Shown here: one piece after another, positions 1 through 64,000 of the stretch
How positions within the stretch are numbered: position 1 is the stretch's first letter
Layout: each line of letters begins with the position of its first letter
DNA from: Tubulanus polymorphus
Lineage: Eukaryota > Animalia > Nemertea
NCBI RefSeq assembly: GCF_964204645.1
Contig: NC_134030.1
Span: forward strand, 20,420,210 to 20,484,209
DNA length: 64,000 nucleotides
Reading direction: 5' to 3'
Notes under the pieces: generated by a model
What the model was told of the DNA's origin: nothing
What the model saw: the letters and a program-made list of their open reading frames with translations, nothing else
Database searches by the model: none
Program-made: the position numbers and the translations under genes

Positions 1-1630
1 AACCGGGACGGTGTGTATTCAACCGAGACGGTGTGTATTCAACCGAGACTGCGTGCATTCAACCGGGACGGCGTGTATTCGACCGGGACGGCGTGTATTC
101 GACCGGGACGGAGTGTATTCAACCGGGACGGCGTGAACCCGGGACGGCGTGTATTCAACCGGGACGGTGTGAACCCGGGACGGCGTGTATTCAACCGGGA
201 CGGTGTGAACCCGGGACGGCGTGTATTCGACCGGGACGATGTGTATTCAACCGGGACAGCGTGTATTCAACCGGAGCGGCGTGTATTCAACCGGGACGGC
301 GTGTATTCAACCGGGACGGCGTGTATTCAACCGGGGCGGCGTGTATTCAACCGGGACGGTGTGTATTCAACCGAGACGGTGTGTATTCAACCGAGACTAC
401 GTGCATTCAACCGGGACGGCGTGTATTCGACCGGGACGGCGTGTATTCGACCGGGACGGAGTGTATTCAACCGGGACGGCGTGTACTCAAGTAGGACGGT
501 GTGTATTCAACCGGGACGGTGTGAACCCGGGACGGCGTGTATTCAACCGGGACGGTGTGAACCCGGGACGGCGTGTATTCAACCGGGACGGTGTGAACCC
601 GGGACGGCGTGTATTCGACCGGGACGATGTGTATTCAACCGGGACGGCGTGTATTCAAGTAGGACGGTGTGTATTCAACCGGGACGGTGTGAACCCGGGA
701 TTCAACCGGGACGGCGTGTATTCAACCGGGACGGCGTGTATTCAACTGGGACGGCGTGTATTCAACCGGGACGGTGTGAACCCGGGACGGCGTGTATTCA
801 ACCGGGACGGCGTGTATTCAACCGGGACGGTGTGAACCCGGGACGGCGTGTATTCAACCGGGACGGTGTGAACCCGGGACGGCGTGTATTCGACTGGGAC
901 GATGTGTATTCAACCGGGACGGCGTGTACTCAAGTAGGACGGTGTGTATTCAACCGGGACGGTGTGAACCCGGGATTCAACCGGGACGGCGTGTATTCAA
1001 CCGGGACGGCGTGTATTCAACTGGGACGGCGTGTATTCAACCGGGACGGTGTGTATTCAACCGGGACGGCGTGTATTCAACTGGGACGGCGTGTACTCAA
1101 CCGGGACGGTGTGTATTCAACTGGGACGGCGTGTACTCAACCGGGACGGTGTGAACCCGGGACGGCGTGTATTAGAGATCCAACCGGGACGGTGTGTATT
1201 CAACCGGGACGGCGTGTACTCAAGTAGGACGGTGTGTATTCAACCGGGACGGTGTGTATTCAACCGGGACGGTGTGAACCCGGGACGGCGTGTATTCAAC
1301 CGGGACGGTGTGAACCCGGGACGGCGTGTATTCGACTGGGACGATGTGTATTCAACCGGGACGGCGTGTACTCAAGTAGGACGGTGTGTATTCAACCGGG
1401 ACGGTGTGAACCCGGGATTCAACCGGGACGGCGTGTATTCAACCGGGACGGCGTGTATTCAACTGGGACGGCGTGTACTCAACCGGGACGGTGTGTATTC
1501 AACTGGGACGGCGTGTACTCAACCGGGACGGTGTGAACCCGGGACGGCGTGTATTAGAGATTCAACCGGGACGGCGTGTATTCAACCGGGACGGCGTGTA
1601 TTCAACCGGGACGGCGTGTATTCAACCGGG
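1..1630. repeat. GC-rich 20-bp satellite array (gtgtattcaaccgggacggc) with interspersed ~17-bp variants; runs off the window start
   Basis: Tandem repeat is directly visible and ends abruptly at about 1630. The overlapping ORFs at 13-1736 are translations of the repeat. Confidence 0.95.
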
Positions 1631-3083
1631 AAATATGTCCGCAAATGTGTCAAGTATACCTCCCAGGGTAAGGTGTCACCCTGATATAAGTTGCATATTT
1701 TATAATCATATAGATCTACAACATATTATTATTTAATAATAATTAGCATGCCACACTGAATCGAAGGCTTTACGAAGATCGATGAAGCAGGTGTATAAGT
1801 TTTTAGATGATGCCAGTTTTTAGTATATGATTTAACCCGACCGAACTTAAAGCGAATTTCAACAATAGAATATCAGCTGTATTTGCCGACTTTATCACCT
1901 TAACACAAATCACTGGTCACAAACTTATTCGATTTAGAAGCGGTGTTAGGAGCCTACTGTATCTCAGTAACTGAGTATCTGTAACGAGGGTCCATATGTT
2001 AAAAACAAGCTTAAACCTGACGTAACCTAAGTTTCCGATACAACAAATTAGTTGAAATATCTACTCACCAAATCAGGAGTGAGGTTTCACGGATTATTTC
2101 GATCAGTTATCTTTTCCTTGGGTGATGTAACATCGAAGCTACAATTCTACAATAAGGATGACCAAAAAGCTACAATAAGGATGGTCGGTTTGGGCCAGGT
2201 TGGTTTAGCCAGCAATTAGGTCTTGATTGGGGACATTAGGAAGCGGGTTGAAGCTGTAGTTGCTGTAGCCATAAGGAGGAAGAAGGGCTTCTCTAAAAGT
2301 AAAAATTAAACAATCACCATTAAATCTGATGATTCAATTTCGATACATGACATTTTCAGTCAAAAACAAATCTACTCACCACCGATTTACTTCCGTGTTG
2401 AGCAACATGGATTACGTCTCGACTCGATCGCAGCGTTGGTGGAGTCAGCCTCGTGGTATTGGCAGCAATTAGGTCCTGGTGATGGAAGTGAGGAATAGCT
2501 GATCTGAAAAAAAACAACAATTCAAAACATAAACAGTTCTAATTCTGACTCGAAAACGATATTTATGATGCCCGAGTAAGACCTCGGGGACAGAGGAGCA
2601 ACCTGGATATCCATTCACATAGCATGCGAGCAAAACTTATTTTCAAAGTCAAAGTCATCATGCGTCGTTCGACATTTATTTCGGCTAAACGAGTAAATCA
2701 ACGCAAAAGCATTTTTTATGAGAATCAATTTTTCAAAAGCATTTTCAAACTAGACTTTTATGACTCGCATGCCACTGGCTGGAATCATTATAACAAATTA
2801 AAATGCATTCCTAAGATTTGCAGATCATAAAACACATTAATTTATAAACCACTATCCCCGTACACTTGGGAAAGTGGTCAATTACCTGAGACCGTCCAGA
2901 CTGGGAAATTGGTTGCATCGGGATTTTTTTCTTTAAGGGCAAATTTCATTTCGAACTCTAAACTAATAATTTGTATATAATTTGTATATACTTTGTATAT
3001 ACAATTCATTCTGGTATAAGCTATGCCGGTGCGACCCCGATCCAAGTAGCAAGTCATATCGTAATATTCAGACATCTATCATA

Positions 3084-3581
3084 GGATCCTAGGACAATTC
3101 CCCCCCGGACAACTGCCCCCGGATGATTGCCCCCCGGACAATTGCCCCCCTCCGAATAAAATCTGTTTTGATTTGGATTAACACCACCTAAATACTTTAC
3201 TTAGAAATTAATTTGTATATTATTGAATATAGATTTATAAGATATAGAATTACTGATGTCGTGTGCAGATCAAAAACTTTAAATCAGTCCTTGAGTTATT
3301 ATAATCCACTTACCAAATTAAAGAAAACTTAATAAGTCCATTTATTAGTGCATTAGTCAATGTTGGCTGATTTATTGGAATTAGTTTTAGCGTTACTTTA
3401 GCCAATCAAAAACTTTAAAGCAGTCCTAGAGTAATTAGCTAGATTTAGTTAAATTTGTCTAATTAATTTGAAGTAAATATCTCTTGTTACTTTAAGATTA
3501 AAAAGATTTAATTTGGGGGGCAATTATCCGGGGGCAAAATGTCATAGGGGGCAATTTTCCGGGGGCAGTTGTCCTGATACC
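3084..3581. mobile_element. MITE (non-autonomous DNA transposon) with subterminal gcccccgg repeats
   Basis: Imperfect TIRs ggatcctaggacaa.../...ttgtcctgatacc; 8-bp direct repeat ctatcata at 3076-3083 and 3582-3589; AT-rich core. Confidence 0.8.
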
Positions 3582-4230
3582 CTATCATAGATCACACACT
3601 TTTATTACGGCTTTATGGAAAATATAAGCCAATAGAAACAAATCAAAATATTAAGAAATTTAAAATAAACAGTCCCAGGCAAACGAACGCTGGAATGGAA
3701 ATGGACGAGACCGACCCTGGTATGCGATTAAAAGATAAATGCGAGAAATGGAAGTTCTCCATAGTCTTTCATCGATACAATATTTCAGGTAATTTTTCGA
3801 ACCGATTAGATACAGCGTTTCCCACGTCTATACATTTCAGGTTTTTAAAATACTTAAATTACGTAATAATCGATCAATATTATTAGCAAGCCGCATATCT
3901 AGCCTGTGCATTACTTTTTTGAGAAAACTTGGTCCCCGGGACTTGGTCAACCGGGCCATTACAGACCTGGAGCTGATTACAAATTTCATTGCAATTCAAA
4001 AAAGTGACCCGTTCATCCGACATGATTAATTCTAGCCTAAAAAACAGATTAGTATTTTCTGACCTTCATGCTCATTGGTTATTTCCGTATGAGGTTATAC
4101 CATTTGACGTAATGCAAAAAAAAATTTGTGCAATACCAATTACCCACAATGATATCGATCTAAGATAATAAATACAATTCCGTAAGCACTAAGGTATTTT
4201 CCGTTCGTTCAAAAGTCAAAAACACATTGG

Positions 4231-4533
4231 TTCAAGACATGTTATCTACGAGATATGATTTTAAAGTTCGAAATGAACTCTAGTAATATTTTACCTTTTA
4301 TACCAGTGGAAGCTTGAATTACAGATAAACCGGTATGACATTGTTTGGTTATTTAGGTGATACATGATTAAAAGATTCAAGTTCAAGACATGTTATCTAC
4401 GAGATATGATTTTAAAGTTCGAAATGAACTCTAGTAATATTTTACCTTTTATACCAGTGGAAGCTTGAATTACAGATAAACCGGTATGACATTGTTTGGT
4501 TATTTAGGTGATACATGATTAAAAGATTCAAGT
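4231..4533. repeat. Tandem duplication of ~152 bp
   Basis: ttcaagacatgttatctacgag...aaagattcaag occurs twice back to back. Confidence 0.9.
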
Positions 4534-7500
4534 TGCCCCAACGTAAGTCCAAGTTCAATAAATCAGCATAAAATTATTCACTGTCGATAAAAAGTGTTTC
4601 GTAATTTTCAGTAATGACAAAGGTAACATATTAGATACTAATGTATGATAGTGTAATTAACAGTAGTTATAATGATGATACTCAATGATCAAGAGAAGAC
4701 AAGCGATTGCAATAGGATATCAATTAATTCGATTTTCTAACTCAAACAGAAATCATAGGCTTCAGTTGATTCCAGTAAGAAGCAGTTTACTGTATTTGTT
4801 TGCTGTTACGAGGGTCTGCTAAAACCTGACTCAACTTAAGTTTCATAAACAAAGTTATAATGTACACCAAGTGTAGAATGCGGTTAAGTGGTGAGTATCG
4901 GTGACGGTGGAGAGTGTATGCCGGCGGAGATTGTAGTGATGTTGTAGAGTAATGATCGAGAGGATGATGCTGGAACTGTATAGTCATGATGATGTAGATG
5001 GCGTGATGGTGATAATGGCGGGTCTTTGAAATGCGTCAAAATGAAAATCCGAAACTGACAACCAACGTATTATATGGAATAATTTTCCTACACCCTTGCA
5101 CTATTACCCAGTATTCCAATAAATTGTCTACTCACCAATTCATTAGTGCCTTCTTGGACTATTTCGATCAGTTATCTTCTACTTATGCATATCATCTGCA
5201 GCAATCAGATCTCTCGGGTCGGGTTGATTTAATCAGCAGCATGCACATTTGATGGAAATCAGGTTCTGGGTAAGTGACGATGGTCTACAGTACCGGTACA
5301 CAATGTTGCAATAAAGTCTTGGCGAGAAACTGAGGAATGGCCTGCAAAAAATGACAATTTTAAAACATTACAACTGACATTATATCGACTCGACGATCGA
5401 ATGGTTGAATAAAGGTTTTTCTAGATACCTGAGTGAAAATTCGACTCGCGTGAAAATCCTGTAGCAAGTTGTAGAGTTATGTAAACCTGCACCGCAGAGA
5501 AGCGTCACTTCGCAACATCGCTAATCCCTAATGAAATCATGGACTCTAAGACAGCTGGATCATTTCATCTCACACCGGTCCCTTCGTTTTAGAGTCCATG
5601 ATGAAATCTAGCTAGTGTGGACGCGATATAGGACTATGTGAATGGTTTAATCCTCAGAACTGGTGCTATTCAAACCGATATATTCATTGATTATTGCATT
5701 CAAAAATGACAATGTATCCCTATGAACACAAAGTGAAGTGGTTCCGTCATAAAGTGATTCAACCGACAGTGGGAATACTCTAGGACACTGGTGCGACTAG
5801 CTGGATAATGCCATATTGACCCTGTACATATTTTACAGGAAAATTGTTCAAATACGTACAATATATACTGGAAGAGGCTAGACCTGACCCTGTTTGAGGC
5901 AGAGTCTTTGCAAAATCCTTGCAGCTCCATTGCAATCGATTATCCTCGGCATTTTAAATTCTCACAATTCTGGTGAATATCAGGCACGAAAATTATGAGA
6001 TCATTCAAATGATACAATTAGTTACTCCAACAAAGAATTTCAGTCGTTAGACCGCTGCAGAATTTCCCGAATATGTCATCTATTGGTGATGACTAATCAG
6101 AAATATTGGAGAAATGAATTCCAAAAATCCAGGCAGGTTAAACATAAAATAAATTTAAAAAAATATATGAGCTAGTAGAAAATTAGGTTTGGTAATCATG
6201 ATTTTTCCGGTTGAGAAATTTGAGGGTATTTGGTCCTAGATAGACACCCCTCTTAAATGCATTAATACAATTATTCAAGCTAGCCTGTAAAGAGCATTTT
6301 CAGTTGTTGTTATCGGGTTTCAAACAATTTAACTCTCCGATGGAAATTTCAAAACTTACACGTTACGTCCATTTTACTTTGATTTTCTATTCTATGTTTT
6401 AGTGTTATATTGTTGTACGTCGCCAAACGACACAGAATAGCATCTGCAAAGACCATAGCCCATGGTTCTAACTCAATTGAGGTGATAACTCCATTCTCCA
6501 TCTTAGTTGAGTGAACTTGCATTTTACTTGTGAAGAAAGTATGTCGATCATCGTCATCGTATCCGTTATTGAGCCATTCCACTGTCATAGCTACATTACC
6601 AATTTTACTAACAACTTTACAAGTGCAAGCTAAAGATTGGAATTGAGCCACTTTACACGGGTCTTCAAGTATGTTTATGCCTAGAGATAGAGATAGAGAT
6701 AGAGATCCATCGAAGTAGAAAATAATCAATGATTTAAAAAAATACATCTCAACTTGTAAGAAAAAACCTCTGATTTAGGCCTAGGCTACCATTATGTATC
6801 GTTGTCAAGATATCATCTGAATGTGAATCTTATTGAAACAGAAATGTGGTTTGATTTTGATTGTTCCTATAAAGGTTTTAAAGGCAATGTGTATCTATCA
6901 ATCTTCCCTCTTCATGGTGGGCGGAAGCAAGTTGACATTGGTGCGAAAAATTTGCGTCTGTTTCTTCAAGGAGTTCGGAGTACTTCCTCGGAGAAATGTT
7001 TCTAAATGGTTTCTAAATGGTTGTATTTAAAAGGCTCTTTGGGCTATGAGAATATAGTTTCATGATTCAAGATTGAGTCACTTTTATTAATGAAATTTGT
7101 AGCTTTTCTGTAGATCGCAAAACACGTTTTCGGTGATAGCTAAGGTTTTAAATAACATTCATTTGCTTGTCACAAATAAAGTGGTTCTTCAATAGATAAA
7201 ACAAAGTTTTCAGTTATTTTGCTCTCAATTAGCAGTACCGGCAATGTACTGACCAGATTTTACTCATGTAATTATAAATAAATCTGTTTAATTCTGCAAT
7301 TGATTGTAGTTATAATGGTAGATATAGCTTTATACTGTATGTAGTTTTAAAGGCTTTTGCAGCGAGTTTTATCCTCACGCTATCACAATTTAGAAATTTC
7401 ACCAGAAGTGGAAACCGAGATCTATTTCAACGGAATTCGAACCAAATGTTGACAACCATGGTCAACTCGATTATTTTGACTTGCTCCAGTTCATCATTGA

Positions 7501-7863
7501 AAAATTAATATGTTCAATAAATGCTCAATAAAAGCATACACTACATTAGTGTCACTGAAGGATTTTTACAGGAAAGATATAATATTAAGCCTCAGGAAAA
7601 TATTTCGTTGGAGATAGAATTAATTAAGATTACAAATATATTCTGAAGGCGATTTATTTTTCACTGCGTAATTGTTTCACTGCCCAATGACGAAATTGTT
7701 TTTTTGTCGAGTTATATTTTACTTATCAGATCAAGGCACGAGCATATTTGTTATCATATAGGGCAAGATACTCATATATATAAGACTGTGAAATTTTGTT
7801 TTTCATTACCCGTTTGGAATTCGAATGACCTCATTTCAATTGGTGCGCCATCGTAATAATATC

Positions 7864-8752
7864 ATGATGAATTTGTCATTGATGATCTTAGTGATTTTAC
7901 TGCTGGGGCCTGCGCTGACAAAGACAGGTAATGTTGAATTTATGAAATTATTTTAACTGTATCAATCTGTAATCTCAATGTGGGTTCGTTACATACCGTG
8001 AGCAATCTAAACACTCACTATTTGCTAGATAACTGATAAAGTTGGACCCGTGTGCCCGTTCATGTACTGTAAAATCCACTCAATCCAGATCCTAATGGAT
8101 CGAAGATTTTCGTGCGGATTATCCAAAATCCGGATTACTTGAATGGGGATTTGCATTCAAAAATATGACAAATCTTGCAGTTACGGTTGTTATTAGGACA
8201 TCGAGCTGCATATCTACATCGTGAAACGGTAAGGTTTTTAGAGGCGACTTCTCAAAATTGAATATCCGACTGGAGACAAGATGAAAAAGAATTCGAACTA
8301 ATTAAAGTGGACGCATAAGACGAAAATCCAGATAAATCCGATACGGATTAAGCGGATTTTACTGTAGTTCATTTTCAACAATGTCTCCGAAACGCATGCC
8401 AACACAATTGAAAAGCGAAAATTCATTCGCTCGTAAATCTAAAAATCTTTCAGAATTTCCTGTTTTCATCGATACTTACCCTGTAACAGTTGGACGGCCC
8501 GACATTAGATTCGAGGGGGTCGAGACACGGTACCTTTGTAGAACGATGGTTGGAAAATCGACGCCTACGTTGACGTTTCAACAGAGGAGACGAGATTCTG
8601 AATCATGGGGACCAGTTCTTGGGCATATTCGACTTCACAGATATGTTAAACAAAACGCATTTGTTTACGCGAAGTTAGAATTCAAGGCAGATTCCTAACT
8701 CCACAATGGAACGACTTTTAGATGTCGTGTAAAGGAAAATCCTACATATCCG
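7864..8752 (+). pseudogene. B1: truncated partial duplicate of the GPI-type Ig gene
   Basis: Signal exon 7864-7927 (MMNLSLMILVILLLGPALTKT, gt donor); Ig exon from 8454 has an in-frame TAA at 8696-8698 and is cut at ~8752, where the sequence restarts as a copy of ~7334 onward (tandem duplication breakpoint). Confidence 0.85.
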
Positions 8753-9289
8753 GTACTGTATGTAGTTTTAAAGGCTTTTGCAGCTAGTTTTATCCTCACG
8801 CTATCACAATTTAGAAATTTCACCAGAAGTGGAAACCGAGTTCTATTTCTGAACGGAATTGGAACCAAATTTTGACAACCATGGTCTACTCCATTATTTT
8901 GACTTGCTCCAGTTCATCGTAGAAAAATTGAAATGTCCAATAAATGCTCAGTAAGTGTTCAATAAAAAAACATATATTTCATTCATTGACACAGAAGGAA
9001 TATACGCCATAACATTGGAGAACGATTTCTGCATCCAATTTCATCAATAAGCGCGCGCAAAAGGAAAACCCGATATACATTCTGAAGGCGATTTATCTAA
9101 GTGACAAAAAGTTTTTTAATCGAAACATATTTTTATTGCCCTTATCAGATCTAAACACTAAACACCTTACCAGATTTAATAACATATCTGTTATCATATA
9201 GGGCAGAGTACTTATGTAAATACGACTGTGAAACGTACTTAATTATTTTCCGCTTGGAATTCAATCGGTGAATTTGTAATAACGTCATC

Positions 9290-11390
9290 ATGGGTTTCTC
9301 ATTGATGATCTTAGCGATTTTACTGCTGGGGCCTGCGCTGACAAATACAGGTAATGTTGAATTGATGGAATTCTTTTTAACTATAGGTATCTATCTGTAA
9401 TCCTCTGGGTTTTATCACATACCGTGAGCAATCTAAACACTCACTATTTGCTGGAGAGCAGATAAAGTTGAACCCATGTGCCCGTTTATGTACAGTAAAA
9501 TCCACTCAATCCGGATCCTAATGGATCGAAGATTTTCTTCCGAATTATCCGAAATCCGTATTACATGAATTGGGATTCAAAAGTATGACAATTCTGGAAG
9601 TTATGGTTGTTACTGGGACATTGAGCTACATATCTACATCGTGAAACGATAGGGTTTTTAGAGGCGACTTCTAAAAATTGAATATCCGACTGGAGACAAG
9701 ATGAAAAAAAATCGGACTTAATAAAGTGCATAAGACGAAAATCCAGATAAACTCGATACGGATTAAGCGGATTTTACTGTAGTTCATTTTCAGCAATGTC
9801 TCCGGTGAAGTCCTTAATGCATTGACGAAACGCATGCAAACACAATTGAAAAACGAAAACTCATTCGCTCATAACTCTAAATATCTTTCAGAATTTCATA
9901 TGTTCGTCGATACTTATCCTGTTACTGTTGGACGGCCGGACATTAGATTCGAGGGGGTCGAGACACGGTATCTTTGTAGAACGATGGTTGGAAAATCGAC
10001 GCCTACGTTGATATTTGAACAGAAGAGACGAGATTCTGAATCGTGGGGACCAGTTCTTGGAGATATGCGACTTCACAGATATGTCAAACAGAACGCACTT
10101 GTTTACGCCAAGTTACAATTCAAGGCAGATTCCAAACTTCACAATGGAACGACTTTTAGATGTCTTGCAAAGGAAAATCCTATAGATCCGGAACCTGCAC
10201 TATTTGACCCGATTGTAGTTCATAGTAAGTATCTGGGTATTCATAGCATCGATCATTTAAATATATAACTAATTTGAACTGCGCACCTTTATCTTTCCTG
10301 TGCCATATTAAATTCCCAAGTTGAGCTTTTCAAATGAAGTATGTGATGAAAAAAAGAAACAAGTCAAAATTAAGTTAATTTTTTCCCAGATAACTGGTTC
10401 AGACTAATCACGATTTCATATTCGTTAATCATAGAATTTGAGACGGATTTTTATTGAATCTAAAGAAAAGCGACTGATCTTTCATTACTTCGCTTACCTT
10501 TATATTATCTTGCCACGATCCTCAATTACCGCTTTTCTCAGTTGTATAGTTTTATCTAATTAACCATTATACAGTTAATAGCCGCCACTTTGATAAGGTT
10601 CCTTTGTCCCGTGTTGTTGTTTTTTTTCTCTAAAATGGTTTATTGTCTTGTGATAAAAGCGGTTTTTGAATATCTATCATATATTCAAGGACAGATAATT
10701 TGTTTCATGGTTGTTTTATCTCATTTTTCATTCGAGACCTCGCAACAGCTCGGTACTATAATGTATCTATAACTAGAAATGCAGAGACAAAACGACTAAC
10801 ATGTGACCCTCCAGCCAATGTTCAGAAAGAATCAAACGACAAATGGATTGTTTCGGTACTGATTGTGAACAGTATCAGAACTGATTATAGAGGGACGTGT
10901 TTGATAAATGGTAAACGCTTCATTGACATTCGCCGTCGTGATCTCGATCAATATGATGAACTATCAGGTTAGTTTCATTTATTACTAGGAATAAAATTCC
11001 CATTCGCTACGAGTATACTCGCTATATCTAACAAAATTAACAACCATTCATAGCAAAATGACTTCGATAAATGTCTGTCAGAAAAAGCTAGTCTGTGTTT
11101 GCCAACTCGTAATGTTGACATTATAATGAGATACTGATGTGGAAAGATCGTTGGTGGTTCCAGCAAAATATTTCAATCCTTATAATTTTCTATTGTCATT
11201 TTGTTTATTTTGCCTTTTATTCGAAGGGAAAAACAATGTCAATACCCATGATATCAATGCAAATGCAGTTAATGCAAATGGAACTAATGCAAATGGAGTT
11301 AATACTAACGGAGGATCTGGTAATGGAGTAAATGTTGCTGGTGGTGCATTCGGTGGACTCTTTGTATTTCTTTTGTATACTTTAATGTGA
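9290..11390 (+). CDS. B2: Ig-domain cell-surface protein, predicted GPI-anchored, ~258 aa, 4 exons
   Basis: Exons 9290-9350 (signal MGFSLMILAILLLGPALTNT), 9892-10224 (Ig; YLC...FRC), 10749(or 10737)-10967 (second Cys-pair domain), 11227-11390 (Asn/Gly linker + hydrophobic end GGAFGGLFVFLLYTLM*). All introns GT-AG and phase 1; 777 nt open. Confidence 0.8.
9493..9779. mobile_element. Tc1/mariner-type MITE in intron 1 of type B genes (copies also at ~8066-8365 and ~41276-41563)
   Basis: TIRs cagtaaaatccactcaatcc.../...ggattaagcggattttactg flanked by TA; same position in all three B copies. Confidence 0.75.
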
Positions 11391-12650
11391 TGCCGTGAAG
11401 CCCAACCCACGTGGGAGGGTAAAATGTACGGTGGCAGATTTGGGCATGGCAATATTTTTCCCATCCTCCATGAAAATGCGCAAAAACAAATCTTACCGCG
11501 CAAAGACAAACATTTAACGCGCAAGAACAAATCGTTTCGTTTTCGGGCGCTATTTATTTATCTGTTTTTGCAAAAAATTTTGCTACGCGCAAAACAAATA
11601 TTTGTTTTTTTTTGTTTTTGCGTGGAGCAATTTTTATTTTTTGGCGCGGTCCTGAAATTCAAGTATATTACGCGCACCATTATTGTTGATAATTATTATT
11701 TTTGAAATGCAAAATGGTTTTTGTTTTGAATAAACATAGCATTTTGTTTGATATTTAGTATCAAACAATTATTGAATTGTTAAGATGGATGCAGTCATTA
11801 TTCTCAGTCATTTTGAACGTTCTGGGCTAGATGCTTTAGAAAATTTTTTAAAATCCTCCGGAAAATGGCGGAATTTGACGCCATTTGAGCGATGGATTCT
11901 GACATAAAAACTATAGCCTGCTGAGTCATAGTGCCGCGGCCAGGACGAGGTGTTGGAATTTTTTGATACAGATTGGGAAATATTCAGATAATTTTGATTG
12001 GGAAAATGACCGTTTACTGGACACATAAACGGCCTAGCGGAACGAAAAAAGGTCATGATAACAATATCTGGTGGATCTGCACCAACACAATGTATAAATA
12101 TACGGCGTCATAGGTATATAATACTTACTTGTAATCAAGATGATTACTCGTAGACAGTGCTAAGTCGTTTCGTTACTGCTGGTTAAAACCCTATCGTTAC
12201 GTGGTACGCGGTCACCGGTGACCAGCAGTTCCAGCGAATTTTCATAATACCCATGCGCCATCTATCGCAAAACCGGCTGAGTACATACTTCAGCTTCCAA
12301 GCCGTCGTGAACTATTTGGATCCGCAAAAACAATCCCGGTACTATTAGTTGCTAGCCGCTTACAGTCGTTCTACCTTGAGGTTAGATGAGTAATCAAATC
12401 GAGCTGCGAAACTAAGATATAACCGTCATAGGCAAAATAAGGAAGGAAAACATGTATATCAAATAACATATACTTTTTCTGTTCTTAAGATATTTTTCCG
12501 ATGAATATTGGATTCTTGTATAAAAAGCTTTATATGACAAAATTACGAATTATCACAATACATTCTAATTATTTTTATATATTCTTATATCTAAGTCGCA
12601 ATTGTGCGTGATGAAATTCCAAATAGTGTAAAAGTGCGAAAGATTTAAAG

Positions 12651-13182
12651 TCAAATATCACATTTCTGTGTGAACTCACTGCCTTCTAAACTTCCATCGT
12701 CTTGTCTGCTATCCCTGGATTCCGTATCCATGGTTGTCGCTACATCTTTCTCCAATCTTGTCCCCTTCACGGCTTCCATATCCATGTAAGGAGTTGTATC
12801 TATGTCCTTCCCGGCTTCCATATCCATGTAAGGAGTTGTATCTATGCCCTTCCCGGCTTCCATATCCATGTAAGGAGTTGTATCTATGTTCTTCCCGGCT
12901 TCCATATCCATGTAAGGAGTTGTATCTATGCCCTTCGCTGTTTCCATATCCACGTAAGGAGTTATATCTTTTCCTGCTTCAAAGTTCTTGGCATTATGAA
13001 TCGGTACGCTATGTACTAATCCAGTTTCAGTATTTCTAACTGGATTTTTGTTTGAAACATTATCGGAATCACTGTCATCATCAAGCTCTTCGTAGATACT
13101 TAACATCTCGTTTGCTGTGTCATCAACTCGTTGCTGCGGTGTTGGAGTATCCACATGACCTTCACCGGACGGTCGATTACAT
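12651..13182 (-). CDS. A1 terminal exon: cytoplasmic tail (SIYEEL; YVDM + 4x YMDM)
   Basis: ORF 12651-13154 extended to a catttcag acceptor; 14-aa repeat [14 protein letters not shown]. Confidence 0.85.
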
Positions 13183-16100
13183 CTGAAATGGATAATTTAT
13201 TCTAGGATAGAATAGAAGCCAAACTTTTTACAAACTTTGATCGAAAAAGTGCATTAAGATCATATTTCGGTTGATTTGAATCCGTCATGTTATAATCAAA
13301 CATGGCCAAAGTGCTAAATTAACTCATTCATAATTATCAAACCTAGATCTTGATATCGTCCATCGCACAGGAGTTCCTTAAAATGTAGTCCCGATTTTTA
13401 CACGAATCCAAACTAGAAAACTAGGGATGTTAAAAGTAAGGTTCTTACATACCTATTGTAAAGTGAACTAGCAGAAAAAAACAACGAAGATTCCGAGAAA
13501 TCGCAAAAATATGATACGGCACAGATGTTGCGTATCTGCAAAATTGGAGCAGCGACGAACGGACGGACGGACGAACGCACGCACAAGGGTTTTTTATGGG
13601 TTATCGCTCGTCTTAACCGAGTTTAGACGTAGAACTAAAATAATGATTTGGAAATTTGCAGCTGTTATAACGGGATTCATGGTAGCGCTGTTCTTGTATT
13701 CATCAAATCTCTGGACATCTTAAAACGATGGGACTCAATGTATACGGATCTTTTCGATGGGGATAGATGGTAGATCATTACATTGGGGAATCGTGTATAA
13801 CAGAATGATTTCATACCTGCGCATGATGATTTCAGCGATTATAATGATTAAAATGCACCCAGTAACCACACTGCTGATGTACAGTATCAAACTGGTCTGG
13901 TCCGTTGTGGTCCGATCAGTTGGAGTGCGGTCAGTTTTGGTCCGATCAGTTGGGGTCCGGTCAGTTGTGGCCCGATCAGTGGTAGCCCGTTCAGTTATTT
14001 TACGATCGGTTGTGGTCTTGTTAGTTACTGTGGTGGTCTTATGAATTTTTGACCGTACAGGTGGGCTCTTGTAACGTGGACCCAGCGGAGCCTAAAAATG
14101 AACAAAACTCTGAGAATCATTACAATTTCAAAAGGTATAATAATGATTATCAATTGATTTAATTAGTCACCATTCATTCAGTTTGCTTAGGCTCATCTAT
14201 CTGTCTATCACCTTACTATATCAAAACAACAAGGGGTGAAACGGCTTCGCTTTTTCCTAGTTTAATTTGACTCTGGATCCAGTCCCACAGTTCTGTGGGT
14301 TTAATTTGAATCTGAATCCAGTTCCACAGTTGTGCGGGTTTAATTTGAATCTGAATCCAGTTCCACAGTTGTGCGGGTTTGATTTGACTCTGGATCCAGT
14401 TCCACAGTTCTGTGGGTTTAATTTGAATCTGAATCCAGTTCCACAGTTGTGCGGGTTTAATTTGACTCTGGATCCAGTTCCACAGTTGCGTGGGTTTAAT
14501 TTGACTCTGAATCCAGTTCCACAGTTGTGTGGGTTTAATTTGACTCTGGATCCAGTTCCACAGTTGTAGGGTTTAATTTGACTCTGGATCCAGTTCCACA
14601 GTTGTAGGGTTTAATTTGACTCTGGATCCAGTTCCACAGTTGTGCGGGTTTAATTTGAACCTGAATCCAGTTCCACAGTTGTGCGGGTTTGATTTGACTC
14701 TGAATCCAGTTCCACAGTTGTGCGGGTTTAATTTGAATCTGGATCCAGTTCCACAGTTCTGTGGGTTTAATTTGAATCTGAATCCAGTTCCACAGTTCTG
14801 TGGGTTTAATTTGACTCTGGATCCAGTTCCACAGTTGCGTGGGTTTAATTTGACTCTGAATCCAGTTCCACAGTTGGATGGGGTTAATCTGAATCTGCAC
14901 CCAGTTCTATAGTTGTGTGGGTTTAATTTGACTCTGGATCCAGTTCCACAGTTGTGGGGTTTAATTTGACTCTGGATCCAGTTCCACAGTTGGGTGGGGT
15001 TAATCTGAATCTGCACCCAGTTCTACAGCGGAGAGCGTTTAACACGACTCTGGATCCAGTTCTAAATTTGTCTTGGTTAAATATGACTCTTCAGCTTATA
15101 TCCAGATACTCACCGGTGCAGGGTCCAGATTAGAATGATCTGAAACAAAGTGTAACCAGCAGAATTAACTTTCAGCGTTTCTGGGTTTGATGCGACGTGT
15201 ATAGCGTTGTACAGAAGGAATAGTTACAGGTATTCCCTCGAGTTAAAAGTAACCAACAAGCAAAAATAAATAAATAACATTTCTAAAAATTCACCAGAGA
15301 TGGATCCAGCATTATTCAAGAAAAAGGTGAACTATTTATTCTAACGGAAGAATTGCGTGCACTGTAGTGCGGACAAATTTGGTGGCTACTTATTGATGGA
15401 TGTCGGTGGATTCGACACATTTTTAGCAATCTATTCAAAACACTATTTTGTCCAGGGGCTCATTATTCAAGCCGATAGACATAACTCATCACCATGAATT
15501 GCTGAATGACGTTAGTATAGATTCGCCAGTGACATAAACGGTTGTAAAAGAATAGGACTAGATAAATCAGCTGTCATTCACGAGGAAGTTCAAGGAATAC
15601 ACAATGCAACTATCATTAGCGTTTTGAATAGGTGTTATCTTATATTACCTTATCTCACCAATCAAAAATCTATTTTTGCAACAACTATCTCTCTAATTTG
15701 TTTATTTTACTTGCAAATTACATATATAATTCTAGAAGGTGGCCGACTAAACCGATGGACCAGGTGTCAAAATTTTCTATTCAAACAAGACATTAATTCA
15801 TCGGGCACATATCATCGTATTTAATAAAGTTATTATCTTGTCTTTGCTTTAACCATTTAGTCCACCATGTGCCGTTTGCCGACTACACTTTATACCAGAA
15901 TAATGTAAAATGGCAAAATTTTGACGAGCTACCCACATCCCAGCCAGTGCTTACAGATACAATTCCAACTGGCGATAAATACCCCATAGATAGATATCCC
16001 TGGTAAAAATCTTTCCAAATTCCAGATTTTTTATGGCACTTAGATAACGAGTAAATTGACAATAATTATGTTTTCCAAGAGGGTTATGTTAAGACGACTG

Positions 16101-19100
16101 TTTATTTGTTCGCTTTTGTGTAAGCGAAATAATTTGAAAAAATATATGAACGAATAAAAAAATATGAACGAATGAACGAATAATAAAAAAACACATCAGC
16201 TTTAAAGGAAACATTTTTCGGACTTCATCTTTCGTTTTATCAGTGCGGGATTCTCCACTATATATGAACGAATTTTTTTTCAAAAACAAATCTTCCAGCA
16301 AGTCTCCAAAAATCAAGTAAAATTGATGGAGTTTATTAAGAGGGTAAATTCTACAGATCGAGTTGAATAAAACCAAACAAAATAAAAAGCATTGTCAAAA
16401 TTTCCTGAATATGCGTTCGGTGATCACAAAGGTTTTTTTTCAAAGAATTCATTCCATCCCAAAAGGGCGCTAGGATGCGCATTGAGAACAATATTGGGCA
16501 CGTTACAGCTCTGAGGGGCTAATTATCTAATTGTGAAGAATTTTTACATCCCAAGAGGGAATCATATGTCAGAAAAGGTCATATTTACGGAGTCCAGGAG
16601 GTAATATGGTGAAAAATAAATGATAAAATAGCCACACTCGAACGTAGATAACAGCCCACTATAAAGATTACACGTTTAAAAATCGAGATCCAAAAATTAG
16701 TCGCAACGTTTCGAAAAAAGTAATTGTAATAATCTTGTTTCATATTGAAGCTTAAAAGGTCGAGCTCACAAAAATTAAAACAAATTCGAGCCTGAAACAT
16801 GTGGGAATTTATTATCACGTGAGCTCGACCTTTCGACCTTCGTTATGAAACAAGATTATAAGGGTTTTCTGTTTCATCACAGAAAACCTTATTGAAATAC
16901 GCGTGATTATTATAATTTTTTTCTCTTTTCCACTCAGTTTTTGTGAAAAGTGTAGAGGCTTCCTTACCTTACCGCTGTTGCCGATATGATATCCTTCAGC
17001 TCACTTCAATCTCCAGATACTGCATGGGAATTTTTTGATAAATCCTCGTTGGCACTCTCGCCGTAAAAATCGGAAATTTGGCCCCGTTCAATTAGTAGCC
17101 ATGTTGTGTTTTCTTCCGACATTTCTCTCCTCTTTTCGAGGAAAAGCTATCGAATTCAATTCAATTCAATTCAATATTTATTTCACGGAAAAGCAGAACA
17201 ATCAAATCATAAGAAAGCTAAACAAATTTGAAAAAGAACGAGAAAATAAATAATAATTCCCTCTCTTCTCCACAATCAATTTCAAAGTCAATTCTATGAA
17301 TTTATTGCTCAGCGGGTCCGAGTCAAAGAGTTTACGAACCCGACGTTCACGAGTCCGACAGGTTTACGGGCATTTGTTTTTTACCTCTTTTATATTGTTG
17401 ATTTCTTGTTATTCCGGTTATTTCATTTAAGTATATTGCTGATCAGTTCATGTAATCAAAAGCATCAATAAATACATTTTGAACTTATCAAGTTTAAATC
17501 AAGGTTGTTGAGTCACGGGTAGTCTAGTACCTAGCCGTCGTTCTACAAACTACGTCTAGGGCGAAAGTGCTCATATAAGTTATACATTTCATGTCAACCA
17601 GTATCTAAAGGCAGCTGTACAGTGTGTACACACTATATCTGAATACGAGGCTGGAATAACAGGCTCACTTCACGTAGGTTCATGATGAGGAGAAACTCGC
17701 AGCTGATCCCCGGAACGACGATGTAGTAACACACGTCGATTCGTCGATGTTTACGGCTCGACAGTGCTTTTAAAATCTAAAGTAGTAAATTTCCAGTGTA
17801 TCGGTAATATGATTTGATGAGGAAAATGGGCTATTGTTAAAATCACTGTTTGAAGACCGCGACTGAATGTGAAGTCTGCGGCAATAAATTAGTTCATTTA
17901 TACTTGAATTGATAATCGAAGTGACAGTCGGCCTGCGGGTTGATTTCGGGATGACGACTCGAAAAACATGTCGCCCCATTGAATGGGGCTAAATTTTCGA
18001 TGTTTACGGCACGACAGCGCTTTTGTAACGATGATTCGTGAAAAAACACGCGGGCTATTTGTAGATCTCAGTGAGCTGAACGATATTATATGGATTGTAT
18101 ATGAAACAGCGGTAAGGTAACAAAGCCTATGTTCTTTTGGTAAAAATAGTGTGGAAGAAAATAATAATAATAATAATCACGCGGATATCAATAGGGTTTT
18201 CTGTGAAATAACAGAAAACCCTAATAATAATCACGCGGATATCAATAGGGTTTTCTGTGAAATAACAGAAAACCCTAATAATCACGCGGATATCAATAGG
18301 GTTTTCTGTGAAATAACAGAAAACCCTAATAAGAAACACGCGAATCTCAATAGGGTTTTCTGTGATGTAACAGAAAACCCTAATAATAAGAAACACGCGA
18401 ATCTCAATAGGGTTTTCTGTGATGTAACAGAAAACCATAATAAGAAACACACGAATCTCAATAGGGTTTTCTGTGATGGAACAGAAAACCCTAATAATCA
18501 CGTGGATATCAGTAGGGTTTTCTGTGAAATAACAGAAAACCCTAATTAGCACAATTTATAAAAGATGGTTTAGATGTATATAGATCCCTCCTGTAGTCTG
18601 TCAATTGTAAATAGTACACTGTATTTGTATATATTGTAAATACTCTTGTGTATATTTTTAAAATATTTTTTATTTTTCTCTCGATATGTAAATATTTGTA
18701 AACAAAATCTTTTTTTTTTCTCAACGTACCATGGAAATGGTTGGAGAGTAATAAATTATCTTATCTTATCTTATCTTTTATGGTCCGTCACGTGGCGCCA
18801 CCTACTGTATTTTGATATGCTAATGAGCAGGTGATGACGTCACTGTAACGTTTCCGAGCGTCCACGGAGCGGATTCTCAGCATTACGCGAGCGTATGCCG
18901 AGTAAACTATCGCTCATAAATGAAAACAACAACAACTTTAGTAAAAATTGTTTATTTCTGAATGCAAATTCCTCACTGAACAAGTTGATGGTAATAAAGG
19001 TAGATAAACCGATTATTAACGAAATTACGGACCAAAACGTCGCACGGAGAGCAGGTGTGACAGAAGTAGGCTATTTGCAAATCAAATTTCATCCACAATG

Positions 19101-22100
19101 CAGTTACGTTCTGTGGCACAATGGGTAAATCACTGGATTACTACTGGATTTTTTTTTCGTTTGGTTTTAATCCCAATATTGCAAGTCTGAGCGTCAACGT
19201 ACTCACATACGGCTAACCTGTAGAAATCACCGTACAGTCACGTACAGGTAACAACAACGTTTGAAGTATTAAGTGAGTACCATGAGTACAATAAGCCTAC
19301 CATGCCTATGTACTACAAACACAACGTTTTACCTCTCGTCCGCCCTACAGTGATGTTACTAATAACTGGTGCCATTATAACATGGATAGGATTTGGTCAG
19401 GACTAGCCTAAAGTCTAATTCAGTCTGTACTAATTCACTCGATAGGCCTATTTTTAAGACAATACAGTGAAGTATTCACACGCAGAAAGGCTAATTGATT
19501 TGAGCCATGTGATTAAATTTTACTCAGGCCTTCTCTGACCTGCTGACATTAATAGTCAAACCTAGATCCAAAACGTTCATGTGGTCACGGCTTGTATACC
19601 AGAAATCATTGTAGGCCTGTACATTTTGCTGTTCGTAGGTTTGGTATACCGATTTCTCCATTTTTGACTGATAAGTGTACAGTATAGCGTACGCATTATA
19701 TAATTGTTCCAATGGGAATAGGGCCTATTGATTGTGATACCTGGAACTAGCTCGGAATAGTCACCAAACACAAACGATATTGAAATAATTTAAAGCTTGA
19801 TTTATTGTTGAAACGAGTCAAAGAGAAAAGAGCTCAGAGAGAGAACGAGAGCCAAAGAGAAAGAGAGCGAGGAATAGAGAGACATGAATTTATATTGCTC
19901 CACTAGACAATGGCCAGACACGTCAGTAGGACAAAGTCCGAATGACCAGTGCCGAGTGAAGTGGACGGTTGGGATTAAAGAGATAAAGACAATATTGCTT
20001 TTGAAATGATTAACATACGGAAATATAGTATAACATGTTTGTAATGAAAACTGAATAATGACTTAGATATTAAATAAATACTATCCTCTGTATCATATGC
20101 CCCACCTTCACTTGATTCGTCCTCGAATCTCAAAATTAAACTATACCGACGAAAAAACTATTGACAACGAGTGAAAAACCACTACTCGATAAAAGATCCA
20201 AACATGAAAAGTAACCATATATACTGCATGATATTCTTCCCTTTAAACACGCAATTATCAGTGGGATGAAAACCTGGAAGACACTTAAATTACGCGGATG
20301 ACACTAACGACTTATCATTGTAGCAAGAAGACGTAGACACACGGAAAAAATGTATACAGGTCCACCACTCAACAATTAAGCGTAATCAGGAGAAATAAAC
20401 AAAGATAGTACATGATTCATATGAATGGAATCTAACCCATATAAAGATAGGCGTATAGGTTGTCAATAATAGTAATGTGGTCAGTACGGCAGTAAATATC
20501 ATTGTCACTTCTAAAATAAATATCAAAGTCCAATAAGTGGACTGCACGCACAAAAATAAATGAAAACTATGGCGCGATAGTAACTAAGTAAGTATCAAGT
20601 TCCACATACACGATAATAAGTATATTAAATATTTCTAATAAAAGGCGGGCTGACACAGAGGCACGCGTTTTGTAAAATAAAAAAAAACATTAGCAACAGC
20701 CGATCCTCTTTGTTCTGTGTTGGGGAGAGGACTCAGAAAACCCCAAACGGTATCAACCATACATTAGCCCTTTTTCCTTGACGAGAGTGGGTTAACTCCC
20801 GGGTTATTTCTGTGCTGGAGGAACCACTCCAGAGAAAAAGCAAAGAGTGTTAGCCAAATATAGTTATGCAAAGGCTAGCATTTGATATAGTACACAGCGC
20901 ACACTTTGTTAGTCTCCGAGACATCAGGTTTAGACATCTATGCCGGACAACAGGCTTCGATACAGGTTTGTGGACGTCTCTCCATCGGATGTTCTTGAGA
21001 CTACAGGTTTGTGGACGGTTCGACATGACGTGTGTTGTTGGTTATTCGACATTGGGCTTACCACCTATGTTGACGCAGGTGGGGCCAGCAATGTCTAGTT
21101 GTCACGTTCACATCTACAGTCCATCTCGTAGTGAGTCTGACAAAGGTCAGCTTGGTGCGATAACTTCTTTAGATAGAGTTGATGACTTCTTACGATTTTT
21201 CATCGCTGTCTCCGGTGTAAACAATGTGGAGTACCGATACGTCTGGAAGAACTTGTTTGTGGAAGAGGCCTCGTATTCGAAGACCGCATTGTGGCACTTG
21301 GCGTCTGTGGTTTTCCTCAGAGACTATTTAGGGTGTGACTTCTGACGGAGATGTGACATCGACCTGAGACTATATCGCATGCGAGTCATTTACATAGATT
21401 ATAGATCAAATTGATATATTAAACTACCTCCATGCTTTCCCATATCAGACGCGCAAATGGATGATACCGATATTAGTTAGGAAAAGATAGTTAGCTTAAC
21501 GATAGCATAAAGCAAAAAAAAAAAAAACAAAAACAAGAAAAACTTAAGCTGTTGCACCTGCAAAAGAACGTTTTGGATTAGACAAAATAAAACATTGTAG
21601 GAAGCTCTCTCATAAAATTTTGTTATAGAATTTGAAAAATATGAGTAGTTTGATAAAAGGATATCTCTGAGCTAGTGTCGCAGCAGTAATGGATATTCAC
21701 GATCTGCAAAAGACTTTTGTGAGTACGTGTAACTAATGATTATTAAGGTTTAGTGGTTGGGTAAACTTAATCAAGTGTCGGAAGTGCAATCATTTTACCA
21801 TCCGTGAATGAAAGATATAGATAAGTATCATAATAGTTAGAGTTAATAATTTTTATTAATTGGATGTACGCGCACCATGACATTCTGGTTAATTCAGGTA
21901 AGTCGTGCCGCCGAGAATTTGCTATAATTTGACTGTTTCCCCAATAGGTCGAGAGATAAGGACTTAAAAGCTTGACCTGACTTGTTTTCCTTAGACCATT
22001 GGGGGCGTGATTGATATAATAGTGATGTGGACAGTCAGGAAGATTTAAAATAGTTATATTAACGCTATCGCTGATGTTAGCCAGTGAGAGGACTAAAGAA

Positions 22101-25100
22101 CAGCCGCTAGTACGTAACGGATATACCATTCGGAATATATTCTTTAAAATTAATAAAGACAACCGAAATAACACATAGCCGGCTAACAACAAAACGATGA
22201 AGTGTACGTTCTCCTGAATATGCGAAGAAATTAATTCAAAAGAGGATACAAAATCGGTTGTAGCATTGTCGGTAGCCGGATTGCTTTGTTCGTCAGGTGG
22301 ATAAAAGGCTAGTGTTTCATTTATCGTTATTTTAAATGAATTTGCCGACGGATTGCTGGTTGTTGCGAGAGGTGCAAACAAAGTTGCCGCTCTTCTTCGA
22401 TTAGTACAGAATAGATACAGCGAGAAAGTCAAAGCTAACAAACTTGAGATTAATGATGTAGAGGCAATAATTTGTGAGGAATCAATACTAAAAGAACTTT
22501 TATGCCACGGTGAGGCGAAGTTAGACCCAAAGGAACTCTACTGGGTGCAAGAACAGGCGTTACTTGGCCGTAAACAGGGACCGAATGAGCCGGTGAAATC
22601 ATACTCGGAGGACCTCACCTCTAAATTTGCGAAATTGAAAACACCTCCTCAGACGCGATTGCAAGTCTTTTTGTTAGGGTTACGAACGGATCTAAAGAAA
22701 TTTGTTTTGACTCAACAACCTCGGTCAGTTGATGAGGCTGTTAATCAGGCCCTTACGGCAGAGATTATTACGCAGCTAGATCCTCCTGCAACACACTCAG
22801 TTGCCGCCCTTAAAGGCCAGGAGCAGGATAAAATGGAATTGTTGATTAACGAAATAAAATCTCTACGAGCTGACCTCACTTCTCAATCAAATTTCCAAGC
22901 AAACAATAGGCCGGCATCAGAAATTCCTTACTGTAATTACTGTCAGAGATCAGGTCATTCTGAGCGTACTTGTGATCGCAGGTACAATTCAAGAGGTCAG
23001 CAGTCTAGTTATCGGGGTCAAGGGTTGCGTAGGCAAAATTATTCGAGGAATAATTACCGTCGGTTTAATCCTGATAACCCGACAAACAATCGAAACTATA
23101 CACATAGGGGTAATTACGATGTGATGGAATATGTCCATCAGTCGTTTTCTATGTTGTAACTGGAGGGTGCTGCCCTCTCTCTCTCGAAAATACAGAACAA
23201 TAGGTGATTGTGTTAATATCTTTTGTCCGCCTTTTTACTGGTTTTTGGGCTCGCAGAGTCGATATTTGGAGGAAACTTCTACTGTGGAACAGGCAGAATA
23301 GGACCTCGTTACATCTGGTGGCAGCGTAGTGGGATTTGATTGTGAAAAAACCCGTTGAAATTGAGTTGAAGCGGTGAACACGTTTTTCTCCGTTTAGTCT
23401 GTGTAAATTACGGTTACTTTTTGTGTGTACTTAACGTATTTTTTTTTTACCTACTTCGTAATTCCTAGTACATATTTAGTATTATTTAAGTGCCTGTTTC
23501 CCCTACATTTATTTGCGGTCCTGTATTTTCTGTGTCATTTATATAAAAGAAACCCTAATGCGAAACAACAACTACGCCGTGTTAGATGTCTACTGTATCC
23601 AGAGCCGAGAAGTTTGGAGCTTAATATACTATTATAAGGACTATAATTAAATTTGCGTAGATATTTTGACTATATATTCCTGTTCAAATAGGAGTTTGAA
23701 CAAGTTGAAGGGGGTAGTGTGATGGAATATGTCCATCAGTCGTTTTCTATGTTGTAACTGGAGGGTGCTGCCCTCTCTCTCTCGAAAATACAGAACAATA
23801 GGTGATTGTGTTAATATCTTTTGTCCGCCTTTTTTACTGGTTTTTGGGCTCGCAGAGTCGATATTTGGAGGAAACTTCTACTGTGGAACAGGCAGAATAG
23901 GACCTCGTTACAACGACAGGCAGCAGTTTCCCAACTCTACCTATCACACGAATCAGGGAAATTAGGCACGGCTTGTATCAACGTGGGTGATAACAGCCAA
24001 CCACATGCACATAACCCCACGAACCATTTACCAACATCCCCTCCTAACATTAATTTCGATACTTTTGCAGATGATTCCGCTAATTCTGACGTTTTTAGCA
24101 GTAAATTTCATATTGATTTTTGTGACTGTTTGCTCAGAATATTTTATGTTTTCATGGCGTTTTCCCTACTTATATTCTTTTTATGCAAAGACATCGTGTG
24201 TAGAGCCACTCCATTTCTTATCAATGTTTTCATCGTGCTATTCAAACTTGTACAACGGTCAGCACGTGGCAGTATAACCATATTTGCTAAGTCTCGTGTC
24301 TTGGGTGAGTCTCTCTATTGAATTATTTGTTATCATATTAGCCTATTTATGAACGGCATCAGTTTCCCGAAATGTGATGAAAAATGTAAACAGTCGCCGA
24401 TAGTGAGCGAAAATAGTCAAAAGTCTTATAAAATTTTAGCATCGGTCGCCAATTCAATTCCCGGAAAAGTTAGTGGAACAAATGTTACTATTTTAATTGA
24501 TAGTGGTAGTGACTTGACAGTCGTTAGTAAATCTCTGTTTGATAAATTAGACAGTTGCGAGCTAATTGACCCCGATAAAAGTATCAATGCCCATTCAGCT
24601 AATGGATCTAATATTCGAATGTTGGGCGTCACTGAATTAAAACTTAATATTGGGCTCTGTGATTATGATATAACTGCACATGTAGCGGCAGATTTGGCAT
24701 ACGACGTTATTTTAGGTATGGACGTTTTGATACCACAGGGAGTTATTATTGATTTAGGGGAAGGTACCGTACAATTCCCTGGTAGCGGTCCTCTGATATT
24801 ACAGAAGCAATACGATCTTGTAAATGATGCCCAACTGCGTGTCAAAGAAACCACTGTAGTTCCACCTTTTTCAGAAATAGTCATACCGGCAAAAATATCA
24901 CAATCCGTTTCAAATGGGACCGAATGCATAATTGAACCGAGTCTCAAATTACACAGAACAAATTTGATTGGTGCTAAAGTCATTGCTTTAGTCAAGAAGA
25001 ACTCAGTTCCATTTCGTATTTGCAATCCTACCGTTAAACCCGTGAAACTTTATAGAAACACAACACTTGGTCATCTATCTACAGGATCGTTTGACATCAT

Positions 25101-28100
25101 AGATACAGATGTACAAAACGAATCAGCAAGTATACCGGGACCCAACATTTGTAATCTTAATTGTCAGCCTGGGAACCTGAAGTATGAAGACCCACCTGAC
25201 GTCAACCTAGGTAAATCGCAACTTTCAGGCTCAGAGAAACAGCGTCTGCGTAAACCTCTCTTGAAGTACCGTGACGTTTTCGCCAATAGTGATGACGAAC
25301 TGGGTCATTCAACGTTAATAGAACATCATATCGATGTCCAAGGCCACCCTCCTATCAGGCAACGAGCCTATCGACGGACCCCAGACATGAGAAAAATCGA
25401 GGAGGAGGAAGTAGATAAGATGGCACGTGCCGGGATTATTCGAGAATCTAACTCGCCATGGAGTAGCCCGGTCGTGCTAGTTAAAAAGAAAAATGGCCAG
25501 ACTAGGTTCTGCGTAGACTATCGGAAGGTCAACGAGGTCACTCGGAAGGATTCATTCCCGATGCCTCGTTGTGACGATATAATCGACAGTTTAGGTAGTT
25601 CCCAGCCAAAATTCTTTCATCACTAGATTTGCGATCTGGTTATTGGCAATTAGAGGTTGACGAAGATTCGAAGCCAATCACTGCGTTTACCTGTAGTCGT
25701 GGCCTGTTTGAATTTAATTAATTCAGTTGGAAGATATGTCTAATTTACCTCGACGACGTTGTAGTATTTTCCAATTCATTTGAAGAACATTTGGAACATT
25801 TAGAGCAAGTTTTCCAACGGCTAAGAGAAGTTGGACTGACTCTGAAGCCGTCCAAATGCAACTTCGCTATGGCAAGCATTCTTTACTTAGGACACGTTCT
25901 CAGCGCCAAGGGAGTCGAACCCGATCCTGAAAAGTGCAAGGCAATTTTGGAGTACCCAATTCCAAGAACGTTGAAAGATCTAAGATCATTTGTAGGCCTG
26001 GCTACGTATTACAGGAAATTCATTCCCAGATTTAGCGAAATATGCTCACCTCTATATGCCATGACCAAGAAAAATGCAAAATTTGATTGGACACCTGAAT
26101 GTGACAAAGCCTTTAACACATTAAAACAACGACTCACGACTCCCCCCGTATTAGCATTTCCCGACTTTAATCTACCCTTTGAACTGCACACAGATGCCAG
26201 TGCAACAGCAATAGGGCTGGTATTGTGTCAGCGTGTGGATAATAATGAACGCGTTATTGCGTATGGGGGCCGGAACCTCCTCCCTAGGGAAAGAAATTGG
26301 GACACAACCCAACGGGAGATGGCTGCTGTCATGGAAGGCATCAAGAAGTTCAAGCCCTACCTCCACGGTCGTAAGTTCCGTGTCGTTACAGACCACAATG
26401 CACTCCGTTGGTTAATGACATTAAAAGAACCTCAAGGACGATTATGTCATTGGGCATTAGCATTGCAAGAATACGACATGGAGATTGTGCATCGTGCTGG
26501 TCGGGTACACAATAACGCGGATGCCTTATCACGTCGAAACTATATCAACACCATTGATTCAAATCAGGTTTTGAACATTTCAAATGAAGATAGGGTTGAG
26601 TATCCCTCTGTGTGCGTTTGATAAATGAGATATTGTCTGTCTTTGGTTGATACTCAACCCTATCTCATTTATCAAACGCACACAGAGGGATGACCCTTTT
26701 TCTTTAGATTTGATAAAGTACTTGAATGATAGAGAATTACCCGAAGACAAGAAGGCCGCTAGAAACATCATCCTCCAGTCTGAATTTTTCTGTCTACGCG
26801 AACACGGATTATTATGGCGCAAGTCCAAATTGAACCGATCAAAACATCCGGGACAAATTCTGTTTCAATTATATATCCCTCCATCATTGAGAGAGGACGT
26901 TCTCATAGCTTATCATGACGATGTTTTGGCTGGTCACTTTGGTTTTGATAAGACCTACGATAAAATACGAACGAAATACTACTGGCGAGGCATGTACGAA
27001 GATATAGCACACTGGGTCAGGTCATGTGTATTGTGCAATACCAAGAAAGTACCGAAACACAAGCTCACGGCACCCCAGATCCCTTTACCTGCAGTAGATT
27101 CTCCGTTCGATCGAATCGCAATTGATTGCGTAGGGCCAATCCATCGCAGTAGGAAAGGGAACCAATATATTGTAGTCATAACCGACTATTCGACACGTTG
27201 GGCCGAAGCCTTTGCCACCAAATCTATTTCTGCAACTGTGATTGCTCGCATTCTGTTTGATGAAATTCTATGTACCCACGGCGCACCACTCACAATTAAT
27301 TTTGAGTGACAGAGACCTTTCTGTCTTCTCTTGTAAGAGAACTATGTGAATTATGCAATACTACTCAGATCCGTACTTCCGCTTATCACCCATGTACAGA
27401 TGGACTTACTGAAAAGTACAATGGCACTTTAGTGCAAGGACTGAGCATGTTTTGCAATTCAAAACAGACTAACTGGGATGAATTCATCAAGCCACTCCTT
27501 CATGCCTATAGAACTACCATCGTCAAAAGCACGGGCTACACACCATTTTTTCTCATGCACGGTCGTGAAGCTAGGACACCAATAGACACCTCACTCCTAC
27601 CTCCTGAACATGAATTCTACTCAGCTGATGAATATGTCCAAGAAATGGGTAGAAAGTTGCAAGAAGCTCGCATTTGGGCCAAAACAAATCTGGAAAATAC
27701 TCAGGTGATCGCGAAATTGAAACATGATCAACGACACAAGGTCACAGATCCTGTCTACCAGGAAGGCGACTTAGTTTGGCTTCGGACTCCAAAGACAATA
27801 AAAGGGCTATCTAAGAAGTTGCTTCATCCATATTCTGGACCATTCATTATCTTCAAGAAAACATCGCCCGTTAATTATCTCCTTAAAACACGAGCTGGTA
27901 GAACCCTTAAATCTCCCGTGCACGCCAACAGACTTAAAATGCACACTGACCCTAATGCTCGACGTGTCGGAATTCAGAAATTTGATCGTGATTTGCAAGT
28001 TAAAGTACAACCCCAAATACCCAGGAAACAAGCACAGGTTGTCCCTCAACAACAGGGAGGTAGCGATAGCAATAAACCCAAGGATTCCGAGCCAACGGCC

Positions 28101-31100
28101 GCATCCGCGAATAATCCAACACCACCAACTACAACTGAGCACACAATCACAAAGAATCTTCCCGATCCCGAACTTAAATCCCGGAACAAAAAGCAATCAG
28201 ATGTCTTTCCCGTCGAATGCCTATTAAAATCACGGAAATCGAAAGGTCGCTTACAGTACCTAGTACAATGGGCTGGTAACTATCCTCCCTCATGGGAGCC
28301 ATCAAGAAACGTATCTAAAGACCTAATTGAAAAATTCCGGCTGGATAAAAGACAATGATCTTATCGTGTCGTTTTCCATCTATTTTTCAGACAATGATGA
28401 TTTATCCAATATTTTTCATACTGATGGTGATGGGTACAGGGACCGGTGCTGCGAGGGAAAGGTTGATACTCCGGAAAGATTACGGTGTCTTGTTTACGCA
28501 ACAGGGCCAGATCGACAACGCTGGGTCAGCATGGAGCCACACGTATGCTCTACCTTGGCTGCGTTATCCCCTGCCGCACATGACACCACCTTCCTGCCCG
28601 GGTTCTCCACCAATGATACCTAGAACTAGCTCGGAATAGTCACCAAACACAAACGATATTGAAATAATTTAAAGCTTGATTTATTGTTGAAACGAGTCAA
28701 AGAGAAAAGAGCTAAGAGAGAGAACGAGAGCCAAAGAGAAAGAGAGCGAGGAATAGAGAGACATGAATTTATATTGCTCCACTAGACAATGGCCAGACAC
28801 GTCAGTAGGACAAAGTCCGAATGACCAGTGCCGAGTGAAGTGGACGGTTGGGATTAAAGAGATAAAGACAATATTGCTTTTGATATGATTAACATACGGA
28901 AATATAGTATAACATGTTTGTAATGAAAACTGAATAATGACTTAGATATTAAATAAATACTATCCTCTGTATCAATTGGGCTTATTATTTCCTGCTTTAG
29001 AATACTGAAATAAGCCCAACGTTCATTGAAATATCCAACAACGGTGAAAGTTTGATTACTGTATACATGTACTGTAGGTTTTCATGTTGTATGAATATTT
29101 TGCAGTTCAAATGGGTATGATGCTGATTCCAATGTACAATAAACACATGAAGTTAAATGGTCAAGGACAGTCAACACCAAGATATCTCTCTTCGACCGAT
29201 GTTGTACCATAGAAGATCTGATTCTTTCAACTCAAGCAAAGTGATTCTACACGATCGACATAACACTGGAATAGGTTTGTAATGACTAACAGTTCATTTC
29301 ATTTAGTCCTATGCATTTTTTAGCCAATTTGGCTTTGATTGTAATTGAAACTCTAGTAAGACGATTTGAAAAAACACAAGTTATGCTTGATTCTCATATT
29401 CAAATTTAATTCAAATTTGTTCTATTACATCATATTTACAAAGCGTATCATTGGTTCATACAGTAATAAAAATTAGGACAGAACAAATATTATTATAGAA
29501 TTTTCAAAAAGGCAATGAAGTTCTATAACTAAATGAACACTATTTTTTAGCTCGGCTGTGACCGAAGGTCAGCGGAGCTATTGGGTTAGGGGTAAGCCGT
29601 CATCGTCCGTCCGTTCGTTCGTCTGTCAACTTTTTCTTCAAATCGCTACTAGTCGTGCAGTTTTAATCAGATCAATTCCAAATTTGGTATCAGTGTTCTA
29701 TGGACCTAGCCCTAAAAAGTTACTGAGCCATTTTTGATTCTTCTCCCAGAGGGCGCCTTATGGGGTTGGAGTTCCTATTTCTTCAAATCGCTACTCGTCC
29801 TACAGTTATAATCAGATCAATTCCGAATTTGGTGTGAATGTTCTATGGACCACGGCCTATGAAGTTACAGAGCCATTTTTTGATTCGTCCACCAGGGGGT
29901 GCCCCTGGGGGTGGAGTTTCTATTTCTTCAAAATTGCTATTAGTCATACAGATTTAAACAGATCAAGTTCAAATTTGGTATGAATGTTCTATGGACCAAT
30001 GCCTACAAAGTACAGAGCCCTTTTTGGATTTGGCCAAAAGGGAGCACCCCTGGGTATGCAGCTTCCATTTCTTCAAATCACACAGCGGAGCTATATAAGC
30101 CGATAGGCTCCTTGTCTCATAACTCAGATCGAGAGTGACTCTCCCGTTTATTAGGAAACACACGCAACCAGTGGAATAGGTTTGATTTACACACATGTTG
30201 CAGGTATCAATTGTTAATCACTATAGAATTTATAATCCATAAAAGCCAAAATCAGCCGGAAACCCAGACCAGATCAATTCATAATTTATTGATTGAATCT
30301 ACACTACAATATATGTATTTATTCAAATATTTCAATAAAAATATTAACTTCTTCAATCTATTCTAAATCATAATACGTTCTTATCTGTGAATTCACTCAA
30401 TCTATCGACTCAACAGGTGCTTAAGATGGGTTCTTAATAGGACAGATCCATTTTTAAGCGTGGTGATAATACAGTATCATGATGTTTGAATGCCAAAATA
30501 AATGCCTGGTCAAATAAATTAATATTTGTTGATTATACGTCCGCGTATGTTCGGTTTCAAAGCTGAATCACATTTGACGTTTACACAGTGGTTGCATATT
30601 AGGTTCGAATCTGTCAATGCATTTTATACTATGTATCGGTATTTCAATTTACTACAATTCCCATCATTCTGAATGGCTTTGCAGAAAACACGTCATCGCT
30701 GCTTCGCAGCTATATTTAAAATTACTGTTTTCGAACTAACTTGTTCCTATGGAAAATGAAATGGATTGGTGAATCTCATTCTTATCAAACCGAAGGGGAA
30801 TTATTACCGACATCCCAGGCATTCAAGGTTAGAGCAAATGACGACTCAATTTTAACTAATTTCTTACCGGTATCACGAACTACGATCAGATCAAGCTGAA
30901 CAGGTTCCGGATTTGTAGGTGTTTCCTTAACAAGACATCTAAATGATGATCCATTGTGAAGTTTGAAATCTGCCTTGAATGTCAGATTAGCGTAAACAAA
31001 TACGTTCTGTTTGATATATCTGTGAAGTCGTTTATCTCCAAGAACTGGTCCCCACGATTCTGAACCGCGTCTCCTCTGTTCAAACATCAACGTAGGCGTC

Positions 31101-31543
31101 GATTTGTCAGTCCTTGCTCTACACTTATAAAGCACATTCTCCCCTTGTTTCTTCTTGTCTGGCTGACCACTGAGATCAGGAAGCAGGTGAATAAATCGAT
31201 GGAAACCTGAAACATAGTGTCTCATTTAATCTGCATGTTATTTGAGAGATTCTCGCGGTTTCGCGTAAAAGTATAGAATATGGATTATTATAAGAACCAG
31301 AAATCGTCATGATTTGAACGTCGACATTTTTACAGCCAATTGTGAATAAATAAGTCAAAGGAAATAAGTACGTATGTAAAAGCGTTGTTTAATAGAAAGG
31401 CCATGTAACGACTTAGAAAGTTAGATGTTTTCGAGTTTGAGTAACTTACTTCTCTTTCCCTTCACTCCAGACAATTCTGCATTGTGTACGTTTCCCAGTT
31501 GCAGTAACACGATGCAGATCAGTACAGACCAGTTCCTCAACAT
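12651..31543 (-). CDS. A1: type I membrane Ig receptor with mucin stalk, ITIM-like motif and 5 tandem YxxM motifs, ~421 aa, 5 exons
   Basis: Exons 31543-31450, 31206-30868, 15139-15114, 14091-13817, 13182-12651; GT-AG introns, phases 1,1,0,2; 1266 nt open; same exon order as A2 and A3. Intron 2 is ~15.7 kb and filled with TEs. Confidence 0.75.
13817..14091 (-). CDS. A1 exon 4: Thr-rich stalk + transmembrane helix
   Basis: tttttag acceptor and gtatga donor; translates APLGPRY...(TTDR)n...[24 protein letters not shown]. Confidence 0.85.
14262..15062. repeat. Intronic 39-bp minisatellite, ~20 copies (ctctggatccagttccacagttgtgtgggtttaatttga)
   Basis: Directly visible; shorter, more degenerate arrays lie in the same intron of A2 (~36700-36945) and A3 (~60210-60510). 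Confidence 0.95.
15114..15139 (-). CDS. A1 26-nt micro-exon (DHSNLDPAP)
   Basis: tttcag/gtgagt boundaries; same 26-nt length in A2 (36653-36678) and A3 (60165-60190); converts phase 1 to phase 0 as needed. Confidence 0.8.
18165..18548 (-). repeat. Tandem ~55-60-bp units, each with a hairpin agggttttctgt...acagaaaaccct; probably an amplified end of a Helentron/HINE-like element
   Basis: About 7 units; a single copy of the same hairpin with similar following sequence lies in the opposite orientation at ~16860-16950. Confidence 0.7.
21767..22500 (-). pseudogene. C-terminal fragment of a membrane-type ORF belonging to the minus-strand LTR shell
   Basis: 224-aa ORF with two hydrophobic stretches, upstream of the minus-strand PPT; its 5' part is replaced by the plus-strand gag. 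Confidence 0.5.
22510..23965 (+). pseudogene. gag: Gypsy gag, 5'-truncated and interrupted by a TRIM
   Basis: Q-G-x-x-E-x-V...F-x-x-G-L retrotransposon gag motif; CCHC knuckle CNYCQRSGHSERTC; removing the TRIM rejoins NY-DRQQFP...QGN*. Confidence 0.85.
23120..23912 (+). mobile_element. TRIM (terminal-repeat retrotransposon in miniature)
   Basis: LTRs 23120-23313 and 23718-23912 (TG...CA; differ by one T); PBS tggtggcagcg at 23316; PPT aagttgaagggggtag; 4-bp TSD acga; ~400-bp non-coding interior. Confidence 0.92.
24349..28358 (+). pseudogene. pol: Gypsy pol (protease, RT, RNase H, integrase, chromodomain), disrupted by frameshifts and deletions
   Basis: ILIDSGS; RFCVDYRKVN; IYLDD; TDASA/VTDH/ADALSR; HHCC zinc finger and IDCVGP; C-terminal YLVQWAG...SWEP chromodomain; split over 4 ORFs; the MPFGL segment of RT is deleted near 25718. 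Confidence 0.95.
28394..28600 (+). pseudogene. 5' fragment of an env-like third ORF
   Basis: Polypyrimidine-cag acceptor just before the ATG; signal peptide MMIYPIFFILMVMGTG; then RKDYGVLF...WSHTYALPW; cut off at the antisense PBS/LTR. Confidence 0.55.
29543..30115 (+). mobile_element. Non-autonomous Helentron-associated (HINE/DINE-1-like) element
   Basis: T-run; 5' subTIR + inverted copy (agctcggctgtg...cagcggagct); (gtcc/gttc) microsatellite; three 145-bp core repeats; 3' subTIR cacagcggagct and short hairpin agccgataggct. Confidence 0.8.
30868..31206 (-). CDS. A1 exon 2: Ig domain (339 nt, phase 1-1)
   Basis: YKC...FRC cysteine pair with 61 residues between; tttcag/gtaaga boundaries. Confidence 0.85.
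31450..31543 (-). CDS. A1 exon 1: signal peptide
   Basis: [31 protein letters not shown] followed by a gtaagt donor; near-identical to A2 and A3 exon 1. Confidence 0.85.
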
Positions 31544-31789
31544 CCTCAGATTTTAATTTCAAACTCCCTGATAAAACTTTACAGATTAGTACGGATCAGC
31601 GTCCCCTGCCATACCTGCAGAGTAGTAATGCTCGTATGACAGATACAAAACATTTAGTCCCGCATCGCTCAGGTGAAATTGATACGGAATATTTGGATAA
31701 TGAATGGTAAATACGATTAACTATATATAAATATATATGTAAATAGTACGATAACCTGTACACTCAAACGTGGTGAATAGATTATAAGA

Positions 31790-32005
31790 TAAAAACCCAC
31801 TATTTACAAATAAAAAAGAATTCTAAAATCGAGAATTTAGTTATTAAAACAATCTAAAATATAATAACACGTTTCGATCATACATGACGATGATCTCTAG
31901 GGTGTGATCGAAACGTCGTGTTCTCATATTTTAGATTGTTTCAATAAATAAATTATCGATTTTAGAATTCTTTTAATTTGTAATCAGGGGGATTATATCT
32001 TAATA
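31790..32005. mobile_element. Long hairpin with a degenerate hammerhead motif; likely Penelope-like element terminal remnant
   Basis: Inverted arms aagaattctaaaatcga.../...tcgattttagaattctt around tgacgatgatc...gatcgaaacgtc; related sequence at 43640-43730. Confidence 0.55.
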
Positions 32006-32445
32006 TAAAATATTCATATGAATGTAAAAATATCCTTACTGGGCATTGTTCAATTTGACTGGAGCTCTCGGTGAGGCGTGAACGCGGATATGCAAGAAAA
32101 AAGGCTGTATACGTCCCTCATCATACCGTGGACTCTAATACGTTTTAGAGTCCGTGATCATACGTAGCCGGGCAGTCCATATCGACGGAACAGGATTACT
32201 GGATGAATATCGGTAATGCGACTGCTATGCGCTGGGAAATACTAACTTTGTCAAATCATCCGACCGTGCAACAACGATTAATATTAACCCAGAGTGTAAA
32301 ACATTGATTAAACTTCAGAAGTCTATCGTAGGTTATAAGACGACCGTGTTGCCGTTACGGAATAGTTTTATTTTTCATACCGCACAAAATACGTATAAGA
32401 TAAGAGATATCGTAGTGAAGATGTTCATATCGTCCTCGTTCATTT

Positions 32446-32607
32446 CTATTGACAGTCCTTCGAACAAATAGCTGGTTTTGGACTCTGGCATATAACATCG
32501 TTCCATTTACCACTACCTCGATACATTTCAACACAACGTTCGACCATACGACGACGACCCTTCCATCCGGTTACACTCGGCTCCACGGGAGCCGAATTCC
32601 TGAAATC
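32446..32607 (-). pseudogene. Isolated terminal exon of a C-type lectin domain
   Basis: tttgcag acceptor, then DFRNSAPVEPS...ERCVEMYRGSGKWNDVICQSPKPAICSKDCQ*: EPx, C, WND-x-x-C and final C pattern of a CTLD. No upstream exons found. Confidence 0.75.
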
Positions 32608-33264
32608 CTGCAAACAGATAAAAAAACTTCCTTATGAATCAAACCAGAATCAGTTATATTAATATCTAAGGATAAACCAAGGTCGGATCGAGGAGCAAAA
32701 TCGTTTAATCGCCAGTATAACTTAACTAACCCATTCTGTCGCGGTATTAACGATTTTGCATAAAAACATGTGCACTGAAAGTAAATATCGGTGAGGCTTT
32801 TTCGACACTTGACTCGTGGATGTGACCATTTTCGAGAACAGTTTTGATCAATAATTGGTCGTTTGTATACAATCAGTTAGCACGGTTAAAAATGACACAT
32901 TTTCATTTTGCACATAGATGTATGACAAACATTGCATATACATGCTTTTACACAACGTTCAATTGCTCAATTCCCAATCAAAAGCGAATACCAAAACCTT
33001 CCTTAAGCAGAGCTGAAAATCATAAAAGTACTGGAAATTGAATGAATGAATTCCTCTTTATTCGGGTTTGTCCAGTAATTTCTTGCTATATAATTTAGCC
33101 TCAAACCAGCAGATATAGGACATATTTTGCATGTACGAATATTGTACGAATGTCTTGCGTCAATTCCAGCGCCCACCGCCTGTTTCGACTAATAGATCTT
33201 GACTTCAGACTTTTTATCTATCGTGTAGATGCGAGTATGCAAAATTGAGTCGAAGTCCCGGTTC

Positions 33265-33485
<221 letters not shown>

Positions 33486-33669
33486 AAACATACTTCAATC
33501 AAACATACTACCAATCATTATCCAAATCTTCCGTATCAATTTCACATGAGCGATGCGGAACATAATGTTTTGTATCTGCCATACGAACAGTTTCGAATCA
33601 GGTATGGCAAAGAACTGATCCGTTCTTTTCTGCATAGTTTTACTGGGTGTTTGAAATCAAAACCAGAGA

Positions 33670-36600
33670 ATGTTGAGTAACTGGTCTGTACTGATCTGCA
33701 TCGTGTTACTGCAACTGGGAAACATTCACAATGCAGAATTGTCTGGAGTGAACGGAAAGAGAAGTAAGTTACTCAAACTTGAAAACATCTAATGACTTTC
33801 TTTCTTTGGTCGTTAGTTACATTTGCAAATATCTCACTGCGAACGACGAGTAGGCACTAGAGTTGATTTAAGAGAAAAAATTGTTTTATCGCGATAGAAT
33901 ACCTCATATGATGTATATATAGAAACATTACCAAATGTTTGCATAGTTTTTGATATGATAATGATATGATTTACTTTGTTGAAATAAATCTTACCAAATT
34001 AATAAGGTCATGGAAAACTTGTTTAAGATTAAATGTTAAGAACAACTTTGATGCATCGTTTAGCTTATACAAGAAAACAGAAAAAAATGAAGATAATAAT
34101 TAAAAATGAAAGGAAACACTGCATGGTACAGATCATATTATAACGGTTTTTTTCTGAAAATGCAGGCCTAAAATAGCTAAAGGCGTTTTGAATTAGTGCT
34201 AATTTAGTGATAATAAAAAAGATAAAAAAGGATTGTTGGCCATTTAAAAAAAACAATTTTTACTTTTTTTCATCTTAATCACACCACCATAATATATGTA
34301 TCTGTTTATTTATGTGATATGATTTTAGATTAATTATTAGAAAACTATACATGATACAGATCATATCATAACCTTTTTCTGGAACATGCAGGCCTATACT
34401 AACTCAAGGCGTTTTGAAATTAGTGGTAATGAAGAAATAACAAAAACGAATTGTTGGCTATTCAAAAAACACTTTTTAAATTTCTTAATCTAATCATACC
34501 ACAATAAAGAACCTAGATGTAATGAAAATCTGTTATCTGAAAATGCGGATATTTAAATCATGTAGAATTTGGGTTAAACGGCGGTGAAACTGATTTGTCA
34601 GAGCAGTTTTCATTCTACTGTTCAACGAAATGTCTCAAATAACGTGAAATCATTGGACAAACCATTATTTCCAGGTGCTCTACAGTTTATTGGCCAGCGT
34701 CCTGTTCCCGCAGGTAAGCCGAACAGGATAAACCAAGGACAAGAGGTAGAATATGTGTGTAGAACAAAACCTGGAAAGTCGGTGACAACGTTGATGTTTG
34801 AACAGAAGAGACGAGGTTCTGAATCGTGGGGACCAGTTCTCGGGGACAGGCGACTCGACAGATATGTTAAAGAGAACGTACTTGTTATCGCAAAGTTGCA
34901 ATTTAAGGCAGATTCCGAACTTCACAATGGAACGACTTTAAGATGTCTTGTAAAGGAAAATCCTACAGATCCGGAACCTGTTGAGTTTGATCCGATAGTA
35001 GTTTTCGACACCGGTAAGTAACAATTGAAATGCGTTAATCACGAACCAACCTAGAGAGGTGGTGGCTCGTCGAGATTGCGTTGCCACTCATCCAGGGGCG
35101 GATCCACAGGCTAATTTTGAATGTCTTGTCCCAAAATGGCACTTTGATGTTCAAATAGGAAATGTTAATGAGACTTCAGAAATGCACTTTCATTTTTGTT
35201 GACAAAATGAAAAAGTGCTCCAAGAAGATTTATGGACTTGTTCAAATCTCTAAAGTCCCCTTGGATCCGCTCTGTGAATAGCATAGTCAGCTAGGATGGA
35301 CTATTCATCTGCGATTTGGTTCGAGTTATAACGGCTACACGAACAGTTTCCGCGTAGGATCTGTGGCCACTTTCTATCATAAACGGAATTTACTTTGAGC
35401 TTTTATAAAATAGTGTCATTAATATCAAGGTATCTCTCGTAAACTATGATAGATAAATTGGTTAAACGGCAAAAATAGCTGTTTAGTCTTTGTTAGATTG
35501 TGTGTTCAAGTAAGGACCTAATCCATTTAACATAAAGCCATTGTATATCATCCATATTTAGCATATTTGCTTTGTCTAACAATAAAAATGGCGAATGTTA
35601 GATAGATAAATGTCATTTCGTTCTTTCAGTAAAATCATAAATTTGATTATCAGAGAAAATAAACAAACCGATTTTCCTCATTCTTCAAGTCGATGATATT
35701 TGATTCCCGTTTTGCTACGTGCATATTAAATAGAATAGAACTAAAAGCACAGTTTTAATCATCACTCGTAGTACATCACTCTATTATTTAGCCCGATTGA
35801 AATTCATCGATCAAGCAATTATTTTCAAAACGACAAGTTACCAGAGAAGCAAGACTTTGGATAAAAATGATAAGTTTGACGCTGGTCGGTAATTTTAGAA
35901 AAAGAAAACCAAATATTGCTTTTTTAGTAATAGCCTTAAAATAGAAAGTTTAAACTGTGATGGAACTATACCGCATTCGAGAGAAAAGTTGACGATTTTA
36001 GAGACCAGAGAGGCATTTCTGTGAAAGTGTAGATAGATGGAAGCGGGTCGAGCTCACTATTTGTGGGTTTTCATATCAGAGATCAACTTATCAATTAAAC
36101 CAATTCCTCTGAAGCAGTTGAGATAAGTAGAACAATATTGTATGTTTCGCATCCAATTTTGAGCTATTAGTAATTAGGAAAGCCTCTCTGATGGTCTCGA
36201 CCATATCAACAAAAAATGTTCTGAAGTTTTCAATTAATTCAGACGTATTTTCATGATCGGGCCAGTCAGTCTGAACGTGATCGTAAAGAAGGGCACTCAC
36301 TGATCTAAATAAATCTTAACCTAAACAAATCTAAACATTCGCAATGTTGTCAGAATTAATACATCAATAAATTCTGCAAATATCTCCGCTCTGCAGTATT
36401 GTAAGAATATCCAAATCTTTTGTTGCCGGTGTATGTTAGGAGTAATCTGTACAAATGATAGTGCGTTTTCGAAGAAGCGACCGGTTTTATTCTGAGTTAA
36501 TACTTGTTTCGTCTCTCTAGTTTTGCTACTTTTTGTACTTCGAGACAAATCGGTAACTTCCATATTCATAATGCTCAATTTTATACACGTCTGCAAACTA

Positions 36601-38590
36601 ATCAAACCTAAACACGCTGAAAGTTAATTCTGCTTGTAACACTTTATTTCAGATCATTCAACTTTGAATCCATCATCGGTGAGTACCTGGAGTCAAATAA
36701 AAAACACACATTTTGTAGAACTGGACCCAGAGTCAAATTAAACCCACATAACATTAGAACTGGATTCAGAGTCAATTTAAATCCACTTAACATGGAATTG
36801 AGTCCACAGTCAAATTAAACCCACACTTGATGGAAATGATCCAAAGTCAGATTAAACTGCGCAACTGTGGAATTGGGTCCAGAGTCAAATGAAATCCACA
36901 CAACTGTGGAACTGGGTCCAGAGTCAAATGAAACCTACACATCTGGGTTCGGTATCAAAAAATGCACAAGATGAGCTGAACCAAACAGAATTAATGATAA
37001 CTAAAGTCAATTGATCGTTTAAAATCGTAATAATTCTCAGATTTTTGTTTACGTTCAATAGCGTAGATACATCGATCAGACTACAGTGGGTCCCAGTAAC
37101 CGGGTCGCACCTGACCAGACCACTACTGACCGGACTACAACTGACCAGACCACTACTGACCAGACCACAACTGTTGGGACTAAAACTGACCAGATCCCAA
37201 CTGATCGGTCTACAACCGACTGGACCAATGTGATACTATACATCATCAGCGGAGTTACTGGATGCATTTTAATCATTATAATCGCTGAAATCATTATGCG
37301 CAGGTATGAAATCATTCGGTTATACAAGATTGTTCAGCGTGATGATCTAACCTTCGAAAACATAATATATGTCCCTTTTACCATCGTCTAGCTCATATCG
37401 GCGTCAAAAATTCACTGTCCAGACATTCGATTTCGCATATAAGCTTATTTCATAAGTTAGGCATTCGACAGTCATTCGATTTCTTAAATTAAATTTCATT
37501 AAATTTCCATATTATTATAAGCATTCTGGTTCCATTCGACTTTCTTGGATGCGCTACGCGAAACATAAATTATCTATTAGATGATTCCTTACTTTTGTCA
37601 TTTCTTGGAATATTATATATTCCAAGAAAATATATATCCAGAAAATCATATATTTCGATATTTTTTTTAAATTATCACACAGGAAAACGACTTTCCTAAG
37701 AAAGATGAATGATAACTATGTCCAGACATTCGACTCCCAAACAAAAGTTTTTGATTTCAGTACCGTACGACTCTGACGTCGTATCAGCGTCGTTGACGTC
37801 GAATGTCTGACATATTCCTGGACAGGGCGTGTCAGGATAGGTCCAAGACCAAATGGCACATAATGGATGTTCCGTCCTCAGAAATAACCCGATGTTGGGT
37901 TGGGGGTAGTGACTTATTTGGAGCTGACTACATCACGAATTCTAGTCACCGTTTCTTTTTAAATTCGACTTAGAGGACTCAACGACTTTAAGAATTTTTA
38001 AAACTCCGGTCCAAATGATTTCAAGATTTAGGTTTGATACTTATAAATGAGTTAACTTGGCCTGTTGGTCATGTTGGATTATCACATGACATGATTTGTA
38101 TCATCCGATAGATTATCTTAATTCACCCTTTCGATGGAAGTTCGTTAAAGTTGCTTGTTATTCTATCCTAGAATATATTACCCATTTCAGACGCAATCGA
38201 CCGTCCGGTGAAGGTCATGTGGATAATCCAACACCGCAGCAACAGGTTGATGAAACAACATGCGAGATGTTAAGTATCTACGAAGAGCTTGATGATGGCA
38301 GTGATTCCGATAATCTTTCAAACAAATATCGAGTTAGAAATGCTGAAACTGGATTACTGCATAACATTCACAAGGACTTTGAAGCCAGGAAAGATAAAAC
38401 TTCCTACATGGATATGGAAGCCGGGAAGAACATAGATACAACTCCTTACGTGGATATGGAAGCCGGGAAGGACATAGATACAACTCCCTACATGGATATG
38501 GAAGCCGTGAAGGGGACAAGATTGGAGAAAGATGTAGCGACCACCATGGATACGGAATCCAGGGATAGCAGACAAGACGATGGAAGTTGA
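33670..38590 (+). CDS. A2: type I membrane Ig receptor with mucin stalk, ITIM-like motif and 3 YxxM motifs, ~366 aa, 5 exons
   Basis: Exons 33670-33763, 34675-35013, 36653-36678, 37062-37303, 38191-38590; GT-AG introns, phases 1,1,0,2; 1101 nt open; [25 protein letters not shown] followed by RRRNR. Confidence 0.85.
35093..35274. mobile_element. Small hAT-like MITE
   Basis: Termini caggggcggatcca.../...tggatccgctctg. Confidence 0.5.
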
Positions 38591-39589
38591 GAAGGCAGTG
38601 AGTTCACACAGAAATGTGATATTTAACTTTAAATCTTACGCTCTTTTACACTATTTGGAATTTCATCACGAACAATCGCGACTTAGATATAAGAATACAT
38701 AAAAATAATCAAAATGTATTGTGATAATTCGTAATTTTGTCATATAAAGCTTTTTTATACAAGAATCCAATTCATCGGAAAAATGTCTTAAGAACAGAAA
38801 AAGTATATGTTATTTGATATACATGTTTTCCTTCCTTATTTTGCCTATGACGGTTATTTCTTAGTTTCCCAGCTCGATTTGATTACTCATCTAACCTCAA
38901 GGTAGAACGACTGTAAGCGGCTAGCAACTAATAGTGCCGGGATTGTTTTCGCTGGATCGAAATAGTTCACGACGGCTTGGAAGCTGAAGTATGTACTAAG
39001 CCGGTTTTGCGATAGATGGCGCATGGAAACTAGGTATCATCACACAAGCACATATCGACAGTGACGGTTCGTCTGAAGTAAGAACAAAAAATGGAGTCAC
39101 AAGGCAACCCAGTTTCACGAAAAAGTTTAAGCCTAAAACGGTTAAGTTTGAAATGTTGTCCTCATTGAAAAAATGAAGTACCCAATAGCAATTACACCAA
39201 AAATTTGAGTTAAACTTTTGTGAAACTGGGCTCTGGCCGAAGAAATCACCACAACACATTAAGATATATTTAAAAATCATAAATTGCAAATCAAAGATTT
39301 TACGATGGCTGCAGGGAATGTCAGAGACAGGCGACCTTAAGTCGATAAAAAAAATTAGTTCCGCTTTTGCTCCGCGCAAAAACAAAAAAAAAACAAATAT
39401 TTATTTTTGCGCGGTGCAAAAGCAAATAAATAGCGCCAAAAAACGAAGCGATTTGTTCTTGCGCGTTAAATGTTTGTCTATCGCGGTAATATTTGTTTTT
39501 GCGCGTTTTTGTGGATGATGAAAAAAAAATATTGCCATGTCCCGAATCTGCCACCATACATTCACCTTGCCACGCGGGTTTGCGGGCTT

Positions 39590-41985
39590 CACTGCATAAC
39601 AATTGATTATACAAAAGAAATACAATGAGTCCACCGAATACACCACCAGCAACATTTACTCCATTACCAGATCCTCCGTTAGTATTAACTCCATTTGCAT
39701 TAACTCCAATAGCATTAACTGAATTGGTATTGGTATGATTGGTATTGACATTGTTTTTCCCTTCGAATAAAAGGCAAAATAAACAAAATGACAATAAAAA
39801 ATAAGGATATAAATATTATGCTGAAACAACCAACAAACTTTCAACATCGGTGTCTCATTATAGAGTCTACATTACGAGTTGGCAAACACGGACTAGCTTT
39901 TACTCAGGTTTGCTATTAGTAACTTTAAATTTCGGATGCATGTCAACACATCCAGTACTTTTGACAGACATTTATCGAAGTCGTTTTGCTATGAATGGTT
40001 GTTAATTTTGTTAGATATAGCGAGTATACTCGTAGCGAATGGGAAATTTTATTCCCAGTAATAAATGCAACTAACCTGGTTCATCATATCGACCGAGATC
40101 ACGACGGCGAATATCAATGAAGCGTTTACCATTTAGCAGACACCTCCCTCTATAATCAGTTGTGATACTGTTTACAATCGGTACCGAAACAATCCATTTG
40201 TCGTTTGATTGTTTCCGAAAATTGGCTGGAGGGTCACATGTTAGTCGTTTCGTCTCTGCATTACTGGGTATTAATACATTATAGTACCAAGCTGTTGCAA
40301 GGTCTTGAATGAAAAATGAGATAAAACAACCATGAATCAAATTATCTGCCCCTTGAATATAGATATGATAGATACCGGTATTCAAAACCGCTTTTATCAC
40401 AAGACAATCAACCATTTTAGAGAAATAAAAAACAACAACACGGGACAAAGGAACCCTATTGAAATGGCGGCTTTTAACTGTATAAAGGTTTATTAGATAA
40501 AACTATACAACAGAGAAAAGCTAAGAAGCTAAGAAGCTAATTGAGGATGGTGGCAAGATAATTTAAAGGTAAACGAAGTAATAAATGAGTCACTTTTCTT
40601 TAGATTCAATAAAAAATCCGTCTCAAATTCTATGATTAACGAATATGAAATCGTGATTAGTCTGAACCAGTTATCTGGGAAAAAGTAACTTGATTTGTTT
40701 CTTTTTTTCAACACATACTTTATTTGATAAGCTCAACTTGAGAATTTAATAAGGCACAGGAAAGATAAAGGTGCGCGGTTCAGCTTAATTATATTTAAAT
40801 GATCGATGTTACGAATACCCAGATACTTACTATGAACTACAATCGGGTCAAATAGTGCAGGTTCCGGATCTGTAGGATTCTCCTTTGCAAGACATCTAAA
40901 AGTCGTTCCATTGTGAAGTTTGGAATCTGCCTTGAATTTTAGCTGCGCGTAAACAAAGTGCGTTCTGTTTGACATATCTGTGAAGTCGCATATCTCAAAG
41001 AACTGGTCCCCACGATTCTGAATCTCGTCTCTTCTGTTCAAAAATCAGCGTAGGCGTCGATTTTCCAACCATCGCTCTACAAAGGTACCGTGTCTCGACC
41101 CCCTCGAATCTAATGTCCGGCCGTCCAACAGTTACATGATAAGTATCGACGAACATATGAAATTCTGAAAGATATTTAGATTTACGAGCGAATGAATTTT
41201 CGTTTTTCAATTGTGTTTGCATGCGTTTCGTCAATGCATTAAAGGACTTCACCGGAGACATTGCTGAAAATGAACTACAGTAAAATCCGCTAAATTCGTA
41301 TCGGGTTTATCTGGATTTTCGTCTTATGCACTTTATTAAGTCCGATTTTTTTTTCATCTAGTCTCCAGTCGGATATTCAATTTTTAGAAGTCGCCTCTAA
41401 AAACCTTACCGTTCACGATGTAGATATGTAGCTCAATGTCCAAGTAACAACCATAACTTCCAGAATTTTCATACTTTTGAATCCCAATTCGTGTAATACG
41501 GATTTCGGATAATCCGAACGAAAATCTTCGATCCATTACGATCCGGATTGAGCGGATTTTACTGTAACCGGGCACACGGGTTCAACTTCATCAGCTCTCC
41601 AGAAAAGAGTGGTGTTTAGCTTGCTCACGGTATGTAATAAAACCCAAGGCCCAGTTCCACAGTTCTGAGTTAAGATTTGACTCTGGGTTAAAAAATTGAA
41701 AATGAACTAACTTTAACTCAGAGTTAACTCTAACTCGCGACTGTGGAACTGAGTCCAGGGTCCAGTTCCACAGTTCTGAGTTAAGATTTGACTCAGGGTT
41801 AAAACATTGAAAATGAACTAACTTTAACTCGGAGTTAACTCTCAACTCACAACTGTGGAACTGGATCCTGAGGATTACAGATAGATACTTGTAGTTAAAA
41901 AGAATTCCATCAATTCAACATTACCAGTCTTTGTCAGCGCAGGCCCCAGCAGTAAAATCGCTAAGATCATCAACGAGAAACCCAT
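39590..41985 (-). pseudogene. B3: disabled inverted copy of the GPI-type Ig gene
   Basis: Exons 41985-41925, 41164-40831, 40291-40076, and 39760 downward; GGA>TGA nonsense at 40995-40997 plus a 1-nt insertion near 40956 in the Ig exon; B2-equivalent stop lost. Confidence 0.85.
41647..41869. mobile_element. Tandem dimer of a ~112-bp MITE-like unit inserted in B3 intron 1
   Basis: Absent from the matching B2 intron; ends ccagttccacagtt.../...aactgtggaactgg. Confidence 0.65.
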
Positions 41986-44523
41986 AATGACGTTATAACA
42001 ATGACATCGATTGAATTTCTAGCGGATAATGAATAAAAGTACGTATTTTGCCCTATATAATAACAGATATGCTCGTGCCTTGATAAGGAATATTTATCGA
42101 TAAAACATTTTGTTACGGAGCGCTTAGATAAATCGAATGGGTTTTCCCTTTGCTTATATTGATGAAATTGGACGCAGAAATCGTTAGCTAGATTTCATCA
42201 TGGACTCTAAATAGAAGGGACGTTAAACGCGGTGTGAGACCAAATTATCCAGCTGTCAAAGAGTCCACGATTTTATTAGGGATTTGCAATGTTGAGAAGT
42301 GACGGTTCTCTGCAACCGATACAATAACTCTACAACTTGATACAGGATTTTCACGCGACTCTGATTTTCACTCAGGTATCTAGAAAAATCTTTATTCAAA
42401 TATTAGATCGCCGAGTCGATATAATATCAGTTGTAATGTTTTAAATTTGTCATCTTTTCGGTAAGATTCAAGAATAGGGGACTAGTGGTTAGGATTAGGG
42501 TTAGGTTTAGTTCCCTAATCATCATTAATTACAATATACATTACTATCATTATATATCATCATTATCAATTACTGATATTATTACTTAATTGATAACTAT
42601 CACTACATATATATTGCTATAGTCCCCTATACTTGAATCGCACCCCCAGGACCTGATTTCCGTCAAATGTGCATGCTGCTGATTAAACTAACCTAGTCCG
42701 ATTGATCTGAATGCAGCAGATGATATTAATATGTAGAAGATAACTGATCGAAATAGTCCAAGAAGCTACACTTATGAATTGGTGAGTAGACAATTTATTG
42801 GAATACTGGGTAATAGTGCAAGGGTGTAGGAAAATTATTCCATATAATACGTTGGTTGACAGATTCGGATCTTCATTTCGACGCATTTCAAAGAGCCGCC
42901 ATTATCACCATCACGCCATCTACATCCTCATGACTATAATTTCCATCATCATCCTCCCCATCATTACTATCCTACATCACTACACTCTCCACCATCACCA
43001 CTACTCCTTTGAACCAGTCAGTCGTCCCGTCAGTCAGCAACCAGTTAACCGCGCAGCTGTGTAGATTGTTGTGCGGACGAATATGAATATGTGGTTCATC
43101 CTGGAACTACTTAACCGGAATCTACACTTCGTCCGTATTTTACCTTTGTTTGTAAAACTCAAGTCAGGTTCAAACAAACCCTCGTTACTTACAGCAAACA
43201 AATACAGTAGAGACGGCTTCTTACTCGAATCAAGCTGGGAGGTGAGAGTGACCAACTTCCCTGAATCAAGTGAGGCCAACGATTTTTGTTTTGAGTTAGA
43301 AAACCGAATTAATAGATATCCTACAGCAATCGTTTGTCAGCAATTTGTGATAATCAGGTCTTCTCTTGATCATTCATCATTATTACTATTGTTAATTACA
43401 CTATCATACATTTCTATTAATAGTAAATCATGTTTTGCTGATTTATAAATAGGGGTGATCACGCTTGCATACTATCAAAATCGAATTTCAAAGCAAATAA
43501 ATAAGAAATGTTGAAGAATCAGGCAGTATTGAATTTGAGACTTACGTACATCAGGGCAGTTTGAATCTTTAAATCATGTATTATCTTAAATTACCAAACC
43601 TTGTCATATTTCCGAATTATCTAATGGTGGAACGATAACCACACTCAAACGTGGTGAACGGATGATAAGAAAAAATCCCACTATTTACAGATTAAAAGAA
43701 TTTATGATCTCACCCTAGAGATCATCGTCAGGTGAACTCGTTTGTCGATGATGTAATTGTCGACAAAAGATATCTCGTAAATGGAGTTCCAATAGACTTC
43801 CTCGCAAACGAACGCAGGCGATCAGCACTAATCCGTATTATCGAAATTCCAAACGTCAATTTATGCTCCAAAAATTGAATGAAATAGACCACTTGCAGAC
43901 CAGTAACCCAAAAGAATTTTGGAACCATATTAAAAAGCTAGGGCCGGGGAATAGAGATAACGCTATAAGAGCAGTGAGAACGGAAAACGGCACAATTTCA
44001 GAAAACAAAAACGATATCATGAAACAATGGAAATACGATTTTGAAAAATTGTACAATCCAGTTGCTAATGATAGTCCCATTAATTCGGATGAACAAGAAA
44101 TAAACTCCTTTTGGGATCATATTGATAATATGGAAGAAATTTATGATATAAATTATACTCTGAATAATTCAATAACACAAGCCGAAGTTATTCAAGCCAC
44201 GAACAAATTAAAAAACAATAAAGCAACTGGGCTGGATAAGATTCCAAATGAAGTTTTAAAAAGTCCTAATCTTTGTAAAATTCTGTGCATCCTGTTCAAT
44301 AAGATTCTCAGTGCCGGTAACGTCCCATCAATATAGAACCAGAGTATTTTACATCCTATTCATAAACAAGGTAAAGACGAACTTACACCACTTGGGTATA
44401 GAGGTATTAGTCTTAACTTCTTAGGCTTCGATTCAAGATGGCGGACTAGTGCGATCACGCATTCGTATATGTCCTGACAAAAATTATTTATCAAGTGTTT
44501 TCACTGTGGATTTATAACGAGTA

Positions 44524-45843
44524 ATGGGTTCATTGGATAGGAAGTGTTCTATCAAGTTTCCTCTGAATGAGGTAAACGGAAAAATTCTTCATCAAGATGT
44601 AATTAACGCTATAAAGGACAGTGCCGACGGTGACGTGAGTAAAATAGCAGCGATTCAAATAACGTCAAAATTTTGCATAATTACTGCAGTAGATGAAACG
44701 AGTAAAGATCTTCTGAAACAATCCGGATTAATCTTTCGAGGGAATAAAATCACTCCGGATGATGTAGATTTAACCTTTTTGTCTGTGAAAATAGTCGATG
44801 CTCCGTATGAGATGTCGGATCTGACCATTGTCAACTTTATTAAAAATTATGGTGATTATGTTGAAGGATCGGTAAAAAAAGGCGTGATAAGGGACACTCA
44901 AATATATACTGGGACCAGATATTTGAAATTGAAACAAGTCAATAAAGTTATTCCAAACTTCACATCAATCGATGGATTCCGCGTTAGAGTGTACTGTGAG
45001 GGTATAGGGTGTCAACATTGCCTTGGCGATCATCGCTCAGCTGACTGTCCGTCACGATTTAAGTGTTTCAAATGTGGCGCCGCAGAGCATAAAGCTCGTG
45101 ATTGTACCGTGACTCTGAGCGACACGATATCCAACGAAGCGCGTGACTATTGCGAGAAAACGTCAAGCGAACCGCTGTCCAATACTATTACAAATAATGT
45201 ATTAGTAATCGGTGATTCCAACCTCCGTGACTTCGAGTTTCCGAATGGCACGGTTATTTGCCAGCCTGGTGCTAGCGGTGAAAAGATTTCATCGCTTCTG
45301 AATAAAGCTGACAATCAGATTCTAGATCGATCGTCGATTACTGACGTTATTCTCCACTTAGGTACAAACGATATAAGTAACAACAAAAATGACAGTGACA
45401 CTGTAGTGGTGAATCTGTCCTTAGCCATGGCTAAAACGACGGAACATTTCAATGAAGCCCAGATTCACTTCTCTAGTATCATTCCAAGAAAAGGTAACTC
45501 CAACAACGTAAAAGAGTACAACAGCCTTGCAATAGCAGTTAACAACCATATCGGGAAACTATGCGCGGAACAGAATATCATGTTTATTGATAATGACACT
45601 ATATTGAAACTTAAACCGTCTGGTAAAGCTTTGGACCACTTTTATTCGCCGACCGATAAAAGTGGTATTCACCTCAGTGAAACCGGCAAGCTTGCATTGC
45701 TTAAACACTTTTGCGAGGCAATAGATGGCGTCACTAGTGATGCTTTCTGCACACCGACCTCGGCAAAACGAAAGGAGAGATCACTATCCGGAACACCACC
45801 TTCAATAGAAAAAACCAGGAAAAAACAATACGTTGAATATTAG
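44524..45843 (+). CDS. LINE ORF1: CCHC zinc knuckles + SGNH/GDSL esterase domain
   Basis: CQHCLGDHRSADC, CFKCGAAEHKARDC; VLVIGDSN, HLGTND, GIHLS esterase blocks. Confidence 0.9.
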   Translation: MGSLDRKCSIKFPLNEVNGKILHQDVINAIKDSADGDVSKIAAIQITSKFCIITAVDETSKDLLKQSGLIFRGNKITPDDVDLTFLSVKIVDAPYEMSDLTIVNFIKNYGDYVEGSVKKGVIRDTQIYTGTRYLKLKQVNKVIPNFTSIDGFRVRVYCEGIGCQHCLGDHRSADCPSRFKCFKCGAAEHKARDCTVTLSDTISNEARDYCEKTSSEPLSNTITNNVLVIGDSNLRDFEFPNGTVICQPGASGEKISSLLNKADNQILDRSSITDVILHLGTNDISNNKNDSDTVVVNLSLAMAKTTEHFNEAQIHFSSIIPRKGNSNNVKEYNSLAIAVNNHIGKLCAEQNIMFIDNDTILKLKPSGKALDHFYSPTDKSGIHLSETGKLALLKHFCEAIDGVTSDAFCTPTSAKRKERSLSGTPPSIEKTRKKQYVEY

Positions 45844-45868
45844 TCAAACACCATGACTTGTTATTTGT

Positions 45869-48793
45869 ATGAAAAGCTCAGTAACTGATATACCTTGTAC
45901 AAACAACAGTTGTTTGTACTTTAATGTTGACGAGGATTCTCCTCTTGAACGGGGAAGTCTATCCATCATTTCTCATAACATCAGAAGTGTCAACAAAAAT
46001 TTTGACAGTTTAACTGATTTTTTGAATTGTTGTAATGGTCAATTTTCGGTCATTGGTTTGACCGAGACTTGGACTAATTCAAATAATTCTAACTCCAATT
46101 TGTATAGAATTAACGGTTACACGAGTATTTTTAAATCCCGCGCCAATGGTCAACTTGGTGGCGGCGTAGCTCTCTTCCTAAAGGAAAATTTCAATTTCAA
46201 AGTACGGACAGACTTATCAACTAGGAATCATACTTTCGAATCTTTATTCATCGAAATTGTTTTAGATAAAAAATCCAATATTATTATTGGAGTAATATAT
46301 AGACCTCCAGGAGGAAAATTACCAACTTTTCAAGATGAATTTGAAGTTTTAACGGCAGAAATTACTCGCGAGAACAAACTTTGCTACCTGGTGGGGGACT
46401 TTAATATAGATCTTATGAAATATGATACGCACAAAGATACTGAAATATTTCTCGAATCTTTATTTTCTCATTCTTTTTCACCTTTGATTGACAAGCCAAC
46501 TCGAGTAACTTGTGACTCGACATCCTTAATTGACAATATTTTTTGTAACGATTTGCGACATGTTCACAAATCTGGGATTTTTATGACCGACCTTTCGGAT
46601 CATTACCCAATATTTACTATCTGCAGTGGTGATCAGCCTCTGTCTGACAGACAACCTTTTAAAACTAGAATTTTCTCGCAGCGCAATATTTCTAATTTCA
46701 ACAGATTACTTATGAATATTAACTGGAATGAAGTGTATTCATCTGATAATCACTCAGTTGCTTACACTACTTTCATTGAAAAAGTTTCTTTAGTTTTCAA
46801 TCAAGTTTTCCCTCTGGTACCAGTTAATCATATTAATCCCACATTCCATAAACCATGGATAACTCCTGGTATTATCGCAGCAATTAAAACAAAAAACAAC
46901 CTTTATAGGAAATTTATTAGAACACGTTCAGAAAAAATAAAATCAAAATACAACTCGTACAAAAATCTCATTTCAAAGCTTATTAACAAAGCCGAATCTA
47001 ATTATTATTCTGAAAAATTGCTCGCTGCTGGAAATGATATGAAAGAAAAGTGGAAACTGTTGAACACAGTTTTAGGTAGAAACATTTATTCTAAAATGCC
47101 TAATTCTTTTACTTCTGATCAACGTGTTATTTCTGGTAATATAAACATCGCCAACGAGTTTAACAATTTTTTTGCAAATATTGGTGAAAGGCTTGCTACT
47201 CAAATCCCTGATACAGGGCAATCCTTTCATCAATATATGAATAAACGTGTCAATGAAAGTCTATTTCTCTTTCCGACTTCACCTCATGAAATAAGTGATG
47301 TGGTCTCGGGTTTCCCCTTAAAGAAGAGTGCCGGTGTCGATGGTTTGAGTATTTTTGTTATAAAACAGGTGATTGACATCATTAAGTTCCCTTTATCCCA
47401 TATCTTTAACCGTAGTCTTCAGACTGGAATAGTTCCCAATGAACTCAAAATTGCGAAAGTTTGTCCTTTGTTTAAATCCGGAGCCCCTAATTCTTTAAAT
47501 AATTATCGACCCATATCTTTGCTTCCTAGCTTCTCAAAAATTCTGGAAAAACTAGTTTACAACAGATTGGTTTCCTTTTGTAACAAACAGGATATTGTAA
47601 CCCCCGACCAGTTTGGCTTTCGTTCAAAACATTCAACAGATTTGGCACTAACCAAGGTTGTTGATAATCTTTCTGAAGCCTTGGAAAATAAGAATATTAC
47701 TATTGGATTATTCTTGGACCTGTCTAAGGCATTCGACACCGTTAACCATGACATTTTGTTAATGAAGCTTGATTATTACGGAATCCGAGGTGTTCCTCAT
47801 GATTGGTTTAAAAGCTACCTGACTGACAGGAGTCAAGTTTTAAGTTTCAACAATACCTTATCGTCTCCATTAAATGTATCAATTGGTGTACCTCAGGGTT
47901 CTATTCTAGGCCCTTTGTTATTTTTATTATACGTTAACGATTGCATAAATGCGTCCAAATTACTCCATTTTATCCTCTTTGCCGATGACACGAATTGTTT
48001 TTATAGTAACTCTAATATCAAAGAATTGGTTTCCATAGTAAATTCTGAACTGGCGAAACTTGGCATCTGGTATCAAGTAAACAAACTTTCAATAAATATT
48101 GCGAAATGCCACTTTATGATTTTTGGTCGTGTAGATCACTTTAATTCTTCCATTTGGTTAAATGGAGAATTAATCAAACGTGTACATAGTACGAATTTTC
48201 TTGGTCTTTTTATAGATGACAAATTAAATTGGGATGTCCATATCAAATATGTCTGCAGTAAAGTGTCACGCTCCATTGGAATTTTAACCAGATTAAAAAA
48301 GCATTTCCCATCAAATATCCTTATTACCCTTTATTATAGTTTTGTTTATCCTCATTTACAATATTGTAATTTAATCTGGGGAAGTAATTATGCAAACAAG
48401 CTAAATCCACTAATTCTACTACAAAAAAGAGCAGTAAGAATAGTTAATAAGTCTCATTTCCTAGAACACACTGACCCTATCTTCAAAAAATTGAATATCC
48501 TAAAATTTAGACATATTACAAAATTTCAATTAAGTCTATTTATGTTCAAATTCAATAATTCAAAATTGCCAAATTCCTTTAACCGGTATTTCAAAAAGAA
48601 TGTTGATATACACTCGTATTCAACCAGAAATATGAATTCTTTTCGTGTTGCCAGATTTCGGACTAACAAAACACAATTCACAGTAAAAATTTCTGGTCCT
48701 GTTGTCTGGAATAATTTGCCAAAAAGTTTAAAACAACTGTCGTGTATAGATACTTTCAAAAGAAAACTTAAATTGTATCTAATGAATTTGTAA
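45869..48793 (+). CDS. LINE ORF2: AP endonuclease + reverse transcriptase, 974 aa
   Basis: HNIRS, GLTETW, YRPP, GDFN, SDHYP; YRPISLL, DLSKAFD, GVPQGSILGP, FADD. Confidence 0.97.
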   Translation: MKSSVTDIPCTNNSCLYFNVDEDSPLERGSLSIISHNIRSVNKNFDSLTDFLNCCNGQFSVIGLTETWTNSNNSNSNLYRINGYTSIFKSRANGQLGGGVALFLKENFNFKVRTDLSTRNHTFESLFIEIVLDKKSNIIIGVIYRPPGGKLPTFQDEFEVLTAEITRENKLCYLVGDFNIDLMKYDTHKDTEIFLESLFSHSFSPLIDKPTRVTCDSTSLIDNIFCNDLRHVHKSGIFMTDLSDHYPIFTICSGDQPLSDRQPFKTRIFSQRNISNFNRLLMNINWNEVYSSDNHSVAYTTFIEKVSLVFNQVFPLVPVNHINPTFHKPWITPGIIAAIKTKNNLYRKFIRTRSEKIKSKYNSYKNLISKLINKAESNYYSEKLLAAGNDMKEKWKLLNTVLGRNIYSKMPNSFTSDQRVISGNINIANEFNNFFANIGERLATQIPDTGQSFHQYMNKRVNESLFLFPTSPHEISDVVSGFPLKKSAGVDGLSIFVIKQVIDIIKFPLSHIFNRSLQTGIVPNELKIAKVCPLFKSGAPNSLNNYRPISLLPSFSKILEKLVYNRLVSFCNKQDIVTPDQFGFRSKHSTDLALTKVVDNLSEALENKNITIGLFLDLSKAFDTVNHDILLMKLDYYGIRGVPHDWFKSYLTDRSQVLSFNNTLSSPLNVSIGVPQGSILGPLLFLLYVNDCINASKLLHFILFADDTNCFYSNSNIKELVSIVNSELAKLGIWYQVNKLSINIAKCHFMIFGRVDHFNSSIWLNGELIKRVHSTNFLGLFIDDKLNWDVHIKYVCSKVSRSIGILTRLKKHFPSNILITLYYSFVYPHLQYCNLIWGSNYANKLNPLILLQKRAVRIVNKSHFLEHTDPIFKKLNILKFRHITKFQLSLFMFKFNNSKLPNSFNRYFKKNVDIHSYSTRNMNSFRVARFRTNKTQFTVKISGPVVWNNLPKSLKQLSCIDTFKRKLKLYLMNL

Positions 48794-49511
48794 TTAATCT
48801 GTCTGTATCTGTCATCTATTACCAGATTGTAAGAGTGAATGAAAGATAGTGTGATTGACCGCCTGAGTGACTACGTGTGTGGGTGCATGTTGGGTGAAGG
48901 TGTATGACTGCATGTGTGTATGAGTTGAGTGAATCGGTGTATGCTAGGGGATTAGAGATTTTATAAGCCTTCATTGGCTTCATCTAATCTCCTCCACATT
49001 ATATTAAAACATTTCATATTTGTATATCTCTTTATGACATGTTGTAATTTTATTGTGGAAATAAATTTATTAAATTTATTAATTTAACTCAAACGTGGGA
49101 AAGCTTTTCAGTTCAATTTTGAATAATCGTCTGACGCCTTATGTAAATTTGAACGGTAAATTGAGCGACGAACAAAATGCGTTTCGGAAAGGGCGATCAT
49201 GCCTTGATCATATCTATAGCCTAACATCCATTGTATAAAACAGGCGTTTATAAAATCGTCCTACGTTTTTTTGTTATGTCGCTTTTGCTAAAGCATTTGA
49301 TTGTGTGGATCGCTCGTACCTTCTGTATAAACTTCGGTAAAATCGGTATAAATGGAAATTTTCTTAGAATTATTAAAACTTTGTATATGAATAACGATGT
49401 ACGGGTCAGAATAAATGGCTACCTATCAGATAGTTTTCCGAGTACATCAGGTGTAAGACAAGGGGACTGCCTATCACCAACCCTTTTTTCGTTGTACCTA
49501 GATGAGTTAGC

Positions 49512-50648
49512 CTCAACAAGAAAATTAACTTTAATAAATTATTTGACGCCTGCGAAAAAATGTAGAATTTCTGGGAGAAGCTAATGTGGAATTGCAAATT
49601 TGAAATCGAAGTTTTAAGAAATTTGGGGAATTATGAGATTAGGCGATTGGGTAGATGATACAGTCTTCAACTGGTCTAATTTTAAAAAAATTGTCAACTT
49701 GTGACCGACTTCGATTCACTTTTGCCTCTAAGCTGGTCTGCAACTTCATTGCCTCCATGGTTGACGAAAGAGTTCTTTGGATGTTTGCTTCATCATGACG
49801 TCGAGCATATCGTGTAGCCAGCCGGCCCGGTCCTGGGGCCCGGTTTGGCTGTCACTCGATATCCTAGACTTGAGTCTGGGTTGAAGTAGACATTGTCATT
49901 TAAAGAACTAATTCATGTTATTCTGTATGAATTAACCGTGTGTCTTGTATTTTGTATTTTCTTATTTTAAGATTTGTAAGTTTTTTAAATTTTATCCCGG
50001 AATTTCAATGTAATAAGGATCAATAAAGTATTGAATTGAATTGTCACCTTATACACATGCCATCAATGGACGCGGAGCCGTATATGACAGTTATGCTATC
50101 ATAAAGTGCTAATCTCATGAAACTTGCATACCCCTTATATCGAATATATTTTCTAAAACATTTGAATATTGAAATTATATGTTAACACGTTTTTATATAG
50201 CCCGCTTGTAGCCACCGATGAAATTCACGCCGGCCCTACTCAGATCGTAGATAGCTTCGTCATTCCACTAGCATCCCCATGTCAGGGTCTGACTTTTATA
50301 ACAGACTTCCAAATCGTGTATACATCCGCCATTTAACCGAATAGTCCGATTTACTTATCATTTCTATTTATGCCTGCCGCTCCTGATATAATCATACATC
50401 CTTTACTATTACAATACGTCTTCTCATGATATTCAATGCAATATAACATTTCGACGTTCAAATAGACGTCATTATATAATCACAGGGAGCCATTCTACAT
50501 CTTTATCAATAATATTTTGCCAAATAGCTTGTATGTGTACACATAAACCTGTGACGTTTTGCACATCGATTTACGGCTGTCGTTTGTAAAATGACGCTGA
50601 ATGGTTAACATTGTTTAGGTTTCATAATGGTAACGTTTTATAAGGCGT
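49512..50648. mobile_element. Unclassified ~1.1-kb insertion in the older LINE
   Basis: RT homology stops after LYLDEL and resumes shortly before LLYADD. Confidence 0.6.
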
Positions 50649-50971
50649 CAAAAAATTAAATCTCTCGGACTTGGCGTGGAGGTCAACGATATTAGGTTGT
50701 CAATCCTTCTCTATGCCGATGATATTGTCCTAATAGCAGAAGATGAACACCAAGTACTTATAAATGAACTAATGGAATGGTGCAAAAAATGGAAACTGAC
50801 TGTAAATCTTGAAAAGTCCAAAATAATGCACTTTAGAAAGAAATCTGCTCCACTTACCAACTTTCAATTCAAACTGGAGGACAAAACTATTGAAATTATA
50901 AATGAATATATATACTTAGGTGTAGAATTCAATGAATATTTAGATTTTAGTTATACGGCTGATGCCCTTGC

Positions 50972-51807
50972 TAAAGCAGTTTACATACTGGGAATTGAAG
51001 ATCTGGAACCCGACGAATATCGCGAGAAACACTAGTCTTCACGGTATCATTATACATACATACTGGTCAATACGCGATCACTGCTTGAGTTTGTGTCAGA
51101 AGAGCAACAGTATAAACTGGTTTGCGCGGCGAGATATAATCAACGACATTGGTGAATGCTACAAGAAACTCGATAATGAATGGATTAAGACAAGTCAGGT
51201 GATTAAATATGATGATAACACGCAGTTGATCAGTGGTGATACGAACACATACAATACAGAGGAGGGTCTGATTATTGATACTGGTGTTAGTGCGTAACGT
51301 TTGGGTAATATCTTAGTCAATATTCACAAATCGTATTCATCCTTAAAACATCTATCTCTCAAATCTCCGCTACGTGAGCTCGATAGAAATACAACCAGAG
51401 AGCTGATAAACATCATACCGAAGTCTGAAAACCTTATATCTTGAAGAAGTAATATTCGATAATGATTTATCGGTTCGGAGGAATTGAAAGATTTTAACAC
51501 CGCGTTAAAATCTTCAGACATCGAAACAATTCAGTTCGGACTGCCCGTACTGCGCGAACTGACTGAACTGCGCGAACTAACGACTGATCAACGTGCAGCA
51601 ATCAGTGATAGCGTCGGTTCAATGCGGAAACTAAGGCGTCTTATCATTAACGGACGTCATTTACAACCGAACCGCGTTCTAGCTCATCTACCGCGACTGA
51701 CTGTATTATCAATAGTGTTGTGTTCAGAAGCTGATGTTGACGCACTTGTTCGGTATCTATCATCAGATGCGGTAAATCAGCTGCGGGAAGTCAGTATTTA
51801 TAGCTAG
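50972..51807 (+). pseudogene. Decayed leucine-rich-repeat-like coding fragment
   Basis: LKHLSL, LRRLII, LTVLSI, LREVSI LxxLxL-type units in broken frames. Confidence 0.45.
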
Positions 51808-52325
51808 TTTGATAGACCGGAACAGAACAATGGGCTTGGGCAGTCCGTCCCCTTAAGCCTGTATTCTGCTGAAAATGAAGACGCATCTTGTTAACCAATA
51901 GCGTGAATAGAAATCTTTCTGATTTCTATTCGCGCTATTGGTTAACAAGAATTGACTAGAATTCAAATAGATTTAACAAGAAATTCAATTACTTTAACTG
52001 TTAGTATCACTCTTGTATCATTTCATTGTTTCTCTTATTGAATAAGCCAACTAACTAATATCACTCTTGTATTATCCTAGTCAAATGTAAAGAATTTAAA
52101 ATATCATACTTGAATGAATTAAAACATAAATTACTTCTGTTACTTCATTTTCAGAAATAAAGCATAATATGTATTTAATACCATTAATACGTATTTAATA
52201 CCATTAATACGTATTTGATACGTATTTAATACGTATTTAATACATTGATACCTCAACCCCCTTTTTCAATTAACTAAAACTTCAGCCAATATTTTATATT
52301 TTCAGCTAATTTAACAGTCGATTTC

Positions 52326-52628
52326 TTATTTTGAATCATATAATTTTTCATCAAGTTCATGAATATATTTATGAGTTTTTAAACTCTTTAAATTTTTATA
52401 TCTTTTATTACATACTTCACAGCATTTAATATTATTCAATCTATCTGAAATATAATTTATATTTTCTATTAATTCAGTGTATCTAATTTTACAGCAATCA
52501 TAGAATTCTAACAACTGTTTTATACTATAAATTGAAAAAGAAAATAAACCTGTAAGCATAATAATTGATTTAATATTCTGTTGATTTTTATATATTAGAT
52601 GTAATAAGTTTAATATATTTTCACTCAT
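52326..52628 (-). CDS. Small intronless ORF: hydrophobic segment + C2H2 zinc finger; virus/Polinton-like
   Basis: CEVCNKRYKNLKSLKTHKYIH; start context aataaATG; very AT-rich. Confidence 0.5.
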   Translation of the reverse strand: MSENILNLLHLIYKNQQNIKSIIMLTGLFSFSIYSIKQLLEFYDCCKIRYTELIENINYISDRLNNIKCCEVCNKRYKNLKSLKTHKYIHELDEKLYDSK

Positions 52629-52648
52629 TTATTTATTTAATTAATTCA

Positions 52649-52828
52649 CTAATCTGATTCAATAACTTTTCCATTTAATTTTTTCAATTTCTTGCTCAAT
52701 TTTATATTTTCATTCATCAAATCCTTACTAATATTCTCATAGTATAAATAAAGCGAAGCCAATATTAATCCTCCTGCTACAAGATAATGTTTCAAATCAC
52801 TTTTCCCAGTTGGGATGAAACCATCCAT
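52649..52828 (-). CDS. 59-aa intronless ORF with one TM helix; virus/Polinton-like
   Basis: MDGFIPTGKSDLKHYLVAGGLILASLYLYY...; same aataaATG start; ends 20 bp upstream of the zinc-finger ORF. Confidence 0.4.
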   Translation of the reverse strand: MDGFIPTGKSDLKHYLVAGGLILASLYLYYENISKDLMNENIKLSKKLKKLNGKVIESD

Positions 52829-52952
52829 TTATTTAAGAGAAAAATTAAACAGTTTATAAAATATTTGCTCGTTTTTAATTAAATATTTTATAATCATTTT
52901 AAAAATATTAAACTTTTAAATGATTAAATCAAATAACAATTAAATTTACAAC

Positions 52953-53143
52953 CAAACAATTTAACATTTCAACTGTCAAACAATTTATCATTTTAACTGT
53001 CAAACAATTTATCATTTCTACGGTCAAACAATTTATCATTTCAATTGTTAAAAAATTTATCATTTCAACTGTCAAACAATTTATCATTTCAACTGTCAAA
53101 CAATTTATCATTTCAACTGTTAAACAATTAATCATTTCAACAG
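52953..53143. repeat. 24-bp minisatellite, ~8 copies (aaacaatttatcatttcaactgtc)
   Basis: Directly visible. Confidence 0.9.
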
Positions 53144-54409
53144 TTTATATGATACCAGAAAAAAACAACATAAAACACGAAACAAAACATTCTTTATTTT
53201 TCTTCTCGATTAAGCCTTCTCAGTAGAGTTCGATTCAGACCGACGTGTCTTTTGCAATCCTTCACAGTAAAGAATGGATTAAAAAACGATGTTTTAGGTC
53301 AACTGCCAGTCCTTTTCTAGTCCTGATCAGACTTTTTATCAGGTATTTACTATCAAGCCCGACTGAGCTAAAGTCGCGCAACCAGTGAATTAGTAAATCT
53401 AACCCCCTTCTAAACTCACTTAAAGGTCCTCCTTTCTTTTGTTTAAGTTGAAATAGACATTTCCAAATGCTCTAACAGATAAGAGCGCGTACCAGGACGC
53501 ACGTGGTTATGTTATTATTTATATATGACGTCATCGACAAACTCGTCTTGGAACTAATGACGACCAGTTGATCGAACCACCTTCCAATACCACCACCTAG
53601 TGGGCTCAAATTCAAGTTCAAATATTCTTTATTGATATTCATCAAATATACTTAATTATTACTTTATTCAATTCTTTATTGTTCCTAGTACTGCAAATAC
53701 ATCGGATTTCCGCAATTAAGTAGACAGAACACAAATAAAATTAAGAATCTTTTAGTATTCAGAAAACAACGTACATGTTATTTTTCAACTTTAATTAGCA
53801 ATGAGATAATTTTTTTGCGACACTCACGGATGATGCGCATTCCCTTTCTGGAAGGCTGATCGGATCTTCCCTGAAAAATTAATTGCTGAATCGACGTCCC
53901 GCTAATGATGAATACTATTTTCAGATCCCCTGATTTCAAAATTCAAAAATATAGATTTACATGAACCTTAGGTCTACCCTTGTAATTAACAAATTATTCG
54001 AAAGCAAAGATCTTGCATTCGAGTTTATTCATTTTAAGGAGTTTCTTTATCTCAAGCCCCGGATTGATTGTCTAAATCTCTTGCTCTTCTCGTGACTTGT
54101 ATTAAATTGTCTATTCTCATTCTACAATTTGTACGTGAATTCTATCAACGGTAGCATTTGTTTCTTTTCATTTCGTTTTTCATAATGATTTTGTAATATT
54201 TAAATCTTCATTTTATCGCGACGGGTGCTTCCGCTTTTAAACTGTTCGTTTATTACTTCCGAATTTTTAATCTTCATTAATTTATTCATTCTTTATGACT
54301 TCTCTCTCCAAAGTCGGAATAATTGTATCCTTAGACGTTTTTCATTTTGCTTTTAAATGACTTTGCAAAACCACCTGTCGCAGTATATTTCCTTTTAGAA
54401 ATATACCTT

Positions 54410-55290
54410 GTATGGACTGGGCCCGGTCTAATCTTACACAAGTTTCCATTTCTATATGGACAGGTCCCGGTCTAATCTTACACAAGTTTCCATGTCTATA
54501 TGGACTGGACCCGATATATATTCCTAAATGGTCTGGAGCCGATCTAATCTTACTCAAGTTTCTATTTCTATACGGACTGGGCCCAGTCTAATCTTACAAC
54601 AAAAGTTACCATTTCTATGGACTGGGCCCAAACAAATCTTACACAAGTTTCCATTTCTATGGACTGGGCCCGGTCTAATCTTAAACGTAGCAAACAAGTT
54701 TCCATTTATATGGACTTGGCCCGGTCTAATCTTACAAAAGTTTCCATTTCTATGGACTGGGCCCGGTCTAATCTTACACATGTTTCCATTTATATGGACT
54801 GGGCCCGGTCTAATCTTACATAAGTATCCATCTATATGGACTGGGCCCGGTCTAATCTTACAAAAGTTACCATTTCTATACGGACAGGGCCCGGTCTAAT
54901 CTTACACAAGTTTCCATTTCTATACGGACTGGGCCCGGTCTAATCTTACACAAGTTTCCATTTCTATACGGACTGGGCCCGGTCTAATCTTACACAAGTT
55001 TCCATTTCTATACGGACTGGGCCCGGTCTAATCTTACACAAGTTTCCATTTCTATACGGACTGGGCCCGGTCTAATCTTACACAAGTTTCCATTTCTATA
55101 CGGACTGGGCCCGGTCTAATCTTACACAAGTTTCCATTTCTATGGACTGGGCCCGGTCTAATCTTACACAAGTTTCCATGTCTATATGGACTGGACCCGA
55201 TCTAATCTTACACACAAGTTTCCATTTCTATGGACTGGGCCTGGTCTAATCTTACACATGTTATTATTTCTATAGGCTGGGCCTGGTCAT
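54410..55290. repeat. 42/44-bp minisatellite, ~20 copies (ggactgggcccggtctaatcttacacaagtttccatttctat[ac])
   Basis: Directly visible. Confidence 0.95.
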
Positions 55291-55600
55291 TTCAAAAAAT
55301 TAAATGAAATTCCTTTTCACCTTTCATTGACAGTGGTAAAAATGTTAGACAACCGTATAGTGCTGCCTCTTTAATGTACGGACTCAAAACTGGGTTCGAA
55401 CCTGGGACACACTCATGTTCATCATATCAGTGTCCAGAAAAATAATCAAACAAAATTAGAAAAATTTTTGAAAAATAACAAAACGATGAAATAAGTTAAG
55501 TAAAATTAACATTATATCAGTAATGACTTTGATCTAGGTCTTGACTTACACCAGTCCGACCTTGACCTCGCAGTTGTGAGTTACGTAGAGTTAACTCTGA

Positions 55601-55829
55601 AATCAATTTATTCGAGATACGTCGGTTAGTGAAAACAGCGACATGTCCTGACTAAGAGACGACACAACTGTGATCCGGGTCGACTAAGAGACGACACAAC
55701 TGTGATCCGGGTCGACTAACTTACGACACAACTGTGATCCAGGTCGCGACTAAATAATCACTGTGAGTATTGATAGCCTTAACCATGTCGCTGTTTTCAC
55801 TAACCGACGTATCTCGAATAAATTGATTT
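55601..55829. repeat. ~46-bp perfect inverted repeats enclosing three 32-bp tandem units
   Basis: aatcaatttattcgagatacgtcggttagtgaaaacagcgacatg and its reverse complement; gactaagagacgacacaactgtgatccgggtc x3. Confidence 0.85.
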
Positions 55830-56044
55830 TTGAGTTTAAACCATTAAAAAGATGGGGGAAGTGCATACTTTATCTATACCAAAAAATAGGATTCTACCTC
55901 TTTTGGTTTCTGACCTATATAGAACCCTGCATGGCGTATCTCATATTTATGGCAAAATCATTTTTTCACTAACCAACGTAAGTTTAGATACGCCACTTAG
56001 TGAAACAGAAATATATAAAATCACGATCATAATCATTTTTCACT

Positions 56045-57466
56045 AAGAGATGTATCATCTGTGGCATCTGTGGGTGCAGGCATCTCACATATTGCCGCAA
56101 TCTTCGACTGGTCTGCCTTGACGCCAAAACGTGTGATCATTGTGGTTAGCAGACTCGATTCTTGTTCGAGACGAAAATGCCAAAAAACTTCTTTCACATC
56201 TAGCTTACTGATTACCTTCGCATTCTGTAACATGGGTAGGACAACATCTACCGTCGTTAGCTTGTAATGTTCGCGTTGTAACGCATCGTTTAGCGGCTTC
56301 GGATCATTACATATGCGGAGGTTACCGTTCGGTTTACGGACCACTGCCATCTGGCTGACCCATTGGGTTGGTTCGGTAACGGGAACCAGCACACCGCGGT
56401 CAACGAATCGCTCTAGTTCATTCTTTACATCGGCATGTAGGGCTAACGGTATCTTCCTACACAAGAGCTGTCGCGGGCAAACATCAGGATCTACAAACAG
56501 GTGGGCTATGCCAAGATCACCCAGTGGTTCGGGCTCTGCTTTCACTGCAGAAATGAAGTGATCATTATTCACAGTTATTAAATTCATGTCTTTTATCGTT
56601 TTGAGACCAAGTAGACATAAAAACTTGTTCGGCACGACGGTAGATCGGACTCGATGTTTCTCGTTTCCTTCTTTTCGCAGCATGTACAGCTCACGGTTTG
56701 GAAACCATCTGGTTCATTCTGATTCAGTTAACTTTAACCCCATTTCCGGATTGATCATGCGCATCGCAGATTTCTCTCTCATGAGATAACGATTGTGCAT
56801 ATGCTCGGCATATGTCGACCGCTTTCTTTAGGTCCAGCTTGTCCTCTCGCAGGAGACGTTCTTGCAGTTTTATTGGGGCGGTGAAAACGATCTTATCTCT
56901 AATCATTCGATCTTTCTCCTTAAAATTACACGAATCGGCTCGAGTGAGAAAAACATCGAATGGTTCCGGCCATGTAATTGAACAGAAACGATGAGTCATC
57001 AGCACCTCATTCTGTTGCAATATTTCTCTAATGTGCTCAGGACAACACTTGATTTTAACTCATCCCCTTCGTTTTCCCATTCATATATCTCGATGACCTG
57101 CGGTCCAGCACTGCAGAATTATGGCAGTCTGTCTCGCAGGTGGCTTCTCTTCGGCACCACTCGCTTGCAAATAAATTTCTAACCTTCGTTTCCTCTTTCG
57201 AAAATCGAAAAGGCGGTGTATATAAAATTGTGTATACATAGGATAACAATGAAAAAAGTATACCATAATAAAACGCAATTCAGTTTCAACTTCTTTTCAC
57301 CGTGCAAAGTGTCTTGTTATGTTATCTTATGTTTTTGCGACAAGTACGTAAGTGGGGAGCCATCTCAATCCCGCGCAAATTACCATGTGCTCAACAGGCT
57401 GACAGCACCAACTACTGACGCATTTTCGCCATCTGTTGTTTAGAAAGCTAACTATCTTGTCTTACA
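56045..57466 (-). mobile_element. Degenerate, internally deleted Gypsy (Mag-like) element: probable 5' LTR, gag and RT remnants
   Basis: MIRDKIVF...ERLLRE..LDLKKAVDICRA (gag); WVSQMAVVRKPNGNLRICNDPKPLN (RT); TG...CA segment at ~57303-57466. Confidence 0.85.
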
Positions 57467-58765
57467 TGCGTTTCCATACTGTTTGCTGTGTACGCGTTCG
57501 AGTTATAAATCAATAGGTGCATGACGTTTCTACAACGTCATACGCACAGCAAGTGTCACTCATATGACGTTTCCAAAACGTCACACGTAGCGAAAGGGTT
57601 AACTGTTATTGAAGTTTTCCCGGGTATATGTTGATGTAGAAGTCCACTTTATTGATTTTCCAGCGTGATGACTAGAATAAAAGGAAGCACATTTCGAAAC
57701 GCAAATTATCCAGATGAGAGTTTGGTCCTGGTATCCGAAATTTAGTTAAACGACATCGGCGGTGCAGCTCCGATGAGGATGGGTTTCTCCGTCAGGGGCG
57801 CAGTAAGTCAGTGGATGGGTCGCGATCAAACGGACAGTGCTAGGAAATAACCAATACCTAGGTCAATAAATAACCTGGAGGTGATATTTTCATATCATAA
57901 ATTGTTTACTTTTATAATCGGTTTTACTAATGATCATCCAAATCTTCCTTATCAATTCCGCCAGAACGATGCGGGACCATTATATCTCACAAAGGATCAT
58001 TTTACTCAGAACCAGGTACGGCAAGGGACTGATCGGTACTAACCTGCACAGTTCTACTGAATCAAAATTTAAAATCAGAGAATGATGAGGAACTGGTCTG
58101 TACTGATCTGCATCGTGTTACTGCAACTGGGAAACGTACACAATGCAGAATTGTCTGGAGTGAAGGGAAAGAGAAGTAAGTTACTCAAACTCGAAAAGAT
58201 CTAAAAGACGTATTTTTCGTATTTTTTCGATTCTAGTTTCTTTTCTGAGTCCTCACACTCACAATTAACGCTAGGTTTCATCGACAGATTTGCAACGGGA
58301 TTGTTACCTTTACTTGCGGTCTTACAGAATTTATACAGTTAAATGCATTATAAGATGTTGAAAGTTTTACAGAGCTGATGAATAAACAGAATATAGTCAT
58401 TATGTCATAAGGAAAGTTTTGAGGCGATAGTTAGCTTCTACAAGAATGCCTTAGAAGAGAAAGAAAATATGAAAGATAAAATCTGAAAAAGAAAGGAAAG
58501 AACGACGTGACACCTATCATATGACGTTTTTCTGACAATGAAGTATTTGCGTTCCTTATCTATCTAATTATTCTTCCGCGATGAATTTATTTCAACTGTC
58601 CCTGGAGATTTTGAATGGTTTAACCTAGAAGACTGTCAAGCTGATTTTTAGAATGATTTTCATTCTTCACGATAGGTAAAACACAATATCCGTGTTGACG
58701 CGATGAGGAGAGAATCCCACAATGATAATAAAAAGTCCGAAAATGAAACTTCGAGATAGTAGTTT

Positions 58766-58808
58766 ATTCAACGTTTCGACTATATCCTAATAGTCATCTT
58801 CAGGAATC
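58766..58808 (-). ncRNA. Minimal type I hammerhead ribozyme motif (Penelope-like element type)
   Basis: Minus strand reads attc-ctgaaga-t-gactat-taggat-atagtc-gaaac-gtt-gaat: core boxes, 6-bp stem II, 4-bp stem I. Confidence 0.65.
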
Positions 58809-58913
58809 ATTCTTCGTTTCAAAATAAAGAATCGACCAAATAATTTCTAAGACTCTTCAAGTGATATATAAAGAATTACAAATGTGGTGTTAGAAATAGG
58901 CAAAAGTTCCTTA

Positions 58914-59273
58914 AGCCTAGCGCACATCGACACTGCGATTGGAGACAACTAGTTGCAAGGCAGTTTTCGGCGCATGACAGAAACTGGCTGGATACGATCA
59001 GTTGCTTGAATGTGTCGATGTGAGCGACCTTACGATTGATAAGCGTCGATCTATCTCCAGTTCCAGCCGCAGTTGCCCATGTTTTACTTTTGAGCAACTG
59101 GTTGTACTCAATCGCAGTCATATCCGTCGATGTGCGCGCTCTGGATCACGACGATCGACACGCGCCATGCAGTTGCTGCAACTGACCGGTTGTAACTAGA
59201 TTTTGATGTGCGCGGGGTAATCGTTCGGTAGCAACTAGTTGTCTCCAATCGCAGTGTCGATGTGCGCTAGGCT
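58914..59273. mobile_element. PIF/Harbinger-type (Tourist-like) MITE in A3 intron 1
   Basis: ~43-bp perfect TIRs agcctagcgcacatcgacactgcgattggagacaactagttgc; TTA on both sides. Confidence 0.88.
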
Positions 59274-62200
59274 TTAAATCTCGTTGATGCGCAATGTAAA
59301 CATTACTTGGAAATGTATAGAGAATCCCACACTAATAAAACGAAAAGACGAATGTTTGAAAAGTTTCCTTCGAGCTGATTTATTGATGCGACGTTTCGTC
59401 TATAACCTAATAACCATCTTCATATAGCCATATCGTTACAACACGGAATAGTGCGTCACCTGCGGTTCTCATTTCATCTTCATTATTCATACGTGTATTT
59501 AATACGTTTCAGCATTACCCAGGTACATTGATGTTGTATCTGAAATCAGTGGACAGCCCGACAAGAAAAAACAAGGGCAGACGATGTTTATTCTTGTAGA
59601 ACACAGGGGTCTGGATCGACCGTACCTACGTTGACGTTTGAACAGAAGAGACGCGGTTCGGATTCGTGGGGACCAGTTCTTGGTGGCATACGACCTACAG
59701 TTGTCAAACGGAACGGACTTGTTTACGCTAAGTTAGAATTCAAGGCCGATTCCAAACTTCACAATGGAACGGTTTTTAGATGTCTTGTCAAGGAAAATCC
59801 TATAGATCCTGAACCTGTTGAGTTTGATCCGATTGAAGTTCTTGGTATCGGTAAGTACCGATCAAAATGCGCAAATGTAGGTAAAAATTCCATATGATAA
59901 AAATTCCAATGGTGAACAAAAACACGCAAAAAATTTACAACAAAATTTGGCAATGCTACGTTGATTATATGGACAACTTTGATTATTTGATTTCACAATG
60001 TCTGTAACTGTATTACCCTATAAACTCCCCATGAGTGTTTTTGAGAGAGTTAATTTATCCATCATATCCTCTGTAAGATGAAATATAACATTTTCTACAT
60101 GTCAACAAACTTATCAAACCAAAACACGCTGAAAGTTAATTCTGCTGGTTACACTTTGTTTCAGATTATTCAACTTTGAACCCCTCATCGGTGAGTATCT
60201 AGATATAAGCCTGAGTCAAATTATAACCACATAACTGTGGAACTGTGTCCACTGTCAAAATTAAACCCACACACTGTGGAACTAGATCCTAAGTCAGACA
60301 TAACTGTAAGACTGGAGTCACAGATTCATATTAAACCGACACAACTGTGGGACTGGATCCAGAGTAATTAAACCAACACAACTGTGGAACTGGATCCACA
60401 GTCAAACAAATCCCACACAACTGTGGAACTGAATTCAGAGTCAAATTAAAGTCCACACTGTGGAACTGGGTTCAGAGACATATTAAACCCACACAACTGT
60501 GGATCTGAGTTCGGTATCGAATAATGCACAATAGTTGTTCTTACTCAAACTGAATTAATGATTAGTAAAGTCAATTTAAAATCGTAATAATTCTCAGATT
60601 TTTGTTCATGTTTAGATGAAATACATCAATCCGACTACATTGAGTCCCAGTTATTGGGTTGCACCTGAACAGACCACTACTGATCGGACCACAACTGATC
60701 AGACTCGAACTGATCGGCCTACAACTGATCGATCTACAACTGATCGACCTACAACTGATAAGACTGCAACTGACCAGACCACAGCTGATCGGACCACAAC
60801 TGACCGGGCCCCATCTGATCGGAACACAACTGACCGGACCAATGTAATACTGTACATCACCAGCGGAGTTACTGGGTGCATTTTAATCATTATAATCGCT
60901 GAATTCATCATGCGCAGGTATGCAATCATTCTGTTATACAAGATTCCCCAGTGTGATGATCTATCACTTTTCACTCTCCAAATCTTGTCGTTATCCATTG
61001 AGTCCCATTTACCATCGTCTTAAGATGTCCAGAGATTTGATACATAATGTACTTGTGCTAACGCGCATCCCCTTAATATGACATACAATTAGCAGTAATT
61101 TCATACAGCAATGTAAATTTCCAAAAACGTCTTAACTCATTTTGGTTCTAACAATGTAAGAGCAGTCTTAACCTATGAATTGGTGAAAGCATCAAACCTA
61201 CCTGTTTCGATTACTTACTGCCTCCATCTTAATTGAGGGTTTCTTCCAAATCATGGCTTAGAAATCTAGTGCCTGGGATGTGTGATAAGTTATATCTTCG
61301 ATGATGGATTATGAAACTACTATTTTTGACGTTGTTTTTTTTCAATGACAAATTATGAATATCTATGTTAAAACTATGTCGTGATACTAAAATCCTTATA
61401 TGATCCTTTATTGAGTATAATATGATCTAAGCTACAATGATCCTGTATCCTGATCCTGCGAATCATCGTCCAATATAATATTTACGTCTACGTATGATTT
61501 TTATTTGAATTTCTTGGATGAAGAAATTACTTTCAAACGATTTTGCTATAGGGCCTATAATTTATGAAATGAATCTACCCAAGATCGGCACGATCGAAAT
61601 CTAGATGGCCGACTGGAGGCCAGTATTTTTCAGCAAAATCAACTTTTGCATACTTTTTGAGTTTTCAAAGACGCTTTGATCAGGAAACAAGATGGTTTGT
61701 CATGAAATCAAAATTTGAAATGGGTTTGGGTTGAAGTATCTAGCATCAAATATTTATCTATCAACAGGTTTTAACTAAATTGTTGAAATTTGATAATTGT
61801 TAGCATTCATTGCACACATTCCCTCATGGGGAATTAGGTTCTTACCACCAACGGAGTTAAATAACTCTACACATTTTGTTATCACAAGCAATAGCAACGT
61901 TTTCTATTATTGCTGCTTCACGCGTAGGCCTACGCTCACCAAGAGGCGTTTAAATTGTCGAGTAACATATAATTTTCCATGATTGCGATTGGTATTTGAA
62001 TTTCGTAACTGCATTTAATTGGACTGCTGTAGTTTTTTGCATAATGATTGTGGTGACTTTCAAACAATTGGTTTTTGTATGTGTTGTTGACCAGGGGGCT
62101 TTATATGATCAAGCAGGAGACGAGTGTCGTTACTATAATCTGTAAACTGGAAAGATGCCAGACTAAGGATGAGAGATGAGCGACCTACGAACTATTGTTG

Positions 62201-62840
62201 AATTGTTTGGTTTAGCTATTGCGCAATATTGCTCTAACTTGGAATCGTAAACAAGATGCGGGCCTAAATTATTTCAAAAACTACATTAGCGACGATATCA
62301 AGATCTAGGTTTCACTTATTAAGAGTTAATTTGGCCATGTTGAATTATAACATGATATATCTGCATCGAAATATGATCTCAGTTCACTTTTCGGTGGAAT
62401 ATTCTATCCCGAATGAATTACCCATTTCAGATGCAATCGACCGTCCGGTGAAGGTCATGTGGATACTCCAACACCACAGCAACAGGTTGATGATACAACA
62501 TGCGAGATGTTAAGTATCTACGAAGAGCTTGATGATGACAGTGATTCCGATAATGTTTCAAATCCAGTCAGAAATATTAAAACTGGATTATTACATAACA
62601 TACCAATTCACAAGGACATCGAAGCCGGGGCAGATACAACTGCATATATGGATATGGAAGCCGCGAAGGGCATAAATACAACTCCTTATATGGATATGGA
62701 AGCCGCGAAGGGCATAGATACAACTCCTTACATGGATATGGAAGCCGTGAAGGGCATAGATACAACTCCTTACATGAATATGGAAGCCGCGAAGGGTATA
62801 GATACAACTCCTTACATTGATATGGAAGCCGAGAAGAAAG

Positions 62841-63156
62841 AATAACTGTAAGAGTAAAACAAGAATCAAAAAACAGAATCATAACCAAATTATACTGCCC
62901 ACTCTCCTCCTCTATTCAAAAAGTTAAACATTCTCAAAATAAACATTCTCAAAATAGACATTCTCATATAAAAACCACCCTATTCATCCATCAAATTCTA
63001 CTATCATTACCACATTATGTTTAAAAACATGTTCGCCATTGAAAACCACTATCGAAACATACAAAAACATTCTCAACATGATCACACACATTGTCTACCT
63101 GTAAACCATTATTACGTTATGCTTTTCTTTGAAATAAATTGAAATTGAAATTGAAA
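62841..63156 (+). mobile_element. 5'-truncated LINE 3' end inserted in the A3 terminal exon
   Basis: Encodes NYTAHSPPLFKKLNILKI (compare HTDPIFKKLNILKF in ORF2 of the intact LINE); ends aataa(attgaa)3; A-type tail homology resumes at ~63157. Confidence 0.8.
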
Positions 63157-64000
63157 GATGCTACTATATACATGAATACGGAATCAAGGAATTGCAATGA
63201 ATGATGCATTCATGGCGGAAGCGGAGAAGGCGGTGAGTTCATAGAAAGATGATATTGAACTTTAAATCTTGCGATCTTGTGGAAATTTGATTTGCTATAA
63301 GAATATATAATCAAAGTATTTCATTATTCATAACATGTGATTGATTTATCTAAAATGCATTTTTGTCATAAGGAAATGTGTTTTAAACCAAGAAAATAAT
63401 TACCACCATAGTGCCTCAACACCGCTGTGGTGTTGAGGCACTATGGTGGTATTCCCGTTATTCAACACACTAGGGTGGAATTTTTTAAATTTTCCAATAG
63501 AAATTCAAGTAAAATTGAAAGTAGTTACATTTTAGGCCCACCTGATTCTACACGAAGAGACCCATTCTCGGAAAATGTACCGTATTGCATACAAAAAACC
63601 TCAACGATAAGCCTAGTAAATGGACTAGTTATGTCCAATCGATTTTTGAAAACTGCGGTTTAGGTTACATCCGGTATGAACAAAAATGTTCCCAACGTTA
63701 ATTATTTAATGGAATCAATGAAACTTAGATTGCAAGATCAATTTAGACAAGATTGGCGTCAAAACTTAGAGAAATCGTCAAAGCTAGATATTTATAACTG
63801 TAAAACCAGAATGGGGTATGGAAACATGCTTACTCTCACTTACTCCTAATCTGAGAATGACAGGGATAAAATTCCGATGCTCGAACCATGCAACGGTGAA
63901 TCGGTAACTTTTCGGGTTTTGAGTTTTCATTTTGTGTTCTCAGAGGTTTGAGAAAGCTGTCAACGTTTCATGTACTAGTTTTATAATTTTGAAATCACGT

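Follow-up and report, generated by a model that had tools for sequence, protein, structure and literature searches.

Convergent pairs of immunoglobulin-superfamily genes in the nemertean Tubulanus polymorphus: a candidate receptor family with putative PI3K-docking tails

The window analysed here is a stretch of 64,000 nt from Tubulanus polymorphus (NC_134030.1, positions 20,420,210 to 20,484,209), in which six homologous immunoglobulin (Ig) exons are found, all in phase 1-1 and sharing a T(T/C)CAG acceptor and a GTAAG donor at their borders. A first-pass annotation had described six motif-bearing exons of this kind, with intact and dead copies mixed; all six are present, their coordinates have been settled (Table 1), and three are intact (c2, c3 and c4) while three are broken (c1, c5 and c6). 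The same annotation had listed six copies, a count that stands for the exons and fails for the genes, c1 and c2 having proved to be parts of a single B gene in which the signal exon of c1 is an alternative first exon. The two proposed architectures are borne out for A2 by spliced contigs and P0015, for A1 by P0098 and for B, whose expression is known through RefSeq models only, by P0003, P0085 and P0086. RefSeq proteins agree exon for exon with the gene models, and RefSeq labels A1, A2, A3, the B gene and the broken B copy "uncharacterized". Reading frames were settled by phase arithmetic together with P0015 and P0098; RefSeq proteins were used for full-length comparisons, while searches and folding were performed on the exons singly.

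Table 1. Exons of the A- and B-type genes, in positions of the window
Feature	Position	Strand	Evidence or remark
B gene (LOC141906756), alternative first exon 1, signal peptide MMNLSLMILVILLLGPALTKT, phase 1 end	7825..7927	+	RefSeq isoforms X1/X2 map at 100%; GTAATG donor
c1, dead Ig pseudo-exon, TAA stop, 3' end replaced	8454..8757	+	RefSeq models splice 7927 straight to 9892
B gene, alternative first exon 2, signal peptide MGFSLMILAILLLGPALTNT	9290..9350	+	Isoform X3 (P0085)
c2, intact B-type Ig exon, phase 1-1	9892..10224	+	Motif, frame, RefSeq models
B gene, second-domain exon (dom2), phase 1-1	10737..10967	+	RefSeq models; two invariant Cys and a Trp
B gene, C-terminal exon: Asn/Gly-rich spacer, AGGAFGGLFVFLLYTLM, stop; no cytoplasmic tail	11227..11390	+	GPI-signal-like by eye
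A1, tail exon: SIYEEL and five 14-aa repeats (YVDM, then 4 x YMDM)	12651..13182	-	P0098
A1, Thr-rich stalk and TM exon	13814..14091	-	P0098
A1, 26-nt micro-exon (DHSNLDPAP)	15114..15139	-	P0098
c3, intact A1 Ig exon, phase 1-1	30868..31206	-	P0098
A1, signal-peptide exon	31447..31543	-	P0098
A2, signal-peptide exon, phase 1 donor GTAAGT	33670..33766	+	Absent from RefSeq P0015, model 5'-incomplete
c4, intact A2 Ig exon, phase 1-1, domain used for folding	34675..35013	+	Joint 35013>36653
A2, 26-nt micro-exon (DHSTLNPSS)	36653..36678	+	GT..AG joints in run X2; P0015
A2, stalk (DQTTT repeats) and TM exon	37062..37303	+	Spliced contigs; P0015
A2, tail exon: SIYEEL, then YMDM, YVDM, YMDM	38191..38590	+	Joint 37303>38191; P0015
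Broken B copy (LOC141906757), whole	39609..41985	-	Motif exons, RefSeq model
Broken B copy, signal exon	41985-41926	-	
c5, Ig exon of broken B copy, stop and frameshift	about 41164-40831	-	
Broken B copy, dom2 exon	40310-40080	-	
A3, signal-peptide exon	58082..58178	+	
c6, A3 Ig exon, 1-bp deletion (frameshift)	59513..59850	+	RefSeq P0100 begins at stalk exon
A3, micro-exon	60165-60190	+	
A3, stalk/TM exon	about 60616-60917	+	
A3, tail exon: SIYEEL, 3 x YMDM, YMNM, YIDM	62431-62845	+	

Genes of type A consist, in order, of a signal peptide, an Ig domain, a 26-nt micro-exon that had been missed by the earlier reading, a Thr-rich stalk that is probably O-glycosylated, a transmembrane (TM) segment and a cytoplasmic tail. 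A1 is represented at full length by a RefSeq protein of 421 aa, and one of its introns, 15.7 kb long, contains an LTR retrotransposon; the RefSeq model of A3 (P0100) is devoid of an Ig domain. The SIYEEL motif is unchanged in the tails of A1 to A4 and is accompanied by minisatellite-encoded repeats with the consensus DTTPY[MVI][DN]M, present in 3-5 copies and in 12 or more in paralogues (in A1 the minisatellite has a 42-bp unit and lies at 12763-12969). Counts of cytoplasmic Y-x-x-M motifs are five in A1, A3 and A4 and three in A2. A 39-bp repeat array was also considered as a coding stalk and was ruled out because it is located within the A2 intron 36679-37061.

Exon-only contigs from sequencing run X2 show GT..AG joints at 35013>36653, 36678>37062 and 37303>38191, with the spliced A2 contigs at depths of 50-760. 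The type of this run is unrecorded, and it has been read as RNA because of the splice joints and the exon-only coverage. Spliced transcripts, on which the first-pass reading had been made to depend, are on this reading of the run present for A2.

Type B genes follow the signal peptide and the Ig domain with a second domain, dom2, and a hydrophobic end. In the RefSeq models the c1 pseudo-exon is skipped by B transcripts, and in the broken B copy the C-terminal exon has lost its stop. The predicted structure of dom2 (AF2 pLDDT 74.9) is a small Ig-like beta-sandwich, and no finer class has been assigned, since Foldseek matches were no better than E about 0.1 and the top structural match, a filamin repeat with Z 7.8 (VIA-align), falls within the range that the tool calls common. 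The C-terminal pattern ...NGGSGNGVNVAGGAFGGLFVFLLYTLM*, judged by eye, fits a GPI signal, with a hydrophobic end after a spacer, and B looks to be lipid-anchored through this predicted signal. No TM segment or tail occurs in B. In classical paired receptors (KIR, SIRP, CD300 or PILR type) one partner combines a short tail with a charged TM residue through which an ITAM adaptor is recruited; this element is absent from B and, as a TM segment is wholly lacking, the idea of B as such a partner has been abandoned.

The duplicated unit of the cluster is a convergent pair of the two gene types, and four copies of it lie in ~100 kb. A tail-to-tail arrangement with stops about 1.0-1.3 kb apart had been proposed and agrees with the measured distances, ~1.26 kb between the stops of B (11390) and A1 (12651) and ~1.0 kb between those of A2 (38590) and the broken B copy (about 39609). 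The B partner of A3 is placed just past the window edge, and a fourth pair a further 27-37 kb on. A1 and A2 stand head-to-head with a divergent promoter region of 2.1 kb between them, the introns and spacers of the cluster are filled by transposable elements, and at 21.75-22.09 Mb there are ten tandem pairs of an A-type gene and a dom2-type partner.

The exons encode Ig-fold domains, according to structure prediction. An AlphaFold (AF2) model of the A2 Ig domain (pLDDT 86.8, pTM 0.79) gave 71 Foldseek matches in the PDB at E<=1e-3, Ig domains without exception (TM 0.45-0.67), among them MyBP-C C1, SYG-1 D1, shark VNAR, CD22, CD79b and BTLA, and the fold suggested by the first-pass annotation is upheld by these models. 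Cys28 and Cys90 are kept in 19/19 paralogues at a spacing of 62 residues, within the 55-75 or so that separate the B- and F-strand cysteines of Ig domains, and the location of the domain on a single phase 1-1 exon is usual in the immunoglobulin superfamily (IgSF). The canonical C-strand Trp is absent, this strand reading TL(M/I)F(E/Q)Q, in which Phe or Tyr takes its place, and an invariant Trp51 sits in the C-C' loop. With the cutoff relaxed to E 10, Pfam Ig models still had zero matches to the separate exons, and sequence matches in the PDB were at E>0.3 at best. The family profile matches multi-Ig proteins, hemicentin-like ones for instance, at E 1e-24 to 1e-4, and in P0011 the family Ig domain is covered by weak C2-set_2/Ig_3 matches. 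Beside the Alr proteins of Hydractinia, this constitutes a further case of Ig domains missed by Pfam and found by structure prediction.

The genome contains at least 65 family Ig exons, 29 dom2 exons and about 35 tail loci. The lineage restriction claimed at first pass is supported by the strong database matches, 15/15 of which are T. polymorphus proteins, with none to the CEACAM, CD28 or Alr families; one weaker match with its source checked is hemicentin-like, a generic multi-Ig protein. Literature searches found no description of the family, and such receptors appear, from the matches seen so far, to be known only from Tubulanus. In protein models of relatives encoded outside the window, the same Ig and dom2 are combined with a TM segment and, on the cytoplasmic side, with NACHT; P0012 and P0002 carry a signal peptide, an Ig-like domain, Ig (~250-350), TM (~455-475) and then NACHT. 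This is the domain order of AjNLRC4, a membrane Ig-TM-NACHT receptor of the sea cucumber Apostichopus japonicus (PMC8699970). The likeness rests on domain order; the A and B genes of the window differ in having no NACHT, and no Apostichopus proteins occur among the family matches with a checked source, a check that most of the weaker matches fall outside.

The Ig exon is the fast-evolving part of the A genes, far ahead of the signal-peptide and tail exons, as dN among A paralogues is 0.20-0.30 for the Ig exon against 0.01-0.10 for the other two, and dS is 0.43-0.53 against 0-0.23. Since dN/dS for the whole Ig exon is below 1 (0.46-0.76), positive selection is not claimed; dN exceeds dS solely in a 14-codon C'-E stretch, with 0-1 synonymous changes per pair. 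Variable positions map to strands A, A', B, D and E and to loops BC and DE, and almost no change is seen in strands C, F and G or in the EF turn, with its conserved NG(T/S) sequon. In its 5' third the exon is type-specific, with trees uniting all B copies (100/99 support) and an A-B distance of 0.46-0.51, whereas trees of the 3' two-thirds never unite the B copies and the A-B distance there (0.12-0.21) equals that within types. An AU test against type monophyly for this 3' part gave p 0.053-0.055. The lack of A/B structure suggests that the 3' two-thirds have been exchanged between the two types, and the locus offers a tidy case of exon-level mosaic evolution inside a receptor cluster.

Duplicates decaying without a present function, with transcripts as noise and conservation as a trace of recent duplication, could account for the broken Ig exons (3/6), for the transposable elements in introns and spacers, and for signal and tail exons that are only a few percent apart. 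Such an explanation is highly improbable, considering that intact copies retain open frames and splice sites over five exons despite an Ig-exon dS of about 0.5, that invariant residues persist in paralogues just 42-50% identical, and that spliced contigs reach the depths given above.

An allorecognition, histocompatibility or gamete-recognition locus, which the first-pass annotation had entertained, would involve highly polymorphic A and B alleles matched between individuals, in the manner of Hydractinia Alr and Botryllus fuhc/fester. Xenograft rejection takes place in Lineus. The worm family also resembles the Alr complex in being lineage-specific, in an Ig fold visible by structure prediction alone and unseen by Pfam, and in forming a large cluster with pseudogenes, birth-and-death turnover and tyrosine motifs in the tails. 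A review in which nemerteans are mentioned (PMC2248247) came up in the literature search. It differs from Alr in a single-Ig A ectodomain and in GPI-type partners, and Tubulanus is solitary and non-colonial. The polymorphism evidence points away from such a locus as well: in the one other haplotype compared the A2 Ig exon is 2.7% different (six synonymous changes, two codons changed), equal to the introns and not indicative of hyperpolymorphism, which makes this explanation quite improbable.

The reading preferred here, to which a probability of roughly 55% is given, is that of an expressed family of single-pass IgSF surface receptors, organised as convergent A/B pairs with a PI3K-linked A, that functions in innate immune or other non-self recognition. 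The immune part of the first-pass reading is indirectly supported by the rapid divergence of the Ig exon and by the NACHT-bearing relatives, and a role of the immune type, with signalling through PI3K, is plausible. An extracellular ligand would be bound by the Ig domain of A, which would then cluster, allowing Src-type kinases to phosphorylate the tail tyrosines; the YxxM array may then dock the regulatory subunit of a class IA PI3K through its SH2 domains, and SIYEEL could attract a Src-family or SHP-type SH2 domain, with uptake or cell activation as the outcome. The p85 site of PDGFR-beta is YMDM (Y740), and a p85 iSH2 homologue is encoded in the T. polymorphus genome. The tail-less B would probably sample the same ligand, or a related one, in the role of a co-receptor or decoy anchored in rafts.

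In its single Ig domain, stalk, TM segment and a tail keyed on Y-x-x-M, A resembles CD28/ICOS, DAP10 and CD19, and both YMNM and YMDM, the latter as in PDGFR-beta, occur literally in the worm tails. The worm tails differ from those of these receptors in carrying 3-5 tandem copies (in paralogues 12 or more), with a 42-bp minisatellite as their coding sequence, which would fix the number of putative PI3K docking sites, and A shows neither a MYPPPY-type loop nor sequence homology, its PI3K docking being a prediction.

Expanded, clustered IgSF genes are also used in adhesion and neuronal wiring, where, in the manner of IgLON, Dpr/DIP, SYG or ZIG, a GPI-type B would bind a TM-type A in trans or in cis and YxxM would link to PI3K and the cytoskeleton. 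The structural matches include SYG-1/Rst D1 and ZIG-8, a GPI anchor on a two-Ig protein is typical of adhesion molecules, a fixed Ig-Ig interface could be provided by the conserved C/F/G sheet, and A and B are neighbours in every case. This role is nonetheless considered unlikely, as at least 65 copies, frequent pseudogenes and a fast-diverging Ig exon are unusual for wiring molecules, and NACHT domains occur on relatives. A complex prediction for the Ig domains of A2 and B2 scored 0.30 and 0.27 against a mark of 0.34, and such scores count neither way.

Within non-self recognition, a bolder proposal, tentative and rather doubtful, is that one nemertean-specific Ig module has been exon-shuffled to at least four outputs (the YxxM array, a GPI anchor, a cytoplasmic NACHT NTPase and a further, unrecognised cytoplasmic region) and that A and its dom2 partners form one non-self receptor complex. 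A-type and dom2-type genes would then be kept adjacent because their proteins cooperate through the conserved C/F/G faces, while the variable A/B/E/D faces would read non-self; if true, nemerteans, a phylum in which immunity has hardly been studied, would possess a self-contained system of immune receptors at the cell surface. Lineage-specific IgSF expansions are of an already well-known kind. The molecules of nemertean immunity are nearly unknown, and the locus provides a concrete candidate receptor system in which A genes have obligate, putatively lipid-anchored neighbours and relatives couple the same ectodomain to a NACHT protein in the membrane.

Among known systems, the CEACAM family has a similar organisation, with an N-terminal Ig domain on one phase 1-1 exon, TM/tyrosine members clustered with GPI-type ones under birth-and-death (the ITIM-bearing TM CEACAM1 beside the GPI-anchored CEACAM5/6/8) and an Ig exon with signs of exchange between member types. 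A sequence relationship is not detectable; the A tail has an array of YxxM motifs in place of an ITIM/ITSM pair, the second domain of B is a family-specific small beta-sandwich, and the worm pairs are strictly convergent neighbours.

The window spans contig C6:20420210-20484209 of the ribbon worm Tubulanus polymorphus. Two conserved strings were found at six places in it by a six-frame motif search, and open frames, DNA alignment and splice-site scans delimit there six homologous Ig exons of 333-339 nt (c1-c6), all with the acceptor T(T/C)CAG, the donor GTAAG and phase 1-1. The first-pass annotation had proposed these exons, with intact and dead copies side by side, and both observations were reproduced (see table). 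Pfam detects no Ig domain in the exons. The Ig fold has been borne out by an AlphaFold model built on 19 paralogous exons (pLDDT 86.8), for which all Foldseek matches are Ig domains. Cys28 and Cys90 are invariant among the 19 exons, and a Phe takes the place of the usual C-strand Trp. The small second domain of the type B proteins (dom2) was modelled with lower confidence (pLDDT 74.9), with a weak match to Ig-like sandwiches.

The two proposed architectures are real, as indicated by RefSeq models which agree exon for exon with A1, A2, A3, B and the broken B, all five being named 'uncharacterized protein'. In type A genes a signal exon is followed by the Ig exon, a 26-nt micro-exon, an exon for the Thr-rich stalk and transmembrane segment (TM), and the tail; in B the signal, Ig, dom2 and C-terminal exons are all in phase 1. 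Contigs of run X2, whose type is unrecorded and which we infer from the joints and exon-only coverage to be RNA, cover only the exons of A2 and carry GT..AG joints at 35013>36653, 36678>37062 and 37303>38191, indicating that A2 is spliced as modelled and that its 39-bp repeat array is intronic. The X2 contig with these joints (record 10) also bears 92 unmatched letters 5' of 34881, where no AG acceptor occurs; it may be chimeric or reflect an unannotated A2 5' end. B isoforms X1 and X3 include four additional residues (IFIR) at the Ig/dom2 junction (10720-10737), and the acceptor required for them lacks a preceding AG.

Features of the window and related loci (window positions unless given in Mb)
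Feature	Position	Locus; RefSeq protein	Remarks
Ig exon c1			broken: TAA stop, 3' end replaced
Ig exon c2	9892-10224		intact
Ig exon c3	31206-30868, minus strand		intact
Ig exon c4	34675-35013		intact
Ig exon c5			broken: stop and frameshift
Ig exon c6			broken: 1-bp deletion
A1		LOC141906754; P0098	421 aa, full length; 15.7-kb intron
A2		LOC141906755; P0015	5' end truncated in RefSeq model
A3		LOC141907547; P0100	RefSeq model begins downstream of broken Ig exon
B		LOC141906756; three isoforms	signal exon of c1 in some, of c2 in others; Ig exon always c2
B, dom2 exon	10737-10967
B, C-terminal exon	11227-11390
Broken B		LOC141906757; P0019	truncated
NACHT relatives	C6, ~18.35 Mb (L050)	L050 and LOC141906641/906642	outside window
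P0010 gene	~21.947 Mb (L047)	LOC141906794; P0010	outside window
Ty3/gypsy-like element	19735-28974		361-bp LTRs, 99.2% identical
LINE	44524-48793		between broken B copy and A3
39-bp minisatellite, A1	14260-15090		21 copies
39-bp minisatellite, A2	36718-36941		6 copies
39-bp minisatellite, A3	60311-60507		5 copies
20-bp satellite	1-1631		GC-rich, 82 copies
(AT)108 run	33267-33482		divergent A1/A2 promoter region
44-bp tandem array	54411-55288		~20 copies

Every A tail retains SIYEEL, which fits both the ITIM and the Src-type pYEE(I/L) patterns. It is followed by repeats 14 residues long that carry Y[MVI][DN]M and are specified by a 42-bp minisatellite: three in A2, five each in A1, A3 and A4 (the last lying to the right of the window) and up to twelve in paralogues. 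YxxM is the SH2 motif of class IA PI3K, and a p85 iSH2 homologue is present in the T. polymorphus genome. The B C-terminus, AGGAFGGLFVFLLYTLM, preceded by a Gly/Asn/Ser-rich spacer, fits a putative GPI signal as judged by eye.

The pairing of A with B also holds. Within the window plus 20 kb to the left and 50 kb to the right, four convergent pairs occur: A1 is partnered by B, A2 by the broken B, A3 by a B copy just outside the window, and A4 by B5. Self-comparison of the window revealed a large inverted duplication (4.6-15.2 kb vs 43.4-36.6 kb) and direct similarity of 36.6-38.5 kb to 60.1-62.8 kb. At C6:21752000-22093000, ten tandem units of ~36 kb each hold an A-like gene, consisting of an Ig exon with a YxxM tail 2.2 kb on, and 7-8 kb further along, in the same orientation, an Ig+dom2 gene, so that A-type and dom2-type genes adjoin there too. 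At least 65 Ig exons of this kind occur in the genome, together with 29 dom2 exons and ~35 tail loci, mostly on contigs C6 (17.5-22.8 Mb) and C9. As proposed, the family appears lineage-restricted: a profile search across 1.84 billion proteins, like a word-based search, gave strong matches from T. polymorphus only, followed by generic multi-Ig proteins, and literature searches found no published description.

The signal exon (dS 0-0.10) differs little among A paralogues, as does the tail start (dS 0.07-0.23, dN 0.03-0.10); for the Ig exon, dS is 0.43-0.53 and dN 0.20-0.30. In the 5' third of the Ig exon, A is fully apart from B (p-distance 0.46-0.51) and one clade holds all B copies (100/99 support). 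The 3' two-thirds is without type structure, with p-distances of 0.12-0.21 whichever types are compared; no sampled bootstrap tree recovers B as a single clade there, and type monophyly, when enforced, lowers the log-likelihood by 17 units (AU p ~0.05). This combination makes exchange between A and B exons probable, not proven. Variable sites among the 19 paralogues lie in the BC and DE loops as well as in strands A, A', B, C'/D and E; strands C, F and G, like the EF turn, are conserved. An allorecognition role, also raised in the first-pass annotation, is unlikely: in the second haplotype (run X1), the only one compared, the A2 Ig exon differs by 2.7%, equal to the introns, with six synonymous changes and two altered codons, which counts against allorecognition-type polymorphism.

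This Ig type with dom2 also makes up the membrane-proximal part of the ectodomain in predicted type I proteins (P0012, P0002) ordered as N-terminal Ig, family Ig, dom2, TM, and cytoplasmic NACHT and NLRC4_HD2; P0012 has 1486 aa, with the TM at 455-473 and NACHT at 669-821. A membrane Ig-TM-NACHT receptor of the same layout, AjNLRC4, has been described in sea cucumber (PMC8699970). P0010 and P0012 are 80% identical over the ectodomain and TM (residues 1-476) and have unrelated cytoplasmic regions; in these predicted proteins, a single ectodomain is coupled to different outputs. The family belongs with clustered IgSF receptor families having signalling and non-signalling members, and its most plausible role is a putative immune-type one with PI3K signalling. 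The first-pass interpretation is supported in part; binding between A and B stays conjectural.

Several mobile and repeated elements accompany the genes. The Ty3/gypsy-like LTR retrotransposon, encoding protease, RT-RNase H, integrase and chromodomain, lies within the long A1 intron, antisense to the gene. The LINE encodes a zinc knuckle and GDSL esterase in ORF1 and an endonuclease and reverse transcriptase in ORF2. The 39-bp minisatellite occupies the same intron in A1, A2 and A3, and contig depth over it reaches thousands in all three runs, indicating a dispersed repeat.

Follow-up and report, generated by a model that had tools for sequence, protein, structure and literature searches.

A 42-bp coding repeat builds YxxM arrays in the tails of a single-Ig receptor family in the ribbon worm Tubulanus polymorphus

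Three receptor genes with repeat-built tails

The window, that is, the whole 64,000-nucleotide stretch of DNA analysed here, contains three paralogous genes, A1, A2 and A3, which RefSeq annotates as uncharacterized (Table 1). Alignment of the paralogues gave a shared plan of five exons (a signal exon, a 113-codon domain exon, a 26-nt micro-exon, an exon for the stalk and the transmembrane (TM) helix, and a tail exon), and the encoded receptors comprise a signal peptide, one Ig-fold domain, a Thr-rich stalk, a TM helix and an acidic tail, without a kinase domain. The combination of signal peptide, single TM segment and cytoplasmic tail found in all three is that of an Ig superfamily receptor. 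In A1, canonical splice sites with matching phases yield a protein of 421 amino acids, the same as the RefSeq model of LOC141906754. The first YxxM lies about 71–75 residues into the acidic tail, downstream of a single SIYEEL motif, which is probably a Src-SH2-type docking site. This motif fits [SIVL]xYxx[IVL] only in A1–A3 and in A4, a paralogue that lies 33 kb outside the window; its place is taken by YEDP or YDEL in other paralogues. ITAM spacing (YxxL/I x6–12 YxxL/I) was absent from the 17 tails examined, which rules out an ITAM receptor.

The second intron of A1, about 16 kb long, holds an LTR retrotransposon of the Ty3/Gypsy type with a chromodomain; its 361-bp LTRs are 99% identical and its pol is split over several open frames. 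The stop codon of A2 lies 12 codons before that of A1, and the tails of A3 and A4 end early, the remainder of the A1/A2-type tail end lying unused about 330 bp downstream.

Table 1. Positions of genes, repeats and mobile elements in the window
Feature	Position	Strand	Remarks
A1 exon 1	31450-31543	-	Signal peptide
A1 exon 2	30868-31206	-	Single Ig-fold domain
A1 exon 3	15114-15139	-	26-nt micro-exon, restores phase
A1 exon 4	13817-14091	-	Thr-rich stalk with 15-bp coding repeat; TM helix
A1 exon 5	12651-13182	-	Entire cytoplasmic tail to stop codon; RefSeq XP model, LOC141906754
A1 SIYEEL	13083-13100	-	Fits ITIM consensus; resembles Src-SH2 site pYEEI
A1 42-bp coding minisatellite	12763-12969	-	4.9 copies, 5 YxxM (TRF, translation)
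A1 15-bp coding stalk repeat	13893-14017		8.3 copies (TRF)
A1 39-bp intronic, non-coding minisatellite	14260-15090		21 copies (TRF)
A1 intron 2 LTR retrotransposon	19735-28974		Ty3/Gypsy type
A2 (LOC141906755)	33670-38590	+	Exons 33670-33763, 34675-35013, 36653-36678, 37062-37303, 38191-38590
A2 SIYEEL	38273-38290	+	
A2 42-bp array	38392-38513	+	2.9 copies, 3 YxxM (TRF, translation)
A2 15-bp coding stalk repeat	37111-37225		7.7 copies (TRF)
A2 39-bp intronic, non-coding minisatellite	36718-36941		About 6 copies (TRF)
A3 (LOC141907547)	58082-62845	+	Exons 58082-58175, 59513-59850, 60165-60190, 60616-60917, 62431-62845
A3 SIYEEL	62513-62530	+	
A3 42-bp array	62632-62836	+	4.9 copies, 5 YxxM, one of them YMNM (TRF, translation)
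A3 15-bp coding stalk repeat	60672-60841		11.3 copies (TRF)
A3 39-bp intronic, non-coding minisatellite	60210-60512		About 5 copies or more (TRF)
Unused remainder of tail end	62839-63260		A1/A2 type
B1, tail-less gene	7825-11387	+	
Additional copy of B1 Ig exon	8417-8752	+	In-frame stop
B2, tail-less gene	About 39000-41300	-	
Broken Ig-TM-NACHT-LRR fragment	6361-6678	-	
Broken Ig-TM-NACHT-LRR fragment	51013-51837	+	
LINE	44518-48790		

The ectodomain model is an Ig sandwich (pLDDT 79) with the B–F cysteines and C-strand Trp of the superfamily, and its Y-x-C, W and R-C positions are invariant. It aligned with Rst D2 at Z 11.5 (r.m.s.d. 2.2 over 97 residues), with BTLA, ICOS, VNAR and VEGFR domains within about 1.5 Z of that match (Ig domains, Z 10–11.5); at 8–17% identity, these structural matches are generic Ig. 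For homology searches we used the spliced model exon by exon, and the RefSeq proteins for searches with whole proteins. Pfam gave no significant family for single exons, including the Ig exon alone, and a word-based search with the Ig exon returned a blank that its length limits make uninformative. The true hits of the protein searches were all uncharacterized RefSeq proteins of the nemertean T. polymorphus itself, a taxon with which the Hox genes (Lox5, Lox2, Lox4 and Post2 types) accord; these searches found no relatives in other species and detected no sequence homology indicative of orthology to CD300, TIM, CD28 or Alr.

A lineage-specific receptor family

About 40 tail exons occur in the genome, together with at least 65 related Ig exons; most are on two contigs, one of them that of the window. 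Each tail exon carries from 1 to 19 YxxM motifs; several paralogues retain just one, and others have 12 or 19. The modules YMNP, TYLQL and YSYATV are added in other tails. The same Ig domain recurs in proteins that are tail-less, secreted or of the Ig-TM-NACHT-LRR type, suggesting a recognition cluster that has diversified. We conclude that A1–A3 belong to a family that is specific to this lineage, has expanded in tandem and consists of single-Ig type I membrane receptors lacking a catalytic domain. To our knowledge, nemertean immune receptors are almost undescribed. Our literature searches found no paper on the A1–A3 family and none describing a YxxM array built of repeats in an invertebrate Ig receptor, and on insulin-receptor tail extensions they returned nothing relevant.

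Splicing and reading frame of the tail exon

The tail exon is coding in the YxxM frame, as in the first-pass annotation, on the evidence of RefSeq models, the phases of the exons, one RNA splice joint and an omega of about 0.5, and the tail is cytoplasmic. The splice joint comes from the RNA-like run X4, in which 60917 is joined to 62431 (GT..AG), exactly the predicted TM-to-tail splice and in the YxxM frame; a second, near-identical contig begins at the acceptor of the TM exon. Because the X4 contigs for the tail and the 3′ UTR have the sequence variants of A4, this joint is evidence at the level of the subfamily rather than of a single gene. Run X1 has even coverage over the whole of A3 and behaves like DNA; the contigs of runs X2 and X3 extend past exon ends. 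Both X2 and X3 read through the donor of the TM exon (60893-61059) at exon depth, which, if these runs are RNA, would represent a tail-less isoform without YxxM. None of the assembled contigs listed spans the array, on which the paralogues pile up.

The reference sequence of A3 is without one base at 59585, which shifts the frame of the Ig exon, and the RefSeq model is truncated there. The base is present in the public runs X1 and X2; an intact A3 allele therefore exists, and the lack of the base in the reference is either an assembly error or a null allele.

The 42-bp unit and its YxxM motifs

TRF and translation bore out the earlier observation that a 42-bp unit in the last exons of A1, A2 and A3 gives five, three and five YxxM motifs, respectively. 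The arrays are tandem, in a translated exon and of a unit length that is a multiple of three, as a coding VNTR would be, and the core pattern of the unit has 13 matches (5 + 3 + 5) against 0.02 expected by chance. Both other frames of the repeat contain stops on the coding strand, leaving the YxxM frame as the only open one. The motifs read YVDM and four YMDM in A1, where five of the six tail tyrosines sit in YxxM; YMDM, YVDM and YMDM in A2; and three YMDM, one YMNM and one YIDM in A3. The single YMNM, correctly picked out at the start, corresponds to the motif of CD28.

We then collected 146 units from 22 genes among the roughly 40 tails, picked by their flanking bases only (the control gave 0 hits). 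That Tyr and Met at +3 never vary was true of the 13 units in the window but not of the family, in which YxxM is kept in 105 of 146 units: the Tyr position is Y in 123, F in 17, H in 4 and another residue in 2, and Met at +3 is present in 126 (86%), its substitutes often being V, I, L or F. As family units lose either residue, the invariance is local and not absolute. Nor are the two positions uniquely fixed in the window, where T−2, E+4 and K+7 are invariant as well (5 of the 14 positions); the extra constraint on Tyr and Met is real but modest. Of the 34 units of one paralogue, about half have F instead of Y, and units with YMNV, YMNI or H for Y occur in others. All but one of the YxxM units (104 of 105) read Y-[MIV]-x-M, and Asn occupies +2 in 28 of the 123 Tyr-bearing units. 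The family tails carry the cytoplasmic Y-[MIVE]-x-M motif of p85-recruiting receptors. Paralogue L008 (C6:22.785 Mb) has a 676-amino-acid tail frame with a 32-amino-acid period and with Y and F units in alternation.

Selection on the repeat unit

The 102 distinct units were joined in minimum spanning trees, on which changes were counted. The count gave an omega of 0.50 with a synonymous excess (p = 2e-6), and resampling of genes gave 0.48 (0.40–0.56) versus a neutral expectation of 0.78–1.0 with transition bias. Amino-acid change at Tyr and Met+3 ran at 0.65 (0.45–0.87) of the rate elsewhere, the pooled test being borderline (p = 0.056), and Met-to-Ile made up 9 of 14 changes at +1 and 2 of 10 at +3 (p = 0.047). 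Because the units are not independent, the selection and +1/+3 figures are to be read as indications. They indicate that the 42-bp repeat evolves under purifying selection, with omega about 0.5, and that the pattern of Met at +1 versus +3 may be the one that a reader of Y-[MIV]-x-M would require; Y-[MIV]-x-M is the p85 optimum. At the level of exons, omega between A1–A3 is 0.34–0.79 outside the nearly identical signal exon.

A predicted dock for p85

In vertebrates, PI3K is recruited by the YxxM motif. The genome encodes one p85 gene with RhoGAP-like, nSH2, iSH2 and cSH2 parts. The phosphate-binding Arg motif is kept in both of its SH2 domains, and two intact SH2 domains are present in the same organism as the arrays. 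In the nSH2, the residues at human K379, I381, F392, Y416 and L420, which line the +1 to +3 pocket, are conserved, and the cSH2 is also close to its human counterpart. The peptide GpYMDMS serves as a standard probe and ligand for p85 (PMC6275495), and bisphosphorylated motifs give higher PI3K binding affinity and activation (PMC3355962). We lean, by a little, towards the prediction that the A1–A3 tail is a multivalent p85 dock, combining the receptor family with Src priming, bivalent p85 and class IA PI3K.

In the mechanism that we propose, the disordered acidic tail would act as a phosphotyrosine scaffold. Ligand binding would cluster the receptors; a non-receptor tyrosine kinase, probably of the Src type and docked on the proximal YEEL, would phosphorylate the array; adjacent pYxxM sites, 14 residues apart, would engage both SH2 domains of p85; and bound p85 would bring class IA PI3K to the membrane for PIP3 production. 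The PI3K output may act in phagocytosis, in motility or in survival, with defence or self/non-self recognition as the probable setting. Several points count against a multivalent p85 dock: the constraint on Tyr and Met+3 is borderline and comes from a spanning-tree count of non-independent units, F replaces Y in about half the units of one paralogue and YMNV, YMNI and H appear elsewhere, several paralogues have a single YxxM, and Pro at −1 is not typical of known p85 sites or of Src substrates.

Copy number: tuning or drift

As the first-pass annotation had it, copy number differs between paralogues through repeat gain or loss (2.9–4.9 copies in A1–A3; 1–19 YxxM in the family). Units 2–4 of A1 differ by 1–2 bases, and unit distances within genes are below those between genes, which indicates repeat turnover; slippage or unequal crossover would change the number of units. 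The further proposal, that copy number might tune the PI3K signal, is plausible. Variation in copy number alone does not imply tuning, because the 15-bp stalk repeat and the 39-bp intron repeat, the latter with a very high genomic copy number, vary equally, and for the same reason tuning and drift above two copies are equally likely.

Helicobacter pylori CagA has a similar layout, with a tandem phosphotyrosine segment, EPIYA-C, whose copy number sets the affinity for tandem SH2 domains: the gain is 100-fold from one to two copies, and KD is 123 nM with three and 77.8 nM with five (PMC5408210). CagA is a bacterial injected protein with a 34-amino-acid unit that engages SHP2 and for which allelic variation has been shown, whereas A1–A3 are host receptors with a 14-amino-acid unit and variation known between paralogues only. 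By analogy with the CagA affinities, A2 (three copies) and A1 and A3 (five) would differ little in affinity, and the contrast between single-copy and multi-copy paralogues may matter more than that between three and five. The main functional step would probably be from one site to two or more, three versus five copies making little difference to affinity and more to the number of p85 molecules bound.

The main rival to tuning, which we give a little under an even chance, holds that one or two YxxM motifs are functional and that the number above this drifts in repeat-prone genes, as a by-product and not a tuner. It is compatible with p85 binding, and it gains from the like variation of the stalk and intron repeats, from the sign of turnover, from the CagA gain falling mostly between one and two copies (PMC5408210) and from the persistence of degenerate units. 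However, selection acts across units and not on a single unit, and arrays of 12–19 mostly intact motifs have been kept in frame, both of which speak for more than drift. The most far-reaching version of tuning, a coding minisatellite acting as an evolvable rheostat of immune-type receptors, with 1–19 p85 docks that differ between paralogues and alleles, are selected and give graded PI3K output as a host-side counterpart of CagA EPIYA-C, we consider unlikely.

Other readings of the tyrosines

The tyrosines might instead be used mainly by partners other than p85, either unphosphorylated, as YxxPhi sorting signals for AP-2/AP-1, or as phosphosites for other SH2 proteins, with SHP2-type proteins (through T-x-Y), Grb2 (through YxN) and the Src family as candidates. 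In favour of this reading, YxxM fits the YxxPhi signal too, the residues replacing Met at +3 are often V, I, L or F and those replacing Tyr are mostly F, Asn is present at +2 in a share of the units, SH2 matches in the genome number at least 46, and YEEL, YEDP, TYLQL and YSYATV motifs accompany the arrays in the tails. Nevertheless, the prevalence of Met at +3 and the greater tolerance of Ile at +1 than at +3 are more in keeping with p85 than with AP-2, it is hard to see a use for as many as 19 sorting signals, and the tails examined lack ITAM spacing of YxxL/I; we regard use mainly by such partners as doubtful. It is very improbable that the repeat is a mere low-complexity spacer of a disordered tail, or that the copies are pseudogenes, with YxxM coincidental: the frameshift in the reference A3, the retroelement in the A1 intron and nearby gene fragments would suit such a reading, but the missing A3 base is carried by X1 and X2, omega is below 1 in the units and in most comparisons of Ig, stalk and tail exons, and nearly all A1 tail tyrosines are in YxxM.

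Comparison with known systems

The nearest functional analogues of A1–A3 would be single-Ig receptors of the CD300f/CD28 type, here with an IRS-like tail and with a gene cluster arranged as in Hydractinia Alr; A1–A3 are detectably homologous to none of these. CD300f, TIM and CD28–ICOS share with them one Ig domain, a stalk, a TM helix and a kinase-less tail with Tyr motifs; they differ in having one or two YxxM in unique sequence, and no sequence homology to A1–A3 was found. Of these, CD300f has inhibitory motifs in addition to binding p85, according to references listed in PMC7247439. Alr likewise comprises about 40 genes and pseudogenes in a cluster, with unusual Ig domains, a separate exon for each domain, a TM helix and Tyr-motif tails (10.1101/2022.03.04.482883). 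Its tails, by contrast, carry ITAM and ITIM motifs, YxxM being unmentioned in the same source, and no homology was detected; A1–A3 have no known role in allorecognition.

IRS-1, Gab and BCAP, and PDGFR-beta at Y740/Y751, have multiple YxxM motifs bound by both SH2 domains of p85, a mode of binding that is predicted for the multiple YxxM of A1–A3. In p130Cas, a Src-docking site is paired with a repeated YxxP substrate array. These scaffolds are cytosolic adaptors or kinases whose motifs lie in old, diverged sequence and are fixed in number, whereas in A1–A3 it is the receptor itself that bears the motifs, within a young DNA minisatellite. The components, namely Ig receptor, YxxM and coding repeats, are all known already. 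If p85 binding holds, the family would offer a natural titration series for valency versus PI3K output, with 1–19 near-identical sites at a fixed 14-residue spacing, and an invertebrate would be diversifying the signalling end of a receptor besides its recognition end.

Related genes and mobile elements nearby

Proteins P0012 and P0015 have the same Ig ectodomain and TM helix with another cytoplasmic region, of 700–1000 amino acids, without a Pfam match. P0003 and P0014, encoded on the contig of the window but outside it, join the same Ig domain in the ectodomain to TM, NACHT and LRR parts, and broken fragments of one such gene lie in the window (Table 1). Membrane-bound NLRs have been reported in sponges (PMC12909245). 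Besides the Ig domain of the A genes, the two tail-less B genes encode one further domain, a stalk rich in Asn and Gly and a hydrophobic, GPI-like end; the B genes lie tail to tail with A1 and A2, forming an inverted duplicated A+B pair. Their products are possible ligands, decoys or partners of the A receptors. B2 looks frameshifted near 41000, and the additional copy of the B1 Ig exon contains an in-frame stop. The LINE between A2 and A3 has a long ORF1 (zinc knuckle, GDSL esterase-like) and an ORF2 (endonuclease, RT).
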